Assembly: GCA_045645785.1 (NCBI GenBank)
Contig: JAZRJN010000043.1
Coordinates: 1 to 47,011, forward strand
DNA from: Candidatus Aphodosoma sp.
GTDB taxonomy: Bacteria > Bacteroidota > Bacteroidia > Bacteroidales > Paludibacteraceae
DNA length: 47,011 nt
Direction of reading: 5' to 3'
A program made the translations under genes and the position numbers. The notes under the pieces are model-generated. The model was not told the origin of the DNA. It saw nothing but the letters and a program-made list of their open reading frames with translations, and did not search any database. Shown here piece by piece: positions 1 to 47,011 of the stretch (positions are counted from its first letter, which is position 1; each line of letters starts with the position of its first letter).

Positions 1-2028
1 CAAATCAATCATAAAAGTTTGTTCTTTATTTTGTTTAACATCGAGATACTCAACAAATATGGCGCGATTTGCATTGTTAGCTTTAACTGAAATAGTTACA
101 TTATCAAACAATGCTTCGTTTGGATTAAATGTAAACGCTACCTTTTTAGGCAAACTATACAAACGTAAATTTGATACTAATTGAATATATGGAGCACGAG
201 CAGATGTATATGAAAATGTCAATTTTGCATTACCTTCGCTTGTAGCAGGTTGCAACGTTGCATTCCATTTAGTTGATGAACTTTTTACCTTCCAATCCCC
301 AACATCATTCAACACAGAAGTAATCACATCACTTTTAGGTATCTCTACAATAACTTTTAGAGTATCCCTAAAAGAACCTAACTCACCAACTACAAATGTT
401 TCGCCACAAGCAATACCACACAAGACACCTTCTTCGACACTACAAATTGTTGGATCATCAACATACCAAGTCAAAGCTTGAGGTTGCACCAATTGAGCAT
501 TCACACCTATTACGGCTTGCACCTCAATAGGGTACTCAAACTCATTATCAATTACAACAGAATCAAGACGCATAGCAATTTTTGCATCATCATTTTTAAT
601 AATACGCACTTGTGTTGTTGCACCATTATAAGATATGGTAAGATACCCCTCTTCTGTACCAGATGCTACAAACAGACCATCTTCGATATGTCCCACTATC
701 GGGTCACAAGATAGTTCGAAACCAGTAACATCAGTATTCAACAATGCACCATATTGGTTATAACCTAAAACATGAGGTACGTATGTTCCGTAAGTAGGCA
801 ATTTAACATGAGCAATATTTGCCGAAATAGCAGCTATAGTATTATCCTCAGGAGCATTATTAACGACAAACATACCATTAGAAACAGCACGTTCCGTACC
901 ATCACTACATTGATTCATTGGCCCAAAAGGATCGATATATATAGATGAAGAACCACCTCCATCAAGATTTATAGCAGTATAAGCACCTGCTGATTGCATA
1001 ATTTCGGCAAGCACTTTTGTAGTACAACCAATAGAGGCTACACGACCATCAACTACGCAATAAATCACAGTATCACCGGTTTGACTAAATCCCCAACCTG
1101 TACGTGGATGCAATTCGTCCCACACTTCATTTGTTTCTACTACTCCATCTTTAAGCATCAAAGCACGAGTATCACCACCAACACAATTGGTGATAGCGAT
1201 TTCTTCGCCATTCATTGTTGTATTAAGAGTCAACACAATAGTATCGCCTACGGCAATAGCATCAAGAGCATCAGCCATTGTGCCATGACCTGAAAGAACT
1301 GCTCCATTTTCAGGGATAGCAACTCCAACTTGGCGATAACGACATTCAGTTGCAACTACTTTTATTTCTTTATTCATACCCCACTCTTCACCTTCGACAA
1401 GGGCAATAACTACCTCTGTACCATATTGATTAGTACGAGTATATTTACCTTGTAAATGATTATAAAGAACTAATTCGTTTTCAAGACGATTATAGTTGAC
1501 ATGATTGATATTCAATGCAACACCTTTATGAGTAGCCGTGCCATTGAAACTGAATTGACCTGCGTAAGGAGTACCATCTGCTGAATAAGCAGCCACAGGG
1601 CGACCATTATTAGGTGTATAAGCCAATTGTTTATCAACAACACATGCAGCAGTAGGCAATCCCACATCGCCAGATGTTACATAAAAGTCACCATTATGAC
1701 CCGAGAAAAGATGATGACCAGGAGAACTATGGCGTTTTGCCACTTTAGAAATCACCTCACCACCTAAAATAGAATCACGACCAACATGAGCCTCAAAAGA
1801 TATATATTCATTCGTACGATCGACAATTGTTTGATATACATAAAGCAATTTGCCATCCGCACGTGTCATAGTCATAGCAATATATTTGGTACTTGGACCA
1901 ATTGGATAAACCGCAGTTGTATCGACACGATGCGATTTACCTCCCAACACAATATTATCAACAGCGAATAAATCAATGCACAATACACAATGCACAATGC
2001 ACAATAGAATAGTTAGTTTTGTTTTCAT
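1..2028 (-). CDS. Phosphodiester glycosidase family protein (NAGPA-like / DUF2233), secreted; C-terminus lies beyond the window start
   Basis: Absent from the ORF track because it has no stop inside the window. Minus strand from ATG (plus 2028-2026) reads MKTKLTILLCIVHCVLCIDLFAVDNIVLGGKSHRVD... and stays open for 676 codons to base 1. Contains GAYTAINLDGGGSSSIY (plus ~940-990), the NLDGGGS signature I associate with the phosphodiester glycosidase family. N-terminal signal peptide. Confidence 0.8.
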   Translation of the reverse strand, partial: MKTKLTILLCIVHCVLCIDLFAVDNIVLGGKSHRVDTTAVYPIGPSTKYIAMTMTRADGKLLYVYQTIVDRTNEYISFEAHVGRDSILGGEVISKVAKRHSSPGHHLFSGHNGDFYVTSGDVGLPTAACVVDKQLAYTPNNGRPVAAYSADGTPYAGQFSFNGTATHKGVALNINHVNYNRLENELVLYNHLQGKYTRTNQYGTEVVIALVEGEEWGMNKEIKVVATECRYRQVGVAIPENGAVLSGHGTMADALDAIAVGDTIVLTLNTTMNGEEIAITNCVGGDTRALMLKDGVVETNEVWDELHPRTGWGFSQTGDTVIYCVVDGRVASIGCTTKVLAEIMQSAGAYTAINLDGGGSSSIYIDPFGPMNQCSDGTERAVSNGMFVVNNAPEDNTIAAISANIAHVKLPTYGTYVPHVLGYNQYGALLNTDVTGFELSCDPIVGHIEDGLFVASGTEEGYLTISYNGATTQVRIIKNDDAKIAMRLDSVVIDNEFEYPIEVQAVIGVNAQLVQPQALTWYVDDPTICSVEEGVLCGIACGETFVVGELGSFRDTLKVIVEIPKSDVITSVLNDVGDWKVKSSSTKWNATLQPATSEGNAKLTFSYTSARAPYIQLVSNLRLYSLPKKVAFTFNPNEALFDNVTISVKANNANRAIFVEYLDVKQNKEQTFMIDL
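1974..2007 (+). repeat. Heptad array CAATGCA/CAATACA, about 4.8 units
   Basis: caatgca caataca caatgca caatgca caatag read directly; lies inside the signal-peptide codons (LLCIVHCVLCIDL) of the glycosidase gene. Confidence 0.9.
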
Positions 2029-2078
2029 AATTATTCCGAATGTTTCATTACGCAAAATGCGTAATTGCATTTAACATA

Positions 2079-2336
2079 TCAAAAATAACAATCCGTTTCC
2101 CATCTTATAATATTATTTTCAACATAATCCGCAACTTTATTCATCATTGCTTGATTCCGAATAAAATTATCATAAAAACGTGATTGCCATGCAAAAGGAA
2201 TATTATTTACATTAGCAAAACGAGTAACCGCGCCTTTAAAATTTGAAATAGCACGAGCAAGTAAACTTCGTTGCTTCGCAATATCTTGTAATTTTCTATT
2301 ATTTGGAGACGCAATATTTTGTGTCTCAAAAGTTTC
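2079..2336 (-). pseudogene. C-terminal remnant of an IS200/RayT-like (Y1 HUH) transposase; N-terminal half missing
   Basis: Minus-strand frame bounded by stops at 2337-2339 and 2079-2081 reads ETFETQNIASPNNRKLQDIAKQRSLLARAISNFKGAVTRFANVNNIPFAWQSRFYDNFIRNQAMMNKVADYVENNIIRWETDCYF. The FAWQSRFYDxxIRN...NNxxRW tail matches what I remember of REP-associated tyrosine transposase-like proteins in Bacteroidota. No usable start codon and no HUH-bearing N-terminal part. Contains hairpin GAGACGCAA-tatt-TTGTGTCTC (2306-2327). Confidence 0.5.
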
Positions 2337-2340
2337 TCAA

Positions 2341-2378
2341 TAAAAACAAAGGGCAGGTGGAAATTCCACCCACCCTTT
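2341..2378 (-). terminator. Rho-independent terminator ending the SusC/SusD-locus transcript
   Basis: On the minus-strand RNA, GGGUGGGUGG-AAUUU-CCACCUGCCC forms a 10-bp stem (two G-U wobbles that pair only on this strand), followed by UUUGUUUUUAUU. It lies 30 nt downstream of the stop at 2408. Confidence 0.7.
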
Positions 2379-2407
2379 ATATGTTAAGAGATCTATATTA
2401 TTACAGA

Positions 2408-3811
2408 TTATTTAACAATAACTTTTGCTACAACATTAGCAGTTTTAACAATATAAGCACCAGCGTTAAGGTTACCATTAAGAGCTGTTACGTTTTGACC
2501 TGTAACTGTGAAGATTTGGAATTCACCTTCTGCAACTACAAGAGCACCTTCTGTATAAACATTAACTACTTCAACATTTTCAATAGCAGAACCGAGTTTT
2601 TGAGCACCAGCTGTGAATGTATATTTAGCAAAACCATTTTCACCTGCGTAGCAGTAGATAGCAGCTTCATAACCATCAGACTCAGCATAAACAGGACAAT
2701 GCATGTATGTGTTTTTTGAACCACCAAGAGCAAAAGCATCACCAAAACCAGCTTGTGGGAATGTATATAAAACTTCCATTTCTTGCATAGAACGATTTTC
2801 ATCTGCAAATTTGAGAAGAGTGAAATCAAGAGCAGGAGTATGACTATATGCTGAATTTGCACAAACCATAAAATATTCCATGTTACCTTCTTTATTTTCA
2901 ACTTCGAATTCACAAACACCATTTGAGTTAGCATATTGAGGATAACCTCCAGCTAATTTACCTTCTTCATTATAGAAACAATCTGCACGTGAAGCAAAGC
3001 CTTCACCATCATATTGATACAATGTTGGGAGTGTACCTTGACCATCCAAATAGAAATTGTTTTCATCAACAAGAACTGCGATAGGAGCTGTACCAGGTTT
3101 TTCTACTGCTGAACCTTCATAGAATGGATCCAAGAAAACTTGCTCAGCAGGACCAGCAACACCACCTTCAATCACCCAACGATAGCAATCCAAAGCACTT
3201 GCATTTACAGCAAGAATTACAGCATGATCATTAACATCGCCCCAAACACCAAAAGCATCGAAACGAATTGAATTTTCTGCAAAATCAGGATTAGCTTTCA
3301 AAGATTCTTTGATAACTGGAGTACATGCACCTGTTTCAAGATCTACTTTATAAACAAGCATCAAGTCGGATGTACATGGACCAACAAGGCAATTACCTTC
3401 AGAGTCAAATCTAATATCATTATTAGCAAGTGTTACACCTAAACCTTCAGCAATAGTATCACCACGCTCAATGTCTGCTTTAAATGTTGCATCAAGAGTA
3501 ATTGTTCTTTCATAATTACCAGTAGCACCATCAACTACAATAATAGAACATGGTGTACCACGGAAAGGGAAATACATTTTACCGTCGTAAGCTGCCATAC
3601 TACGAATAAGACCAGCACCGCCGAGTTCATCAATAACGAAGTTACCTTCTGATGTAGAACGAATCCAATCGTTAACAAGTTTGTAATCACCAACTTCATA
3701 AGTAGCAGCATCTTTTTTAACATCTTGAAGAGCCGCTGTTTGAGCCATTGCACTCACTGAAACAAAAACTGCAAAAAATAATGCAGCAACTTTAAGTAAA
3801 TTTTTTCTCAT
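2408..3811 (-). CDS. Secreted hypothetical protein with T9SS C-terminal sorting domain
   Basis: ORF track 2408..3862. I prefer the ATG at 3811 (MRKNLLKVAALFFAVFVSVSAMAQ, a clear signal peptide). The C-terminus ...FQIFTVTGQNVTALNGNLNAGAYIVKTANVVAKVIVK looks like a type A T9SS sorting domain. The body has no motif I can name. Confidence 0.75.
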   Translation of the reverse strand: MRKNLLKVAALFFAVFVSVSAMAQTAALQDVKKDAATYEVGDYKLVNDWIRSTSEGNFVIDELGGAGLIRSMAAYDGKMYFPFRGTPCSIIVVDGATGNYERTITLDATFKADIERGDTIAEGLGVTLANNDIRFDSEGNCLVGPCTSDLMLVYKVDLETGACTPVIKESLKANPDFAENSIRFDAFGVWGDVNDHAVILAVNASALDCYRWVIEGGVAGPAEQVFLDPFYEGSAVEKPGTAPIAVLVDENNFYLDGQGTLPTLYQYDGEGFASRADCFYNEEGKLAGGYPQYANSNGVCEFEVENKEGNMEYFMVCANSAYSHTPALDFTLLKFADENRSMQEMEVLYTFPQAGFGDAFALGGSKNTYMHCPVYAESDGYEAAIYCYAGENGFAKYTFTAGAQKLGSAIENVEVVNVYTEGALVVAEGEFQIFTVTGQNVTALNGNLNAGAYIVKTANVVAKVIVK

Positions 3812-3886
3812 GACCTTAAAATTTAATAGATTAATAAATATATTTGGGAAATATAAAATCATCCTTTATTTTGTCAAAGTTAAATA

Positions 3887-6676
3887 TTATTTTTGAAACT
3901 TCAAAATTTCAAAAGATGTTTTATAACATATTTTTAAAAAATACATCCCATCAGGCAAGCCACTGACATTTAACATCATAATATTATCAAAATCATTCCA
4001 TTCAGAAATATAATCTCTCATTTTTTGTCCTGAAACTGAATAAACAACAATATCCGTAATATTTTTTAGCCCCAAATCAGAGTAAATCGCAATATTATCA
4101 TCGTCCAAATTCACCACTCTGAAATAATTTTTTTCTACCAACTCTACATTTGTTGCCTTCTCCGACAGAGTAAACATTACAGTATCGCTATAAGACGTAG
4201 AAAGATTATTAGGCATATCAGCCTTTACACGAACATAATAAATTGAATATTTTAAATTTGTAAACTCACATTCAAAGGTATATCCATCTGTTCTCTTAAC
4301 AGTCGTATTTCTACCAGGGAATTTATCAGAAGTTGATAATTCTACCCTGAAACCATTCGCAGGCTGTTCCGCCCATGTAATAATAACCGAATTTTCAGTT
4401 AAAACCACACCATTCAAAGGAGAAGTTATTATTGGCACAGGAATTTCAATATCTTTTGTAACAAATGTCAGAATAGGACTAACAGCTTCTACTTCACCAG
4501 CCACAACAGATACCCTAGCGTAATATGTAGTGCTATATTTCAACAATCCCTCTGGCAATATCAATTTATTACTATTCTGAACACAGCTATAGACTACCTC
4601 TGAATTTCTAAAAGTATTTTTAGAAGCCAATTCAAAAACATATTCAGGAGTTCCAAAATTTGATGCATCATCCCATTCAAATTCAAAAACCAATTCTACA
4701 TCTGCAGCATTATTTTTAGGCGAATTAAAACCAAAGAGTTTTGAAGTAAATTTACGAGCATTGCTCCAATCTGAAAATCCACCTTCTGTTATTGTGCGCA
4801 CACGCCAATAATAAGTTACACCATCTTTAATATTATATAACACAGATGTATTGAATGAAGTTGAATTGAGTGTACGAGTCGTAATAATATCGTCAAAATT
4901 CTCATCCATCGCCAACTGCCATTGATATCTAACCCACGCGCCATCATTTTGCTCCCATTCAAAAAAACAAGGCATCAATACCTCAGCATCATTTAGAGGA
5001 TAAACAAGAACTGGCACATTTGGATTTGCCACAGAACCATTTAATAATGCAGGAGCACTCTCGGCGCCATAACGATTGACTGCAGTAATAGCAAAAGTGT
5101 AACCTTCTGAAAACTCAGTTGGAATTTCATACTTCAAATTATCGAATACCAAATCAATCAAATGTTTTGAAGCATATTTATCTGCACCAGTATAACCATT
5201 AGGAATAGCATAAATAGCCGTACGATATAAAGAAGATTCGTTATTCCAAGTCAACAAATTATCGTTTTTTGTAAAATTCAAAGGTGTTGCTGGTATTGAA
5301 GAGTCTTTCCAATTAATATGAGGTGTTAAAATTTTAGTCGTATAAACACGACGTTTAAGATATTGAACAAAATTTTTTGTCTTAATTGTTTTATTTGTAT
5401 TATATAAAACCGACCCTGGTGCATCATTCAAATCATAAATACGATTATAATTGATTTGAGCACCTATCTCATCTTGTTTAAATGCACGCTTTTGAGGGGT
5501 TAAAGAACGAGACTCCGTATTTGTGTTTATTTGATCTTCTAATGCAACAGCCTCAATATTAGAGTACCCGCGACGTTGTGGTGCAGGAGAAGCAGAACCT
5601 TCAAGCGAAGAAACAGAATGACTCGCATAAAAATGGCGACCAAAACGACTAGAAATTTCAGACCACCAATTCGACAAAATACCAAATGGATAAGCACTTG
5701 TTGTAGTCCAATAAAGCTGAGGTGAAATATAATCTACAGTACCTTGTTCAAGCCATGCAATAGGATCACAATATATCGAAGCATACATATTACCTGTAGC
5801 ACCAACTCCACCAGGCAATGTAAGGCCATGTTTATCTGCAACACTCTGATCAGTAGTCCATGTACCAAAAGGCGAAACGCCAAATTTTACATACGGCTTA
5901 ATTTCTTGAATTGTATCATACACATCTTTAATCATCATATTCACATTTTCACGACGCCAATCTCCAAGATTTTTACCATCAGGACGATATTTATCTTGAG
6001 TTGCTTTATCCAAATCAGTAGGAGTACCTTCGTATGCATAAAAATAATCATCAAACACAATACCATCAACATCATATCGTGTTACAATATCAGCAATAAT
6101 CTCTTGAATACGTTGACGCACCTCAGGAAGTCCAGGATCAAGAATAGTTGTACCACTACCATAATCGAGAATCCAATCGGGATGTTGGACGGCATAATCA
6201 TTTTCAAGTTTACTATATGTATCGGTAGAAGATGAATAACGATAAGGATTGAGCCATGCATGAAGTTCTATTCCACGTTTATGAGCCTCTTGAATAGCAA
6301 ATTCGAGCGGATCATAACCTGGATCACCACCACGCGTACCAGTAAGATATTTACTCCAATTTTCATATTCTGACTTATACATAGCATCACTCATCCCTCT
6401 AACTTGAAAAAAAGCAGCATTCATGTTTGCTTCTTGAAGCGAATCAAGAATTGAGCACAACTGCTTTTGTTGTTTAGTACGATATGATGCCTTTGACTCT
6501 TCCGATGCATTGACAGGAATTTGTGTAGTAGGCCAATCAATACCCCACACAGTAGTAAGCCATGTAGCACGAAATTCACGGTTTTGAGCAACTATATCAG
6601 TACATAATATACAAAGCATAATAGTAGCGAGACACAAGACACGAGACACGAGACTATTGACTTTAATTTTTTCCAT
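3887..6676 (-). CDS. Glycoside-hydrolase-like family 10 (GHL10/DUF187, YngK-like) protein with Ig/FN3-like repeats and T9SS C-terminal domain
   Basis: 929-aa ORF. NREFRATWLTTVWGIDWPT directly after the signal peptide is the N-terminal signature I associate with GHL10 TIM-barrel proteins. The C-terminal third is beta-rich repeats ending ...VVYSVSGQKM...LNVSGLPDGMYFLKICYKTSFEILKFQK (T9SS sorting domain). Confidence 0.8.
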   Translation of the reverse strand: MEKIKVNSLVSRVLCLATIMLCILCTDIVAQNREFRATWLTTVWGIDWPTTQIPVNASEESKASYRTKQQKQLCSILDSLQEANMNAAFFQVRGMSDAMYKSEYENWSKYLTGTRGGDPGYDPLEFAIQEAHKRGIELHAWLNPYRYSSSTDTYSKLENDYAVQHPDWILDYGSGTTILDPGLPEVRQRIQEIIADIVTRYDVDGIVFDDYFYAYEGTPTDLDKATQDKYRPDGKNLGDWRRENVNMMIKDVYDTIQEIKPYVKFGVSPFGTWTTDQSVADKHGLTLPGGVGATGNMYASIYCDPIAWLEQGTVDYISPQLYWTTTSAYPFGILSNWWSEISSRFGRHFYASHSVSSLEGSASPAPQRRGYSNIEAVALEDQINTNTESRSLTPQKRAFKQDEIGAQINYNRIYDLNDAPGSVLYNTNKTIKTKNFVQYLKRRVYTTKILTPHINWKDSSIPATPLNFTKNDNLLTWNNESSLYRTAIYAIPNGYTGADKYASKHLIDLVFDNLKYEIPTEFSEGYTFAITAVNRYGAESAPALLNGSVANPNVPVLVYPLNDAEVLMPCFFEWEQNDGAWVRYQWQLAMDENFDDIITTRTLNSTSFNTSVLYNIKDGVTYYWRVRTITEGGFSDWSNARKFTSKLFGFNSPKNNAADVELVFEFEWDDASNFGTPEYVFELASKNTFRNSEVVYSCVQNSNKLILPEGLLKYSTTYYARVSVVAGEVEAVSPILTFVTKDIEIPVPIITSPLNGVVLTENSVIITWAEQPANGFRVELSTSDKFPGRNTTVKRTDGYTFECEFTNLKYSIYYVRVKADMPNNLSTSYSDTVMFTLSEKATNVELVEKNYFRVVNLDDDNIAIYSDLGLKNITDIVVYSVSGQKMRDYISEWNDFDNIMMLNVSGLPDGMYFLKICYKTSFEILKFQK
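6624..6654 (+). repeat. Heptad array GTAGCGA GACACAA GACACGA GACACGA GAC
   Basis: Read directly; encodes SLVSRVLCLAT at the N-terminus of the GHL10 protein. Confidence 0.85.
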
Positions 6677-6716
6677 AACAACTTATTTTTTATAAAATCT
6701 ATTATTATATTGCGAT

Positions 6717-6741
6717 AGTGCGAGGTTATCAGCCTCGCACT
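6717..6741 (-). other. Intergenic stem-loop (9-bp stem) between the PKD lipoprotein and GHL10 genes
   Basis: AGTGCGAGG-ttatcag-CCTCGCACT. No U-tract follows on the minus-strand RNA, so this is more likely an intra-operon RNA stability or processing element than a terminator. Confidence 0.4.
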
Positions 6742-6753
6742 ACCTATTTTTAA

Positions 6754-8445
6754 TTAAAATAATTTACTTGGCGTTTGATTAATAGCAACACCATAAACAT
6801 TGACACCCTCAACCACAGACTCCAAAACACCAGAAGTGGCATTATAACGATAAATACCAGACTTCATAGATGCATCGCCTGAACGAAGGCCAAAATAAAC
6901 ATCTCCTGTAGTTTCATCAATTGCCATCTGACAAATACCAATAAATTCACCTGTACCACCCTCACCTTTGCCTGTTTCTGTAATCAATGTCAAAACACGT
7001 CCATCGGCTGTCTTACATTGATAATTAGCCAAATTTGTTGCCGAAACATTGTCTAACTCAGCAATAGATGCACAACGATAAACACCATCTCTACCAATAC
7101 CATAAAGAGCAAAATAGAATGCTCCACTGTTTTTATCATAAACAAACGACTTGACATCCATACCAGAAAGAGCAATACCCGCAGCAGGAACAGGGTCTGT
7201 TTCTTTGACTGTTTCTTTCAAAATATCACTATCGGTAAAACGAACAATACCTTTACCCTCATTAGTTTTACACCAATACCAAACATCACCTACTTTACCA
7301 ATACAAGCATTCATAGAAGAATATCCTGTTCCTTTGTTATAATAACCTAATGTGTTATTTTGAACATAATAAGGATAATCATTCAAAGAATAAGTGACAT
7401 TACGTTCTTTAAGACCTATTTTATAGAAACCAGTAAGACGACCACCAACATACAAATTTTGTCTATCCGCATAACCATAGAAAGGGTCTTCAAACGCAGC
7501 ACCTCCTGCATTAGAAACCATAGTTTCCACCACCGAACCATCTTTACTCATTACGGTAATACGACCATCTCCCATAACACCATCAATGTCATTTATGTAT
7601 GTAAATTGAAGACCACAATCAAGAATATAAAGTAAAGAATCAGCAAAAACAATATTAAGAGGATGTTGTCCCGATTTTACTCCCATATCAAAAGGTTCAA
7701 CTTTCATACCTTCAGGAGCATCACTTGCAAGTTTAAGTGCCATAATATTACCTCCTTTCTCTGCATAATACAATGTAGGAACATCTTTATTATATGCCAC
7801 TTGTACATTAAGAGTAACCTCTTCAAGAGAACGACCTCCTAAAGTCACATTCAATTTTACAAATTGAGAACCGACATTACCGAAACGAACTTTACCAGGA
7901 TTCTCTCCTGCAAATTTTGTTATAACATTACCCTTTTCATCTGTTGTGTTTTCAGGGAAAACCCAATTATACACAGCGTCAAGATTTTCCGGGTTTGGCA
8001 AATCAACAGAGAAAGAAACCTCAGTTGTCAAAACCTCACACAAACCACCATCAATAGAGTCAAGCAAAAGAATTGGCTTTATATCACTGATAAAAATTGG
8101 TTGTGAAATAGTTTTATTGTTCACAGTCAACTTAACATTACGTTGACCCGCAACTTTATATTTTACAACAACTGTATCACTATTAAGCGTTCCCTCCACA
8201 ATCTCATCCCCATCACTAAAATCAAAATTCCAAGTCGGAGAACCATTCAAATAACTTGTATTAACAAATTGTATTTTAGCTCCAACATAATAATCGATCA
8301 CATACGACTCATCAACAATTGAATATTCAAAAGCAACCTCTTTACTTGGAAGTTCTTCTTCTTCAGCAATATGGTCAACACAAGCCGACAAAGAAAATAC
8401 CACAAAAGCAAAAAGTGCATATTTCAAAAAATTTATAGTTCTCAT
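6754..8445 (-). CDS. Surface lipoprotein with two PKD-like domains and a C-terminal beta-propeller-like region
   Basis: 563-aa ORF with lipoprotein signal MRTINFLKYALFAFVVFSLSAC. Has PKD-like segments (IQFVNTSYLNGSPTWNFDFSDGDE...; VYNWVFPENTTDEKGN...). Sits in the usual position of PUL accessory binding proteins. Confidence 0.7.
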   Translation of the reverse strand: MRTINFLKYALFAFVVFSLSACVDHIAEEEELPSKEVAFEYSIVDESYVIDYYVGAKIQFVNTSYLNGSPTWNFDFSDGDEIVEGTLNSDTVVVKYKVAGQRNVKLTVNNKTISQPIFISDIKPILLLDSIDGGLCEVLTTEVSFSVDLPNPENLDAVYNWVFPENTTDEKGNVITKFAGENPGKVRFGNVGSQFVKLNVTLGGRSLEEVTLNVQVAYNKDVPTLYYAEKGGNIMALKLASDAPEGMKVEPFDMGVKSGQHPLNIVFADSLLYILDCGLQFTYINDIDGVMGDGRITVMSKDGSVVETMVSNAGGAAFEDPFYGYADRQNLYVGGRLTGFYKIGLKERNVTYSLNDYPYYVQNNTLGYYNKGTGYSSMNACIGKVGDVWYWCKTNEGKGIVRFTDSDILKETVKETDPVPAAGIALSGMDVKSFVYDKNSGAFYFALYGIGRDGVYRCASIAELDNVSATNLANYQCKTADGRVLTLITETGKGEGGTGEFIGICQMAIDETTGDVYFGLRSGDASMKSGIYRYNATSGVLESVVEGVNVYGVAINQTPSKLF

Positions 8446-8456
8446 AATAATAAAAT

Positions 8457-9389
8457 TTAATTAAGTTCAATTTTAGTTTCGAGAGCAGTACCAATAGCTC
8501 CTTTTGTATCTATACAACGCAAATTAGCATTAATATAATATGAACGACTAAATTGCAATTCGTATATATTACCCTTCGATGAATTAAACAATAACTTATC
8601 AATTGTTATAGCATCAAACAAAGTAAGAACATCTTCAGGAATAGTTTCAATCACAACATCACCATTCTCAAGAGTAGCATATTTACGCCAACTACGATCA
8701 GGAGTTTTTGAAGTATAATCATTAGTAGTAAGTGTATCAAGAGAGAAATGAGAAAGCCAAGAATCAGAGTTTGCATCATAAGTAGAATCTTTATAAATAG
8801 TAAAATCTTCTACAAGCGAAAGTGCTGACATCATTTTTGCGTAATCAACATATTGCATACGCACAAACAAACTATCTTTAAATTCTTGTGCAAAATTTTC
8901 ACCAAAATAGGTTACAAAAAGAGTAGAATCAAAAGTTTCAGGTTCATTCCAACTTACAGAATTAAGAGTATAACTGGTAGGAAAAGCATCATTAAAAGTA
9001 TATGCACGCAAAGTATCATTCCAATATTTTTCATCATGCTTATACGATGAAATATATTGCGAAATACGAATTTCATCCTCAATACTCTTTGTTACCGAAT
9101 ATGAAAAAGAAGATAGCAAAGGACATGTTACTTGCTGACTTTCGGTAAGCACAACATTATACCAAACCTCAAGATGATCTATTTTCGCATCTTCATTAGA
9201 GGTATAGTATTGAGCATTAAAACCGACATCATTACCAGCCTTAGTTGTAGTAGAGGTCACAGACCAATAAATCTGAGGAGCCATAGGTCCAATAATAGCA
9301 CCATCGTCTAAAGAATCATGTTTATCACAACCTGTCAAAAGAGCAAGTGCGACAAAAACTATTGTGAATAATTTATATCTCATAATCAT
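8457..9389 (-). CDS. Hypothetical lipoprotein (SusE/F-position accessory protein)
   Basis: 310-aa ORF with lipobox ...ALALLTGCDK. An alternative ATG at 9383 (MRYKLF...) is equally plausible. Sits immediately downstream of the SusD-like gene. Confidence 0.7.
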   Translation of the reverse strand: MIMRYKLFTIVFVALALLTGCDKHDSLDDGAIIGPMAPQIYWSVTSTTTKAGNDVGFNAQYYTSNEDAKIDHLEVWYNVVLTESQQVTCPLLSSFSYSVTKSIEDEIRISQYISSYKHDEKYWNDTLRAYTFNDAFPTSYTLNSVSWNEPETFDSTLFVTYFGENFAQEFKDSLFVRMQYVDYAKMMSALSLVEDFTIYKDSTYDANSDSWLSHFSLDTLTTNDYTSKTPDRSWRKYATLENGDVVIETIPEDVLTLFDAITIDKLLFNSSKGNIYELQFSRSYYINANLRCIDTKGAIGTALETKIELN

Positions 9390-9418
9390 ATAATTTAAAT
9401 ATTAAATTTTACGTCAGA

Positions 9419-11338
9419 TTATTGCCATTCGATAGCATCTGCTGATTTAGCATAATTACTATTTTTACGAGCCCACACCATACGCTTGCGCAACCAATCA
9501 GGATTTTTGTATGCACCAAGCGATTGAAGTTGCTCAACATTATATTTATCTTCTGTTTCTGGGTCATAATTCAAACGATGCACCCACGCATTTGGAGAAA
9601 ATTTAGCATTAATACCAAAATTAGCAGAAGTTGACCAATATGCCTCATAAAGATTATAAGGACGTGTAAGAGATCTTGTATCAGTGAAAAAAGTTTCTGG
9701 ATTTTTTATAAACTTATTTGGATTAGCCAATTTTTTAATATCTTCTTCTACATGCACTTTATTAACATCATAAACAAAAACGCCATTATAAGTGATGCCA
9801 TTAGTAGAACTTGAATGATTATAACGACGAATATCAGTCCATTGTTCAGAAAGAAGATACATTGCTACATATTTTTGTTGCATAATTGTAGCAATCGAAA
9901 AATCTTCTTTAGCGAGACGAATCTTACGGAACCAAGCATGATTTTTAGCCTCAAGTTCTGTACTTGCAGAATCGGCAGCCATCACACCATAACGTTGCAT
10001 ACTTGCATCTACAGCAAGAAGCGTTGTTTCATAAGCTTCTAAACCATTACGCCCTTGATTTACAGAAAGCCAATACTCAGCTTCTGCCTTAATGAACAAT
10101 AACTCTTCTTCAGTATAAATAGCCACATAACCATCATCTTTTACGTATGGATTTTGAGGTAAAACTTTCAAATTATCAGCTATTGTGATTCCATAAAGGT
10201 CAGGATAATTAGTCGCTTTATGAGAAATATCCATACCCTTATTATTGTCAAGATAACGGAACGTTGTAGTCATACTATTGTTATTGTTATCAGCACCACC
10301 ACGTGGTGTCATCATACGAGATGCACGAGGATCAAGCGCAAGACCAATCTTAGATGCAACAGTAGATTTTACATCTGTGTACATACCCAACAAATAATGA
10401 CCAAAGAAACGAGAAGGCACTGCAGAAGAAAGAAGATTTGCACGACTTTCCCAACTATTGATAACTGGTTGCATAGGACCCCAAGGAGCATTTTTTTCAC
10501 CAGATCCATCAGCATAATAAACATAACGAGGTTCTTGCCAATTTGGGTCATTCAAAACAGCATCAACTGCATCAATAATCTCTTGACAAGCCTTAGCATT
10601 ATTATCCCAATTAGGCAATTTACGAATAAGCATACGAGCCTTCAATGCTTTTGTAAATGCAGCCCACTTACCAAGATCGCCTTGATAAATACGATCCATT
10701 GTTGCATTAATAGGTTGATTTGTAGAACATTTAGTCCATGTTGTATCTTCATAAAGTTCAAGGAGTTTATCAACCTCACGCTCCAACCAAGCATAAACTT
10801 CTTCTTGAGATTCGTATGTTGGTTGAAGTTTTGACTTATCTTCATAAAAATCAGAATTCCAATACTCTTCAAGGTCTTCAATATGACCATACGACTCACG
10901 AAGAGGCATACCTCCAAAAAGGTCTGTTGTCATAAGCGTTGAATGAAGGCGCATTGTACGAGCAATAAGCGCAAAATTACGATAATTGTTTTTCTTCGCC
11001 TCTTCTGTCAACACAAAAATATTTACACCAAGATCGTAATAATGACGACGCCATTGTGGGTGACGATTCATAGAAAGAAATTCCCATCCTTGTTTATAAG
11101 CATACGAACCAGTTTGCGAACGCCCTCCTGTTGTAAGACACTGACTAAGATAAACACCATACTCTGCATGGTCATACTCCAACTGTGATGTATAAAAAAC
11201 AAGAACAGGCAATATTTGGTCTGGAGTAACTGTAGTTGGGCTATCTGGACTTGTGTTGATATCAAGCCATTTTTCGCAACTTGTCATTGAAAACAAAGCC
11301 ACAAAACCCAAAATTAGATATATTGATACTTTTTTCAT
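9419..11338 (-). CDS. SusD/RagB family nutrient-binding outer membrane lipoprotein
   Basis: 639-aa ORF. MKKVSIYLILGFVALFSMTSCEKWLDINTSPDSPT is the typical SusD-like lipobox and start. Directly follows the SusC-like gene. Confidence 0.9.
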   Translation of the reverse strand: MKKVSIYLILGFVALFSMTSCEKWLDINTSPDSPTTVTPDQILPVLVFYTSQLEYDHAEYGVYLSQCLTTGGRSQTGSYAYKQGWEFLSMNRHPQWRRHYYDLGVNIFVLTEEAKKNNYRNFALIARTMRLHSTLMTTDLFGGMPLRESYGHIEDLEEYWNSDFYEDKSKLQPTYESQEEVYAWLEREVDKLLELYEDTTWTKCSTNQPINATMDRIYQGDLGKWAAFTKALKARMLIRKLPNWDNNAKACQEIIDAVDAVLNDPNWQEPRYVYYADGSGEKNAPWGPMQPVINSWESRANLLSSAVPSRFFGHYLLGMYTDVKSTVASKIGLALDPRASRMMTPRGGADNNNNSMTTTFRYLDNNKGMDISHKATNYPDLYGITIADNLKVLPQNPYVKDDGYVAIYTEEELLFIKAEAEYWLSVNQGRNGLEAYETTLLAVDASMQRYGVMAADSASTELEAKNHAWFRKIRLAKEDFSIATIMQQKYVAMYLLSEQWTDIRRYNHSSSTNGITYNGVFVYDVNKVHVEEDIKKLANPNKFIKNPETFFTDTRSLTRPYNLYEAYWSTSANFGINAKFSPNAWVHRLNYDPETEDKYNVEQLQSLGAYKNPDWLRKRMVWARKNSNYAKSADAIEWQ

Positions 11339-11350
11339 AAATAAATATTT

Positions 11351-11400
11351 AGTAGCGAGTAGCGAGTAACGAGATTAGGGGCACTCAGCTTCGCCTCGTT
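11351..11400 (+). repeat. GAGTAGC-class heptad array plus partial-complement S module
   Basis: agtagcg agtagcg agtaacg ag, then attaggggcactcagcttcgcctcgtt. Lies 13 nt upstream of the SusD start and fills the susC-susD gap. Confidence 0.9.
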
Positions 11401-11416
11401 AATATTTTCTATACTT

Positions 11417-14400
11417 TTAGAAACCTAATGTTAAAGAGAAATTGAAACCACGAGTCATAGGAACTGAATAGTTATCAACACCAGCAGCACCAGTACCACC
11501 TGAACTAGGAGATGCATTAGCCAATGGATTTGAACCTGTATAACGAGTCAACAAGAACAAATTAGTTCCAGTAAGAGAACATTTAAAATTGGTGATTTTA
11601 GAACGATTTTTAACCAAATCAGTAAAATCGTATGCCAAAGTCAAATGTGCAAGACGAATATAAGAACCATCTTCAATAAAGTTAGAAGAAACATTATAAT
11701 AATAATTTGATATTGTTGTTGCATCAAGAGTTATTGGAGTTGTATTTTTTTCATAAATTGGATTGCCATTAGCATCTGTTCCTGTTTGCACAACACCATC
11801 CCATACTACTTGACGTCCACGATATTGTTCAAGTGCTTTATGCATACCATTACTCCAAAGTCCACGACCCGTAACATTAGCAATATCACCTCCAAGACGA
11901 CCATCAAATAACATATTAATAGAAAAACCTTTATATCTGAATGTAGTATTAAAACCACCTGAGAATAGAGGTTCACGATTACCTATTAATACCGATTTAG
12001 TAGGACTAATTTTTGGATAACCACTTGCGTCAACAACAACTTGTCCATCAGTTGTACGTTCATAATCTTTACCCGTCAATGCGGTAGTACTACCACCTAA
12101 GAAAGCAGAAGCAAAAATATCACCATATTGACCACCTTGCAACTCAACCAACCCCTCTGGAAGTTTTGTCAAAACACCTCGGTTAAGACCTAGGTTAATT
12201 CCTACAGTCCACGCAAGATTCTTTTTACGGAAAATATCTTGATCGAATTGAATTTCCACACCATGGTTTTTAACAGTACCCTCGTTACGAGTCATAAGAA
12301 TATGACCAGCAGAAGGTGATACACGAACTGTAACAATTTGATTATCGGCTACCGTAGAATAGTAAGCAACATCAAGACGAGTGCGATTTTGGAAGAATTT
12401 CAATTCAAGACCAATCTCCCAAGAGGTAGAAATCTCTGGAGCAAGAGATGCCGCTACTGACATTGTTGGATTAGAGCTATATCCGCCATCAGGGAATGTG
12501 GTTTGTTGCTTAAACTTACGGTCATACAAATAAGGTTGAGCATCTTTACCTACCATTGCCCAGTTACCACGAAGTTTACCATAATTAAACCAATTATTCG
12601 CAATACCAAAAATTTCAGACCAAATAATACCTGCGGTTACTGAGGGATAAAAATATGGATTATGTTCATAAAGAAGAGTTGAAGACCAATCCCAACGACC
12701 AGTAACAGAAAGTGATGCTAAGCCATTATAATCTGCTCGAAGTTCACCAAACACACCAGCATTACGTTTTTGGCGATGACTTACTGAATTGTCCGAATTA
12801 AGAATACTTTCACTAACATTACTCAAACTATAAACACCAGGAATAATAAAATCACGACCTGCAAGAGCACTTGAAGATGATTCATACATACGTGCCTCTG
12901 CACCAACCATAAAATTAACATTAAACTCTTTAGGCAACTCAAGACGATAACTTCCCATTACGTTTGCAGTAAGAAGACCACTACGAGATGCACTATAACT
13001 ATAATTACCAAGAAGATCTTTATCTATTTTATCTAATTGACTTTGTGTAAGAAATGGATTAGTAAGATATTCGGCTGTTCCAAGTAAAGAATCATCAAGA
13101 ACAACAGAATCATCAAAACGAGGCACCGAATAACCATCATAACTATAGTTAGAAGAGTCGTAACTAATACGTCCTATAAACTCAAGACCTTTTACCGGTT
13201 TATAAGAAATATTACCCATCAACATAGTACGAAGTGAACGATTTTTTCCACTATCCATATAACGACTCCAAAGTGGAGAAATTGGAGAACTTGCTTTTTC
13301 ATCAGCCATGTAACGAAAACGGATAGAACCATCTTCATTTTTATAATTTGTAATATCATCATTAATAGGCCAAGAATAGATACTTGAAATAGAACCCGCA
13401 CCACGATATTGATTATTATTCACGTTTGCCATCATGGTTACAGTCACTTGTTTAGAAATATTATAAGTACCTTTCAACATAATACCCACTTTTTGGAGAT
13501 AGTCTTCAGGCACAATACCATCATTTTTAGAAAAATTAGCAGAAGCAAAACCTTGGAATTTTTCATTACCTCCAGTTACATTAAGGTCATACTTTTGATA
13601 AAAACCATTTTGAAAATAGTTTTTCACATTATTATAACGAGGAGCATCTGCTGCAAGCATTGGTCCCCAACCTCCACCTGTTTGTTGCTTATAAAAACCA
13701 AGAGCACCAGGGCCATACGTCATCTGTGTTTCGATAAGACGCATTGGAGTGTCGAGTTGAAGGCTAGCATTAGCTGTCACAGTAACTTTGCCCGAACTAT
13801 TACGTTTAGTAGTTACCATAATAACACCATTTGCACCCTCTTGACCATAAAGAGCTGAAGCAGCAGCACCCTTCAATACTGTAATATTTTCAATATCATT
13901 AGGGTTAATATCATTCATACTTGAAGCTCCTCCCGAAAGAGGCATACCATCAAGAATAAACAAAGGCTCATTAGATTGACTTGAGTTAACAGATGAGATA
14001 CCACGAATAATAATTTGAGAACCTGCGTTTGGTGAACCACCTGCATTAGTTACACTAACACCCGAAATTTGACCTTGAAGAGCAGAAACAAAGTTGGATG
14101 ATTTACCACTTGTAATAGCCTCATTATCCACACTTTGAACAGCAAAGTTCAATGTTTTCTTTTCTTGCGTCACACCCATTGCTGTTACAACGACCTCATC
14201 CAACACTTCTGCATCTGTTGCAAGGACAACATTTTGTATTGCATTTTTAATAACTATCTCTTGAGTTTTCATACCAACATAAGAGATAATAAGAGTTTGT
14301 CCTTTTTCTGCCGTAAGTGAATAATTACCATCAAAGTCGGTAATAGTACCATTTGTTGTGCCTTTCACAAGAATAGAAGCACCAATAACAGGTTGCCCAT

Positions 14401-14500
14401 CATCTTTAGATGTAACAACACCTGTTACAGTCAGCGATTGTGCAAATCCTAATTGGACCATCATACACAACGCTGCGATGATTAAGGAGATTTTTTTCAT
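11417..14500 (-). CDS. SusC/RagA family TonB-linked outer membrane protein
   Basis: 1027-aa ORF with signal peptide and an N-terminal carboxypeptidase-regulatory-like domain (VTGVVTSKDDGQPVIGASILVKGTTNGTITDFDGNYSL). Has a plug region (PLFILDGMPL) and C-terminal ...FNFSLTLGF. No STN domain. Confidence 0.95.
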   Translation of the reverse strand: MKKISLIIAALCMMVQLGFAQSLTVTGVVTSKDDGQPVIGASILVKGTTNGTITDFDGNYSLTAEKGQTLIISYVGMKTQEIVIKNAIQNVVLATDAEVLDEVVVTAMGVTQEKKTLNFAVQSVDNEAITSGKSSNFVSALQGQISGVSVTNAGGSPNAGSQIIIRGISSVNSSQSNEPLFILDGMPLSGGASSMNDINPNDIENITVLKGAAASALYGQEGANGVIMVTTKRNSSGKVTVTANASLQLDTPMRLIETQMTYGPGALGFYKQQTGGGWGPMLAADAPRYNNVKNYFQNGFYQKYDLNVTGGNEKFQGFASANFSKNDGIVPEDYLQKVGIMLKGTYNISKQVTVTMMANVNNNQYRGAGSISSIYSWPINDDITNYKNEDGSIRFRYMADEKASSPISPLWSRYMDSGKNRSLRTMLMGNISYKPVKGLEFIGRISYDSSNYSYDGYSVPRFDDSVVLDDSLLGTAEYLTNPFLTQSQLDKIDKDLLGNYSYSASRSGLLTANVMGSYRLELPKEFNVNFMVGAEARMYESSSSALAGRDFIIPGVYSLSNVSESILNSDNSVSHRQKRNAGVFGELRADYNGLASLSVTGRWDWSSTLLYEHNPYFYPSVTAGIIWSEIFGIANNWFNYGKLRGNWAMVGKDAQPYLYDRKFKQQTTFPDGGYSSNPTMSVAASLAPEISTSWEIGLELKFFQNRTRLDVAYYSTVADNQIVTVRVSPSAGHILMTRNEGTVKNHGVEIQFDQDIFRKKNLAWTVGINLGLNRGVLTKLPEGLVELQGGQYGDIFASAFLGGSTTALTGKDYERTTDGQVVVDASGYPKISPTKSVLIGNREPLFSGGFNTTFRYKGFSINMLFDGRLGGDIANVTGRGLWSNGMHKALEQYRGRQVVWDGVVQTGTDANGNPIYEKNTTPITLDATTISNYYYNVSSNFIEDGSYIRLAHLTLAYDFTDLVKNRSKITNFKCSLTGTNLFLLTRYTGSNPLANASPSSGGTGAAGVDNYSVPMTRGFNFSLTLGF

Positions 14501-14513
14501 AAATTAGACTTTT

Positions 14514-14554
14514 AATAGCGAGTAGCGAGTAGCAAAACTCAACTCCTCCTTGTT
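14514..14554 (+). repeat. GAGTAGC-class heptad array plus S-like module
   Basis: aatagcg agtagcg agtagca, then aaactcaactcctccttgtt; lies 14 nt upstream of the SusC start codon. Confidence 0.85.
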
Positions 14555-14593
14555 TATTTTTATAGATTTTTATTCCTAACAAACAACAACAAT

Positions 14594-14642
14594 CGACTAT
14601 TGACTGTTGACTATTGACTGTTGACTGTTGACTATTGACTAT
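14594..14642 (+). repeat. Heptad array TTGACTR, 7 units
   Basis: cgactat tgactgt tgactat tgactgt tgactgt tgactat tgactat. The last unit contains the murQ stop codon (TAG on minus, plus 14639-14641). Confidence 0.95.
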
Positions 14643-15451
14643 TTATTATACGCATCAATAGCAGCTTTCACCTCTCCATGCATAAGAAGCAAATTTTTTG
14701 CTTGGTCGTATGGCAAACCGAGTTCCTCTACAATCATACGAGTACCACGATCGACCAATTTAGCATTAGACAACTGCATATTCACCATCTTATTACCCTT
14801 AACACGACCCAACTGAATCATTGTCGTAGTCGTAATCATATTAAGAATAAGTTTTTGTGCTGTACCTGATTTAAGACGAGTACTACCTGTGACAAATTCA
14901 GGCCCTACAATTGCTTCAATAACAATATCAGCCTCTGCCGCAATCGGTGTATCAGGATTACAAGAAATCGAAGCTGTTAAAATACCATTTTCACGAGCAT
15001 GACGCATAGCCCCAATAACGTATGGAGTTGTACCCGAAGCAGCAATACCCACAACAACATCTTTATCACAAATATTACGGTCAAGCAATTCTTGCCATCC
15101 TTTTTCAAAATCATCTTCGGCATTCTCTACTGGATTACGAAGTGCGTGTTCTCCACCTGCAATAAGTCCAATAACCAACGTATTTGGCATACCAAATGTT
15201 GGAGGAATTTCCGACGCATCAAGCACACCAAGACGTCCACTCGTGCCAGCACCCATATAAAAAATACGACCACCTTTTTTCATACGTGGCACTATTTCCG
15301 AAACCAACTTTTCAATAGCAGGCAACGCCTTTTCTACGGCAAGAGGCACTTTTTGGTCCTCTTGATTCATGTTATACAAAAGTTCACCTATACTCATTTG
15401 GTCAAGATTACTATAAAGCGAACTTTTTTCTGTTATTTTTTCAAAAGCCAT
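14639..15451 (-). CDS. murQ: N-acetylmuramic acid 6-phosphate etherase
   Basis: 270-aa ORF. SIS-domain protein with GAGTSGRLGVLDASE and the overall MurQ length and architecture. Confidence 0.9.
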   Translation of the reverse strand: MAFEKITEKSSLYSNLDQMSIGELLYNMNQEDQKVPLAVEKALPAIEKLVSEIVPRMKKGGRIFYMGAGTSGRLGVLDASEIPPTFGMPNTLVIGLIAGGEHALRNPVENAEDDFEKGWQELLDRNICDKDVVVGIAASGTTPYVIGAMRHARENGILTASISCNPDTPIAAEADIVIEAIVGPEFVTGSTRLKSGTAQKLILNMITTTTMIQLGRVKGNKMVNMQLSNAKLVDRGTRMIVEELGLPYDQAKNLLLMHGEVKAAIDAYNK

Positions 15452-15464
15452 ATTTTAGATATTT

Positions 15465-15535
15465 AGTAGCGAGTAGCGAGTAACGAGACCCTCCCCCCCC
15501 TTGTTCCTTTTTCCTTGTTCCCTATTCCTTGTGAT
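15465..15535 (+). repeat. Composite element: GAGTAGC heptads + C-tract + TTGTTCC heptads
   Basis: agtagcg agtagcg agtaacg ag | accctcccccccc | ttgttcc tttttcc ttgttcc ctattcc ttgtgat. It fills the whole gap between the kinase stop (TAG at 15522-15524, inside the array) and the murQ start. Confidence 0.9.
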
Positions 15536-16367
15536 AACAGACAAGTCCTTCGATAGGGTTTTGCATTATTTTGCCTAACTTAATACCACAAGCATCTGCT
15601 GCTTCGGTAAGTTCAGCATTAAAATAAAATGCTATCGAACCAATAAAGCCAACCTCAAGTGTTTGCCACTCTTCATATTGCTTAATATTACGGTTGAAAA
15701 ATGCCTTGAATGCCTCAACAAGCAAATTATGAATATAAACATTATCACGATGAGCTGACATAAACTTCGTAAACTGAGCTAACCAACGATTTGCGAATGG
15801 TTGTTTATACACCCTATCAACAATACCAAGATAAGTCAACCCATACTCCTCTGTCAAAGCATTATAGATATCCTGTGGCATCTGCTTCTTCACCCAATCC
15901 GAAATCAACAACTTACCAAGCACACCGCCCGAACCTTCATCGCCCAAAATATATCCGCCAGCATAAACCCCTTTAACCAAATTCTCGCCATCATAAACAC
16001 TAGAATTTGCACCAGTACCAAGAATACATGCAATCCCCCTCTTCTTTCCCAACAAACCACGCGCTGCACCCAACATATCCGACGCAACCATAACATTTTT
16101 TGCCTTAAGAAGATCCATCAACACCCTTTCCAACGCTTTATTTTTAATAGGATCTGCACATCCTGCACCATAAAAATAAACATTTTCAACAATATTCCCA
16201 TCTATCTCTGGCAATAAAGTCTCTTTTAATTGACCAAAAATCTCCTCCTCAGTTTGGAAAAACGGATTTATCCCCAAAGTTTCAAACCTCTTAACAATCT
16301 GATTACCACACAACAAACACCACACAGTCTTTGTTGAACCGCTATCCACAATAAGATTCTTTAACAT
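15522..16367 (-). CDS. BadF/BadG/BcrA/BcrD-type sugar kinase (N-acetylglucosamine / MurNAc kinase, MurK-like)
   Basis: The track ORF 15522..16727 has an implausible low-complexity N-terminal extension that overlaps the XRE gene. The ATG at 16367 gives 281 aa starting MLKNLIVDSGSTKTVW (ASKHA phosphate-1 motif DxGxT), with ILGTGANS and GYILGDEGSG. Adjacent to murQ, as in the Tannerella murTKQ arrangement. Confidence 0.8.
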   Translation of the reverse strand: MLKNLIVDSGSTKTVWCLLCGNQIVKRFETLGINPFFQTEEEIFGQLKETLLPEIDGNIVENVYFYGAGCADPIKNKALERVLMDLLKAKNVMVASDMLGAARGLLGKKRGIACILGTGANSSVYDGENLVKGVYAGGYILGDEGSGGVLGKLLISDWVKKQMPQDIYNALTEEYGLTYLGIVDRVYKQPFANRWLAQFTKFMSAHRDNVYIHNLLVEAFKAFFNRNIKQYEEWQTLEVGFIGSIAFYFNAELTEAADACGIKLGKIMQNPIEGLVCYHKE

Positions 16368-16426
16368 AATAATACAATTTGGAGCAAAGTAAATAAAAAA
16401 AAATGAAATAAACAAAAAAAAGAATG

Positions 16427-16453
16427 ATTTTATTTTGTAGTACAAAATAAAAT
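16427..16453. promoter_or_regulatory. 27-bp perfect palindrome, candidate operator
   Basis: ATTTTATTTTGTA-g-TACAAAATAAAAT. It overlaps the -33 TTTG and ends 3 nt before the -7 box of the XRE-S24/nagB promoter, 60 nt from the divergent kinase start. Confidence 0.6.
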
Positions 16454-16464
16454 ACATATCTTTG
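16434..16464 (+). promoter_or_regulatory. Bacteroidota-type promoter (-33 TTTG / -7 TAnnTTTG) for the XRE-S24/nagB operon
   Basis: TTTG at 16434-16437, a 19-nt spacer, then TATCTTTG at 16457-16464; lies 37 nt upstream of the ATG at 16501. Confidence 0.55.
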
Positions 16465-16500
16465 CATCGAAATTCAACAAAAAGTTTAATTTGATTTAAA

Positions 16501-17184
16501 ATGGCTGACTTATCAATAATAAAACCACTATTAAAAGAACGCGGAATAAAAATAAAAGATTTCTGCGATGAATTAGGTTTAACCGAACAAGGTTTTGCTA
16601 AATTAGTACGAGCAAATTCCACAAAAATAGAAACCCTTGAGCTTATAGCACAAAAACTCAATATTCCTGTAAGTGTATTTTTCACAGAACCAAAACAAGA
16701 AAAACACGAAGCAGAACTATTAACCAATATGCATTGCGTAGAAGTACCTATAGTACCCGTTTATGCATACGCAAGTTTTCTTCATGGGCATGATGATACG
16801 GAATATATAGATTCACTACCAACCATGTCGGTTATAATTGATCGCAAATATGGCAAAGATGGCTTTTTGATTTTTGAAGTCAAAGGCAATAGTATGAATG
16901 ATGGAACAAATAGGTCATTAATAGATGGAGACAAAATTTTGGTTAAAGAATTAGATAGTGATTGTTGTCGTACAAAACTAAAAACAGGAGATAATTTTTT
17001 CGTTATCATTCACCGAACAGATGGTATTGTTGTGAAACAAATAGTTGAACATCAAGTGGAAGATGGTATCATTCGTTGCCACTCTATCAATCCATCGTCC
17101 AAATATCATGATTTTAATATAGATTTACGAGAAGTTACTCGCATTTTCAAAGTTGTAGCTATTGTCGGAAGAAAATTCAAATAA
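16501..17184 (+). CDS. XRE-family HTH transcriptional repressor with LexA/CI-like S24 peptidase domain
   Basis: 227-aa ORF. N-terminal HTH (IKDFCDELGLTEQGFAKLVRANSTKIETLELIAQKLNIPVSVFF). C-terminal S24 fold with catalytic-type Ser in VKGNSMNDG and Lys in IVVKQIV. Confidence 0.85.
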   Translation: MADLSIIKPLLKERGIKIKDFCDELGLTEQGFAKLVRANSTKIETLELIAQKLNIPVSVFFTEPKQEKHEAELLTNMHCVEVPIVPVYAYASFLHGHDDTEYIDSLPTMSVIIDRKYGKDGFLIFEVKGNSMNDGTNRSLIDGDKILVKELDSDCCRTKLKTGDNFFVIIHRTDGIVVKQIVEHQVEDGIIRCHSINPSSKYHDFNIDLREVTRIFKVVAIVGRKFK

Positions 17185-17198
17185 TAAAAATCTAATAT

Positions 17199-19187
17199 AT
17201 GAAAACAAATCTTAGTTCACAAATTGTTTTGTATCAAGTACCACAAAAGTACTATAAACCAAATTCGGCATTAGAAATGTCAGGTATTTCTCGTTTTGAG
17301 AAAATAAAAACACATATCACAACAACTGCATTAGAAGGAAGTAAAGTTGTTGCCGCAGAAATTGCAGACTTAATTCGCCAACGCCAAACAGAAAATCGCA
17401 CATGTACATTGTGCTTTACAAGTGGGCGTTCGCCAATAGAAGTTTTTGATGAATTAGTTAGAATACACAAAGAAGAAAACTTAAGTTTCCAAAACGTGCA
17501 TATCTTCAATCTTTTCGAATACTACCCACTTGACATCAGTTTCTCACAAAGTTGTTTAAACCAAATCAAAGCTAATCTTTTAGATAAAGTAGACATATTA
17601 CCTGAAAACATACACGCCATTGACCCAACTATCAATCAATCGGAAATAGCCCAACATTGTGCAAATTACGAACGTCAAATAGAGGAGTGTGGAGGAATAG
17701 ACTACCAAGTGCTTGGTATAGGCGGTGTAGGTAATATCGGATTTAATGAACCAGGCTCACAAGCATCATCACAAACACGTCTCATCTTACTCGACCCTAA
17801 CTCACGCAAAGAGGCTGTTCATTTCTTTGGCTCGCTTGACAAAGTTCCTGCAGGAGCAATCACGATGGGAGTAAACACCATATTCAAAGCTCGCCGCATA
17901 GCACTTCTTGCCTTTGGAGAACACAAATCTTCTATCATAAAAACTATTGTTGAAGGAAAAATGAATGACCAACACCCTGCGTCTTTCCTTCAAATGCACA
18001 CCAACACTACTGTATTCCTTGATATCAACTCAGCAAGTGCACTCACACGCATTTCATGTCCATGGCTTGTAACCTCTTGCGAGTGGAACGACAAACTCAC
18101 ACGCCGCGCTATCGTGTGGTTGTGTCAAAAAACTGGCAAACCAATTCTCAAACTAACAAACAAAGACTATAACGAAAACGGGCTCAGTGAATTAGTTGCA
18201 CTCTATGGTTCTGCCTACAACGTAAACATCAAAATATTCAATGACTTACAACACACCATCACAGGATGGCCTGGTGGAAAACCTAATGCTGACGACTCAA
18301 ACCGTCCTGAACGAGCATATCCATATCCAAAACGTGTAATCGTATTCTCTCCACACCCCGACGATGATGTAATATCAATGGGCGGAACACTCAAACGCCT
18401 TGTAGATCAAGGTCACGAAGTACACGTATGCTACGAAACATCAGGTAATATCGCAGTAGGCGACGATGAAATCATCCGTTTTATAGCATTCGTCAAAGGC
18501 TTCACCGATATGTTCGATTCTGAAAATAAAGTTATTTACACAAAATACGAAGAAATACGTAAATTCTTATTAGAAGAAAAAGGCGAAAACGACATAGATA
18601 CTTACGACGTACGCATGCTTAAAGGTCTTCTCCGCCGTGGCGAAGCAAAAGCAGCTTGCCGCTTCATGGGCATACGCTCTAAAAACGTACACTTCCTCAA
18701 CCTTCCATTCTACGAAACAGGCACAATCAAAAAAGGCGATCTCGGACGTGCCGATATTGACATCGTAAAAGCTATAATCGAAGAAGTTAAACCTCACCAA
18801 ATATATGCCGCAGGCGACCTTGCCGACCCTCATGGTACACACAAAGTATGCCTCGATGCAGTTCTCGCCGCAATTGACGAAGTAAAAGATAAAGAATGGA
18901 TGAAAGAGTGCCGCATTTGGATGTATCGCGGAGCATGGATGGAATGGGAAATTGACCATATCGAAATGGCTGTTCCACTTTCACCTGAAGAGTTGCGCGC
19001 AAAACGTAATGCTATCCTCAAACATCAATCACAAATGGAGGGTGCACCTTTTATGGGTGGCGACGAACGCCTCTTTTGGCAACGCTCTGAAGACCGCAAC
19101 AAAGCAACTGCAGAACTATATTGTCAACTTGGTCTTGCTGCATACGAAGCTATCGAAGCATTCGTACAATACATTCCTATTCAATAA
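17199..19187 (+). CDS. nagB: Glucosamine-6-phosphate deaminase, long form (NagB domain fused to LmbE/PIG-L-like domain)
   Basis: 662-aa ORF with GIGGVGNIGFNEPGS (NagB) and VIVFSPHPDDDVISMGG (PIG-L/LmbE). This ~660-aa fusion is the usual Bacteroidota form. Confidence 0.9.
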   Translation: MKTNLSSQIVLYQVPQKYYKPNSALEMSGISRFEKIKTHITTTALEGSKVVAAEIADLIRQRQTENRTCTLCFTSGRSPIEVFDELVRIHKEENLSFQNVHIFNLFEYYPLDISFSQSCLNQIKANLLDKVDILPENIHAIDPTINQSEIAQHCANYERQIEECGGIDYQVLGIGGVGNIGFNEPGSQASSQTRLILLDPNSRKEAVHFFGSLDKVPAGAITMGVNTIFKARRIALLAFGEHKSSIIKTIVEGKMNDQHPASFLQMHTNTTVFLDINSASALTRISCPWLVTSCEWNDKLTRRAIVWLCQKTGKPILKLTNKDYNENGLSELVALYGSAYNVNIKIFNDLQHTITGWPGGKPNADDSNRPERAYPYPKRVIVFSPHPDDDVISMGGTLKRLVDQGHEVHVCYETSGNIAVGDDEIIRFIAFVKGFTDMFDSENKVIYTKYEEIRKFLLEEKGENDIDTYDVRMLKGLLRRGEAKAACRFMGIRSKNVHFLNLPFYETGTIKKGDLGRADIDIVKAIIEEVKPHQIYAAGDLADPHGTHKVCLDAVLAAIDEVKDKEWMKECRIWMYRGAWMEWEIDHIEMAVPLSPEELRAKRNAILKHQSQMEGAPFMGGDERLFWQRSEDRNKATAELYCQLGLAAYEAIEAFVQYIPIQ

Positions 19188-19203
19188 AATATATCGCATA
19201 CAC

Positions 19204-19245
19204 AAAAAATAGGCTGATTGTCAATCGACAATCAGCCTATTTTTA
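19204..19245. terminator. Bidirectional rho-independent terminator between convergent genes
   Basis: Perfect 15-bp stem AATAGGCTGATTGTC-aatc-GACAATCAGCCTATT (19208-19241), flanked by an A-tract and a T-tract. Confidence 0.85.
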
Positions 19246-19259
19246 TATAATTAGGATTC

Positions 19260-20945
19260 TTATTCTCCCAAAATATCAATATGATCAGCATTATAAACTT
19301 CACGATTATTATCATCAGTAATATCACCATGAATAAATGCCACAACTTCCATATCTTCAAGCACACACTCAAAAGAGCCAACTTTTTCAGGAATAGTATA
19401 TGTATATTCAACAGAATAGTTACCTTCTGCATCAAGAGTAAGCTTATCACCAACACCTGCAGTTAGGAATTTACGAGGAGCTGTATGATAGTAATCTCCA
19501 GAAGCCCCACTCTGATATGACTTCATATTATCTTGATTTACAATAATAGTAATATACGCAACATCCTTCAAAGAATAACCTGATACTTTAACTTTTAATT
19601 CACGAGTCTCTTCATTAAATTCACGCACCAATGTCATTGTAGCTGAAGCCGAGGTAGTTATCAACGAAGCCAAAAGAGAAGAAGTCATCGCAGCAGGATG
19701 CCAAATAAGCGCTTCTTTAGAACTATCTTCATATTTTATTACTCGACGATCAACATTACACATAGGATAATTTATTACATTTAAAGCCGAAGTAATATCG
19801 TTACTAGCAGAAATGGTAAAAGCATCCCCACTCAAATATGTGTGATGAGCCACCCAACAAACTTTATCTGAATCAACTAATTCAGATATAGATTTTTTGA
19901 TAGCTGTTGCTCCAGCAGGACAGTTAGGGCAACCTTGACCTGTAAATTGCTCAATAAGGATTGCATTACGTTCAAGCCCACCAAAGACTTCAACAGAAGC
20001 ACTATACTCTTCTGTTACAACATTCTGACCTTTAATTTGAGCTTTAAGTTTAATATCAACATTACCTTCGACATTGCCAATTGGAATCATAACTTCAACT
20101 TTAGCAGTTTGTCCATTAGATAAAACTCGTTCGACAGGAATCACACTTTCGACACCAGCAATATTTGCTAGAACATCTACACCAGCTATGGTACGAACAC
20201 CAGCATTACGAATTTCTAAAATAGTTTTAAATTTGCTATTTGCACGAGCTGCATCTGGAATAGAAATTTTATCAACAGAAATTGCATATTGGGTTTCCGC
20301 TGAATAATCACCGCCTTGAAGAATGGCTTGAATTGACCAATAACCTTTAGTACCCATGTCAGAAAGATTATACCATGTATTCTTCCACCACATTTTTTCA
20401 GTATTAGTTCGTTTTGTGGTATTTTCAAGTCCAATAACATAACCTGAACTTGTGATTTTATAACCTACATACAAATCTTCACCCGTAATTTCGACAGGCT
20501 CATCAAACAAAACATATTGCCAACCTTCATCGACCCAGGTAAACGCTTTACGAACACCCAAACTATCAATGTTGTTGGTTACATACACCTCTGAATCCGA
20601 AACATCACCAGTGATCAAAGCACGAACACCAATAATTTTCGAACCATGTTTAGCTAATTCCGCTCCATTCATCAAAGTTGCTGTAGCCATTGTATAAGCA
20701 GAATTCATACCAAAACGTCCTGATTCGCTACTATTAACAGGATCAGAACAATTGCCATAAAGATAAACATTATCATAAAGAAATGTCTCTTCTGGTTTAT
20801 TAGTTGATGATTGCCCCAAAATAATGCTATCAACTTTATCTTTCTCTGCTTGAAAAATTATCTTCCCATTAGACCAAATAGCAAATTGAGCAAAAGAGAG
20901 AGAATAAACAAATAAAGAAGCAAATATAAATAAAAACTTTTTCAT
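19260..20945 (-). CDS. Secreted Omp28-related / thioredoxin-fold surface protein with CARDB-like region
   Basis: 561-aa ORF with signal peptide MKKFLFIFASLFVYSLSFAQ. IEQFTGQGCPNCPAG resembles the CxxC thioredoxin-like segment of Omp28-related proteins. Family assignment is from memory only. Confidence 0.6.
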   Translation of the reverse strand: MKKFLFIFASLFVYSLSFAQFAIWSNGKIIFQAEKDKVDSIILGQSSTNKPEETFLYDNVYLYGNCSDPVNSSESGRFGMNSAYTMATATLMNGAELAKHGSKIIGVRALITGDVSDSEVYVTNNIDSLGVRKAFTWVDEGWQYVLFDEPVEITGEDLYVGYKITSSGYVIGLENTTKRTNTEKMWWKNTWYNLSDMGTKGYWSIQAILQGGDYSAETQYAISVDKISIPDAARANSKFKTILEIRNAGVRTIAGVDVLANIAGVESVIPVERVLSNGQTAKVEVMIPIGNVEGNVDIKLKAQIKGQNVVTEEYSASVEVFGGLERNAILIEQFTGQGCPNCPAGATAIKKSISELVDSDKVCWVAHHTYLSGDAFTISASNDITSALNVINYPMCNVDRRVIKYEDSSKEALIWHPAAMTSSLLASLITTSASATMTLVREFNEETRELKVKVSGYSLKDVAYITIIVNQDNMKSYQSGASGDYYHTAPRKFLTAGVGDKLTLDAEGNYSVEYTYTIPEKVGSFECVLEDMEVVAFIHGDITDDNNREVYNADHIDILGE

Positions 20946-20948
20946 GTT

Positions 20949-21422
20949 TTATTTTTTTATAATTTTAACAACTTTCATATTTGATTGCATAATATAAGTT
21001 CCTGACGCAATATCATTAACCATAATTTGCGTCACTTCACTATCAACAGTTTGGATTTTAACAAGCATACCATCTAAAGAATAAATACGAATCACATCTC
21101 CAATATTCAAACCTTGAACAAACAAAGCATCCATTGTTGGATTTGGATATACTACCATCAAAATATCAGATATGTTCTCAACAGCTGTTTCTGATTCAAC
21201 AAACGAAATTTTACGAACATTATTTGCTTCGCGTTCGGCAATAACATTACCTGAAAAATCAACAAATTTAATCAATTCATCTTCAAACTTGATAGTACTA
21301 ATTTCTTTCAACTCCAATTCTTGTTGTTCTGAAGATAGATACTCAATCAAGATGCGGTCTTTTGAAGCCCAAAGTACACATACGCAGAAAAAGCATACAA
21401 AAAAGAGAAAAGTTTTTTTCAT
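20949..21422 (-). CDS. Small secreted protein with T9SS type A C-terminal sorting domain
   Basis: The track ORF extends to 21524. The ATG at 21422 gives MKKTFLFFVCFFCVCVLWAS (signal peptide). The C-terminus VVYPNPTMDALFVQGLNIGDVIRIYSLDGMLV...GTYIMQSNMKVVKIIKK is a canonical T9SS sorting domain. Confidence 0.75.
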   Translation of the reverse strand: MKKTFLFFVCFFCVCVLWASKDRILIEYLSSEQQELELKEISTIKFEDELIKFVDFSGNVIAEREANNVRKISFVESETAVENISDILMVVYPNPTMDALFVQGLNIGDVIRIYSLDGMLVKIQTVDSEVTQIMVNDIASGTYIMQSNMKVVKIIKK

Positions 21423-21480
21423 AATTTTATGTTTTTTATAATAAATAAATAAAATATCTGCTATCACAAAATAAATTTGA

Positions 21481-21512
21481 CAAAGATACAATTTTTTTTT
21501 AAGAAGAACAAA
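21481..21512 (-). promoter_or_regulatory. Bacteroidota-type promoter for the small T9SS protein / Omp28-like operon
   Basis: On minus: TTTG (plus 21509-21512), a 20-nt spacer, then TATCTTTG (plus 21481-21488); lies 59 nt upstream of the ATG at 21422. Confidence 0.5.
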
Positions 21513-21530
21513 TTTTATAAACAATTTAAC

Positions 21531-21570
21531 AAAAAAATTGGACGTTTATGTCATTCAACACAACGTCCAA
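21531..21570 (-). terminator. Rho-independent terminator after the beta-barrel OMP gene
   Basis: 8-bp stem TTGGACGT...ACGTCCAA (21538-21545 / 21563-21570), followed on the minus strand by T7 (plus A-tract 21531-21537). Confidence 0.75.
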
Positions 21571-21618
21571 TAATAAAACTAAACAAAGAAAATAATATCT
21601 ATGCTATGTACATTTCAC

Positions 21619-22548
21619 CTAAAAATAGAAAGACAAATACAATTTACCTCCAAGATTTTGAGTTCCAAAAGTAAAAGCTTTATAACCAGGATTAATGGTT
21701 TCAATACGTTCTTCACGAGTATTTGTTACAAGATTGAAACCTTCAATACGAGCATAATTAGCAGAACCAATTTCCCATAAAGCATTAAGATACACCTCTC
21801 CACCGATAGAGAAATAAGAAGTAAAGAAGCACTCAACACCAACATGAGCTCCGAGACCAACAAAATTGTTTGATGCTTCATTATAGAAATCAAGGAGGTA
21901 AGCATTACTCCAATAAGAAGGAACATCTACTCCACCAATACCCCAATCATAACGAGAAGGAGCTTGATTTATTTCAGTGATAGCATTACCATAAGCAAAA
22001 TGATAATTATTTTCGCTAAAACCATACAAGAAATTCAAACCAGCAAAACCTTGAATCCATTTATATCCTCGACGATACTCAGCTCCAATAGAGAAAGAAG
22101 CACCAGAAGAATTATACACACATTGGTCTATAACTTCAGCTTCTGACAAAGGATTCTTCAAAAGTGCCGCATCATCATTACTATATTGCAAGTCTTTGTA
22201 ATGAGAATAAAGTACTCCGACATTAACACGAGCAGCAATATTATCAGTAATCATATACTTACCCATGATAGAAACAGAAGGATTAGTAAATGGATTAGAA
22301 CTAAATACAGGTTCGCCACCAAAAGAACTATATGAGTTACTTGTTGCTCCATTAAAGAAGTTACCAAAATAATCAAACAAAGGTACAACATCAATACCTA
22401 AAGCAATATCGCCTGCCTGAGGCAAAACGAAATTCTTTTTTTCTTTTTTCTCAGCATTAGCACCATCGCTTTGTGCAGGCAAATAGCCTACACAAAACAA
22501 TAATGTTAATACGAGAGTTATAATTTTATATTTTTTCATAGCTGACAT
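21619..22548 (-). CDS. Outer membrane beta-barrel protein (porin-like)
   Basis: 309-aa ORF; an alternative ATG at 22539 gives MKKYKIITLVLTLLFCVGYLPAQS. Has an alternating beta-strand pattern and ends in ...LYLSFYF, an aromatic C-terminus typical of OMPs. Confidence 0.7.
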   Translation of the reverse strand: MSAMKKYKIITLVLTLLFCVGYLPAQSDGANAEKKEKKNFVLPQAGDIALGIDVVPLFDYFGNFFNGATSNSYSSFGGEPVFSSNPFTNPSVSIMGKYMITDNIAARVNVGVLYSHYKDLQYSNDDAALLKNPLSEAEVIDQCVYNSSGASFSIGAEYRRGYKWIQGFAGLNFLYGFSENNYHFAYGNAITEINQAPSRYDWGIGGVDVPSYWSNAYLLDFYNEASNNFVGLGAHVGVECFFTSYFSIGGEVYLNALWEIGSANYARIEGFNLVTNTREERIETINPGYKAFTFGTQNLGGKLYLSFYF

Positions 22549-22590
22549 AATTTTAAAAATTTAACTACTTAAAACCAAACTATAACTTCG

Positions 22591-25500
22591 TTAATCATTT
22601 ATAATAGCAGCCCAATCATAATTATACCAAGAACCATCAGATGGAATAACGTTAGGTACAAAGATAGATTTCAAAGAAGGATTTTTAACTTCAATAGTAT
22701 TTGAAGTAACAGAGAGTGGTGATATACCATCAATTACATTTGCATCTTGGAATCTACCAATAAGGACATTATATGCTGCTTTATCAACTTGTGGATAGTG
22801 TTTGAAATTAATCACTTTGTCTTGATCGTCCAAACTTGGTTGAGCAATAACTCTAACATTATAATCAGTACCAACTTCTTCGAGAGCAACAGATAATGTA
22901 TAATTACCAGATCCATTAGCAACAAGATCATAAGTGCGACCAGCAACTTGAATTTGAATCAATCTATATTTATCAGCTTCCCATTTAGCAGTCCAATCAG
23001 AACCATCTTTAGCTTCGACAGCTCTCATTGCTTGTCCTTTAATAGTAAGAGCAGTTTTGAAACCATTAACAACTTGGTACTCTCTATTGATCCAGCCAGC
23101 AAGATTATTTGACCAATAATCTACAGCATCATGTGTTGATATTTTATAATATTTAGTTTTGCGAGTATTCCAAGCATCAATACCCTCTTTATGATCAGTA
23201 AAGCTACCAGAATATTTTACTTTAATTTCTTCAATATCACCAGTATCAGGACGGCGATAGTGGTTGAATTTATAGACTTTAGTAGTAACTTCATCAGTTA
23301 CAGAGAAAGTAGAAGGTCTTTCGTCATACTGCATACGGACATCAATAGAATAATTACCATCAACATCAGTAACACCAATAAAATTAGTTCCATTTACATT
23401 AACTGTAACTTTTTCGAAAGCAGCAGCTGTAAAGGTACCAGCTCTAAATCCAGTTTCAATAGCACGTTGAATAGAACCAGTAACAGTTTTAGTAACTTTT
23501 AATTTAGAGTCATATACCCAACCTGCTAAATCAGAGAACCAATTCATTTTTGTTAATTCATCAGAAGAATAAAGCATTGCATCTGGTGTAAATTTCAAAT
23601 GTACAACATATAAACAATCTTCTGCTTCTTCTTTTGAATAATCGTTATATGCACCCTCTAAATAACGTTTTGCAGAAGCATTAACACCATCATAGAAATG
23701 CAAGAAATTATCCACCTTGTATTTAATTGTATTAGGGTTCCAAGCATAATTGACAACCTCGTATTCGTCACGTTTAAGAACATTAAATTCAACTTTACCA
23801 CTTTTAACTGGAGCTGCATAAGTATAATCACCATCTGAAATTTCAGCAATAATACCATTAGCTGGCACATATTCACCTTTACCAAATGCTGATTCTACTG
23901 CAAAATTAACTTTAACAGTTTCTTTTGCTACATATTTTTTACTTACAGATTTGATCCAATCAGCAAGATTATCATTCCAATTAATTTTAACTTTATCGTA
24001 AGCTGCATCAGGTACAAATTTGAAATAGAAATCACCAAGTTCATTCCATACTTTACGATCAGCTTTATCTTCACCTACCCAAACGCGTTTAGTATATTTA
24101 CCATTCAAAGTTTGTTTATCACCCTTTGCTGATGTATAGTGAAGATAATCATAAACATCTTCAATTTCAGAAGAAGCAAAAGAAACAGCTAATTCTTTAT
24201 TTTGATTTTCAACAGGAATTGCTATTTGAAATTTACCAGATTTTACAGGAGCTGCAAAATTATTACCATCCACAGTAATAGTAAGAATATGACCATTAGC
24301 AGCAACATAATTACCAACGGCAAACTCTTTTTCTGTTGGCAAATAAACATTCGCACTAAGAGTTATTGTTTCTTTCTTATCAGGATCAACAAACCAACCA
24401 ACAAGATTTGGATTCCAATCAATATCATTCAATTGTTCAGAAGTAATAGAAGAAGAAGGATTAAATTTAAAATAAGATGTACCTAAATCATTCCATTTTG
24501 CGCCCAACTCATTCACTATTTTATAAGGAGAATAAGTACCACTTATTTCAACAACATCGTTTTCATTCTTATAGTGAGTATATCTAAATTCTTTAGAATT
24601 ATCATAAGCACTAACAACTTCAAATTTTTCTTCTTTATCAGTTACAGGGAGTTCGAACGAGAAAGTACCATCTTGATTAACTGGTGCAAACAAGAACTTA
24701 CTTCCACGCAAAGCATCACCATATTCTACTAAGAAAAGACCTTCACCTGTTTTATTGGTATATGTACCAACGCCATAACTAGCACTTGTTGCCAATAAAT
24801 ATTTACCAGAAATAGTAACAGTTTCGGTAAAGCCATCATATTTTTCCCAACCGACAAGATTACTTGTATAAGTAGAAGGAGTTACTTCATTCGCAAGATT
24901 ATTTGTGTAACCAGGAGTAAAACGGAGATACATTGTTTTCATTTTATGCTCTACGCCTTCAATAAACTCAGAAGCTCCACTATAGAGAGAAAGTACATCC
25001 TCAGCCACATAAGCACCAGCCAAAGTTTGTTTATCTGTAGCTGTTGAATAGTGAACGTAAGGATCACCTGCAAGACCTAAAACTTTAACAGACAAAGAAG
25101 AGAAACCATCTTTATAAGATTTCAAAGGCAAAGTAATACGATAATTACCTTGGCCGTCAGTAACAGTACCAGCAGTCAACACGCCATCAAAACCTTCTGG
25201 ATATTCAGCTTCAAATTCAACAGTTGCATTAGCAGCAGCTTTATAGATACCCTTACGGAAACCTGCCTCGTATGCCAACTGAATATTACCAGTCAAAGTT
25301 ATTGTTTCTGTCAATTCTTCAATAGTAACCTTTGTTTCAGTACATTTACGTTCTGTTTCTGTCAAGAAATCAATTGAACCTGGCTTAAGAGTAACATTCT
25401 CTTTTTTCCATTCATAACGATACAAATCTGTTTCAAAAACAGGATTAGAACCTTCCATTTTTTTGTACTCTGATTTGTATGCAGTAAATTCTTGCATACG

Positions 25501-25854
25501 AACAGTTACATTTTTCAAACCAGTAGAAGTAGTTGGTACAGAAATAGTGAAATTACCATCTAAATCAGTAACTGTTTCATAAATTTTAGAACCCTTTTGC
25601 TCAGCATTAAAATTATAACTAGCATAAGGTATTTCTACATAAATAACGCGATTAGCTACAGGTTTAATTTGATTAATAGCATATTGATCAGCAGAACCCG
25701 CTGTATCAACACCAGCGTCATAAACCAAAGCACCAGAAATTGTAGCTGTATCAGTCAAAACAGATAAATCCATTTCTGATTGTTTTGGCTCACACCCAAT
25801 AAAAGCCAAAGAGATAGATGCTAATAAAATAGCAAATAGAGCAAATTTTTTCAT
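22591..25854 (-). CDS. Large surface lipoprotein with about five ~150-aa repeat modules (carboxypeptidase-regulatory-like Ig folds)
   Basis: The track start at 25863 is a TTG. The ATG at 25854 gives MKKFALFAILLASISLAFIGCEP (lipobox). Recurrent motifs are TDLDGNFTISVP / TDGQGNYRITLP / NQDGTFSFELP / TDVDGNYSIDV, and SNLVGW / PNLVGW / DNLADW / SDLAGW / NNLAGW at roughly 150-aa spacing. Confidence 0.8.
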   Translation of the reverse strand: MKKFALFAILLASISLAFIGCEPKQSEMDLSVLTDTATISGALVYDAGVDTAGSADQYAINQIKPVANRVIYVEIPYASYNFNAEQKGSKIYETVTDLDGNFTISVPTTSTGLKNVTVRMQEFTAYKSEYKKMEGSNPVFETDLYRYEWKKENVTLKPGSIDFLTETERKCTETKVTIEELTETITLTGNIQLAYEAGFRKGIYKAAANATVEFEAEYPEGFDGVLTAGTVTDGQGNYRITLPLKSYKDGFSSLSVKVLGLAGDPYVHYSTATDKQTLAGAYVAEDVLSLYSGASEFIEGVEHKMKTMYLRFTPGYTNNLANEVTPSTYTSNLVGWEKYDGFTETVTISGKYLLATSASYGVGTYTNKTGEGLFLVEYGDALRGSKFLFAPVNQDGTFSFELPVTDKEEKFEVVSAYDNSKEFRYTHYKNENDVVEISGTYSPYKIVNELGAKWNDLGTSYFKFNPSSSITSEQLNDIDWNPNLVGWFVDPDKKETITLSANVYLPTEKEFAVGNYVAANGHILTITVDGNNFAAPVKSGKFQIAIPVENQNKELAVSFASSEIEDVYDYLHYTSAKGDKQTLNGKYTKRVWVGEDKADRKVWNELGDFYFKFVPDAAYDKVKINWNDNLADWIKSVSKKYVAKETVKVNFAVESAFGKGEYVPANGIIAEISDGDYTYAAPVKSGKVEFNVLKRDEYEVVNYAWNPNTIKYKVDNFLHFYDGVNASAKRYLEGAYNDYSKEEAEDCLYVVHLKFTPDAMLYSSDELTKMNWFSDLAGWVYDSKLKVTKTVTGSIQRAIETGFRAGTFTAAAFEKVTVNVNGTNFIGVTDVDGNYSIDVRMQYDERPSTFSVTDEVTTKVYKFNHYRRPDTGDIEEIKVKYSGSFTDHKEGIDAWNTRKTKYYKISTHDAVDYWSNNLAGWINREYQVVNGFKTALTIKGQAMRAVEAKDGSDWTAKWEADKYRLIQIQVAGRTYDLVANGSGNYTLSVALEEVGTDYNVRVIAQPSLDDQDKVINFKHYPQVDKAAYNVLIGRFQDANVIDGISPLSVTSNTIEVKNPSLKSIFVPNVIPSDGSWYNYDWAAIIND

Positions 25855-25917
25855 AGCAGTCAAATTTTAATTAATAATAATAAAAAGGATGATTATAATC
25901 AATAGACTTATACGCGA

Positions 25918-25948
25918 CAAAGGTACATTATTTTTTATAAAAAACAAA
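25918..25948 (-). promoter_or_regulatory. Bacteroidota-type promoter for the lipoprotein-OMP operon
   Basis: On minus: TTTG (plus 25945-25948), a 19-nt spacer, then TACCTTTG (plus 25918-25925); lies about 64 nt upstream of the ATG at 25854. Confidence 0.55.
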
Positions 25949-26101
25949 ATTTTTTAACAAAAATTCATAAAATCTAATAATGGGGGGGGTAAATACCTAA
26001 CACACAATAAATTATACACAAAAAAAATAAAGTTGATAACATATCTGAAAACATAAAAAAAACACAATATTATCAACAATCAAAACAAAAGTTTTAAAAA
26101 T

Positions 26102-26131
26102 AAAAAAGAGCCGATATCTCGGCTCTTTTTT
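26102..26131 (-). terminator. Rho-independent terminator after the polyprenyl synthase gene
   Basis: GAGCCGA-tatc-TCGGCTC (26108-26125), flanked by A6 and T8; abuts the stop codon at 26132. Confidence 0.8.
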
Positions 26132-27100
26132 TTACTTTTTACGTTGAATAGTAAATTCCAAAAGATTCAATAGTGCTTGTTTTATTTCATTATCATAGAA
26201 AACACTCAATGCTTTTTCAGCTTCGACTTTATAATAATTCATTCGCTGTTCTGCATATTCAATCCCTCCGGTACGAGCCACAAGTGAACCTATATTATAG
26301 AAGAAATCTTCGGTGAATTGGCGCATTTTCACTGCATCAAGTATCAATGATGCCTCATTTGCATGGATACTTTCGAGAGCATGAATAAGAGGCAAAGTAA
26401 ACTTACCCTCACGAATATCATTCAACGTTGGTTTACCAATTTGAGCATTAGGCGTATAATCGAAAATATCATCTTTTATTTGGAAACAAATACCCAAATA
26501 CTCAGCAAATTGACGCAAAGCTTCACGTTGCTCCACAGTTGCGCCCACACTAATTGCCGCAGACTCAGCACTAATCGTAAACAACACCGCTGTTTTCTTT
26601 TTAATAATCTCTATATAATCCTCTTCTTTCGGAATAGAATAAGAATACTGCAACTGAAGCAACTCACCACGAGTCAATATATTACCCAACATTGCCAATT
26701 GAGTATATAACTCAGGCACACCTGTTTCGGCAATAAATTGCATAGACTTACTCAACAAATAATCTCCAACAAGCACTGCAGTGCGATTATCGAACAAAGC
26801 ATTTGCAGATGGCTGTCCGCGACGCTCCATCGTATTATCAACCACATCATCATGAATAAGACTCGCCGTATGTAGCAACTCATATGCTGCCGCCACATTT
26901 ATAGTTTTGCTATTAGGTGTAGCACATAGTTTTGCACAAAGCAAAGTAAACACAGGACGTACTTGTTTACCTTTTTGTGTGCTTACATGCTCAAGTACCT
27001 TCTTAAGCAACTGCTCTTCGGCAGAAAACGCTGAATCAAGAAATTGTTGAAATAGCGCAAATTCAGTGATGATAGGATTCTTAATTGTTTCGTAATTCAT
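26132..27100 (-). CDS. Polyprenyl diphosphate synthase (trans-isoprenyl, IspB-like)
   Basis: 322-aa ORF with both aspartate-rich motifs, LIHDDVVD and KDDIFD. Product chain length cannot be read from the sequence. Confidence 0.9.
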   Translation of the reverse strand: MNYETIKNPIITEFALFQQFLDSAFSAEEQLLKKVLEHVSTQKGKQVRPVFTLLCAKLCATPNSKTINVAAAYELLHTASLIHDDVVDNTMERRGQPSANALFDNRTAVLVGDYLLSKSMQFIAETGVPELYTQLAMLGNILTRGELLQLQYSYSIPKEEDYIEIIKKKTAVLFTISAESAAISVGATVEQREALRQFAEYLGICFQIKDDIFDYTPNAQIGKPTLNDIREGKFTLPLIHALESIHANEASLILDAVKMRQFTEDFFYNIGSLVARTGGIEYAEQRMNYYKVEAEKALSVFYDNEIKQALLNLLEFTIQRKK

Positions 27101-27147
27101 AATGCATAGTTACTATAGATTCTATAGACTCTATAAATTCTATAGAT
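27098..27147 (+). repeat. CATAATG heptads followed by a 9-nt array TCTATAGAY x4
   Basis: cataatg catagtt | actatagat tctatagac tctataaat tctatagat. The first unit contains the polyprenyl synthase start codon. Confidence 0.9.
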
Positions 27148-27159
27148 TTTGTATATATT

Positions 27160-29196
27160 CTACTTTAAAAGTTCTTCGAGTTGGAGCATTTCGTCGCGCC
27201 ACTGTGCAGCTTCGATGAAATCGAGCTTTTTCGCCGCTTCTTCCATACGATGACGAGCATTTTTGATTGATTTTTCTATGTCTGATTTACTCATATACTG
27301 CACCACAGGATCGGCAGCGATAGTTGGCGTTGAAAATTCTGTCGGATTTGTCAGACGTGTCGGACTTGTCGGACGAGAAACAGCCTCTCCCTCTCCTTTG
27401 ATTGGAAGAGGAGATACCGTTGTGCGAGAGGCAACTGCCTGAGGTGTTATATTGTTATCTGCATTATATTTCAATTGTTTTTCACGACGGCGAGCGGTCT
27501 CTTCTATAGTCAAACGCATCGATTCTGTAATTGTATCGGCATACATAATTGCCTTACCATTAAGATGTCGAGCTGCACGCCCAACAGTCTGAGTAAGTGA
27601 ACGATGCGAACGAAGAAAACCCTCTTTATCAGCATCGAGAATAGCCACTAACGACACCTGTGGCAAATCCAATCCTTCACGCAAAAGATTGACCCCAATG
27701 AGCACATCAAACATACCTGCACGCAATTCATCAAGAATACGAACGCGCTCAAGTGTATCAATATCAGAGTGTATATAGTTACAACGCACACCATTGCGCT
27801 CAAGATAGAGATTAAGTTCCTCAGCCATGCGCTTAGTCAAAGTCGTAACCAACACACGCTCATCCTTCTCAACTCGTAGAACAATCTCTTCCATCAAATC
27901 ATCTACCTGATTGAGTGTAGGACGCACTTCAATTATTGGGTCAAGCAAACCTGTAGGACGAATGACTTGCTCTACAATAACACCTTCCGACTTTTCCAAC
28001 TCATAATCGGCAGGTGTTGCACTAACATAGATAGCTCGCTTGATAAGTTGTTCAAACTCCTCAAATTTCAAAGGTCGGTTATCCAATGCCGCTTCAAGAC
28101 GGAAGCCATACTGCACCAAATTCTTTTTACGCGATGCATCACCGCCATACATAGCACGAATTTGTGGTACCGTAACGTGACTCTCATCAATAATCAACAA
28201 GAAGTCATCTGGAAAATAGTCTAACAAGCAGAATGGGCGTGAACCAGGAGGTCGATTATCGAAATAGCGACTATAATTCTCTACTCCAGAGCAATACCCT
28301 ACCTCTTTTATCATTTCAAGGTCGTAATTCACACGTTCCTCCAAGCGTTTTGCCTCGTATGGTTGTCCACGCTCGATAAAAGCTTGCACCTCACGACCAA
28401 GGTCAAGAGCTATTTGGTCGATAGCAGCATTGACACGCTCTTTAGTTGTAGTGAAGATATTGGCAGGATATATTTTAAACTCATCAAAGCGTTGGAGAGT
28501 ATGATTATTTACAAGGTCTAATGTTTCAATAACGTCGATTTCATCGTCCCAAAAGACTACCCGCACAATATAATCGGTATATGAAAGACAGATGTCAATA
28601 GTCTCGCCTTTTACACGAAAATTGCCACGATTGAGTTCTATATCATTACGAATGTATTGAGCATTGACAAGTTGATGCATTAAATCCTGACGAGAATAAC
28701 GCTGCCCAGCCTTCAATGTAATACAGTTCTGCGTAAAATCATCGGGGTTACCAATACCATAAAGGCAAGAAACTGACGAAACAATCACAACATCGTTGCG
28801 CCCAGAGAGTAATGCAGCAGTAGCAGATAAGCGTAAACGGTCGATTTCATCGTTAATTGCGAGGTCTTTTTCGATATATGTATCAGTGTGCGGAATATAG
28901 GCTTCTGGCTGATAATAGTCATAGTAAGAGACAAAATATTCCACTGCATTTTCAGGAAAAAAGGCTTTGAATTCGCTGAAAAGTTGAGCTGCAAGAGTTT
29001 TATTGTGTGAAAGAATAAGCGTAGGACGTCCAATATTGGCAATTACGTTTGCCATAGTGAATGTCTTGCCCGAGCCCGTAACACCAAGCAAGGTTTGAAA
29101 AGGCACACCACGACGGATACCCTCAGTCAATTCTTGGATTGCCTGAGGTTGATCACCTGTTGGAGCATAGCTTGATGTTAGTTTAAATGAATTCAT
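27160..29196 (-). CDS. uvrB: Excinuclease ABC subunit B
   Basis: 678-aa ORF with Walker A GVTGSGKTFTMANVI, helicase motifs, and a C-terminal UVR domain (...DFIEAAQWRDEMLQLEELLK). Confidence 0.95.
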   Translation of the reverse strand: MNSFKLTSSYAPTGDQPQAIQELTEGIRRGVPFQTLLGVTGSGKTFTMANVIANIGRPTLILSHNKTLAAQLFSEFKAFFPENAVEYFVSYYDYYQPEAYIPHTDTYIEKDLAINDEIDRLRLSATAALLSGRNDVVIVSSVSCLYGIGNPDDFTQNCITLKAGQRYSRQDLMHQLVNAQYIRNDIELNRGNFRVKGETIDICLSYTDYIVRVVFWDDEIDVIETLDLVNNHTLQRFDEFKIYPANIFTTTKERVNAAIDQIALDLGREVQAFIERGQPYEAKRLEERVNYDLEMIKEVGYCSGVENYSRYFDNRPPGSRPFCLLDYFPDDFLLIIDESHVTVPQIRAMYGGDASRKKNLVQYGFRLEAALDNRPLKFEEFEQLIKRAIYVSATPADYELEKSEGVIVEQVIRPTGLLDPIIEVRPTLNQVDDLMEEIVLRVEKDERVLVTTLTKRMAEELNLYLERNGVRCNYIHSDIDTLERVRILDELRAGMFDVLIGVNLLREGLDLPQVSLVAILDADKEGFLRSHRSLTQTVGRAARHLNGKAIMYADTITESMRLTIEETARRREKQLKYNADNNITPQAVASRTTVSPLPIKGEGEAVSRPTSPTRLTNPTEFSTPTIAADPVVQYMSKSDIEKSIKNARHRMEEAAKKLDFIEAAQWRDEMLQLEELLK
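27341..27376 (+). repeat. 9-nt array GTCGGAYTT-like x4 inside uvrB
   Basis: gtcggattt gtcagacgt gtcggactt gtcggacga; encodes SRPTSPTRLTNPT in the linker before the UVR domain. Confidence 0.9.
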
Positions 29197-29244
29197 AATT
29201 CATAATGCATAATTCATAATTAGCCATTCGGCACTGTAATAATT
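29194..29244 (+). repeat. CATAATK heptad array x4 plus P module (AGCCATTCGGCACTGTAATAATT)
   Basis: cataatt cataatg cataatt cataatt | agccattcggcactgtaataatt. The first unit is the uvrB start codon (cat at 29194-29196). Confidence 0.9.
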
Positions 29245-29270
29245 ATAAGTTATACATTTAGTATTGTGTG

Positions 29271-30053
29271 TTAAATAAATATTACTTCTTTAAAGGCAAA
29301 TATGCGTTGTTCGCCAGATTGAAGACGAAGAGTGAGATGACCTTGTGCTCCAATATTCTCGATTTCACCAAAAAAATGCTCACCTTCGGGAGTTGAATAT
29401 TCATGAGAACCTGTACGACGATAAAGGTTGTTCATATATTCGTGATGAAGTGATTGCTTAATTGCAGAGTTTTTTGTCGGACTAGTCTGACTGGTCAGAC
29501 AATCGGACTGGTCTGTCATTTGGGCAAAATAGTCATAATAATTGAGTATATTTTTATAGATTTCATCGAATATTGCTTGTCGGTCATGAGTACGCCCAGA
29601 GAGTTGAGTGAGACTTACAGGGTTAGGGGCGTTACTTGTAAAGATTTCTTGATTGATATTGATGCCTATGCCTACAATACAAGTGTCGATAGTTTGTCCA
29701 CAAAGGGCATTTTCGATGAGAATGCCACAAAGTTTATGATTACCAACATAAATATCATTTGGCCACTTGATTGTTATTTTTTGACGGATTTCATCTTGTA
29801 AGGCATTAATTATGGCAAGCGTAACGAGTTCGGTAATAATAAATTGCTCAGAAGCAGGTATTACGGTTGGTCTTAAAAGCAGACTGAAAAGCAAATTCTT
29901 ACTATCTTCGCTCTCCCAATGGTTTGTGGCTTGCCCATGCCCATTGGTTTGAAAATCAGCAGATATGCAGTAACCATGAGGAAGTTCTTCTGCCGACATA
30001 CGACGGCGAAGTTCTATGCTTGTAGAATCGATTGTAGGTAAATAATAAAGCAT
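29271..30053 (-). CDS. birA: Biotin--[acetyl-CoA-carboxylase] ligase
   Basis: 260-aa ORF. QTNGHGQATNHWES corresponds to the biotin-binding loop, KWPNDIYV to the conserved KWPND motif, and there is a C-terminal SH3-like tail. Confidence 0.85.
   Translation of the reverse strand: MLYYLPTIDSTSIELRRRMSAEELPHGYCISADFQTNGHGQATNHWESEDSKNLLFSLLLRPTVIPASEQFIITELVTLAIINALQDEIRQKITIKWPNDIYVGNHKLCGILIENALCGQTIDTCIVGIGININQEIFTSNAPNPVSLTQLSGRTHDRQAIFDEIYKNILNYYDYFAQMTDQSDCLTSQTSPTKNSAIKQSLHHEYMNNLYRRTGSHEYSTPEGEHFFGEIENIGAQGHLTLRLQSGEQRIFAFKEVIFI
29476..29517 (+). repeat. GTCGGAC/GTCAGAC-class 9-nt units with internal 7-bp inverted repeat, inside birA
   Basis: gtcggacta gtctgactg gtcagacaa tcggactg gtctgtc. 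GTCTGAC-tg-GTCAGAC is an inverted repeat. Encodes MTDQSDCLTSQTSPT. Confidence 0.85.
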
Positions 30054-30060
30054 ATTTTAT

Positions 30061-30087
30061 AATCTATAAAATCTATAGACCACTATA
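30061..30087 (+). repeat. 9-nt array of the TCTATAGA class x3
   Basis: aatctataa aatctatag accactata, lying between the birA start (30053) and the dacB stop (30093). Same unit family as 27112-27147. Confidence 0.8.
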
Positions 30088-30092
30088 AAATT

Positions 30093-31502
30093 TTATTTTA
30101 CAAGATTAAGCAATAGGTCTTCAATTTGATTTTTAAGCACTTTGCGCTTACAAGTAAAATTGTTAACCATTATAGTTACGGCATATTCTTTGTCACCATA
30201 CATGACGTAGCCACTATAGCATTGTACACCACTGAGGCTACCTGATTTGAGACGGGCTTTATCCTGAAGTTTTGTGCGATAGAGAAATGAGCCGACTGTG
30301 CCTTCGCGTCCTACACGAGGAAGCGATTGATAAAAGTCGTCCCAATTAGGACTCTTGCGCATGTGTACCAATATTTGATTTAAGAAATTGGCACTATAAG
30401 CATTTTGAGCAGCAAGTCCACATCCATCATAAAGAAATAGGGCTGAGACATCAATGCCTTGTTTTTTCCAATAATCCTTAATTACTTGTATTGAAGCAGA
30501 GGATGTTGCTTCATGTGGCATCACGATATTACCAAGACGACGGAAAATATGCTCGGCATATAGATTATTGCTTTTGAAATTAGTCAAACGTATAATATCA
30601 CGCAACTTACGTGATTTATATTCATAGATAAGAGTGCGTTGTTCAGGAAAATATTCGGTTTGTACACTATAATTACCATCGACTTGCACGCCCCAATTAT
30701 TAAGCATTGTGTATAACGATTTTGCCACTACGAGCGAAGGATTAGGTATTGATGTGCGCACAACATAATTGTTGCGATTGGCAGGCATACCGCCTTGAAG
30801 ATAAAGCGCAAGACCAAGAGGTTGACAAAATGCCCAAACACTATCTTTTGGTATGGCAAGAGTCTTTACCTCGTTATAAATCGCAAGATTTGGTGTTTCG
30901 GGCCATACGCTTGTGATGGTTGGCTTAGAGCCAAAATTGCCCGAATTCATCGTGATTATAGAGGTATTGTCGTAGGCAGAAAGTCCAAAGGCAGCCGCTC
31001 CATAATGGAAACCCATATCTTCCCAAATCCATTTGACTGAGGCAGGACAACGGTCGAGACATGTAGGGTCAATAATTACATTACCCGTAATATGATTTAT
31101 ACCTTTGTGTTTAATGACTTTAACAAAATAATCGAGAAATGCACGGTCGCCAAGATGAATCGATCCAAGAGTTGGATCGGCTCCACCACGAACAATAAGG
31201 TCGCCATTGAGAATACCATTTTCGATAGTGCCATTAGTTTCGATATAAGTAGAGAATTGAAAATCACCACCAAGCAGTTCGAGTGCTGTGGCTGTGGTAA
31301 TTAACTTAGTGATAGATGCAGGTGTAGCACATTGCATCGGATTGTGAGAAGCTACTACTTCACCAGTCTTTAGGTCTAAAACTTCATAAGAAATAGTAGA
31401 ATGAGGAATGAGAGATGAGGAATGAGGAATTGCTGATTGAGCAAATCCACTTTGTTGAAATAATGTGAATAAAAAGACAAAAAGAATAAGTTTTAGTTTC
31501 AT
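30093..31502 (-). CDS. dacB: D-alanyl-D-alanine carboxypeptidase/endopeptidase (PBP4, peptidase S13)
   Basis: 469-aa ORF with signal peptide, SxxK motif PASITKLIT, and overall PBP4 length. Confidence 0.85.
   Translation of the reverse strand: MKLKLILFVFLFTLFQQSGFAQSAIPHSSSLIPHSTISYEVLDLKTGEVVASHNPMQCATPASITKLITTATALELLGGDFQFSTYIETNGTIENGILNGDLIVRGGADPTLGSIHLGDRAFLDYFVKVIKHKGINHITGNVIIDPTCLDRCPASVKWIWEDMGFHYGAAAFGLSAYDNTSIITMNSGNFGSKPTITSVWPETPNLAIYNEVKTLAIPKDSVWAFCQPLGLALYLQGGMPANRNNYVVRTSIPNPSLVVAKSLYTMLNNWGVQVDGNYSVQTEYFPEQRTLIYEYKSRKLRDIIRLTNFKSNNLYAEHIFRRLGNIVMPHEATSSASIQVIKDYWKKQGIDVSALFLYDGCGLAAQNAYSANFLNQILVHMRKSPNWDDFYQSLPRVGREGTVGSFLYRTKLQDKARLKSGSLSGVQCYSGYVMYGDKEYAVTIMVNNFTCKRKVLKNQIEDLLLNLVK
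31400..31430 (+). repeat. Heptad array AATGAGG-class x4 inside dacB
   Basis: aatgagg aatgaga gatgagg aatgagg aat; encodes AIPHSSSLIPHSTIS immediately after the predicted signal-peptide cleavage site (FAQS). Confidence 0.9.
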
Positions 31503-31514
31503 ATTTAGTGTAGT

Positions 31515-32117
31515 TTACATTAACAAAAGCCAACCTATAGTTACAGAAAGAAAGCCGTTTAGCCATCCGCAACAGACTTGTCCAAGCGTATGAGCCTTAA
31601 GCTCAATTCGCGACCAGCCTAATATACCACTCAGAAGAATTAGACAAACAAGAGGTATAATCGGAGTTGTGCCATAGATTATTGCAAAAGTAAATATACC
31701 GCCACATAACCCTCCCATCCCAGAAAGGTGGGCACTTATTTTCCAAAAATGGTTTATTGGCAATATAATAAGTATTGATACTGCCGCACCAATAATAGGA
31801 GCAACATAAAAAGAATTTAGTCCTATTCGATGCAACCAATAAGCACCAAATAGATAGCCTAAAAAGGTAAGAAAGAATGGTATTGGTCGCTGTTTACGAT
31901 TAGAAACAAAAGAGTCTGTAATACCACCATATTTCATTCCTATACCAATAATAACAGCAGGAAATATGCCTGTCGATAAAAACACAATAAGCCAAATCAA
32001 AGATTTGGCTGATATAGGTAGATTGGACAATACGGGATCATACTCTGTCAGAAGTATGACTCCATAAAGCGGAATAAAAATTGGTTGTAATATTATCGAT
32101 ATTATTCGTGCAAACAT
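31515..32117 (-). CDS. PAP2-family phosphatase-like integral membrane protein
   Basis: 200-aa multi-pass membrane ORF. NRKQRP, KISAHLSG and SRIELKAHTLGQV resemble the three PAP2 acid-phosphatase motifs. Confidence 0.55.
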   Translation of the reverse strand: MFARIISIILQPIFIPLYGVILLTEYDPVLSNLPISAKSLIWLIVFLSTGIFPAVIIGIGMKYGGITDSFVSNRKQRPIPFFLTFLGYLFGAYWLHRIGLNSFYVAPIIGAAVSILIILPINHFWKISAHLSGMGGLCGGIFTFAIIYGTTPIIPLVCLILLSGILGWSRIELKAHTLGQVCCGWLNGFLSVTIGWLLLM

Positions 32118-32121
32118 ATTA

Positions 32122-32172
32122 AGTAGCGAGTAGCAAGTAATGAGTAGCGAGATTTACTCGCTTTGCTCGTTA
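32122..32172 (+). repeat. GAGTAGC-class heptad array x4 plus S module
   Basis: agtagcg agtagca agtaatg agtagcg ag | atttactcgctttgctcgtta. AGCGAG (32146-32151) pairs with CTCGCT (32157-32162). Fills the rpoN-PAP2 gap, 5 nt from the PAP2 start. Confidence 0.9.
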
Positions 32173-32177
32173 TTTTT

Positions 32178-33659
32178 TTATAGTTCTCTACGGAGGCGAG
32201 CAACTGGAATATTGAGTTGTTCACGATATTTTGCCACTGTACGACGAGCTATTTTGTAACCTTTTTGGTTAAGTATTTCGGTTAAAGTATCGTCGGTAAT
32301 TGGCGATTTTTTATCTTCTGCACCAATTGTTTCTTTTATAATAGTTTTTATCTCTTTACTTGAAATCTCTTCACCATCGGTTGTGCTCATACTTTCAGAG
32401 AAGAAATATTTCAAAGGTATTACACCCCACTCAGTTTCAACATATTTACTATTACTTACGCGCGAAATAGTACTAATATCAAACCCTACTTTATCAGCAA
32501 CATCTTTCAAGCGCATCGGACGAAGATTGCGTTCATCTCCAGTACGGAAATATAATTCCTGAAAATCAACAATTGTTTGCATTGTTTGCAACAACGTATT
32601 ATTACGTTGCTGAATAGAATCTATAAACCAACGAGCAGAATCGATTTTTTGTTTTGCAAATTGCAAAGCCTCCTTATTTTCTTTTGTCTGATTCTTTGCG
32701 TTGCCAGAATAATCTTGCACCATTTGATAAAAATCATCACTAATACGCAATTCTGGAATATTACCATTATTCAAAGCAACCAAAATATTACCATTGATAT
32801 TTTCCACGACAAAATCAGGCGTAATAGTTTGAGAAATAGTATCTGCAGCACTACCAAAATTGGCTCCTGGATTAGGGTTGAGATGCTTAATCAAATCTAT
32901 AGTTTGTTCCAACAATTTACGATCAACATTGAATTTACGAAGCATTGCATCATATTGTTTATTAGCAAGCATATCGAAATTGCGATCAACAATATTAATA
33001 GCCAAATTCAACACTTCATCAGGATGATTAGCTTCGCGACGTTTAGTTGCAAGTTGTATAGAGAGGCACTCTTGAAGATCAAAAGCTCCGACCCCCGCAG
33101 GCTCAAGCGACTGAATAATATCAAGACCTTGATTTACTTCATCATCATCCACTGCAATGCCTTGACTTGCAGCAAAATCATCCGCAAGACTCTCTACTTC
33201 ACGACGAATATAACCATTAGAATCCACATTGCCAATAAGATATTCACCTATTTGTCGTTCACGTGGCGTGAGATTAAGTGTATGCAATTGTTCAAGTAGA
33301 AATTCACCCAAGTCTTGTCTATTGCTCTGTTCCCGACGAAATGTAGAATCATTGACACTATGATTATTTATATGCAAACGATAACCAGGTATTTCATCTC
33401 GGTCTTCAAAATCATCTCCATCACCAATCCATGCCAATTCAAGATCATCAACACTTGGACGCTCTTCCTCTCGCATATCATCATAAGTGTTTTCTTCTGG
33501 CACTTCAGTTTCTATTTCGAGAGCTGGATTCTCGACCATTTCTTCACGAATACGCTCTTCGAGCTCTATAGAAGGATACTCAAGCATCTTTATCACCTGA
33601 ATTTGTTGAGGCGATAATTTTTGTTGTAACTTCGTGCTGAGTTGAAGATTAGTTTGCAT
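32178..33659 (-). CDS. rpoN: RNA polymerase sigma-54 factor
   Basis: 493-aa ORF. The N-terminus MQTNLQLSTKLQQKLSPQQIQ is region I, followed by an acidic region II. The C-terminal RpoN box is ARRTVAKYREQLNIP. Confidence 0.95.
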   Translation of the reverse strand: MQTNLQLSTKLQQKLSPQQIQVIKMLEYPSIELEERIREEMVENPALEIETEVPEENTYDDMREEERPSVDDLELAWIGDGDDFEDRDEIPGYRLHINNHSVNDSTFRREQSNRQDLGEFLLEQLHTLNLTPRERQIGEYLIGNVDSNGYIRREVESLADDFAASQGIAVDDDEVNQGLDIIQSLEPAGVGAFDLQECLSIQLATKRREANHPDEVLNLAINIVDRNFDMLANKQYDAMLRKFNVDRKLLEQTIDLIKHLNPNPGANFGSAADTISQTITPDFVVENINGNILVALNNGNIPELRISDDFYQMVQDYSGNAKNQTKENKEALQFAKQKIDSARWFIDSIQQRNNTLLQTMQTIVDFQELYFRTGDERNLRPMRLKDVADKVGFDISTISRVSNSKYVETEWGVIPLKYFFSESMSTTDGEEISSKEIKTIIKETIGAEDKKSPITDDTLTEILNQKGYKIARRTVAKYREQLNIPVARLRREL

Positions 33660-33723
33660 ATCTTATACTTTTGATATTTTTGTTATTATGTTTTTACATA
33701 AAACAACAAAAATAATGCCAAAT

Positions 33724-34308
33724 TTATTTACGAATAAGATTCATGAATTCTTCGCGAGTTTTAGCACTCTCGAAAGCCCCAGTAAAATCACTTGTTATAG
33801 TTATCGAATTTTGTTTTTGCACACCACGCATTTGCATACACATGTGTTGAGCTTCAACAACAACCATAACACCAAGCGGATTAAGTGTCTCTTGAATACA
33901 ATCTTTTATTTGCAAAGTCATACGCTCTTGCAACTGCAAACGATGAGATATAACATCCACTACACGAGCTATTTTACTCAATCCCGTAACATGATGATTA
34001 GGAATATAAGCCACATGAACTTTACCAAAAAATGGGAGCATGTGATGTTCACAAATAGAGTAAAACTCAATATCTTTCACAAGTACCATTTGGTGATAAT
34101 CTTCATGAAATATCGCCGAACGCAAAATTTCTTCTGGCTTTTGATAATACCCCTGTGTGATAAATTGCATTGCTTTTGCCACACGCTGAGGCGTTTTTAT
34201 CAACCCTTCACGATTGATATCTTCGCCCAAAAGGCGCAATATCTCTTTGTAGTGCTCTGCTATTTGGTCAGTAACACTTTGTTGCTCTGGTAAATTTATA
34301 AAATCCAT
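33724..34308 (-). CDS. folE: GTP cyclohydrolase I
   Basis: 194-aa ORF with [18 protein letters not shown] and [15 protein letters not shown] motifs. Confidence 0.95.
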
Positions 34309-34321
34309 ATTTTAGACTTAT

Positions 34322-34365
34322 AGTAGCGAGTAGCGAGTAACAAGACTCACTCGCTTCGCTCGTTT
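34322..34365 (+). repeat. GAGTAGC-class heptad array plus S module
   Basis: agtagcg agtagcg agtaaca ag | actcactcgcttcgctcgtt. GCGAGT pairs with ACTCGC. Fills the SPOR-folE gap, 14 nt from the folE start. Confidence 0.9.
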
Positions 34366-34950
34366 TTAATAAACGTATATCATGCTTGGGACTATATAAG
34401 TCTCGGTTGTAAATTCTGGGAATTCGGCAATAATCCATTGTCGAAGTTCTTGGGCTTTAGCATTAGTTGCACAATTACCTATACGCACTTTCCAAAATGG
34501 AGATGTATAAGTAATATAAATCTCATCTGCTAAATTCGGATGTTTTGACACCAGAATATCTTTTATTTCAAAAGCTCGTTCACGCGCATAAGCACCACGA
34601 TTACTCGAAAATATTTGAATACGAAAACCTTTAGCCTCTTCTGCTTCAGCAGATATTTTTTTCTCTATCGCTAAAAATATTGCCGAATCTTGATATATAT
34701 TTATCACTGCACCAGTCAACGCATCTGGTGCTGTAAGCATATCAAAATAATCTCGAGTAGAAAGTTTTACTTCAACAGAATCTTGTTGAATTAACAAAGA
34801 ATCAGACATTATTGATAAACTATCAACATCTCCATAAAACGCATTGTATTGCATCTCTACCTGTGCACTTAAATCAATGCACAATGCACAAAAAATAGTA
34901 ACGAGTAGCGAGTAAGGAGTAACGAGAGAAAACAGCTTTGTTTTTTTCAT
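34366..34950 (-). CDS. SPOR domain-containing protein
   Basis: 194-aa ORF with signal peptide and a C-terminal SPOR-like segment GFRIQIFSSNRGAYARERAFEIKD...WKVRIGNCATNAKAQELRQ. Confidence 0.8.
   Translation of the reverse strand: MKKTKLFSLVTPYSLLVTIFCALCIDLSAQVEMQYNAFYGDVDSLSIMSDSLLIQQDSVEVKLSTRDYFDMLTAPDALTGAVINIYQDSAIFLAIEKKISAEAEEAKGFRIQIFSSNRGAYARERAFEIKDILVSKHPNLADEIYITYTSPFWKVRIGNCATNAKAQELRQWIIAEFPEFTTETYIVPSMIYVY
34875..34927 (+). repeat. CAATGCA heptads followed by GAGTAAC-class heptads, inside the SPOR gene
   Basis: caatgca caatgca caaaaaa tagtaacg agtagcg agtaagg agtaacg agag; encodes FSLVTPYSLLVTIFCALCIDL, essentially the whole signal-peptide core. Confidence 0.9.
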
Positions 34951-34951
34951 T

Positions 34952-36682
34952 TTATATATTATTAATTTTTGAATAATATTTCATAAAACCAACACCCATT
35001 ATATTTTTAATATCCTCATCACAATAACCTCGACGGATAAGTTCCATTGTAATATTTATCAACTCGCTCGAGTCATTACATCCTAATACTCCACCGCCAC
35101 CGTCAAAATCAGAACCTATACCAATGTATTCACTTCCAACCAATTTTACCATATAATCAATATGGTCACAAATTGTATTTATATCCGCTCGGCCATCTTT
35201 AGCGAGAAAATAATTATACAAACAAACATGTATTCGACCGCCGCTCTTTGCCAATTTTACAATCAAATCATCACTCATATTACGAGGATGATCACACAAA
35301 GCCTTGGCTGAAGTATGAGTTGCTATAATAGGTTGTGTACTAAACTCTATTGCTTGTTCTATAGTCGAATCTGCCGCATGCGATACATCCACCATCATAC
35401 CCAAACGATTCATTTCACGAATCACCTCACGTCCAAAATCCGACAATCCACCATGTGTATTGCTGCCTCGTGCCGAATCACACAAATCATTATCGCCATT
35501 ATGACAGAGTGTAATATAACGTACACCCATATCATAAAATTTCTCCACATTACGAATATCGCCAGCGAGGGCAAAGCCATTCTCAAGTCCAAAACAAACA
35601 TTAACCATTTGTGGCTTAATCCCAGAAAGTTGAGTATTAAACCTTACCTTTTCAGGATATTTATCCACCTGCTCACGCAAACGCGTAAATATTTCAACCG
35701 CCACATTATGTGCCTCTTCTGCTTTTTGATTATAATCAGGCGAATCAAGTGGCACTTGTGGCAAATAAGCAACCATAAACGTACACGCCACATCGCCATC
35801 ATTCATCTTCACAAAGTCAACCTTCACTTCATCTGGATTTTGACGCACACCAAGATCAGTTGCCTCAGTCCACACCATTGGTGTATCTGTATGAGTATCA
35901 ACCACTGACGATGTACGATGAATAGCACGAGCACGACGATATACCGAAGCCTCATCCACCAACCAATTAAACAAAGCAGCCTCCTCTGGATGCTCTTTAT
36001 ACAAATTTTCAGGATGCCATTGCACGCCTATCATCTTATAACCTGGAACTTCAATAGCCTCTACAATACTATCAGGAGCAAAACCTACTGCTCTACACGA
36101 TGGAGCAATATTCCTTAGCGACTGATGATGAAACGTATTCACTTCAACAATCTGTCTACCCATCACCTGCGCAATCAACGACCCTGGTGCCAATTCCACC
36201 GCATGAGCCACCTCACTACGAGGCTGATCTCCTTGAGAATGATTCAAAAGTTGTGAGTTTTCAGTCTCGTATCTCATGTCTCGTGTCTTACCCTCTATTT
36301 GGGTATAAATATCTTGATATATATCACCTCCAAACTCAATATTCATAGCCTGCATACCACGACAAATACCCAACATAGGCATACAACGCATACGCGTTAA
36401 ACGTACCAACGCCAAGTCAAACTCATCCCTCAACGCACATGGCTTACCGCTTTGAGGCATCAATTCCTCTCCCCAATATTTTGGGTCAATATCACCACCA
36501 CCAGTCAACAACACACCATCGACCATATCAAGCAAATTATTCAAAATCTGCTCATTATCAGTCACTGGAAATACTACTGGCGTAGCACCTGCATCAATAA
36601 TACACTGCACATACGCAGGCACCAATCTATGCGCCTCTTCCCACCATCCCGAAGAAATACCTATTTTTAATTCATAATTCAT
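34952..36682 (-). CDS. Fusion protein: class I glutamine amidotransferase-like peptidase C26 (gamma-glutamyl hydrolase family) + membrane dipeptidase M19
   Basis: 576-aa ORF. The N-terminal half has MLGICRGMQAMN (C26 nucleophile elbow). The C-terminal half has VVDTHTDTP..., LCHNGDNDL and GIGSDFDG, typical of M19 dipeptidases. Its stop is 1 nt from the SPOR start. Confidence 0.85.
   Translation of the reverse strand: MNYELKIGISSGWWEEAHRLVPAYVQCIIDAGATPVVFPVTDNEQILNNLLDMVDGVLLTGGGDIDPKYWGEELMPQSGKPCALRDEFDLALVRLTRMRCMPMLGICRGMQAMNIEFGGDIYQDIYTQIEGKTRDMRYETENSQLLNHSQGDQPRSEVAHAVELAPGSLIAQVMGRQIVEVNTFHHQSLRNIAPSCRAVGFAPDSIVEAIEVPGYKMIGVQWHPENLYKEHPEEAALFNWLVDEASVYRRARAIHRTSSVVDTHTDTPMVWTEATDLGVRQNPDEVKVDFVKMNDGDVACTFMVAYLPQVPLDSPDYNQKAEEAHNVAVEIFTRLREQVDKYPEKVRFNTQLSGIKPQMVNVCFGLENGFALAGDIRNVEKFYDMGVRYITLCHNGDNDLCDSARGSNTHGGLSDFGREVIREMNRLGMMVDVSHAADSTIEQAIEFSTQPIIATHTSAKALCDHPRNMSDDLIVKLAKSGGRIHVCLYNYFLAKDGRADINTICDHIDYMVKLVGSEYIGIGSDFDGGGGVLGCNDSSELINITMELIRRGYCDEDIKNIMGVGFMKYYSKINNI
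36264..36291 (+). repeat. Heptad array GTCTCGT-class x4 inside the C26-M19 gene
   Basis: gtctcgt atctcat gtctcgt gtcttac; encodes GKTRDMRYET. Its unit is the reverse complement of the GACACGA class at 6631-6654, so it is an opposite-orientation copy of that class. Confidence 0.8.
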
Positions 36683-36737
36683 AATGCATAATTCATAATT
36701 AAAAAATCCTTACTCACTGCACCCTATTCTTTGTTCC
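36671..36737 (+). repeat. Composite: CATAATK heptads x4 + S-like module + TTGTTCC heptads
   Basis: ttcataa ttcataa tgcataa ttcataa tt | aaaaaatccttactcactgcaccc | tattct ttgttcc. It contains the C26-M19 start codon (36680-36682) and abuts the ABC permease stop (36738). Confidence 0.9.
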
Positions 36738-38084
<1,347 letters not shown>

Positions 38085-38178
38085 TTTTCATTTATTTTTT
38101 GAACGTAAATTTTCATTAATCACCCATTAATTCTTTATAATTTACGATTAATTTACAATAATTTATGTTCATAAAAAC

Positions 38179-39591
38179 CTACAACAACGGCGAAATCAAC
38201 CTCGCTAATGACTCCACACATCTCTTATGCCACTTCCTATGACGCCAAAGATTCACATTCAACTGACGTGAACTCTCCATATCCCTATCAAAACCCTCAA
38301 CCAAACATTTCGCTGTCTTTTCGCCATAAACAAATGCTGCAATCTCAAAATTCTGTTCATACGAACGAGTATCCATATTGGCGGTACCCACAATCGACAA
38401 ATATCCATCCACCACAATCGCCTTCGAATGCAAAAAATTATGTTGATAATAATAAACCTCAACACCAGCACGCAAAAGGCTCTCAATATAACTACGCCCT
38501 GCTGCCGCCACAATCTTCGAATCATTACGTTCAGGTATCATCACACGCACCCTCACACCTGACAAAGCAGCCGACTCCAAAGCATTCATAACAGGCTCAG
38601 GTGGCATATAATAAGGCGTGTGGATAAGTATCTCCTTTTCAGCCTTCGACACTGCCGCTACAATTCCCTGCATCACATTGCGCCAATCCGAATCTGGTCC
38701 CGAAGTAACAACCTGCACTTTCTCACCATCCTCAAAACAAGGCACCTCAGGATAATATTTCTTATCAGTAACAACCTTACCATCCACAAAACTCCAATCC
38801 ATCAAAAACGAATACTGCATCGAATGCACCGCAGGTCCCTCAACCCTCACAAACGTATCACGCCACAACCCCAATCGATTACCCCAGCGATAACGCTCCG
38901 CCAAATTCATACCCCCCGTATATGCCACTCGACCGTCAACAACCACCAATTTACGATGATTACGATAATTCAAAAGCGTGAATTTGAATATATTATCTGC
39001 CGCCAAAAACGGATGAATAAACGCACCAGCATTCTTCAACGACATACGCCACGCAATCGGCAACTTCCACGCACCAAGATAGTCATAAATCACACGCACC
39101 CTCACACCCTCACGCGCCTTACGCTCCAATAACTCCCTAAACCTATTACCAAGTTTATCATTTTCAATAATATAAAACTCTACATGAATATGCTCTTTTG
39201 CCTGCTCAATGTCATTATAAAGCGACTTAAAAGCATCAGCACCAGTCGTAAAAACATCCACTTTATTATCATCCGACAAACAAGCACCTGCCGTTTCCGT
39301 CAACAAACTCGCAACCTTACCAAAACGCTCAGGATCATCACAATAACGTGCCGAAATATTAACATTCGGAAAACGCAACTTATTGTTTATTATCTTCTTA
39401 CGACGTAAATCCTGTCCTAAAAACACATAGAGAATTATTCCAACAATCGGCAAAAGAATCATAATCATAATCCACCCAAGCGTCTTCACTGGATTACGAT
39501 TCTCCATAAGAATTGCAGTCAACACCACTAAAGCAATGTAAACATACAACGCAGTAAAACCAAAATAAACTATTTGCCAGAATAATTCCAA
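38179..39591 (-). CDS. cls: Cardiolipin synthase
   Basis: 470-aa ORF with two N-terminal TM helices and two PLD HKD motifs (NYRNHRKLVVVDG and FLHSKAIVVDG). The start codon at 39591-39589 is TTG, and no in-frame ATG exists upstream before a stop. Confidence 0.9.
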   Translation of the reverse strand: MELFWQIVYFGFTALYVYIALVVLTAILMENRNPVKTLGWIMIMILLPIVGIILYVFLGQDLRRKKIINNKLRFPNVNISARYCDDPERFGKVASLLTETAGACLSDDNKVDVFTTGADAFKSLYNDIEQAKEHIHVEFYIIENDKLGNRFRELLERKAREGVRVRVIYDYLGAWKLPIAWRMSLKNAGAFIHPFLAADNIFKFTLLNYRNHRKLVVVDGRVAYTGGMNLAERYRWGNRLGLWRDTFVRVEGPAVHSMQYSFLMDWSFVDGKVVTDKKYYPEVPCFEDGEKVQVVTSGPDSDWRNVMQGIVAAVSKAEKEILIHTPYYMPPEPVMNALESAALSGVRVRVMIPERNDSKIVAAAGRSYIESLLRAGVEVYYYQHNFLHSKAIVVDGYLSIVGTANMDTRSYEQNFEIAAFVYGEKTAKCLVEGFDRDMESSRQLNVNLWRHRKWHKRCVESLARLISPLL

Positions 39592-39596
39592 AATAT

Positions 39597-39631
39597 AATG
39601 GTTAGAGGTTAATGGTTAGAGATTAGAGTAG
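39597..39631 (+). repeat. Period-7 array AATGGTT AGAGGTT AATGGTT AGAGATT AGAGTAG
   Basis: Read directly. It spans the cls-ribD gap and the last 7 codons plus the stop of ribD (TLISNH-stop). Confidence 0.85.
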
Positions 39632-40646
39632 GAGCTTTAACACCTTTTGCATCTGGATTAACTCCAAGTTTCACAGAATTCGGTCCTTTCTCAATACGTG
39701 CCTCATCCCACAAACCAGAATCAATCACTGTCTGCAACCACTTAGCTCCCCCCTCAATTATTATTGATAAAATGTTTCGTTTCGCCAATTCTTTCAAAAT
39801 AGTCTCCACAATCTTATCATCAAAATCAATCCCCACATACTCAACATTCTCTCGCATCAACCGTTGATTGTTGACTGTTGATTGTTGACTATAAAACACT
39901 ATAGTTTTCGCCGCCGAATCAAAAATCCTATAATCCGCCGGCACACGCAAAGTCCTATCCAACAACACACGTACAGGATTTTTACCAGCCCATTTAGTTA
40001 CAGTCAAATGAGGGTCATCAAGCAAAGCCGTATTCGTAGCCACCATAATAGCATCCTCCTCCACACGCACTTGATGATTCAAAGTCTTTGTAACAGAGTT
40101 GCTTATCCTTATAGGACCATTACCCTTTTCCGTACGACACACATCAATTATACCATCCTCAGTTTCAGCCCATTTCAATATCACATACGGACGATGCTTC
40201 TCTTGCACCGCCATAAACCTACGATTAAGCCAACGAGCCTCCTCTTCCAACACACCCACAGTTACCTCAATACCAGCATCTTGAAGAATTTTCACGCCAC
40301 GACCAGCCACCTTCGGATTAGGGTCAAGCGTAGCAATCACCACTCGTTTCAACCCCTTACGCACAATCAAATCAGCACAAGGCGGAGTTTTTCCCCAATG
40401 CGAACAAGGCTCAAGCGACACATACATCGTAGCCTCTTTCAATAGCGATTCATCTCTAACAGAAGTAATTGCATTAGGCTCAGCATGTGGCTCTCCTGCA
40501 CGATGATGATACCCTTCTCCTATAATCTTACCATCATACACAATCACAGCCCCCACCATAGGATTAGGCGACGTTTGCCCCTCAGCCATAGCAGCCAACT
40601 GCAAACACCGCATCATATACAATTCATCTTGCTTTTTATCCATCAT
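39609..40646 (-). CDS. ribD: Bifunctional diaminohydroxyphosphoribosylaminopyrimidine deaminase / 5-amino-6-(5-phosphoribosylamino)uracil reductase
   Basis: 345-aa ORF with CDA zinc motifs HAEPNAI and EPCSHWGKTPPC, plus a C-terminal RibD reductase domain. Confidence 0.95.
   Translation of the reverse strand: MMDKKQDELYMMRCLQLAAMAEGQTSPNPMVGAVIVYDGKIIGEGYHHRAGEPHAEPNAITSVRDESLLKEATMYVSLEPCSHWGKTPPCADLIVRKGLKRVVIATLDPNPKVAGRGVKILQDAGIEVTVGVLEEEARWLNRRFMAVQEKHRPYVILKWAETEDGIIDVCRTEKGNGPIRISNSVTKTLNHQVRVEEDAIMVATNTALLDDPHLTVTKWAGKNPVRVLLDRTLRVPADYRIFDSAAKTIVFYSQQSTVNNQRLMRENVEYVGIDFDDKIVETILKELAKRNILSIIIEGGAKWLQTVIDSGLWDEARIEKGPNSVKLGVNPDAKGVKAPTLISNH
39863..39893 (+). repeat. Heptad array GTTGATT/GTTGACT x4 inside ribD
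   Basis: gttgatt gttgact gttgatt gttgact ata; encodes YSQQSTVNNQR in the reductase domain. Same class as the TTGACTR array at 14594-14642. Confidence 0.9.
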
Positions 40647-40667
40647 ACCAATATCCCAAATAACTTA

Positions 40668-40698
40668 CAAAGTTAGTGATTTTCAGTGAAACAACAAA
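40668..40698 (-). promoter_or_regulatory. Bacteroidota-type promoter for ribD
   Basis: On minus: TTTG (plus 40695-40698), a 19-nt spacer, then TAACTTTG (plus 40668-40675); lies 22 nt upstream of the ATG at 40646. Confidence 0.5.
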
Positions 40699-40734
40699 AG
40701 AAAAATGACATTTTTTGCTACTTTCAACAATTAA

Positions 40735-40914
40735 TTACTCTGGTTTGAGGATTTTGTTAATGTCGGCTTCGACTTTGGTGAGTTGTTTGCGGCAATCAGC
40801 TATAAGTTTTGTAGCAGTTTTTACGTTTGCTGCCAATTGGTCTATAGAGAGTTGACCGCTTTCGATTTCAGAGACTATTTGCTCTAATTGTTTGAGTTGT
40901 TCGTTGTAAGACAT
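40735..40914 (-). CDS. xseB: Exodeoxyribonuclease VII small subunit
   Basis: Below the 60-aa cut-off of the ORF track. My translation gives 59 aa: MSYNEQLKQLEQIVSEIESGQLSIDQLAANVKTATKLIADCRKQLTKVEADINKILKPE. This shows the typical XseB coiled coil, and the gene sits directly downstream of xseA. Confidence 0.85.
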   Translation of the reverse strand: MSYNEQLKQLEQIVSEIESGQLSIDQLAANVKTATKLIADCRKQLTKVEADINKILKPE

Positions 40915-40949
40915 AATTAAGAATTAAGAGTTGAGAATTGAAAACTAAA
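40915..40949 (+). repeat. Heptad array AATTAAG AATTAAG AGTTGAG AATTGAA AACTAAA
   Basis: It starts at the base next to the xseB start codon and fills most of the xseA-xseB gap. Confidence 0.85.
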
Positions 40950-40991
40950 TGTTCTAGTCACCCTATAAAAACTAGATATTTTGGAAATTTT

Positions 40992-42431
40992 TCATTTAAC
41001 TATACTATCAATGGTGCCATCAGCAAGGGTGGTAGTGATGATTTCGCCGGGTTGGAGTTGGGTAATGGAGGTTATGAGTTTGCCTTTATGAGTGGTGTAG
41101 GAGTAGCCTTTCTTGAGTAGTTGTTGCGGGTCAAGAAGTTGAAGTTTGGTTTCAAGCAGTGTTAGACGAGATTGTTGTGATTGCAAAAGGCTATTTACAG
41201 CAACAGCAAGCTGAGTGTTTTTTTGGTCGAGATATGTGCGATTTTTTACGATTAAATCGGCTGTTTTTAGTTGTAACCGATGTTGTAAGTCGGTAAGATG
41301 ATTTGCGGAGTGAGTAAGCGTGCGTTGAACAGATTGTGGTAATCGAGTAGAAAGTAACAATAAATAATTTTTCTCTTGCTCTATACGATGAATGACTGAA
41401 TTTTGCATTTTTTCTGCCATTTCATCGAGAAAATTCAATACTTCAAGTGATGACGATATAATAAATTCAGCCACTGCAGTTGGTGTTTTAAGAGCTGTAT
41501 GCGCCACCATATCGAGAATAGTTTCATCGCGATGATGACCTATACCTGCGATTATTGGCAAAGGGAAATTAGCACAACACTCGGCGAGGCGTTCACTATC
41601 GAAGGCTTGAAGGTCGGAAGTTGCTCCGCCACCACGAATAATAACAACAAGTTGAAAGTTGAAAGTTGAAAGTTGAAAGTTATTAACCCCCTCCGCTCTG
41701 CGAGCTCGTCCTCCTAAGACAGAGGGAGAATTTTTTATACCTCCCACAGAAATATTTTTGCTCACGGAACCCACAGAACACACGGAAGTTAATTTCTCGC
41801 TTTGCTCGAAATTTCTTTTAATAATATCAAGGGCAGAGAGGATGCTTTCTTCGGTTTGGGTGCCTTGCATTACGGCAGGGAAAAAAGTTACGGAATATTG
41901 AAAACCGTAAGGATTATTGTTGAGTTGGTGAAGAAAATCGGTATAACCTGCGGCTGTAGGACTTGAAATAACTGCTATACGCTGAATTGGTCGAGGGAGA
42001 GGCAATTGGCTATTTTTACCGATTAAACCGCGCTTTTTTAATCGCTCAATTATCTCAAGACGACGACGTTGAAGTTCGCCAAGAGTATAAGTTGGATCGA
42101 TATCTCTAACATTAAGACTAAGTCCATAAAGTTCATGAAACTCAACCGACACTTCGACAAGAATTTTCATCCCCACTTGGAAAGTAGAATTAGTAGCCGA
42201 TTGAAACTTTTGAAGCAAAAATCGATAAGTTGATGCCCAGATTGTTGCTCGCTGTTTGGCAATGATTTGGTCAGAATCGGGATGTTTCTCTATCAAATCT
42301 AAATAGCAATGACCTGAGTAGTTAGTCGAAATACTATTAATTTCAGCACGTACCCATAACGTTGTGGGAATCACCATGTGAAGTGATTCCTTGATTGTTT
42401 GATTTAGTCGATAGAGAGATAGAGAGTTCAT
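40992..42431 (-). CDS. xseA: Exodeoxyribonuclease VII large subunit (carries a repeat-derived insertion of about 50 aa)
   Basis: The track ORF starts at a GTG (42557) with a non-homologous-looking extension. The ATG at 42431 gives MNSLSLYRLNQTIKESL..., the usual XseA start (OB fold). Catalytic-domain motif IIRGGGATSDLQAFD and a long C-terminal coiled coil are present. Confidence 0.9.
   Translation of the reverse strand: MNSLSLYRLNQTIKESLHMVIPTTLWVRAEINSISTNYSGHCYLDLIEKHPDSDQIIAKQRATIWASTYRFLLQKFQSATNSTFQVGMKILVEVSVEFHELYGLSLNVRDIDPTYTLGELQRRRLEIIERLKKRGLIGKNSQLPLPRPIQRIAVISSPTAAGYTDFLHQLNNNPYGFQYSVTFFPAVMQGTQTEESILSALDIIKRNFEQSEKLTSVCSVGSVSKNISVGGIKNSPSVLGGRARRAEGVNNFQLSTFNFQLVVIIRGGGATSDLQAFDSERLAECCANFPLPIIAGIGHHRDETILDMVAHTALKTPTAVAEFIISSSLEVLNFLDEMAEKMQNSVIHRIEQEKNYLLLLSTRLPQSVQRTLTHSANHLTDLQHRLQLKTADLIVKNRTYLDQKNTQLAVAVNSLLQSQQSRLTLLETKLQLLDPQQLLKKGYSYTTHKGKLITSITQLQPGEIITTTLADGTIDSIVK
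41650..41808 (+). repeat. 159-nt mosaic element inside xseA: AGTTGAA x4 + C-tract + hairpin + CACGGAA-like units + S-like module
   Basis: agttgaa x4 agttatt | aaccccctcc | gctctgcgagctcgtcctcctaagacagagggag | ...ctcacggaacccacagaacacacggaag | ttaatttctcgctttgctcg. Every module recurs in intergenic copies elsewhere in the window. Confidence 0.9.
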
Positions 42432-42712
42432 TTTTTCTACGTTACTTTTGTCATTGCGCAAAAGTAACCAAAACGCTAGTGCTGTGCTTAAAAATGCTAA
42501 AGGATAGCAATAAATCCTATAGCGATTAAAACTCGGACAAACAAACTGCTTCTTCACAATTCAATACTTGCCCATAAATCTCATGCCTCGTTCATCGCCA
42601 ATATAACCTCGCCAAAAATCGCTACTTAACGGATTTATTACTACCCTTTTAATCGCATTTTTAAGACAAGGCACGATTACCATTCGGCATTATCCTTATT
42701 GTTATAAAAAAT

Positions 42713-43858
42713 TTATAATAGTATTGCACCGCCGAGGACGTCGGTATAGTTGTCGCCACAATAGAAAACTACGCTTTGTCCAGGGGTGATGGATTCGATG
42801 TCGTTTTCAAAGACAATTCTTACCAATGAGGAATGAGGAATGAGGAATGAGGAATTATCACCCCCCTCCACATTCGCTTGCGGACGCTTGAGCCGGGCGT
42901 CCCTACTTGGAAATTCGGATGCATCGACATGATAGAGGTGGGCAAGACCGGGACAGGATTTGTAGCGGACTTTTGCCATCACGGTTTGTCCGTCGATGAA
43001 ATCGGAGAATTTCATCATATTTAGGTCGTAAGCATAGCAAGTTTTTATGAGCAAATCCTCCTTACGACCGAGTACAACTTGATTCTTTTGAGCATCGATA
43101 CGAACAACATACATTGGTTCGCCAAGTGCAATGCCAAGACCTTTACGCTGACCTATAGTGTAGTTTGGGAAACCTTGATGTTTGCCCAAAACCTTACCAT
43201 TTATATCGATAAAATCGCCTTTTTTGTACTTTTTATCATAGTCAGGCACATTGGCACGAAGGAAATTGCGATAATCGTTGTCAGGGATAAAACAAATCTC
43301 TTGACTTTCGCCTTTCTTAGATAATTGTTCATAACCATTATCAAGCGCGATTTGGCGCACTTCAGTTTTAGTATATCCACCAAGAGGGAAAAGTGTACGA
43401 GAAAGATTCTCTTGAGTCAAACGCCAGAGGAAATAGGATTGATCCTTGTGCTCGTCGGCTCCTTTACGAATGAAATATCGACCTTCTGGTGTCTTCTCGA
43501 TTTGAGCATAATGACCTGTTGCAATATAAAAACAGCCCAATTCATCGGCAAATTTCTGCAACATACCCCACTTAATATTAGAATTGCACTGCACACAAGG
43601 ATTAGGCGTGCGACCATGAAGATATTCGTCGATGAAATTGCAGATAACAGAATCATGAAACTCACGACGCATATCGAGAGTGTGATGCTCAAAACCCATA
43701 TCTGCAGCCATCTGACGAGCATCAGATACAGCAGGAGAATCGAGAGTTAACTGAGTGAAAGTTACACCTTTAAGTTCGTAACCTTTGCGACGGAGTTCGA
43801 TGGCAGCAACGGAACTATCGATGCCACCACTCATAGCCATAAGTATTTTATTTTTCAT
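42713..43858 (-). CDS. mnmA: tRNA 2-thiouridine(34) synthase (carries a repeat-derived insertion of about 30 aa)
   Basis: 381-aa ORF with PP-loop AMSGGIDSSVAA, conserved CVQCN, and C-terminal ...ITPGQSVVFY. Confidence 0.95.
   Translation of the reverse strand: MKNKILMAMSGGIDSSVAAIELRRKGYELKGVTFTQLTLDSPAVSDARQMAADMGFEHHTLDMRREFHDSVICNFIDEYLHGRTPNPCVQCNSNIKWGMLQKFADELGCFYIATGHYAQIEKTPEGRYFIRKGADEHKDQSYFLWRLTQENLSRTLFPLGGYTKTEVRQIALDNGYEQLSKKGESQEICFIPDNDYRNFLRANVPDYDKKYKKGDFIDINGKVLGKHQGFPNYTIGQRKGLGIALGEPMYVVRIDAQKNQVVLGRKEDLLIKTCYAYDLNMMKFSDFIDGQTVMAKVRYKSCPGLAHLYHVDASEFPSRDARLKRPQANVEGGDNSSFLIPHSSLVRIVFENDIESITPGQSVVFYCGDNYTDVLGGAILL
42825..42912 (+). repeat. 88-nt mosaic element inside mnmA: AATGAGG x4 + C-tract + GC hairpin
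   Basis: aatgagg x4 aattatc | acccccctcc | acattcgctt GCGGACGC ttgagccgg GCGTCC ctacttgg; encodes PSRDARLKRPQANVEGGDNSSFLIPHSS. Confidence 0.9.
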
Positions 43859-43872
43859 ATATTTAGATTGTT

Positions 43873-43955
43873 AGTAGTGAGTAACAAGTAGCAAAATTAC
43901 CATTCGGAATTGTAATTTTTCTCACGGATATTCTGAAACACTTCGCTTTACAGAA
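43873..43955 (+). repeat. Mosaic element in the mnmA leader: GAGTAGC-class heptads + P module + CACGGA/S-like modules
   Basis: agtagtg agtaaca agtagca | ttaccattcggaattgtaattttt | ctcacggatattctgaaacacttcgctttacag; starts 15 nt upstream of the mnmA ATG. Confidence 0.85.
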
Positions 43956-43998
43956 AAGTCCAGAGAAAAAATAAATTTCGTTTGACTAGTATAGAATG

Positions 43999-44006
43999 CA
44001 AAGATA
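43999..44006 (-). promoter_or_regulatory. Candidate -7 box (TATCTTTG) for mnmA
   Basis: Plus caaagata equals minus TATCTTTG. No convincing -33 TTTG at the right spacing. It would give a leader of about 135 nt containing the mosaic element. Confidence 0.35.
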
Positions 44007-44100
44007 ATAAAATTTTGGGAAATAATTTAAAAATCATATTTTTTTGTACGATACAGTAACTTATTATTATTTTTATGTATAGAGTTTGACTTTTTTTTAT

Positions 44101-44108
44101 TATCTTTG
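44101..44108 (+). promoter_or_regulatory. Candidate -7 box (TATCTTTG) for dcp
   Basis: TATCTTTG lies 103 nt upstream of the dcp ATG. The nearest upstream TTTG (44085-44088) is only 12 nt away, so the -33 element is unconvincing. Confidence 0.35.
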
Positions 44109-44210
44109 CAAATTGTTAAATGCGTGCACACGCGAACCTTATAATGGGAAAATTTAAGCACCAAACAAACAAGCCTTAAATCACTAATACTTAAATACTT
44201 ATTACAAACA

Positions 44211-46310
44211 ATGAAAAAATTATTTTTAACAGTAGCAACAGCAGCTATGATGTTTGCATGTACAAACAATGCGGGTAAAAATCCGTTTTTGACAGAATGG
44301 AACACTCCAGAAGGTGTACCTCCATTTGAACAAATCAAAGCAGAGCACTATTTGCCTGCATTTGAAGAGGGTATCAAACAACAACAAGCCGAAATTGAGG
44401 CAATTATCAACAATCCAGAGGCTCCAACATTCGAGAATACTCTTGAGGCAATGGATAAATCTGGTCGTTTGTTGTCGAAAGTGGCTTTGGTATTCTTCAA
44501 TATCACAGAAAGCGATGGTTCTGAAGAATTAACTAAAGTTCAAGAAGTTGTATTGCCATTGGTAAGCGCACATAGCGACAATATCTACATGGACGCACGT
44601 TTGTTTGAACGCGTGAAAGCTGTGTATGAAGGTCGTGACGCAATGAACTACACAGTAGAACAAAATCGTTTGTTAGACAAAGTTTACAATGCATTCGTTC
44701 GCAACGGTATCTCATTGCCAGAAGATAAACAAGCACGTATGCGTGAAATCAATGCTGAACTTTCGACATTGCAACAAAAATTCGGCAACAATTTGTTGGC
44801 AGAAACAAATGCTTTCAAACTTGTGCTTGAATCGGAAGAAGATTTAGCAGGTTTGCCTGAAGCAGTGCGCACAGCAGCAGCTGAAGCAGCAAAAGCTGAA
44901 GGTTTGGAAGGTAAATGGGTGATTGGTTTGCAAAATCCAAGCCGTATTCCTTTCTTGCAATACAGCGAACGCCGCGACTTGCGCGAAAAAGTTTACAAAG
45001 CATACATCGAACGTGGTAACAACGGCAACGAAAACGACAACAAAGAAATCGTGTTGCAAATCATGAAATTGCGTATCGAGAAAGCTAACTTGCTCGGTTT
45101 TGAAACATCGGCAGACTTTATCCTCGACGATACAATGGCTAAAAAATCAGACGTTGTGAACTCATTCTTGCTTGATATCTTCAAAGCTGCTAATGAAAAA
45201 GCAAAAGCAGAATTGGCTGAAATGCAAGCAATTGCAGACCGCGAAGGTAACGGTGTGAAAGTAGAAGCTTGGGACTGGGATTACTACACTGAAAAAGTAC
45301 GTCAAGAAAAATATGCTATGAGCGAAGACGAAATCAAACCATACTTCCAAATGGAAAACGTTCGCGCAGGTATGTTTGCATTGGCTAACCGCCTCTATGG
45401 TTTGAACTTCGAAAAATTGAACGATATGCCATTGTTCAACCCAGAAGCAGAATGCTTTAAAGTGACAGACAAAGATGGCTCTTTGATTGGTATTTTCTAT
45501 ACAGACTACTACCCACGCGCATCAAAACGCGGTGGTGCATGGATGACAAACTTCCGTGAACAATATATCAACGAAGAAGGTAAAGACGTTCGTCCAGTGG
45601 TTATCAATATTGGTAACTTCACAAAACCAACAGCTACTACTCCATCATTGCTCACATTGGATGAAACAGAGACTATGTTCCACGAATTCGGTCACGGCTT
45701 GCACGGTTTGTTGGCAAAAGCTAACTATGTATCTGTAAGCGGTACTAACGTGGCACGCGACTTCGTTGAGTTGCCATCACAAATCATGGAAAACTGGGCA
45801 TTCGAACCAGAAGTGCTTGCAATGTATGCAAAACACTATCAAACAGGCGAATTGATTCCTAATGAAATCATCGAAAAAATTAATGCTTCATCTACATTCA
45901 ATCAAGGATTTATGACTACAGAATTGACTGCAGCAGCTATCCTTGACATGAACTGGCACGACCTCAAATCGATAGAAGGCATCACTGACCCTATCGCATT
46001 TGAAAAAGAGATGATGGACAAAATTGGCTTGATTCCTGAAATCGCTCCTCGTTATCGTACAACTTACTTCAACCACATTTGGGCAGGCGGTTATAGCGCT
46101 GGTTATTATAGCTATTTGTGGGCAGAAGTGTTGGATAAAGATGCTTACGCATTGTTCAAAGAAAAAGGTATCTTCGATCAAGAAACAGCACAAAAATTCC
46201 GCACATTGCTCGAAAAAGGTGGTACTGAAGACCCTATGAAATTGTATCGCGACTTCCGTGGTGCAGAGCCAAATCCAGAGGCTATGCTCATTGGACGCGG
46301 TTTAAAATAG
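44211..46310 (+). CDS. dcp: Peptidyl-dipeptidase Dcp (M3 family zinc metallopeptidase), secreted/lipoprotein
   Basis: 699-aa ORF with signal/lipobox MKKLFLTVATAAMMFAC, zinc motif HEFGHGLH, and M3 family length and architecture. Confidence 0.9.
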   Translation: MKKLFLTVATAAMMFACTNNAGKNPFLTEWNTPEGVPPFEQIKAEHYLPAFEEGIKQQQAEIEAIINNPEAPTFENTLEAMDKSGRLLSKVALVFFNITESDGSEELTKVQEVVLPLVSAHSDNIYMDARLFERVKAVYEGRDAMNYTVEQNRLLDKVYNAFVRNGISLPEDKQARMREINAELSTLQQKFGNNLLAETNAFKLVLESEEDLAGLPEAVRTAAAEAAKAEGLEGKWVIGLQNPSRIPFLQYSERRDLREKVYKAYIERGNNGNENDNKEIVLQIMKLRIEKANLLGFETSADFILDDTMAKKSDVVNSFLLDIFKAANEKAKAELAEMQAIADREGNGVKVEAWDWDYYTEKVRQEKYAMSEDEIKPYFQMENVRAGMFALANRLYGLNFEKLNDMPLFNPEAECFKVTDKDGSLIGIFYTDYYPRASKRGGAWMTNFREQYINEEGKDVRPVVINIGNFTKPTATTPSLLTLDETETMFHEFGHGLHGLLAKANYVSVSGTNVARDFVELPSQIMENWAFEPEVLAMYAKHYQTGELIPNEIIEKINASSTFNQGFMTTELTAAAILDMNWHDLKSIEGITDPIAFEKEMMDKIGLIPEIAPRYRTTYFNHIWAGGYSAGYYSYLWAEVLDKDAYALFKEKGIFDQETAQKFRTLLEKGGTEDPMKLYRDFRGAEPNPEAMLIGRGLK

Positions 46311-46576
46311 TAGCGAGTAGCAAGATAAGAGTAACAAGACTTTACTCGCTCCGCTCGTTTTAGATTTTGATATGCGGACTTGAGTGCTCCGCATATCAAC
46401 AAAATTTTGAAAGTTGAGAGGTTAAAGTACCATTTGGCATTATAAATTCGCACACGGAATACACGGAACTCACGGAAATTTTCACCTCCCATAAACATAA
46501 ATAATACTAATATTTTCCACCTTTCGATTCGCTCTTTTGCTATCGCAAAAATCGCTCTACGGATAACACGGAAGCC
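46309..46576 (+). repeat. 268-nt intergenic region composed almost entirely of concatenated repeat modules
   Basis: The modules in order are: GAGTAGC-class heptads (46309-46338, starting inside the dcp stop codon); S module tttactcgctccgctcgtttt; a 12-bp hairpin; ttgaaag ttgagag gttaaag; P module taccatttggcattataaatt; acacggaat acacggaac tcacggaaa; ttttcacctccc; and acacggaag just before the next ATG. Confidence 0.9.
46367..46399 (+). terminator. Strong stem-loop downstream of dcp (probable terminator)
   Basis: Perfect 12-bp stem TTGATATGCGGA-cttgagtgc-TCCGCATATCAA. Only a weak T-run (caaaatttt) follows. Confidence 0.55.
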
Positions 46577-47011
46577 ATGAGACCTGCACGAATAAATATC
46601 ACAAAATTTTTCACACAACCAAATGTGGCAAATATTGCTATCAGTGTGGTTGTAAGTGGATTGTTGTGGTTTTTGTTCAATGCTCAAACAGAAAATGACT
46701 ATGTTCAAATGTTGTTTATGAAGCATTTTGTGCTATGGTCATTGCCAATAATATGGTCAAGAATATTAGGATTTATAGCGATTGTGGGGTTGATGACATG
46801 GATGATGTTTTTGTGTAACAATTTGCAAATCATACCTGTGCGCTCATCAATGCCATTAACTGTCGGCATTGTAATGGCAGGATGCATTGGCTATATTCAA
46901 CCATTCGACGAAAGTTATATAGCAGCTGTGTTTTTTATCTTGGCATTGAAAGAATTGATACAGATGTATAACTTTGAAACACAGGTAGCTGCATCATTTA
47001 ATATCACATTA
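46577..47011 (+). CDS. Hypothetical multi-pass membrane protein, 5' partial (runs off window end)
   Basis: Not in the ORF track (no stop in the window). From ATG 46577 it is open for 145 codons: MRPARINITKFFTQPNVANIAISVVVSGLLWFLF...ILGFIAIVGLMTWMMFL...LTVGIVMAGCIGY...AAVFFILAL, with several hydrophobic helices. Confidence 0.55.
   Translation, partial: MRPARINITKFFTQPNVANIAISVVVSGLLWFLFNAQTENDYVQMLFMKHFVLWSLPIIWSRILGFIAIVGLMTWMMFLCNNLQIIPVRSSMPLTVGIVMAGCIGYIQPFDESYIAAVFFILALKELIQMYNFETQVAASFNITL

Follow-up and report, generated by a model that had tools for sequence, protein, structure and literature searches.

STRR sequences are said to have been described in cyanobacteria by Mazel et al. 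in 1990. Elhai et al. reportedly found in 2008 that SDRs of Nostoc, 21-27 nt in length, are located inside heptamer repeats, and Ogata et al. are said to have defined in 2000 the Rickettsia palindromic elements (RPE), families of 100-150 bp. The window analysed here is a whole 47-kb contig from the metagenome-assembled genome of an uncultured gut Bacteroidales bacterium (Paludibacteraceae). Its TTGACTG class, CAACAGT in sense, presumably represents the same necklace as the STRR3 unit. A 30-nt element of a sister species, not present in the window itself, resembles the Nostoc SDRs in being strain-variable and inside heptamer arrays, but is often translated in frame and forms no significant hairpin. 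As with RPE, in-frame repeats that would be translated occupy tolerant loops of conserved enzymes in the window (XseA +54 aa, MnmA about +30 aa); these inserts, however, combine tandem arrays with short modules in mosaic fashion and are not palindromic families.

Heptamers are over-represented among prokaryotic LSSR in many unrelated taxa, mostly in intergenic DNA (Mrazek 2007 via PMC4679880, PMC4692102; PMC6344855), and heptameric LSSR vary in length and sequence between close relatives (PMC4679880, PMC4692102; Mori et al. 2019, PMC6344855). The window shares the over-represented period of 7 nt and the variation between close relatives, but is far denser, has about half of its arrays in frame inside conserved proteins and mixes several unit types, with other small modules alongside. 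Heptamer repeats of Bacteroidetes have been recorded directly upstream of start codons and, in stop-free orientation, inside ORFs (MacGregor 2015, PMC4679880). The STRR/TAACTGA repeats of Beggiatoaceae, cyanobacteria and Bacteroidetes (PMC4679880) resemble those of the window in comprising 2-7 units a few nucleotides from start codons, in occurring only in stop-free orientation inside ORFs and in their strain-specific presence. Beggiatoaceae have one dominant unit with related units rare, whereas the window has at least 10 intergrading unit types, and TAACTGA carries stops in forward orientation, whereas the upstream arrays of the window are stop-free in sense. The GGGAATC/GGGGAYT heptamers of Xanthomonas and Nostoc (Rehm et al. 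2015, PMC4692102) are intergenic, lie in the same gene gaps of related species while differing greatly in length and sequence, and at times are arranged as inverted pairs that could fold into hairpins, all of which recalls the window; they are G-rich and quadruplex-forming, unlike the window units, separate G/C tracts excepted. The first-pass annotation knew of no mechanistic description of the repeat family; heptamer tandem repeats are already published and widespread in prokaryotes, and the window is an unusually dense case of this described excess in bacteria and not a new kind of element.

That dispersed period-7 and period-9 arrays are real was borne out by a strict scan requiring three or more copies with an identity of 80% or above (expectation from Markov-1 shuffles), which returned 13 period-7 arrays in the window against 0.1 expected, 2 of period 9, and none of periods 5, 6, 8 or 10-13. 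TRF agreed on their places, giving ∼26 period-7 and 3-5 period-9 arrays and superstructure with periods of 14 and 21 within arrays. A curated table (TRF plus inspection) holds 31 period-7/9 arrays totalling 926 nt. An earlier estimate of ∼1.5 kb, or ∼3% of the window, is sound in size when other modules are counted (roughly 1.2-1.4 kb), but arrays alone make up 2.0%. In 1.28 Mb of other loci, 15, 16, 31, 14 and 10 arrays were counted for periods 5, 6, 7, 8 and 9, respectively, the same bias in weaker form; strict-array density was 2.8-6.8 per 10 kb here and 0.24 in other Bacteroidota loci, a 10-25-fold ratio. Permuted arbitrary heptamer triplets gave 13 and 41 stretches in viral contigs compared with 21, 22 and 61 for the classes of the window; arbitrary heptamers are thus about as common, and the phenomenon is general rather than unit-specific. 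The arrays lie at gene boundaries and in tolerant protein loops. None was found at 16.4-26.1 kb, as had been noted before, and the variable island at 19.2-26.1 kb, missing from several relatives, is array-free; on this basis the arrays are confined to resident DNA.

All features are given as read on the + strand. Six start codons have an array of GCTACTC type, as read in sense, 4-15 nt before them, in sense every time. The SusD ATG is preceded at 12 nt by (AGTAGCG)3.3, which with a degenerate S arm (11383-11400) spans 11351..11400; all 78 nt of this spacer stand in place of a 12-nt spacer in relatives. The SusC ATG has (TAGCGAG)2.6 15 nt upstream (14516..14533) and a degenerate S-like arm downstream; the array is orthologous in L084 and L085 and lacking in L082. 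A composite at 15465..15532 consists of (AGTAGCG)3.3, separated from the SIS ATG downstream by 13 nt, a C-run (15488-15500) and (CCTTGTT)4.9. For h200 the distance is 4 nt ((AGTAGCG)4.3 plus module S at 32156-32171; 32122..32171; RNA hairpin dG -13.2, z -3.5), and this 53-nt unit is missing from L002, L082, L084 and L085. GTP cyclohydrolase has (AGTAGCG)2.6 13 nt before its ATG, plus module S at 34349-34364 (34322..34364; RNA hairpin dG -19.7, z -3.9), where relatives have an empty gap of 10-12 nt or different arrays. Finally, a degenerate (GTAGYRA)3 array lies 15 nt upstream of the MnmA ATG, together with a module P hairpin at 43899-43916 (43874..43916; z -4.4).

Start and stop codons are donated by arrays, as originally proposed. 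The UvrB start codon is provided by (AATTCAT)4.6, followed by module P at 29223-29240 (29190..29240); this array is 33/33 nt identical, internal variant unit included, to 36669-36701, 7.5 kb away. The latter belongs to 36668..36735, where (TAATTCA)4.7 provides the M19 start codon, degenerate TTGTTCC-type units follow the ABC2 stop, and relatives carry (AATGAGG)n instead. The IspA start codon, natively within ATGAATT, is likewise donated: two ATGAATT/ATGCATT units stand at it, with the 9-nt array (CTATAGATT)4 in the UvrB-IspA gap (27087..27148), and in L081 it has become (ATGAATT)4. The SIS stop codon is supplied by (GACTATT/GACTGTT)7, with a period-21 superstructure (14595..14643), reading in sense as (TCAATAG/TCAACAG)n in register from the TAG; across four lineages, four different arrays have SIS stop AATAG as their opening unit. 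The first sense unit of 15465..15532, GGAATAG, likewise provides h280, the gene upstream, with its stop codon, and the ABC2 stop also lies within the first unit of an array. Elsewhere, (TAATGGT/AGAGGTT)3.3 overlaps the junction of the RibD stop and PLD start (39596..39618), (AATTAAG/AGTTGAG)3.6 abuts the XseB start codon (40915..40939) and TCTATAGA-type 9-nt units fill the S13-BPL gap (30054..30092).

Signal-peptide cores and in-frame inserts were also correctly ascribed to arrays. In the signal peptide of the first minus-strand gene, (CAATGCA)4.6 encodes LLCIVHCVLCI in frame (1974..2005, aa 8-18); that of a GHL10/T9SS protein contains (CGAGACA)3.9 (6628..6654, aa 8-17), and that of a SPOR-like protein (CAATGCA)2.4 plus (AGTAACG)4.3 (34875..34926), with an in-frame difference of 21 nt, or 3 units, from L002. 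At the S13 peptidase N terminus (GAATGAG)4.6 is in frame (31399..31430, aa 25-35) and also makes up a signal-peptide core; at the orthologous site L002 has 3 units of the same class. Further in-frame arrays are (TGTCGGACT)4 in the UvrB C-terminal linker (27340..27375, aa 608-619), 9-nt units of the GTCGGACT family in the biotin/lipoate ligase BPL (29478..29518, aa 179-192; 39 nt missing from L002 as gaps of 32 and 7), (AGAGTTG)5.4 in the ABC-2 permease (37168..37205, aa 294-306) and (GTTGATT/GTTGACT)4 in RibD (39863..39890, aa 253-262). A loop of the ABC-2 permease contains, in frame, adjoining (ATTGAGA)5.4 and (TCCCTGC)4.4 (37775..37845, aa 80-104), a pair found at another locus in L002. The XseA composite (41649..41812), a 54-aa insert relative to Escherichia coli XseA that would be translated in frame, consists of (AAGTTGA)4.7, a C-tract (41685-41694), a GC-rich hairpin, CACGGAA-type 9-nt units (41742-41787) and an S-like module near 41796. 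The composite in MnmA (42825..42912, in frame, aa 308-345) comprises (AATGAGG)4.4, a C-tract (42860-42869) and a short GC hairpin (42882-42902), and a module P copy lies just past the MnmA stop (42679..42696).

Modules S and P are non-random. With up to 3 mismatches allowed, S was found at 32156, 34349 and 46344 against 0.1 expected, with degenerate copies at 11383 and about 41796; P was found at 29223, 42679, 43899 and 46429 against 0.13 expected, and weakly again at 46858. Every copy is on the + strand, and both modules are 30-40 times as frequent as chance predicts. The C-tract and the G hairpin are weaker as modules. Of four C-tract sites put forward, 41685 and 42860 were recovered (at most 1 mismatch, 0.6 expected), 15488 is a related C-run and 46484 is unconvincing. 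The G hairpin held at 46367-46399, a strong 12-bp stem (z -4.6), but not at 42882-42902, where the 6-bp stem is no better than shuffles (z +0.5), and the two sites have only about 12 nt in common. The gap at 46310..46477, between two + strand genes, brings together a degenerate GAGTAGC array (46310-46341), S (46344-46359), the 12-bp hairpin, TTGAAAG/TTGAGAG units (46405-46420), P (46429-46446) and the 9-nt array (CACACGGAA)3 (46451-46477).

Almost every junction differs even between close relatives; those at 76-89% nucleotide identity share the junctions and loops at which arrays stand, but often not the unit sequence or the copy number. Among five sister-species strains (97.4-99% identity), about 20 of 30 indel regions fall in arrays or modules. 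The strains differ there by whole units within arrays: +7 nt (two junctions), +14 nt (a single junction), +21 nt (ABC2 coding sequence), +9 nt (BPL) and +27 nt (UvrB). At 98% identity or more to the UvrB of the window, UvrB lengths are 675, 678 and 684 aa, equivalent to 0, 1 and 3 extra 9-nt units. The supposed distinctness of the unit classes did not survive: units grade from GAATGAG to GAATTAT within one array with register kept, and the XseA loop carries an NFQLSTF, HSSLLTP or NSQFSIL array depending on the relative, three classes at one site among 120 relatives with identities as low as 65%. Judged from these sequences, the arrays are dynamic and appear to be translated in frame inside conserved enzymes. 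Orthologous sites still carry arrays where protein identity has fallen to about 65%, which implies long-lived turnover at fixed permissive sites and not only recent activity.

We consider the arrays to be heptanucleotide, and in a few cases nonanucleotide, microsatellites of the STRR/LSSR kind, which slippage, ectopic copying and duplication by fold-back create and alter and which selection spares at permissive sites only, a reading to which a probability of about 0.55 may be attached. Judging from register, arrays would arise by tandem duplication of a native heptamer in a permissive position, typically 7 nt with a start or stop codon in a very short spacer, or else a stretch of signal peptide or surface loop. 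Slipped-strand mispairing would then account for the observed gain and loss of whole units, and unit drift with homogenisation for the pattern of classes interconverting at a fixed site. Arrays may now and then be overwritten by copies from other loci, and fold-back template switching may yield partial inverted copies, namely the S arm and hairpins. Selection would retain arrays in spacers, or those in frame and free of sense stops, as seen for the coding arrays. Other small modules (P, the G-tract with hairpin and the 30-nt element of relatives) would gather at the same permissive sites, some being copied between loci, as is clear for a few arrays and hairpin modules. The period-7 excess, whole-unit strain steps, native-codon register and class grading count for the microsatellite reading. 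The higher-order periods, the avoidance of sense stops, the generality across arbitrary heptamers, the agreement of independent assemblies and the confinement to resident DNA do so too. Slippage alone does not explain the recurrence of the GAGTAGC class at 8-9 loci in 47 kb in one orientation relative to the downstream ATG, and the 33-nt identical arrays, the S-plus-array blocks of 53-78 nt, a 52-nt module shared by different genes and the eight identical phage arrays described below also count against it. The preference for a unit of 7 is not accounted for and likewise weighs against this reading; the only proposal for it in the literature cited here is that polymerase-contact length affects slippage (Mrazek 2007 via PMC4679880, PMC4692102).

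The co-orientation claimed for the arrays was confirmed within the window, where 19 of 19 arrays with stops on one strand only have them on the + strand; the single exception proposed, (GTCTCGT)3.6 in frame in the C26-M19 peptidase (36264..36288, aa 132-140), forms with 6628 the only reverse-complement pair. Given that nearly all genes are on the minus strand and that in-gene arrays must be, and always are, stop-free in sense, co-orientation is largely accounted for as a by-product, and the selective filter of the microsatellite model would produce most of it. The TGCATTG class has no stops on either strand; in the relative L206 it stands both ways round within genes that run in the same direction. 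The sole locus between + strand genes, 46311-46573, retains the genomic orientation, and the orthologous gap of L206 contains an array of opposite sense-strand stop status.

An unlikely alternative, though the foremost, is that the arrays are parts or by-products of tiny non-autonomous mobile elements (REP/REPIN, MITE, cyanobacterial SDR or Rickettsia RPE-like), with hairpin-plus-array cassettes inserted at junctions and in frame by a transposase encoded elsewhere and acting in trans. The S+GAGTAGC units are, like RAYT-mobilised REP/REPIN (PMC3116915), imperfect palindromes of ∼50 nt between co-directional genes, multicopy, in one orientation and containing GTAG; unlike REP, one arm is a tandem array, copies are heterogeneous and some lie inside genes, and the doublet organisation of REPIN was not seen. 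Significant folding at two loci, one-strandedness of P and S and the exact 33-nt duplication favour mobility, as does the presence or absence of S+array between relatives as 53-78-nt blocks not derived from local sequence. So does the 84.6% identity of a 52-nt hairpin plus G-tract in the window's mnmA to an xseA insert of L285, and so does the 30-nt sister-species element. This is present or absent with sharp edges; at each of its 5 or more separate sites it is in frame and lies within TTCTCAA/CTTTCAA arrays. Hairpin-forming inverted heptamer arrays are also common in soil metagenome contigs. Yet the indel boundaries examined showed no terminal inverted repeats or target-site duplications, and no transposase, RAYT or reverse-transcriptase domain was present in the window or the gene tables of the flanks examined. 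Module order and content change with locus, as the first-pass annotation had recognised in rejecting a single element copied intact, and many arrays keep native start/stop register, intergrade in class and change by whole units, while arbitrary heptamer arrays are just as common elsewhere. Mobility suits the non-array modules better than the arrays.

Somewhat more doubtful is a role as selected cis-acting RNA elements at gene junctions, in which pyrimidine-rich, G-poor unstructured leaders would permit Shine-Dalgarno-independent initiation via ribosomal protein S1 or a cold-shock protein, with one heptamer bound per domain, stop-rich arrays would end all three frames and hairpins would stabilise or terminate transcripts. 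The same roles were proposed for TAACTGA repeats, citing CspB heptamer binding (MacGregor 2015, PMC4679880). The placement of the GCTACTC-type arrays agrees with this, and post-stop arrays have TAG or TAA in each unit; in a compact genome, however, every intergenic sequence is near a start or stop codon. In viral contigs, a long ORF began 0-21 nt downstream of (TTCTCAA)n in 18/57 cases when the array was in sense, compared with 8/57 in antisense and 13% at random positions, counts that include several near-duplicate contigs. A GC-rich phage contig (58% GC) has eight perfect, identical, AT-rich (TTCTCAA)4-5 arrays just before start codons at successive junctions, which suggests either function or copying. 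Against selected RNA elements, orthologous junctions of close relatives are empty (1-20 nt) at no obvious cost, units are interchangeable at one site, about half of the arrays are within coding regions and the S+array hairpins are structured, contrary to unstructured leaders.

It is very improbable that the arrays are contingency loci switched by frameshift or promoter spacing. Unit numbers do vary among strains, and heptanucleotide repeats drive neuO and hmw1A phase variation in other bacteria (PMC13001214, PMC8262952); but the arrays have only 3-7 units, and uvrB, xseA, mnmA and ribD, in which they reside, are housekeeping genes. Heptamer arrays within genes vary by 21 nt only, with frame kept, and are constant within clusters of at least 97% identity, and strains at 99.98-100% identity have identical arrays. 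Assembly or sequencing artefact, to be considered since the contig is metagenome-assembled and relative contig L002 ends within an array, is effectively refuted: assemblies made independently from different samples match at every base across all arrays (L083/L084; L382/L383/L384), reading frames stay open through in-gene arrays, and dozens of protein clusters from independent assemblies contain such arrays.

A TRF search of the window returned ∼26 rows of period 7, with 2.3-7 head-to-tail copies at 70-100% matches, together with several period-9 arrays, and these rows coincide in position with the arrays reported by the first-pass annotation. A stricter scan retained 13 period-7 arrays, against 0.1 expected from shuffled sequence, and two of period 9; periods 5, 6, 8 and 10-13 gave none. 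The arrays are thus real. The curated table holds 31 of them at ∼24 loci, amounting to 926 nt or 2.0% of the window, with ∼15 in coding sequence (N-termini, linkers and loops), 5 overlapping a start or stop codon and ∼10 intergenic. Two of the accompanying modules, S (a partial complement of the GAGTAGC array) and P (a short repeat), are true dispersed repeats confined to one strand (0.1 expected). The C-tract proved marginal as a motif but does directly adjoin three arrays. One of the two copies of the GC-rich hairpin G folds better than its shuffles and the other does not; with significant folding in a single copy, a conserved hairpin family was dropped.

The window, a complete metagenome-assembled contig, has a G+C content of 32-42% and encodes Pfam domains of Bacteroidota type (SusC/SusD, T9SS sorting tails, RpoN, UvrB, XseA and MnmA). 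HIP1 (GCGATCGC) has no copy in it, and thus there is no cyanobacterial signature. Plus-strand genes are confined to 16.5-19.2 kb and the part beyond 44.2 kb; elsewhere genes lie on the minus strand. No DnaA-box cluster was found at the divergent point, 43.9-44.2 kb, and a replication origin there was dropped for that reason. The first syntenic genome match, at ∼80% nucleotide identity, was a 'Candidatus Aphodosoma' MAG. Syntenic loci compared with the window were L002, L081-L085 and L206-L208 (76-89% nucleotide identity), and the closest relatives found, L081 and L382-L387, are ∼89% identical to the window and 97.4-100% identical to one another; they form a sister species. UvrB and XseA proteins from relatives carry the name Paludibacteraceae at NCBI. 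A variable island past ispA (19260-26100) has the lowest G+C of the window (∼32%) and is free of heptamer arrays. It carries CarboxypepD_reg/T9SS-tail genes in the window, L385 and L386, and its position is occupied by a Peptidase_C10 gene set in L382-L384 and L387; in L082-L085, ispA adjoins nagB directly with no island between.

The coding consequences claimed from the first reading were borne out. Arrays in the window encode signal-peptide cores, donate the start codons of UvrB, M19 and IspA and the stop codons of SIS and h280, and form in-frame inserts. Both stop codons fall inside the first unit of the downstream array, at 15522-15535 for h280 (GGAATAG) and 14639-14643 for SIS (AATAG). 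Array sequence therefore defines the ends of these genes, and their C-terminal residue count varies among relatives. An exact-protein look-up of the M19 peptidase gave no match, the likely cause being a mismatch between the called start and the one that the array donates. XseA has 54 more residues than the solved E. coli protein (8txr_A), exactly at the composite array 41649-41812; MnmA carries an in-frame insert of ∼30 extra residues, and in-frame arrays are also present in UvrB, the biotin/lipoate ligase (BPL), the ABC-2 permease (ABC2) and RibD. The repeat-derived insert in XseA, the exonuclease VII large subunit, adjoins the conserved RGGG motif, and an array is found at this site in nearly all Paludibacteraceae. 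Single-strand exonucleases stabilise tandem repeats. Ahead of the conserved start MNSLSL, the mechanical xseA ORF has 42 further codons (42432-42557); this extension (MKKQFVCPSF...) is called in some database entries, is absent from most relatives' calls and probably reflects misannotation of the module-rich spacer. The peptide GTRHAVSD(Q/D)P, which in relatives recurs as an addition or insertion at XseA C-termini (P0157, P0163 and others) and in UvrB linkers (P0006, P0181), is probably the in-frame translation of a further dispersed DNA module of small size.

In many arrays the first unit is in phase with a native codon. The native IspA start ATGAATT is present as (ATGAATT)4 in L081 and as ATGCATT ATGAATT in the window. 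In four lineages an array of TCAATAG, TCAACGG, TTTAGAG or GGAATAG units has the SIS stop ...AATAG as its first unit, and the ABC2 stop ...AATTAG runs into (GAATTAG/GAATGAG)n. A single array in the relative L085 passes through GAATGAG, GAATGGG, GAATTGG, GAATGAG, GAATTGT and three copies of GAATTAT with its phase kept; this grading links by descent two unit classes that had been listed as separate. Gene spacers that are 'empty' in syntenic relatives measure 1-20 nt, and almost all spacers vary across genomes in array presence, unit type or copy number (76-89% identity set). The SPOR-folE gap (folE, GTP cyclohydrolase), for example, is TAATCTAAATATG in two genomes, an S+GCTACTC hairpin in the window, and (GGAACAA)n and/or (ATTTTCA)2 in others. 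Array hot spots are the linker of UvrB and a single loop of XseA, which among 65 UvrB and 120 XseA relatives consist of array-derived peptides (SPT..., LNSQLST, NFQLSTF, HSSLLTP) whose unit type changes from lineage to lineage, down to 65% protein identity. Thus, the sites are old and their contents turn over.

Variation within a species was seen in five strains of the sister species compared over 13.2 kb (97.4-99% identical). Here, ∼20 of 30 indel regions lie in arrays or modules, and array indels comprise whole units. Steps of +7 nt were found at two gene junctions and +14 nt at one, while steps inside genes were +21 nt in ABC2 (three units, frame kept), +9 nt in BPL and +27 nt in UvrB. At ≥98% identity to the window protein, UvrB lengths of 675, 678 and 684 residues occur, corresponding to 0, 1 and 3 extra 9-nt units. 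Such whole-unit length variation is the pattern expected from slipped-strand mispairing; inside genes, selection then passes only those unit steps that preserve the frame. Slippage in place, with occasional copying and strong selective filtering, is the best explanation of the arrays, and we assign it a probability of roughly 0.55.

Copying of arrays and modules between loci happens too. The M19-start and UvrB-start arrays of the window are identical at 33/33 nt, ATGCATT variant included, whereas all relatives have (AATGAGG)n at the M19 start. Blocks consisting of a GAGTAGC array (GCTACTC in sense) and a neighbouring S arm (53-78 nt) are not derivable from local sequence, and a 52-nt hairpin plus G-tract module in the window mnmA is 84.6% identical to one in the xseA gene of L285. 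Strains of the sister species differ in the presence of a sharp-edged 30-nt element, TTTTATCGCCAAAGGCTCAAAGACCTTCGG (consensus TTTT(A/T)T(C/T)GCCAARGGCTCAAAGACCTTCGG, in-frame product F(I/F)AKGSKTFG), which occupies five or more sites. Its host sites are always TTCTCAA/CTTTCAA heptamer arrays, in frame. Copies lie at L382:2392-2421, L081:3575-3604, L285:1108-1137, L208:11414-11443 and on the minus strand of L157 (near 10876 on the reverse complement); the window has none. Folding of the element was not significant, and a hairpin was dropped. The cyanobacterial SDRs of Elhai are reportedly 20-30 nt long, present or absent between close relatives and nested in heptamer repeats. The 30-nt element of the relatives resembles these; P and the G-tract of the window stand beside arrays, not within them. 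Long intergenic regions of relatives also contain, in both orientations, a different dispersed repeat, GGTTGCTTGMAGKTTGCT... (∼40 nt), and TACACAATGAGAGTGTGTA hairpins (L082:682-1094 and 15065-15590, the equivalents in L084 and L085, and L002 near 5510); neither is prominent in the window.

A system of mini-elements mobilised in trans is plausible mainly for the non-array modules, and as an account of the whole it is unlikely. No RAYT (IS200-like Y1 transposase) domain was detected in the 47-kb window or in the 10-kb flanks of relatives, and filled and empty sites among relatives and strains have no TIR or TSD of the MITE kind. Unlike the strictly extragenic, near-identical inverted doublets of REP/REPIN, the window copies are heterogeneous, with S-like sequence within xseA and arrays of the GAGTAGC class in the SPOR gene. 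In-frame insertion in conserved protein genes (XseA, MnmA, UvrB, BPL, ABC2 and RibD) is shared with Rickettsia-type palindromic elements, but in place of their common 100-150 bp palindromic consensus the inserts are mosaics with only the 52-nt sub-module in common. A second rival, in which the junction arrays would be RNA-level elements maintained by selection, seems quite doubtful.

Nearly all copies had been described as sharing one genomic orientation. This holds for arrays with stops on one strand only, all of which (19/19 in the curated table) have them on the plus strand, but not for classes with no stop on either strand, which show no co-orientation in the relative L206: there, CAATGCA and its complement both occur within genes of the same direction, and ATTGTGC keeps a single genomic strand across genes of opposite direction. 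Nine or ten of the 19 arrays lie inside minus-strand genes, where the orientation is forced, and another six, of the GCTACTC class, precede minus-strand start codons by 4-15 nt. The sole gap between plus-strand genes (46311-46573) retains the genomic orientation, and the orthologous gap in L206 has an array with the opposite sense-strand stop status. The proposed fold-back of S onto the GAGTAGC array is convincing at two loci (z −3.5 and −3.9) but weak elsewhere, the remainder of the six to seven loci folding no better than shuffles, and an Rfam search of the whole window gave no family at threshold. Among 46 unique metagenome arrays, (GCTACTC)n was not enriched before ORF starts (6 sense, 7 antisense; control 15%); enrichment was confined to the stretch immediately past gene ends, irrespective of strand, in counts for which ORF calls are noisy in high-GC contigs.

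A broader reading, which we consider improbable, would make the arrays and mini-modules (P, the G-tract/hairpin and the nested 30-nt element) the footprint of one dedicated, horizontally spread ssDNA process. A candidate enzyme of RAYT/IS200-like or primase/reverse-transcriptase type, acting at replication forks, would seed and copy hairpin-plus-heptamer cassettes. If true, this would explain why cyanobacteria, Beggiatoaceae, some Bacteroidota and their phages show the same syndrome, heptamer arrays with minute nested mobile repeats, and would account for the residual strand bias of intergenic arrays and for patchy 10-25-fold density differences among related lineages.

Period 7 is in excess elsewhere in Bacteroidota as well: 1.28 Mb of other loci contain 0.24 arrays per 10 kb, compared with 2.8 in the window and 6.8 in L081. 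Individual units recur widely, with (GAGTAGC)n in >120 metagenome contigs of 30-71% G+C, often as inverted array pairs in soil-type contigs, and (TTGAGAA)3 in 61 viral stretches. Two controls with permuted heptamers matched 13 and 41 viral stretches, after which class-specific, widely conserved units were dropped; arbitrary heptamer arrays are common, and recurrence of a unit across phyla is therefore no evidence that it is special.

Phase variation was rejected, since in-gene heptamer arrays change by 21 nt only and in housekeeping genes, and arrays are identical among near-identical strains (L382-L384 are 99.98-100% identical across the first 13.2 kb), unlike contingency loci, whose unit-number changes alter frame or spacing in surface or virulence genes. 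An assembly or sequencing artefact was likewise rejected, as independent assemblies have identical arrays: L083 and L084, which differ in both sample and assembler, show a single base change over 22 kb and none in any array, and L382-L384 likewise agree.

Slippage in place with occasional copying concerns a kind of repeat that is already known, of which the window is a dense, well-resolved new instance. As in published STRRs and heptameric LSSRs, 7-nt units lie head to tail in at least 2-3 copies, exceed chance and neighbouring periods, are dispersed over many loci, intergenic and gene-boundary sites among them, and vary in number and sequence among close relatives. Among long SSRs, heptanucleotide repeats were the commonest in many prokaryotes, and polymerase slippage was proposed as their explanation (Mrazek 2007, as cited in PMC4679880 and PMC4692102). 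Across 7,006 genomes, Mori et al. found tandem heptamers to be the top intergenic repeat, with "no clue" on function (PMC6344855). MacGregor described TAACTGA arrays directly upstream of start codons, and in a stop-free orientation within ORFs, in Beggiatoaceae, cyanobacteria and five Bacteroidetes including Paludibacter (PMC4679880), and Rehm et al. described GGGAATC arrays, inverted pairs included, that differ between Xanthomonas species (PMC4692102).

This uncultured gut Paludibacteraceae lineage offers a dense natural laboratory for the heptamer-repeat problem. Arrays occur at almost every junction and also in universally conserved enzymes such as UvrB, XseA and MnmA, whose alignments provide fixed landmarks, and closely related metagenome assemblies are numerous, with dozens for the sister species. 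Public data therefore suffice to count and date births, unit steps, unit turnover, copying to ectopic sites and nested mini-insertions, which makes questions of rate and mechanism approachable. In the annotation of Bacteroidales MAGs, arrays cause spurious starts, extended N-termini and 'hypothetical' repeat peptides, and they make protein clusters heterogeneous in length; annotation pipelines ought to recognise them.

Further arrays were noted outside the clade. Among the viral matches is a phage contig (L250/L224, IMGVR_UViG_3300026159_000618; 32.7 kb, 58% G+C) in which successive ORF starts are preceded, at 0-50 nt, by a sense-oriented perfect (TTCTCAA)4-5 array, eight in total and each with a C-run ahead of it; AATCCGCG-type repeats also precede some of its ATGs, and the pattern is common to the related contigs L235, L245 and L263. 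In soil and marine metagenome contigs of 55-71% G+C (L086-L205), inverted arrays (GCGAATA/GCGAGTA)n ... (TATTCGC/TACTCGC)n fold into long hairpins immediately past the gene ends of high-GC bacteria. GATTGCG/AATCCGC arrays occur at four unrelated loci (L034, L058, L066 and L151).

Follow-up and report, generated by a model that had tools for sequence, protein, structure and literature searches.

In-frame patchwork of short repeat modules, one of them a candidate triplex motif, at a variable site of xseA in Candidatus Aphodosoma

What kind of DNA fills the extra segment found in xseA, the gene for the large subunit of exonuclease VII, in a contig of Candidatus Aphodosoma sp. (JAZRJN010000043.1), and how could it come to lie there in frame? 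The window (the whole analysed stretch, 47,011 nt) carries xseA on the minus strand at 40992-42431. The reading frame encodes 479 residues, starts with MNSLSLY, and matches the Pfam families Exonuc_VII_L (6.9e-74) and tRNA_anti_2, in agreement with an earlier note on this DNA, in which it was read as a real xseA. A longer frame with a GTG start (to 42557) is probably not used, judging from the orthologs, which start at the methionine of MNSLSLY. The residues D165, R266, H299, and D302 are invariant in an alignment of 32 orthologs. In that note the protein was called an essential-pathway enzyme; exonuclease VII is non-essential in E. coli.

Between the anchors ...SALDI and FQLVVIIRGGG the protein has 55 residues (204-258, 165 nt), whereas the same interval is exactly 21 nt (7 residues) long in all 69 outgroup Bacteroidales loci, from 69 species. 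The alignment with the E. coli enzyme (PDB 8TXR) is interrupted at this very position (query 206/261 versus chain 194/200). The figure of ~50 extra residues in the earlier note is therefore correct, and the ortholog comparison suggested there places the insert inside the genus and not outside it. The insert lies in a loop, with a helix on one side and the strand leading toward the catalytic RGGG on the other. In the AlphaFold model, also suggested in that note, the pLDDT of the insert is ~25, a very low confidence (below 50 for residues 214-256, which are in coil), and that of the flanks ~80, so that a disordered loop is predicted. The conserved frame suggests that the segment is translated; the peptides SVCSVGSVSK and AEGVNNFQLSTFNFQLVVIIR are encoded within it.

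Read along xseA, the segment consists of a GCGAG-type motif, three units of a 9-nt array, a linker, a decayed GC-rich double hairpin, and 4.7 heptads, all located on the minus strand. The first module (41796-41808) is the S-like motif CTCGCTTTGCTCG of the plus strand, which corresponds to two degenerate GCGAG-type heptads on the coding strand and encodes EQSEK. Searched for as CTCGCTYYGCTCG, it occurs four times in the window (0.06 expected), and the other three copies (32157, 34350, and 46345) are intergenic and face TAGCGAG heptads. The 9-nt array (41761-41787, pattern search) is composed of TTCCGTGTG, TTCTGTGGG, and TTCCGTGAG on the coding strand and encodes SVCSVGSVS. Its pattern has two matches in the window, at 41763-41787 and at the non-coding 46453-46477, with none expected, and locus L005 carries a 27-nt copy in the mnmA-xseA spacer. 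The A/T-rich linker (41734-41760) includes a GGGAGG run and, as seen from direct repeat D3, a further nonamer unit (CCCACAGAA, 41743-41751); it is common to L003, L005, L007, L008, and L010. The GC-rich module, described below, is followed by the heptad array (41649-41681), AACTTTC on the coding strand with the peptide NFQLSTFNFQL, reported by TRF as 4.7 copies of AAGTTGA with 100 % matches and a score of 66. This array is stop-free in all three phases, in the coding-strand orientation only, and AGTTGAR arrays give eight overlapping matches at four loci of the window against 0.04 expected. The four perfect heptads noted earlier are thus real (4.7 units), but not all of them are inserted DNA: the 12 nt AACTTTCAACTT are found even in the shortest allele (L001), and therefore part of the tract is shared coding sequence. 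Folded as single-stranded DNA, the whole insert is no more stable than its shuffles (z 0.21), and so it is not a structured element as a unit.

The GC-rich module (~52 nt, 41681-41733, minus strand) was delineated with the covariance model R1, built on a four-sequence seed (a MAFFT and RNAalifold alignment had misaligned the second hairpin). The window copy scores 37.7 bits (E 3e-11 to 5e-12), and 19 full-length matches are found in 287 kb of Aphodosoma DNA versus none in 1.15 Mb of outgroup DNA. Its parts are a pyrimidine arm CTCCCTCT (41721-41728), a loop (41716-41720), a purine arm AGGAGGAC (41708-41715), a mini-hairpin GCTC-GCA-GAGC (41695-41705), and a tail GAGGGGGT (41686-41693). Across the family 98.4 % of the cells are paired, and compensatory change is seen in 46 cells versus 12.8 +/- 4.7 in shuffles and at most 3 in slid controls. 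The first helix, between the pyrimidine arm and the Watson-Crick purine arm, is paired to 98 %, 3 of its 8 pairs show compensatory changes, and at least eight arm/tail types change in concert. The tail follows the mirror image of the purine arm, with G opposite G and A or T opposite A, in 15 of the 30 informative copies versus 4 for a direct repeat (shuffled tails: mean 2.6, maximum 8). In its sequence the module thus conforms to what is expected of a class II purine-motif intrastrand DNA triplex: the pyrimidine arm comes first, the purine arm pairs with it, and the third arm mirrors the latter (G.G-C, A.A-T, T.A-T). The putative fold is read from covariation in sequence; nearest-neighbour folding cannot model triplexes. 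In respect to the connectors, the first loop has 3-7 nt, and the second, of 9-14 nt, folds as its own hairpin of 3-6 bp, so that the putative triplex falls outside the short connectors allowed for triplex motifs (1-6 nt in ITxF, PMC4666352; 0-10 nt in Hoyne et al. 2000, as cited there). The copy in the window is probably already decaying: its first stem (CTCCCTCT/AGGAGGAC) has two non-standard pairs, and 6 of 8 tail positions fit the mirror code. No known RNA family was found in Rfam, either in the window at gathering thresholds or by E-value search in four loci with intact copies.

The modules of the insert belong to repeat families of intergenic DNA and of other genes, and the statement that repeat DNA of an intergenic type lies in frame within xseA holds. 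The further claim that all non-coding copies lie in the gap 46309-46576 does not, as S-like copies occur at 32157 and 34350 and a non-coding array at 40922. Downstream of the M3 peptidase gene that gap contains, on the plus strand (46345-46477), an S-like motif, degenerate AGTTGAR heptads (46402-46428), and a 9-nt array; at the orthologous spot L008 has an intact triplex motif in place of the heptads. The GC-rich hairpin and C-tract have no non-coding copy in the window, where 41681-41733 is the sole significant R1 match, and the hairpin of the gap (ATATGCGGAC...GTCCGCATAT) is unrelated to that of xseA. Related arrays are found inside another gene (37170 and 37781), arrays identical in kind to those of xseA also in mnmA, ribD, and peptidase genes, and a related motif together with heptads in mnmA of the window. 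The window holds about two dozen heptad arrays and one triplex motif; since arrays far outnumber motifs, the motif is not their general cause.

In Candidatus Aphodosoma relatives the xseA site has at least ten different fillings, all in frame, with lengths of 9, 30, 36, 60, 93, 105, 120, 123, 135, 165, or 210 nt, each divisible by 3. Every variant keeps the frame and lacks stop codons (the frame is intact in all 18 species-level loci and in all 32 protein clusters of the alignment). The ancestral site had 7 residues and was remodelled only in this genus. Orthologs carry zero, one, two, or more modules in differing combinations at the same codon position. Heptad copy number varies as well (1.7 units in L001, 4.7 in L004), and removal of three heptads in silico gives the junction peptide NNFQLVVIIRGGG, as in L001. 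Tandem 7-nt units are over-represented in a lineage-specific manner, with 46 period-7 arrays per 100 kb in Aphodosoma versus 4.3 in outgroups (~10-fold); period 7 dominates all other periods, and arrays of differing unit type substitute for one another at orthologous sites. Recombination between species could spread xseA variants and inflate the apparent count of independent events.

The exact motif is present in at least 120 metagenome contigs. In five unrelated contigs that were checked it lies in frame inside RadA-like, TsaD, QueA, MnmA, and aminotransferase genes. Besides xseA, copies within Aphodosoma reading frames are found in an ABC2 membrane protein gene (L005) and a C26/M19 peptidase gene (L009), and intergenic copies in L003, L004, L008, L012, and L014; an intact member is located at 8653-8704 of L012. 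One repeat family thus occurs both between genes and in unrelated reading frames with the frame kept. The earlier note had overlooked the nature of the GC-rich module, a repeat of the triplex type with a distribution well beyond this genome. The hosts include Bacteroidales, and the contigs have 31-68 % GC. Adjoining period-7 arrays are seen downstream of 4 and upstream of 3 of the 138 metagenome copies; the link between motif and heptads is therefore a property of Aphodosoma-like genomes and not of the whole family. With three hits in viral contigs, the motif is not phage-borne. A DUF559 gene as a partner was considered as a lead only: it is near 7 of 127 motif copies, and the 308 kb of Aphodosoma DNA contain no such gene. 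A mobilising enzyme of any kind was not found in Aphodosoma, and literature searches for STRR with heptanucleotide, DUF559 with hairpin, and triplex with in-frame gave nothing relevant. It is a tentative and rather doubtful proposal that the hairpin-bridged motif (CCTCCCCT-loop-AGGGGAGG-mini-hairpin-GGAGGGGT and variants) is an undescribed, phylum-crossing mobile or self-propagating DNA that colonises housekeeping genes in frame (XseA, MnmA, RadA, TsaD, QueA, and others), is possibly mobilised by DUF559 (Vsr-like) endonucleases, and seeds or attracts the Aphodosoma heptad arrays, creating hypervariable loops in core enzymes.

We consider it likely that the xseA insert is a patchwork in which four or more short repeat modules that tend to adopt non-B DNA structures have accumulated at one permissive, unstable position. 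The comparison of orthologs suggests a hotspot where modules accrete and turn over. Both the triplex motif and the tandem arrays would arise and turn over by DNA-level events (polymerase stalling, slippage, ectopic copying, or recombination between copies), selection would act only against variants with a broken frame or a stop codon, and the surviving repeat DNA would be translated as a disordered, functionless loop. Triplex formation in vivo, and stalling of the polymerase at the motif, are proposed as parts of this course of events.

In the earlier note the segment was described as one inserted element of 159 nt. A composite mobile element of about this size (MITE-like or RPE-like), placed into xseA by a single in-frame transposition, would agree with the joint recurrence of modules, as the triplex motif and a heptad array are found together in the xseA-xseB spacer of L014, in L009, in L012, and in the ABC2 gene of L005, and motif and heptads in mnmA of the window. 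The relatives speak against it: L003 and L008 (~87-88 % protein identity by BLASTP) share the left half of the insert but lack the triplex motif and have other heptads, while the distant L006 and L012 have the motif with a different left half. The module order also differs between xseA and the gap 46309-46576, and neither terminal inverted repeats nor a target-site duplication is present at the insert flanks. A 13-nt direct repeat (41639-41651 and 41819-41831) that could be taken for such a duplication is native L-D-I-I / L-V-V-I-I coding sequence, conserved in insert-free orthologs. With varied module sets at one codon position, the single element is unlikely. Removal of the insert after transcription or translation (by bypass, or in an intein-like or intron-like way) is barely conceivable. 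The GC-rich hairpins at the spot are at most an indirect hint of it; the in-frame, stop-free state of all variants would be unnecessary if the segment were removed, and it has neither an Rfam family nor intron or intein features.

It was also suggested earlier that a slip in the heptads would switch xseA off, which would make the tract a phase-variation switch of exonuclease VII, that is, a contingency locus modulating repair or mutation rate. The repeat unit of 7 nt, not a multiple of 3 and located within the reading frame, is of the right kind, array copy number does change over evolutionary time, and in simulation the gain or loss of one or two units brings a stop codon into frame somewhere within residues 274-298, before or just past RGGG. 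The truncating effect of a slip therefore stands, while the switch itself is very unlikely: the tract is short (4.7 units) and not of the long hypermutable type, all the loci and clusters counted above are in frame, no out-of-frame allele was seen (a protein search would miss split genes), and identical arrays occur in genes for which switching would be of no evident use (mnmA, ribD, and peptidase genes). Scarcely probable, too, is a functional, positively selected hypervariable surface, for example one evading a phage or plasmid inhibitor, with the repeats as raw material. Extreme diversity of length and sequence at one surface position, in a protein otherwise 64-88 % identical, would fit such selection, but the peptides are set by DNA repeat units that are also found in non-coding DNA, several unrelated housekeeping genes are affected in the same way, the loop is predicted to be disordered, and the shortest alleles are nearly without it.

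A patchwork of this kind implies that structure-forming selfish or mutational DNA can live in core enzymes of a free-living gut Bacteroidales genus, beyond Rickettsia, and that sister species can rebuild a single loop of a repair nuclease in ten or more ways. It joins three formerly separate literatures, on intrastrand triplex motifs, heptanucleotide repeats, and in-frame repeat insertions. In practice, the sites are natural markers of permissive loops, strain-typing loci for Aphodosoma, and one origin of length differences among gene calls from metagenomes.

Several known systems resemble parts of this picture. The BIMEs of enterobacteria are extragenic and built on REP palindromes, which are recognised by RAYT transposases; like the xseA patchwork they are mosaics of a few short motifs, including palindromes, at gene ends, whereas the analysis turned up neither REP sequences nor a RAYT gene. 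For the heptads, the STRR of cyanobacteria are a known parallel among 7-nt simple-sequence repeats. Heptanucleotide repeats were surveyed by Mrazek et al. 2007 (cited in PMC4679880), and TAACTGA repeats occur in Beggiatoaceae, Cyanobacteria, and some Bacteroidetes (PMC4679880). As in Aphodosoma, the known repeats comprise 2-7 tandem heptamers, are over-represented in few lineages, lie mostly just 5' of starts or after stops, and are occasionally tolerated in reading frames in the stop-free orientation. In Aphodosoma, by contrast, many unit types coexist and replace each other at orthologous sites, and the arrays are common inside core genes and physically linked to triplex motifs.

The Rickettsia palindromic elements or RPEs (Ogata et al. 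2000, as summarised in PMC10969869) are, according to that summary, short selfish repeats that lie between genes and also in frame in housekeeping genes, where they are translated and leave the host protein intact, as would be the case for xseA. They are discrete elements of ~150 bp with a conserved encoded peptide, while the xseA repeats are modular (~52-nt triplex motif, 7-nt and 9-nt arrays) in combinations that vary by species at a single site; given hosts and composition, homology is unlikely. The G-quadruplex or C-tract repeats of Methanomicrobiaceae (PMC8044849), whose single-stranded oligonucleotides form a hairpin, an antiparallel triplex, or a G-quadruplex in vitro (CD, S1 nuclease), are likewise GC-rich and intergenic with two G-rich arms and one C-rich arm, but have the opposite, class I-like arm order, no mini-hairpin, archaeal hosts, and no reported in-gene copies.

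There is also a likeness to the potential intrastrand triplex (PIT) elements, or triplex motifs, such as TMECO (BoxC) of E. coli, which adopt triplex folds in vitro and are markers of loci that have been rearranged (Holder et al. 2015, PMC4666352). They have the same class II layout (5' pyrimidine arm, complementary purine arm, and 3' purine-rich reverse-Hoogsteen arm), are G/C-rich with arms of ~8-9 nt, and occur in many copies that are mostly intergenic and often in tandem or inverted pairs, in neighbourhoods rearranged between close relatives. The Aphodosoma motif differs in its arm sequences CCTCCCCT/AGGGGAGG/GGAGGGGT, its in-frame copies in genes, the heptad arrays that follow it in Aphodosoma, and its second "loop", a mini-hairpin of 9-12 nt whose stem covaries and whose own loop is of the GNA or GNRA-like type, because of which existing triplex finders would miss it. 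Class II triplex-type bacterial repeats linked to local instability are already known; in the present variant a mini-hairpin takes the place of the second loop.

The exonuclease VII large subunit gene (xseA; ORF 40992-42431, minus strand; Pfam Exonuc_VII_L, 6.9e-74) encodes a protein with the N-terminal OB fold and is followed immediately downstream by xseB. The residues D165, R266, H299 and D302, which we take to be the counterparts of the E. coli exonuclease VII catalytic residues, are invariant in 32 XseA orthologs. The gene was assigned to Paludibacteraceae MAGs by protein search, and the genus Candidatus Aphodosoma, with MAGs from ruminant and other guts, was named by genome scan. The insert, read on the coding strand, comprises GAGCAAAGCGAG, the nonamers TTCCGTGTG, TTCTGTGGG and TTCCGTGAG, an A/T-rich linker, TTCTCCCTCTGTCTTAGGAGGACGAGCTCGCAGAGCGGAGGGGGTTAAT, and AACTTTC x 4.7; Tandem Repeats Finder reports the heptads as AAGTTGA x 4.7 at 41649-41681 (100 % matches).

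The interval bounded by ...SALDxI and F-D-V-V-V-I-I-R-G-G measures exactly 21 nt (7 residues) in 69/69 other Bacteroidales species, among which are a Paludibacter MAG and a second MAG of the Paludibacteraceae. The same interval is 165 nt in the window and 9, 30, 36, 60, 93, 105, 120, 123, 135 or 210 nt in 18 Aphodosoma loci, all of these lengths being multiples of three. Since repeat-free orthologs with a segment of similar length were sought and the 69 outgroups have 21 nt instead, the earlier note's observation of an insertion stands. The alignment with the solved E. coli enzyme (8TXR) is interrupted exactly at the insert. In the AlphaFold2 model built with the ortholog alignment, residues 214-256 are coil with pLDDT <50 (mean about 25), set between the helix 193-217 and the strand 261-265 leading into RGGG, while the flanks of this segment reach about 80. 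Because the model as a whole is of modest confidence (mean pLDDT 69, pTM 0.43), the disordered surface loop has the standing of a supported prediction, short of being demonstrated. A native xseA stretch at 41607-41623, encoding ATSDLQAF (CAACTTCCGACCTTCAA, coding strand), matches the heptad tract, 45 nt off, at 82 % identity, which could be chance or a seed for the array.

Alignment of 32 ortholog clusters and reading of the DNA of 18 loci (L001-L018) revealed at least 10 architectures at one codon position. The site is near-empty (NINNFQL) in L001 and L002, holds heptads alone in L004, L014, L017 and L018, and heptads interrupted by a FIAKGSKTDG module in L009. A GCGAG/nonamer/linker block is combined with CTCACTC or AATTCTC heptads in L003, L008, L005 and L010, with the GC-rich module and AACTTTC heptads in the window, and with a variant GC-rich module and split heptads in L007. 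Different left halves precede the GC-rich module and CCTCATT heptads in L006, L015, L016, L012 and L013. Close relatives thus have some modules in common and not others. The description of the insert as a single inserted element was not borne out by this variety; terminal inverted repeats were not found at the xseA insert, and a 13-nt flanking direct repeat, considered as an insertion mark, was rejected because it is native coding sequence.

The GC-rich module (41681-41733) belongs to a ~52-nt family, found by scanning Aphodosoma loci for C-run/G-run hairpins, with the layout TTCCTCCCCT-loop-AGGGGAGG-T-[stem-GNA-stem]-GGAGGGGTTAAA. Across 287 kb of Aphodosoma DNA, a covariance model trained on four intergenic copies detects 19 that are full-length, against none in the outgroups (1.15 Mb); its sole significant match in the window is the insert (37.7 bits, E 3e-11). 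The family is absent from Rfam. Paired cells make up 98.4 % of the family alignment, compensatory change is seen in 46 cells (12.8 +/- 4.7 in shuffles, <=3 in slid controls), and pairing reaches 100 % in the second hairpin, where 3/4 pairs covary, counts that come from a model-fitted alignment biased towards the structure. The variety of stems is seen in the raw sequences too (CCC/GGG, GCC/GGC, CCAC/GTGG, GTCC/GGAC, GGTC/GACC, GCTC/GAGC), and some copies contain GCGAAGC. The window copy is best read as late and decaying: there are mismatches in its first stem, 6/8 tail positions fit the mirror code, and the insert taken whole has no excess folding energy.

The 3' tail of the family mirrors the purine arm (G against G; A or T against A) and is not a direct repeat of it, as in the arm/tail pairs AGGGGAGG/GGAGGGGT, AGGGGGAG/GAGGGGGT, AAGGAGGGG/GGGGTGGTT, AGGGGAGA/AGAGGGGTT and AAAGGGGG/GGGGGATTT. 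Among the 30 informative copies, whose purine arm is without the GGGGAGG search core, 15 tails fit the mirror code (at >=87.5 % consistency) and 4 fit a direct repeat; shuffled tails gave a mean of 2.6 and a maximum of 8 (1000 shuffles). Judged by sequence, arm and tail follow the pairing rules of an antiparallel purine-motif triplex. RNA is stated not to form purine-motif triplexes (Holder et al. 2015, PMC4666352), which points to a DNA-level structure.

Period-7 arrays number 46 per 100 kb in Aphodosoma (308 kb) versus 4.3 per 100 kb in outgroups (1.15 Mb), the strongest enrichment of any period; period 9 is enriched too (18.5 versus 7.6 per 100 kb). About two dozen heptad arrays occur in the window, mostly intergenic, many of these 13-20 nt ahead of a start codon. 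Arrays in frame are found in mnmA, ribD (39863-39890), the C26/M19 peptidase (36264-36288), the S13 peptidase (31399-31430) and the ABC2 membrane protein (37168-37205 and 37775-37845), without exception in the single orientation that is stop-free in every phase. At the sites in the last four genes, orthologs differ in unit type or array length. As the units at orthologous sites are entirely different from species to species (in ribD GTTGACT, CATTGTG and GTAATCT; behind the M3 peptidase gene TAGCGAG, TGCACAA and AAGTGTT), the arrays are replaced as wholes. The xseA site has 1.7 units in L001 (AACTTTCAACTT) versus 4.7 in L004, and the window allele, once three units are deleted in silico, yields a junction peptide, NNFQLVVIIRGGG, identical to that of L001. 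The proposal that heptad slippage switches xseA off was right in its frame arithmetic, gain or loss of 1 or 2 units producing a stop at residues 274-298, but contingency-locus features are missing, and an off allele was not found among 18 species-level loci and 32 ortholog clusters.

Further repeats accompany these arrays. In mnmA (minus strand, 42825-42915) a second in-frame patchwork has a GC-rich module (GTAGGGACGCCCGGCTCAAGCGTCCGCAAGCGAATGTGGAGGGGGGTGATAA), homologous to that of the L007 xseA insert, preceding AATGAGG x 4.4 heptads (peptide NSSFLIPHSSL); other modules occupy the site in relatives, and mnmA measures 368 aa in L001 and 397 aa in L006. TAGCGAG-type heptads (11351-11373, 14516-14533, 15465-15487, 32122-32151, 34322-34339) lie 13-20 nt upstream of the start codons of minus-strand genes, a placement reminiscent of the Beggiatoaceae TAACTGA repeats (PMC4679880), and are often opposed by a degenerate copy in inverted orientation (CTCGCTTYGCTCG), the two making a hairpin between co-directional genes. 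The intergenic module (T)ACCATTCGGCATTRTAAT (29222-29240, 42680-42697, 43896-43915, 46428-46446) usually directly follows a heptad array. A GTRHAVSD(Q)P-coding module (XseA orthologs P0026, P0043, P0061, P0092) forms the C-terminal extension of some XseA proteins and is found in the XseA loop of P0061 and in mnmA of L006; one DNA module is thus read in different genes and gene ends. Two nonamer tandem arrays are CTATAGATT x 4 (27113-27148, intergenic) and TGTCGGACG x 4 (27340-27375, within an ORF).

Spacer lengths are highly variable across Aphodosoma; that from the M3 peptidase gene to mnmA is about 350 nt in the window and 1.3 kb in L004 (6866-8196), with three triplex-motif copies. An intact triplex motif follows the M3 peptidase gene in L008 (6093-6139); the orthologous spot in the window (46402-46428) is taken up by degenerate AGTTGAR heptads with the motif flank and tail alone recognisable, which may represent motif-to-array replacement. 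The S-like copies (32157, 34350, 41796, 46345) and the AGTTGAR-type arrays (37170-41683) are all on the plus strand, and nearly all genes in this part of the window are on the minus strand; the repeats thus have a common orientation relative to transcription, perhaps also to replication.

Exact matches to a 25-base pattern from one subfamily occur in at least 120 metagenome contigs; those listed range from 31 to 68 % GC, many with several copies. Only 3 viral contigs had a match. In five contigs checked with Pfam, the motif lies in frame within the housekeeping genes RadA-like, TsaD, class I/II aminotransferase, QueA and MnmA, with the domains running on either side. DUF559 ORFs (PF04480, E 8e-31) stand beside the motifs in the metagenome contigs L179 (about 3300-4400), L100, L122, L136, L147 and L164, in 6/6 cases within about 700 nt of a copy; Bacteroidales xseA loci totalling 1.46 Mb yielded no DUF559. 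As a possible partner nuclease DUF559 is a lead, nothing more. In L179 its domain sits inside a continuous, unannotated 1388-codon stop-free frame, just after a motif-encoded peptide and ahead of G/S/P-rich, motif-like peptides.

In general, non-B-DNA-prone repeats pervade the genus, and the XseA loop is best read as a permissive site turned into a dumping and turnover ground for them. Selection there would be restricted to frame and stop codons, the insert would be translated, and the triplex would form in the cell and promote slippage or ectopic copying; the manner of heptad array replacement we likewise infer. In-frame selfish repeats (RPE), intrastrand triplex motifs and heptanucleotide repeats are each already known. 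Searchable literature did not yield the combination of these three, a triplex motif bridged by a hairpin, the in-frame presence of this variant in core genes of unrelated contigs, or the species-by-species rebuilding of a single XseA loop. Triplex motifs of the TMECO/BoxC type are abundant in bacteria, form triplexes in vitro and flag loci rearranged among E. coli strains (Holder et al. 2015, PMC4666352), and the layout of the GC-rich family is class II by the definition of that study. The same three arms are present in a Methanomicrobiaceae repeat, which forms a hairpin, triplex or G-quadruplex by CD and S1 probing (PMC8044849). Unlike the published triplex motifs, the GC-rich family has a stable mini-hairpin in place of the second loop, and such hairpin-bridged motifs would escape ITxF, whose loops are limited to 1-6 nt.

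Follow-up and report, generated by a model that had tools for sequence, protein, structure and literature searches.

How does repeat DNA come to lie in frame within the conserved tail of a tRNA-modification enzyme, and does it serve any purpose there? The question is raised by an open reading frame (42713–43858, minus strand) in a 47,011-nucleotide stretch of Candidatus Aphodosoma sp. DNA (GCA_045645785.1, contig JAZRJN010000043.1; the whole stretch is referred to hereafter as the window). The ORF encodes a 381-residue MnmA (tRNA 2-thiouridine(34) synthase), with HUP, PRC-barrel and C-barrel domains recognized by Pfam and PDB MnmA chains matching at E 1e-56; it is intact, retains all catalytic and conserved motifs, and its tail reads through the insertion as ...HVDASEFPSRDARLKRPQANVEGGDNSSFLIPHSSLVRIVFENDIESITPGQSVVFY. 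The protein collection searched had no identical entry, and no conspecific contig was found for the window (closest match 91% ANI); the related loci and genomes with which it was compared are labeled by L-numbers (L001, L007 and so on, where L208 is GCA_045660485.1, L209 is ERZ27297695, and L212 is ERZ27297529).

The borders of the foreign DNA were set using an insert-free reference allele (L007, HEDDGRVRIVFEN). Relative to this allele, the three-codon turn DGR (9 nt) is replaced by a 99-nt, 33-codon block (42824–42922, minus strand, ASEFPSRDARLKRPQANVEGGDNSSFLIPHSSL; delimited from the DNA allele series and an AF2 model), a net gain of 90 nt or 30 codons, and the 88 nt of the original prediction requires revision to these values. 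Read along the coding strand, the block comprises a 16-nt left remnant, a 52-nt module, and four copies of TTCCTCA. The left remnant (42907–42922, minus strand, GCATCCGAATTTCCAA) corresponds to GAATCCGAATTGCAAAC..., the left edge conserved among alleles that have heptads alone, as L081, L083, and the window show when set beside two such alleles, L085 and L086. The module, termed A (42855–42906, minus strand; defined by its recurrence in mnmA and xseA), consists of a GTAG tag, a hairpin, and the tail GCAAGCGAATGTGGAGGGGGGTGATAA; tag and hairpin together form a REP-like element at 42882–42906 (minus strand; tag 42903–42906, hairpin 42882–42902 with a perfect 6-bp stem and 9-nt loop), the hairpin type being denoted GTAGGGAC. 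Toward the heptads lies a G-tract junction (42855–42869, minus strand, GGAGGGGGGTGATAA), seen on the plus strand as the C-tract CCCCCCTCC at 42861–42869. The microsatellite itself occupies 42827–42854 (minus strand), which TRF reports on the plus strand as 4.4 copies of AATGAGG with 100% matches (42825–42855), and the 14-mer AATGAGGAATGAGG is matched five times at ≤1 mismatch against 0.01 expected. The heptads, C-tract, and hairpin (GGACGC-ttgagccgg-GCGTCC) are thus where they had been predicted to be, the GTAG tag having been overlooked. As RNA the insert is not exceptional (fold energy −31.3 kcal/mol, z = −0.43 relative to shuffles); the G-tract is able to pair with CCUC of the heptads, a pairing that is not significant.

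In protein terms, the array lies at 88% of the ORF, within the C-terminal domain (E. coli residues 278–368; PMC5372745). An AF2 model of the window protein (mean pLDDT 88.2, TM-scores of 0.78–0.86 against MnmA/TrmU crystal structures) places residues 326–342 at pLDDT below 50, between strands 304–311 and 345–355. The modeled insert is hence a disordered loop at a β-hairpin turn of the C-terminal barrel, predicted to leave the other parts of the fold intact. An example of the MnmA peptide across the insert is PQANVEGGDNSSFLIPHSSLVR.

Alignment of MnmA orthologs confined an insert at this site to the Candidatus Aphodosoma clade, as would be expected of the in-frame mosaic insertion originally proposed. 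All MnmA proteins from outside the clade (≤64% identity; 346–401 aa, most 350–367) are free of it, as are L007 and, within the same 90% clusters, P0123, P0124, P0130, P0134, and P0156. Within Aphodosoma the site is highly variable, being found with no insert, with heptads only, with one or two hairpins, or with 9-mer arrays, yielding ~45 protein variants whose spacers (6, 21, 23, 30, 36, 37, 39, 45, and 52 aa) step by 7 aa, or 21 nt. Of the in-frame alleles, 14 were read as DNA, and every one is a multiple of three in length and stop-free in the frame used, the unused frames usually containing stops; from this conservation of frame we infer that the insert is translated. A segment removed by splicing or bypassed would have no need of it, which disposes of an intron, an intein, or translational bypass, and the segment, in any case, is far below the size of an intein or a group I/II intron.

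The mnmA block is not alone. A related compound insert lies in xseA (41649–41822, minus strand; TRF and comparison of relatives), made up of 4.7 copies of AACTTTC (41649–41681), a G-tract junction (41680–41696), a decayed C5/G5 hairpin (41709–41729), and 9-mers (41761–41787); in L006, L007, L008, and L083 this insert takes a heptad-only form. The junction found in mnmA stands 5′ of heptads not only in the window xseA but also in xseA of L003–L006 and in the ABC-2 gene of L001 and L212. Module A adjoins heptads in mnmA of L001 and L002, and blastn-short locates it at 83–85% identity directly 5′ of the heptad array in xseA of L209 and L214; in other genomes the insert sites of the two genes have a further pair of modules, B and C, in common. 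Since all three modules occur at both sites, the two inserts are related, and the kinship that had been proposed between them is borne out. BLAST against phages and plasmids disclosed no source for module A, the heptads alone finding matches (Bacteroides finegoldii carA, a Geminocystis plasmid, and one faecal phage contig).

These loci belong to a wider pattern. The window holds 14 period-7 arrays, against 0.07 in shuffles, and none of periods 8–12; across loci, the density is 31.5 per 100 kb in Aphodosoma versus 0.9 in other Bacteroidota (765 kb), a ~30-fold excess. Some arrays are intergenic, some sit immediately 5′ of start codons, and others encode parts of signal peptides or protein loops. 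At least five in the window besides that of mnmA lie inside ORFs; more generally, the coding regions with arrays include mnmA, xseA, ribD, the ABC-2 gene, and signal peptides. Nearly all of the indels separating L209 from L212 (97.9% ANI) fall within these repeats.

Whether the hairpin identifies the block as a REP of the GTAG superfamily is a narrower matter. It is a short GC-rich stem-loop palindrome, in a class where 20–40 bp is usual, and related hairpins have stems of 7–10 bp; GTAG stands at the 5′ end in all related copies except that of L002 (ATAG). Relatives written GTAGGGACACTCGGCTCGAGTGTCCG occur between genes in L004, L005, L007, L208, L210, L211, and L105, a stem change among them being compensatory, and L007 carries four direct tandem copies at a 44-nt period. 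A metagenome scan with GTAGGGACRC...GYGTCCG listed matches spanning contigs of 38–68% GC, and on these sequence matches the hairpin type is very widespread in metagenomes. Inverted doublets of the REPIN type appeared, among the matches listed, only in unrelated contigs; none was seen at the loci studied here, where the mnmA hairpin is single and is the one copy in the window. No RAYT gene was seen at the loci examined, no transposase among the ten window ORFs scanned, and no Rfam family matched when the full window was scanned at gathering thresholds. The window contains 16 GC-rich hairpins of this size, versus ~7 in shuffles, so the hairpin by itself is weak evidence.

A second hairpin, downstream of dcp (46367–46399, plus strand; 12-bp stem), had been held to resemble that of the insert. 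The resemblance proves slight: the shared strings are short (TGCGGAC, TTGAG) and the pairing follows a different register, and we therefore left it out of the family. It is conserved in L001, L005, L008, and L083 (five species with the window), with a compensatory A:T to G:C change, and is probably a separate terminator-like or REP-derived element outside the insert. Promoter and terminator scanning of 40800–47011 gave counts equal to those of shuffles, with nothing at the insert.

Taken together, we consider it reasonably probable that the block is tolerated compound repeat DNA, selfish or slippage-prone and non-autonomous, rather than a proven switch. On this explanation, a (TTCCTCA)4 microsatellite bearing a 52-nt, GTAG-tagged, REP-like module at its 5′ edge would be translated as a disordered loop of ~33 residues, the whole being part of a repeat system found across Candidatus Aphodosoma. 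A handful of short modules would use heptad arrays as landing pads, with different arrays occupied in different genomes; the modules may move by ectopic gene conversion from array to array, or else by single-strand transposition of the REP type (RAYT-like), the mechanism being conjecture. Replication slippage would presumably alter unit number, and selection on MnmA would retain only those variants that are 3n long and stop-free, such that three-unit steps survive and single-unit changes give rise to truncated alleles, occasionally seen. The insert would have no function of its own.

The original prediction also held that four identical 7-nt units could permit frameshift switching. In its fuller form, slippage of (TTCCTCA)n would turn full-length MnmA on (four units) or off (three or five), generating subpopulations without s2U34 that might, for example, evade anticodon nucleases or phage. 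The unit inside the ORF is indeed not a multiple of three, and there are alleles of the kind demanded: the L208 and L209 assemblies carry three units, truncating MnmA to a 352-aa product with the terminus IPHW*, while its last 37 codons persist undamaged in a different frame. L209 is close to four-unit genomes (97.9% ANI to L212, about 97% to L213 and L214) and L208 is more distant (about 94.7% ANI), so loss to three units may be recurrent. One-unit loss also splits the ABC-2 gene of L209, and in L210 the insert linker of mnmA has suffered a G4-to-G5 frameshift. Phase variation of the Haemophilus HMW adhesin genes, driven by seven-base repeats, gives the idea a precedent. Slippage alleles of the mnmA array thus seem to exist, the three- versus four-unit polymorphism (between genomes at 94.6–97.9% ANI) being drawn from consensus assemblies of species other than the window's own, and the truncating alleles of these two assemblies could mean that the locus is used as a switch, which counts against tolerated repeat DNA. 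Against this, four units are kept in nine genomes of several species (invariant in the window, L001, L003, L008, L081, and L212–L214, with one substitution in L002), in-frame alleles have one or four TTCCTCA units, that is, a three-unit difference, and no five-unit allele was seen among the genomes compared. The product is a housekeeping tRNA thiolase with its array at 88% of the ORF, rather than a surface, host-interaction, or restriction-modification target with a 5′ SSR, as is typical of contingency genes. The three-unit alleles may themselves be assembly errors or decaying pseudogenes; a second mnmA paralogue, as some Bacteroides possess, could also make this copy dispensable. Frameshifting by slippage is supported in part; switching as its purpose we judge unlikely.

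A bolder proposal, which we also think improbable, is of an active heptad-array system in which a limited set of 7-nt units is written or homogenized at hundreds of sites, housekeeping genes among them, by a templated or conversion process, and arrays, kept identical across species, dock modules of 30–55 nt; mnmA, the ABC-2 transporter gene, and many others would be reversibly frameshift-prone members of a genome-wide contingency network. The recurrence of a few heptad units at unrelated loci (B. finegoldii carA, a cyanobacterial plasmid) hints, from sequence matches, at a templated process or a function, and is to be set against tolerated repeat DNA. So is the xseA array (AACTTTC ×4.7): four species share it at 100% identity although its flanks have diverged by 14–27%, which simple neutrality does not predict.

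That identity bears equally on a further alternative, in which the heptad array, and perhaps the hairpin, would function as DNA or mRNA sequence (by pausing translation, stabilizing the mRNA, or being bound by a single-strand nucleic-acid-binding protein) and be kept by selection, the loop being a by-product. A limited repertoire (66 arrays draw on 24 units, and two families dominate) is consistent with this, as are AGTAGCG arrays at a fixed 13–16 nt upstream of four start codons, a placement like that of the TAACTGA heptamers, for which a role as sites of post-transcriptional regulators has been proposed (PMC4679880). At the mnmA site, however, unit type (TTCCTCA, CTTTCAA, ACTCTCA, or TCTCAAT) varies among sister genomes, unit number runs from one to five, and some genomes have no array; the hairpin stem is decayed in L001, and Rfam is silent. 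We accordingly hold a sequence-level function at mnmA to be quite doubtful.

The C-terminal domain of MnmA helps to hold tRNA, and an insertion located there, always in frame, might be thought to endow the enzyme with a new protein-level function (such as a site for binding a partner, or one more contact with tRNA). We find this very hard to credit, given a loop of low pLDDT whose sequence is unrelated among close relatives, missing in some, and set by repeat modules of the DNA, which occur in non-coding sequence as well. Finally, the DNA probably comes from a metagenome-assembled genome, and misassembly can affect repeats; that the insert is an artefact of assembly, or the gene dead, we hold to be next to inconceivable, with the same insert in independent assemblies L001 and L002, and an intact ORF with all its motifs.

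Repeat DNA is usually deemed extragenic; here, in an abundant, uncultured gut genus, a heptamer microsatellite and nested REP-like modules reside within conserved enzymes. The alleles at mnmA present a natural series of loop colonization, beginning with an empty site and passing through heptads alone and heptads plus a single hairpin to two hairpins or 9-mer arrays, together with specific examples of a housekeeping protein cut short by a slip of 7 nt. For annotators and MAG quality tools, seeming frameshifts and split genes in this lineage may be true repeat polymorphisms. Were the arrays actively maintained or used as switches, they would represent a new mode of genome plasticity in Bacteroidales, and an active heptad-array system would amount to a contingency network of a kind not described in that order.

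Several known systems offer partial analogies. GTAG REPs, which belong with the REP/REPIN–RAYT system (Bertels & Rainey, 2011, PMC3116915), include intragenic, in-frame copies in DNA-repair and tRNA-related genes that add 20–30 residues (Di Nocera et al, 2013, PMC3733652). The mnmA hairpin resembles these in its short GC-rich form, 5′ GTAG, seemingly dispersed copies that are intergenic and tandemly clustered in relatives, and in-frame copies in genes; it differs in being part of a 52-nt module with a G-tract tail, always joined to a heptad microsatellite, in its Bacteroidales host and low density (one per 47-kb window), and in lacking both a RAYT gene and an inverted doublet at these loci. 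Heptanucleotide repeats are familiar as the G-rich heptamers (long SSRs) of Xanthomonas and Nostoc (PMC4692102) and as TAACTGA arrays in Beggiatoaceae, Cyanobacteria, and a few Bacteroidetes including Paludibacter (PMC4679880). Aphodosoma shares with such repeats (cyanobacterial STRR included) head-to-tail arrays of at least three units (4.4 perfect copies in mnmA), a genome-wide excess of period 7 over other periods and chance, many arrays just 5′ of start codons, unit types common to distant phyla, and lengths that differ among relatives; whereas those repeats are described as essentially intergenic, many Aphodosoma arrays lie in ORFs and contain nested modules.

The small dispersed repeats of Nostoc are reportedly tens of nucleotides long, apparently mobile, and often situated within tandem heptamer arrays; we know of no transposase for them, and coding-region insertion is, to our knowledge, not among their features. 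The modules here are likewise very small and apparently mobile, and differ from the Nostoc repeats in phylum and sequence. Rickettsia palindromic elements are selfish palindromes of about 100–150 bp, without microsatellite tails, that insert in frame into tolerated surface loops of housekeeping proteins and vary in presence among close relatives; we are aware of no reports of frameshift-prone sites made by them. The mnmA insert, an in-frame repeat element at a tolerant site of a conserved protein, present or absent in close relatives, is like them by description. Repeats of 7 bp in the hmw genes of Haemophilus influenzae are SSR contingency loci, and mnmA shares with such loci a unit that is not a multiple of three and a seeming unit-number polymorphism that would change the product between close genomes, its array differing in its placement close to the 3′ end of a housekeeping tRNA-modification gene. 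The BIMEs of E. coli, extragenic mosaics without microsatellites and with defined IHF- or gyrase-binding motifs, likewise combine a REP hairpin with a small set of motifs in variable arrangements; the mnmA block is a mosaic of this kind that is intragenic and carries a microsatellite.

MnmA, the tRNA 2-thiouridine(34) synthase of the window (381 aa), is encoded by the minus-strand ORF 42713–43858, comprises HUP, PRC-barrel and C-terminal barrel domains according to Pfam, and was matched by phmmer to MnmA structures from E. coli, S. pneumoniae and others at ~1e-56. The repeat elements that the original prediction had described near its C-terminus are borne out: 4.4 perfect copies of AATGAGG on the plus strand at 42825–42855 (the double heptad unit AATGAGGAATGAGG gives five matches with at most one mismatch, versus 0.01 expected), a C-tract at 42861–42869 of the same strand, and a GGACGC–9 nt–GCGTCC hairpin at 42882–42902. 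Read on the coding strand, the block runs from a left remnant (GCATCCGAATTTCCAA) through the tag GTAG, the hairpin GGACGC-ccggctcaa-GCGTCC and a tail (GCAAGCGAATGTGGAGGGGGGTGATAA) to the heptads, (TTCCTCA)x4, and then TTG.

We built an AlphaFold2 model of this protein on 72 homologues (mean pLDDT 88.2), for which Foldseek returned TM-scores of 0.78–0.86 to MnmA–tRNA co-crystal structures and S. pneumoniae TrmU. Residues 326–342 fall below a pLDDT of 50 and sit between strands 304–311 and 345–355, so the insert is an excursion from a β-hairpin turn. The turn is part of the C-terminal barrel, which corresponds to residues 278–368 in the E. coli protein (PMC5372745).

When one genome per species was scanned, the closest relatives of the window were Candidatus Aphodosoma MAGs (Paludibacteraceae, Bacteroidales), at 76–91% ANI and none of them conspecific. 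The comparison locus L007 encodes an insert-free MnmA of 351 aa that reads ...YHEDDGRVRIVFEN; against its 9 nt, the window block measures 99 nt (42824–42922, 33 codons), a net gain of 30 codons. A short turn likewise occupies the site in every MnmA with ≤64% identity (346–401 aa, most 350–367), so the insert is derived and confined to the genus Candidatus Aphodosoma.

The insert site itself is a hypervariable hot spot, with ~45 variants among protein clusters and fetched contigs and spacers of 6, 21, 23, 30, 36, 37, 39, 45 or 52 residues. At the DNA level, alleles comprise no insert (L007), heptads only (ACTCTCA x5 in L086, TCTCAAT x4 in L085), heptads with one GTAG hairpin and a linker (L081, L083, L087, L005), two hairpins (L004, L006), arrays of the 9-mer TCCGACAGG with heptads (L003, L008, L212), and the window type (window, L001, L002). 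Turnover is recent, since L001 (hairpin type) and L212 (9-mer type) differ in insert despite ~96% ANI. All 14 in-frame alleles that we read as DNA have lengths of 3n and a stop-free used frame, with stops mostly present in the unused frames; this speaks strongly, if indirectly, for translation of the segment, and against its being removed from the RNA or the protein.

The insert hairpin is a REP-like palindrome with a GTAG tag. Other Aphodosoma genomes have closely related hairpins, GTAGGGACACTCGGCTCGAGTGTCCG, between genes, whose stems show a compensatory difference from that of the window (GC...GC to AC...GT), and L007 carries four tandem hairpin copies with a 44-nt period downstream of xseB. 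Among the matches listed, GTAGGGACRC...GYGTCCG hairpins are widespread in metagenome contigs of 38–68% GC and often form inverted doublets, a pattern that fits the GTAG REP superfamily, for which in-frame intragenic copies have been described in DNA-repair and tRNA genes (PMC3733652). Downstream of dcp, the M3 peptidase gene, and 57 nt away from it lies a separate hairpin with a 12-bp stem (46367–46399); five species share it, with an A:T to G:C change that is compensatory, and the heptads that precede it differ in family by species.

Rather than a free-standing unit, the mnmA hairpin is part of module A (52 nt, GTAG to TGATAA; 42855–42906, minus strand), which also lies within xseA of L209 and L214 at 83–85% identity, directly 5′ of a heptad array as in window mnmA. 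Module B (ATATTGTCCCCCTGTTTTAGGGGGACGAG...CGGAGGGGGTTGATAA) is found in xseA of L003, L004 and L210, in mnmA of L211 and, decayed, in window xseA; module C (TTTTATCGCCAAAGGCTCAAAGACCGA) is nested within the xseA array of L002, L085, L209 and L214 and is also present in mnmA of L211. The proposed kinship with the insert in neighbouring xseA (41649–41822, minus strand) thus holds, modules A, B and C being common to both genes, and both inserts are assembled from a single shared module set. A seam that recurs is the G-tract junction GGAGGGGG(G)T.ATAA with heptads after it. At the C-terminus of ribD (39609–40646 in the window), L212 has a 27-nt module, AACCAACGGTCTTGAGCGGTAGCGAAA, nested in an AATGCAY heptad array (L212:10149), which is absent from L209 and L001 (96–98% ANI to L212).

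The window contains 14 perfect period-7 arrays, against 0.07 in shuffles, and none at periods 8–12. Across nine Aphodosoma loci such arrays reach 31.5 per 100 kb; loci of other Bacteroidota, 765 kb in total, have 0.9 per 100 kb. The 66 heptad arrays in 129 kb use just 24 canonical units (CCTCATT and CAACTTT dominant), and arrays occur in signal peptides and inside xseA, ribD and an ABC-2 transporter gene. AGTAGCG arrays (CGCTACT on the coding strand; 11351–11373, 14516–14533, 15465–15487, 34322–34339, 32122–32151) precede the start codons of four genes by 13–16 nt and that of a fifth gene by 4 nt. After several of them comes a partial copy in inverted orientation (ACTCGCTTCGCTCG), so that a hairpin forms (e.g. 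32146–32162, 34332–34355); the arrays resemble those of TAACTGA, for which a role as sites of post-transcriptional regulators has been proposed. ATGAATT arrays at 29190–29221 and 36663–36700 span the start codons of uvrB (27160–29196) and a C26/M19 peptidase fusion gene (34952–36682), so that ATG triplets recur at 7-nt intervals and in each of the three frames. uvrB bears in addition a 9-mer array, TGTCGGACG, in the linker between its UvrB and UVR domains; CTATAGATT and CACACGGAA are intergenic (9-mer arrays at 27340–27375, 27113–27148, 46451–46477 and L007:4590–4630), and these families recur within relatives' mnmA and xseA inserts. A further intergenic motif, 7–10 G then TAAAT, recurs at window 25982, L004:5898, L005:10384 and 10541, and L007:4840, preceded by TTAACAAAAGTTAA in L004, L005 (10541) and L007.

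Heptamer excess and arrays upstream of starts are documented in Cyanobacteria, Beggiatoaceae, Xanthomonas and a few Bacteroidetes including Paludibacter (PMC4679880, PMC4692102); our literature search found no paper on Aphodosoma repeats. The metagenome contig JAEIGA010318206.1 (L105; 2.4 kb, 38% GC), although without nucleotide similarity to the window, has five heptad arrays and tandem GTAG hairpins adjoining heptads, so the heptad/GTAG system reaches further relatives.

The insert seems to render mnmA frameshift-prone. Four heptad units are present in the window, L001, L003, L008, L081 and L212–214 (L002 has four with one substitution), and in-frame alleles lie three units apart (one in L087, four in L081), a step also seen in a 23-, 30- and 37-residue protein series. 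L208 (NCBI GCA_045660485.1) and L209 (ENA ERZ27297695) have three units, and their MnmA ends ...IPHW* at 352 aa, the other 37 codons being intact in another frame; ANI is 97.9% between L209 and four-unit L212, and ~94.7% between L208 and both. The ABC-2 transporter gene (36738–38084) has two intragenic arrays (37168–37206, 37775–37813), the second with three AATTCTC units in L209 versus four in the window, which splits the ORF (L209:11822–13059) into 112 + 342 aa; L001 and L212 have GGGGGTGAT then TCAACTY units there instead. In L210, mnmA has a G4-to-G5 frameshift in the insert linker. Slippage alleles thus seem to occur in nature, as read from assemblies, in which error is possible. Frameshift switching, as first suggested, gains from the truncating alleles of L208 and L209 but is weakened by the four units kept in the window and the eight relatives named above.

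The best-supported reading of the block is tolerated repeat DNA: a permissive loop holding a heptamer microsatellite would have been colonised by small REP-like modules, with selection on frame filtering variants and leaving a frameshift casualty now and then. Modules may move by RAYT-like single-strand transposition, or by ectopic gene conversion between arrays with a common unit; the latter would account for every module lying within an array or next to one. Simple neutrality is at odds with two results, which keep alive both retention of the heptads for a function and a contingency locus with the array as frameshift switch. The xseA array AACTTTC x4.7 (window 41649–41681; L006, L007, L008, L083), which takes the place of native residues immediately ahead of VVIIRGGG, a conserved strand, shows 100% identity among four species, against a divergence of 14–27% in the 150-nt flanks. 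Furthermore, a few units recur across loci and phyla: TTCYTCA-family arrays lie inside carA of cultured Bacteroides finegoldii (NZ_OY725930.1, 31021–31053) and, in the cyanobacterium Geminocystis, on a plasmid (NZ_AP014828.1, 10489–10521) where a GST gene ends, so that the unit repertoire is not restricted to Aphodosoma. The listed xseA ORF (40992–42557) begins at an upstream GTG; orthologues begin MNSLSLY or MTSLSLY, which places the true start likely at 42431.

The interest of the system lies in a natural allele series and candidate frameshift polymorphisms in housekeeping genes. As tolerated repeat DNA, the mnmA block is an in-frame loop like those of intragenic REPs and Rickettsia palindromic elements, and also behaves like a heptanucleotide SSR, although it departs from the intergenic location that defines heptamer SSR classes. 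No REPIN doublet was seen for the mnmA hairpin, a candidate member of the REPIN class. In its mosaic build the block is reminiscent of E. coli BIMEs and of the small dispersed repeats of Nostoc; the combination is a variation on known kinds, none of it known to have been described in this lineage.
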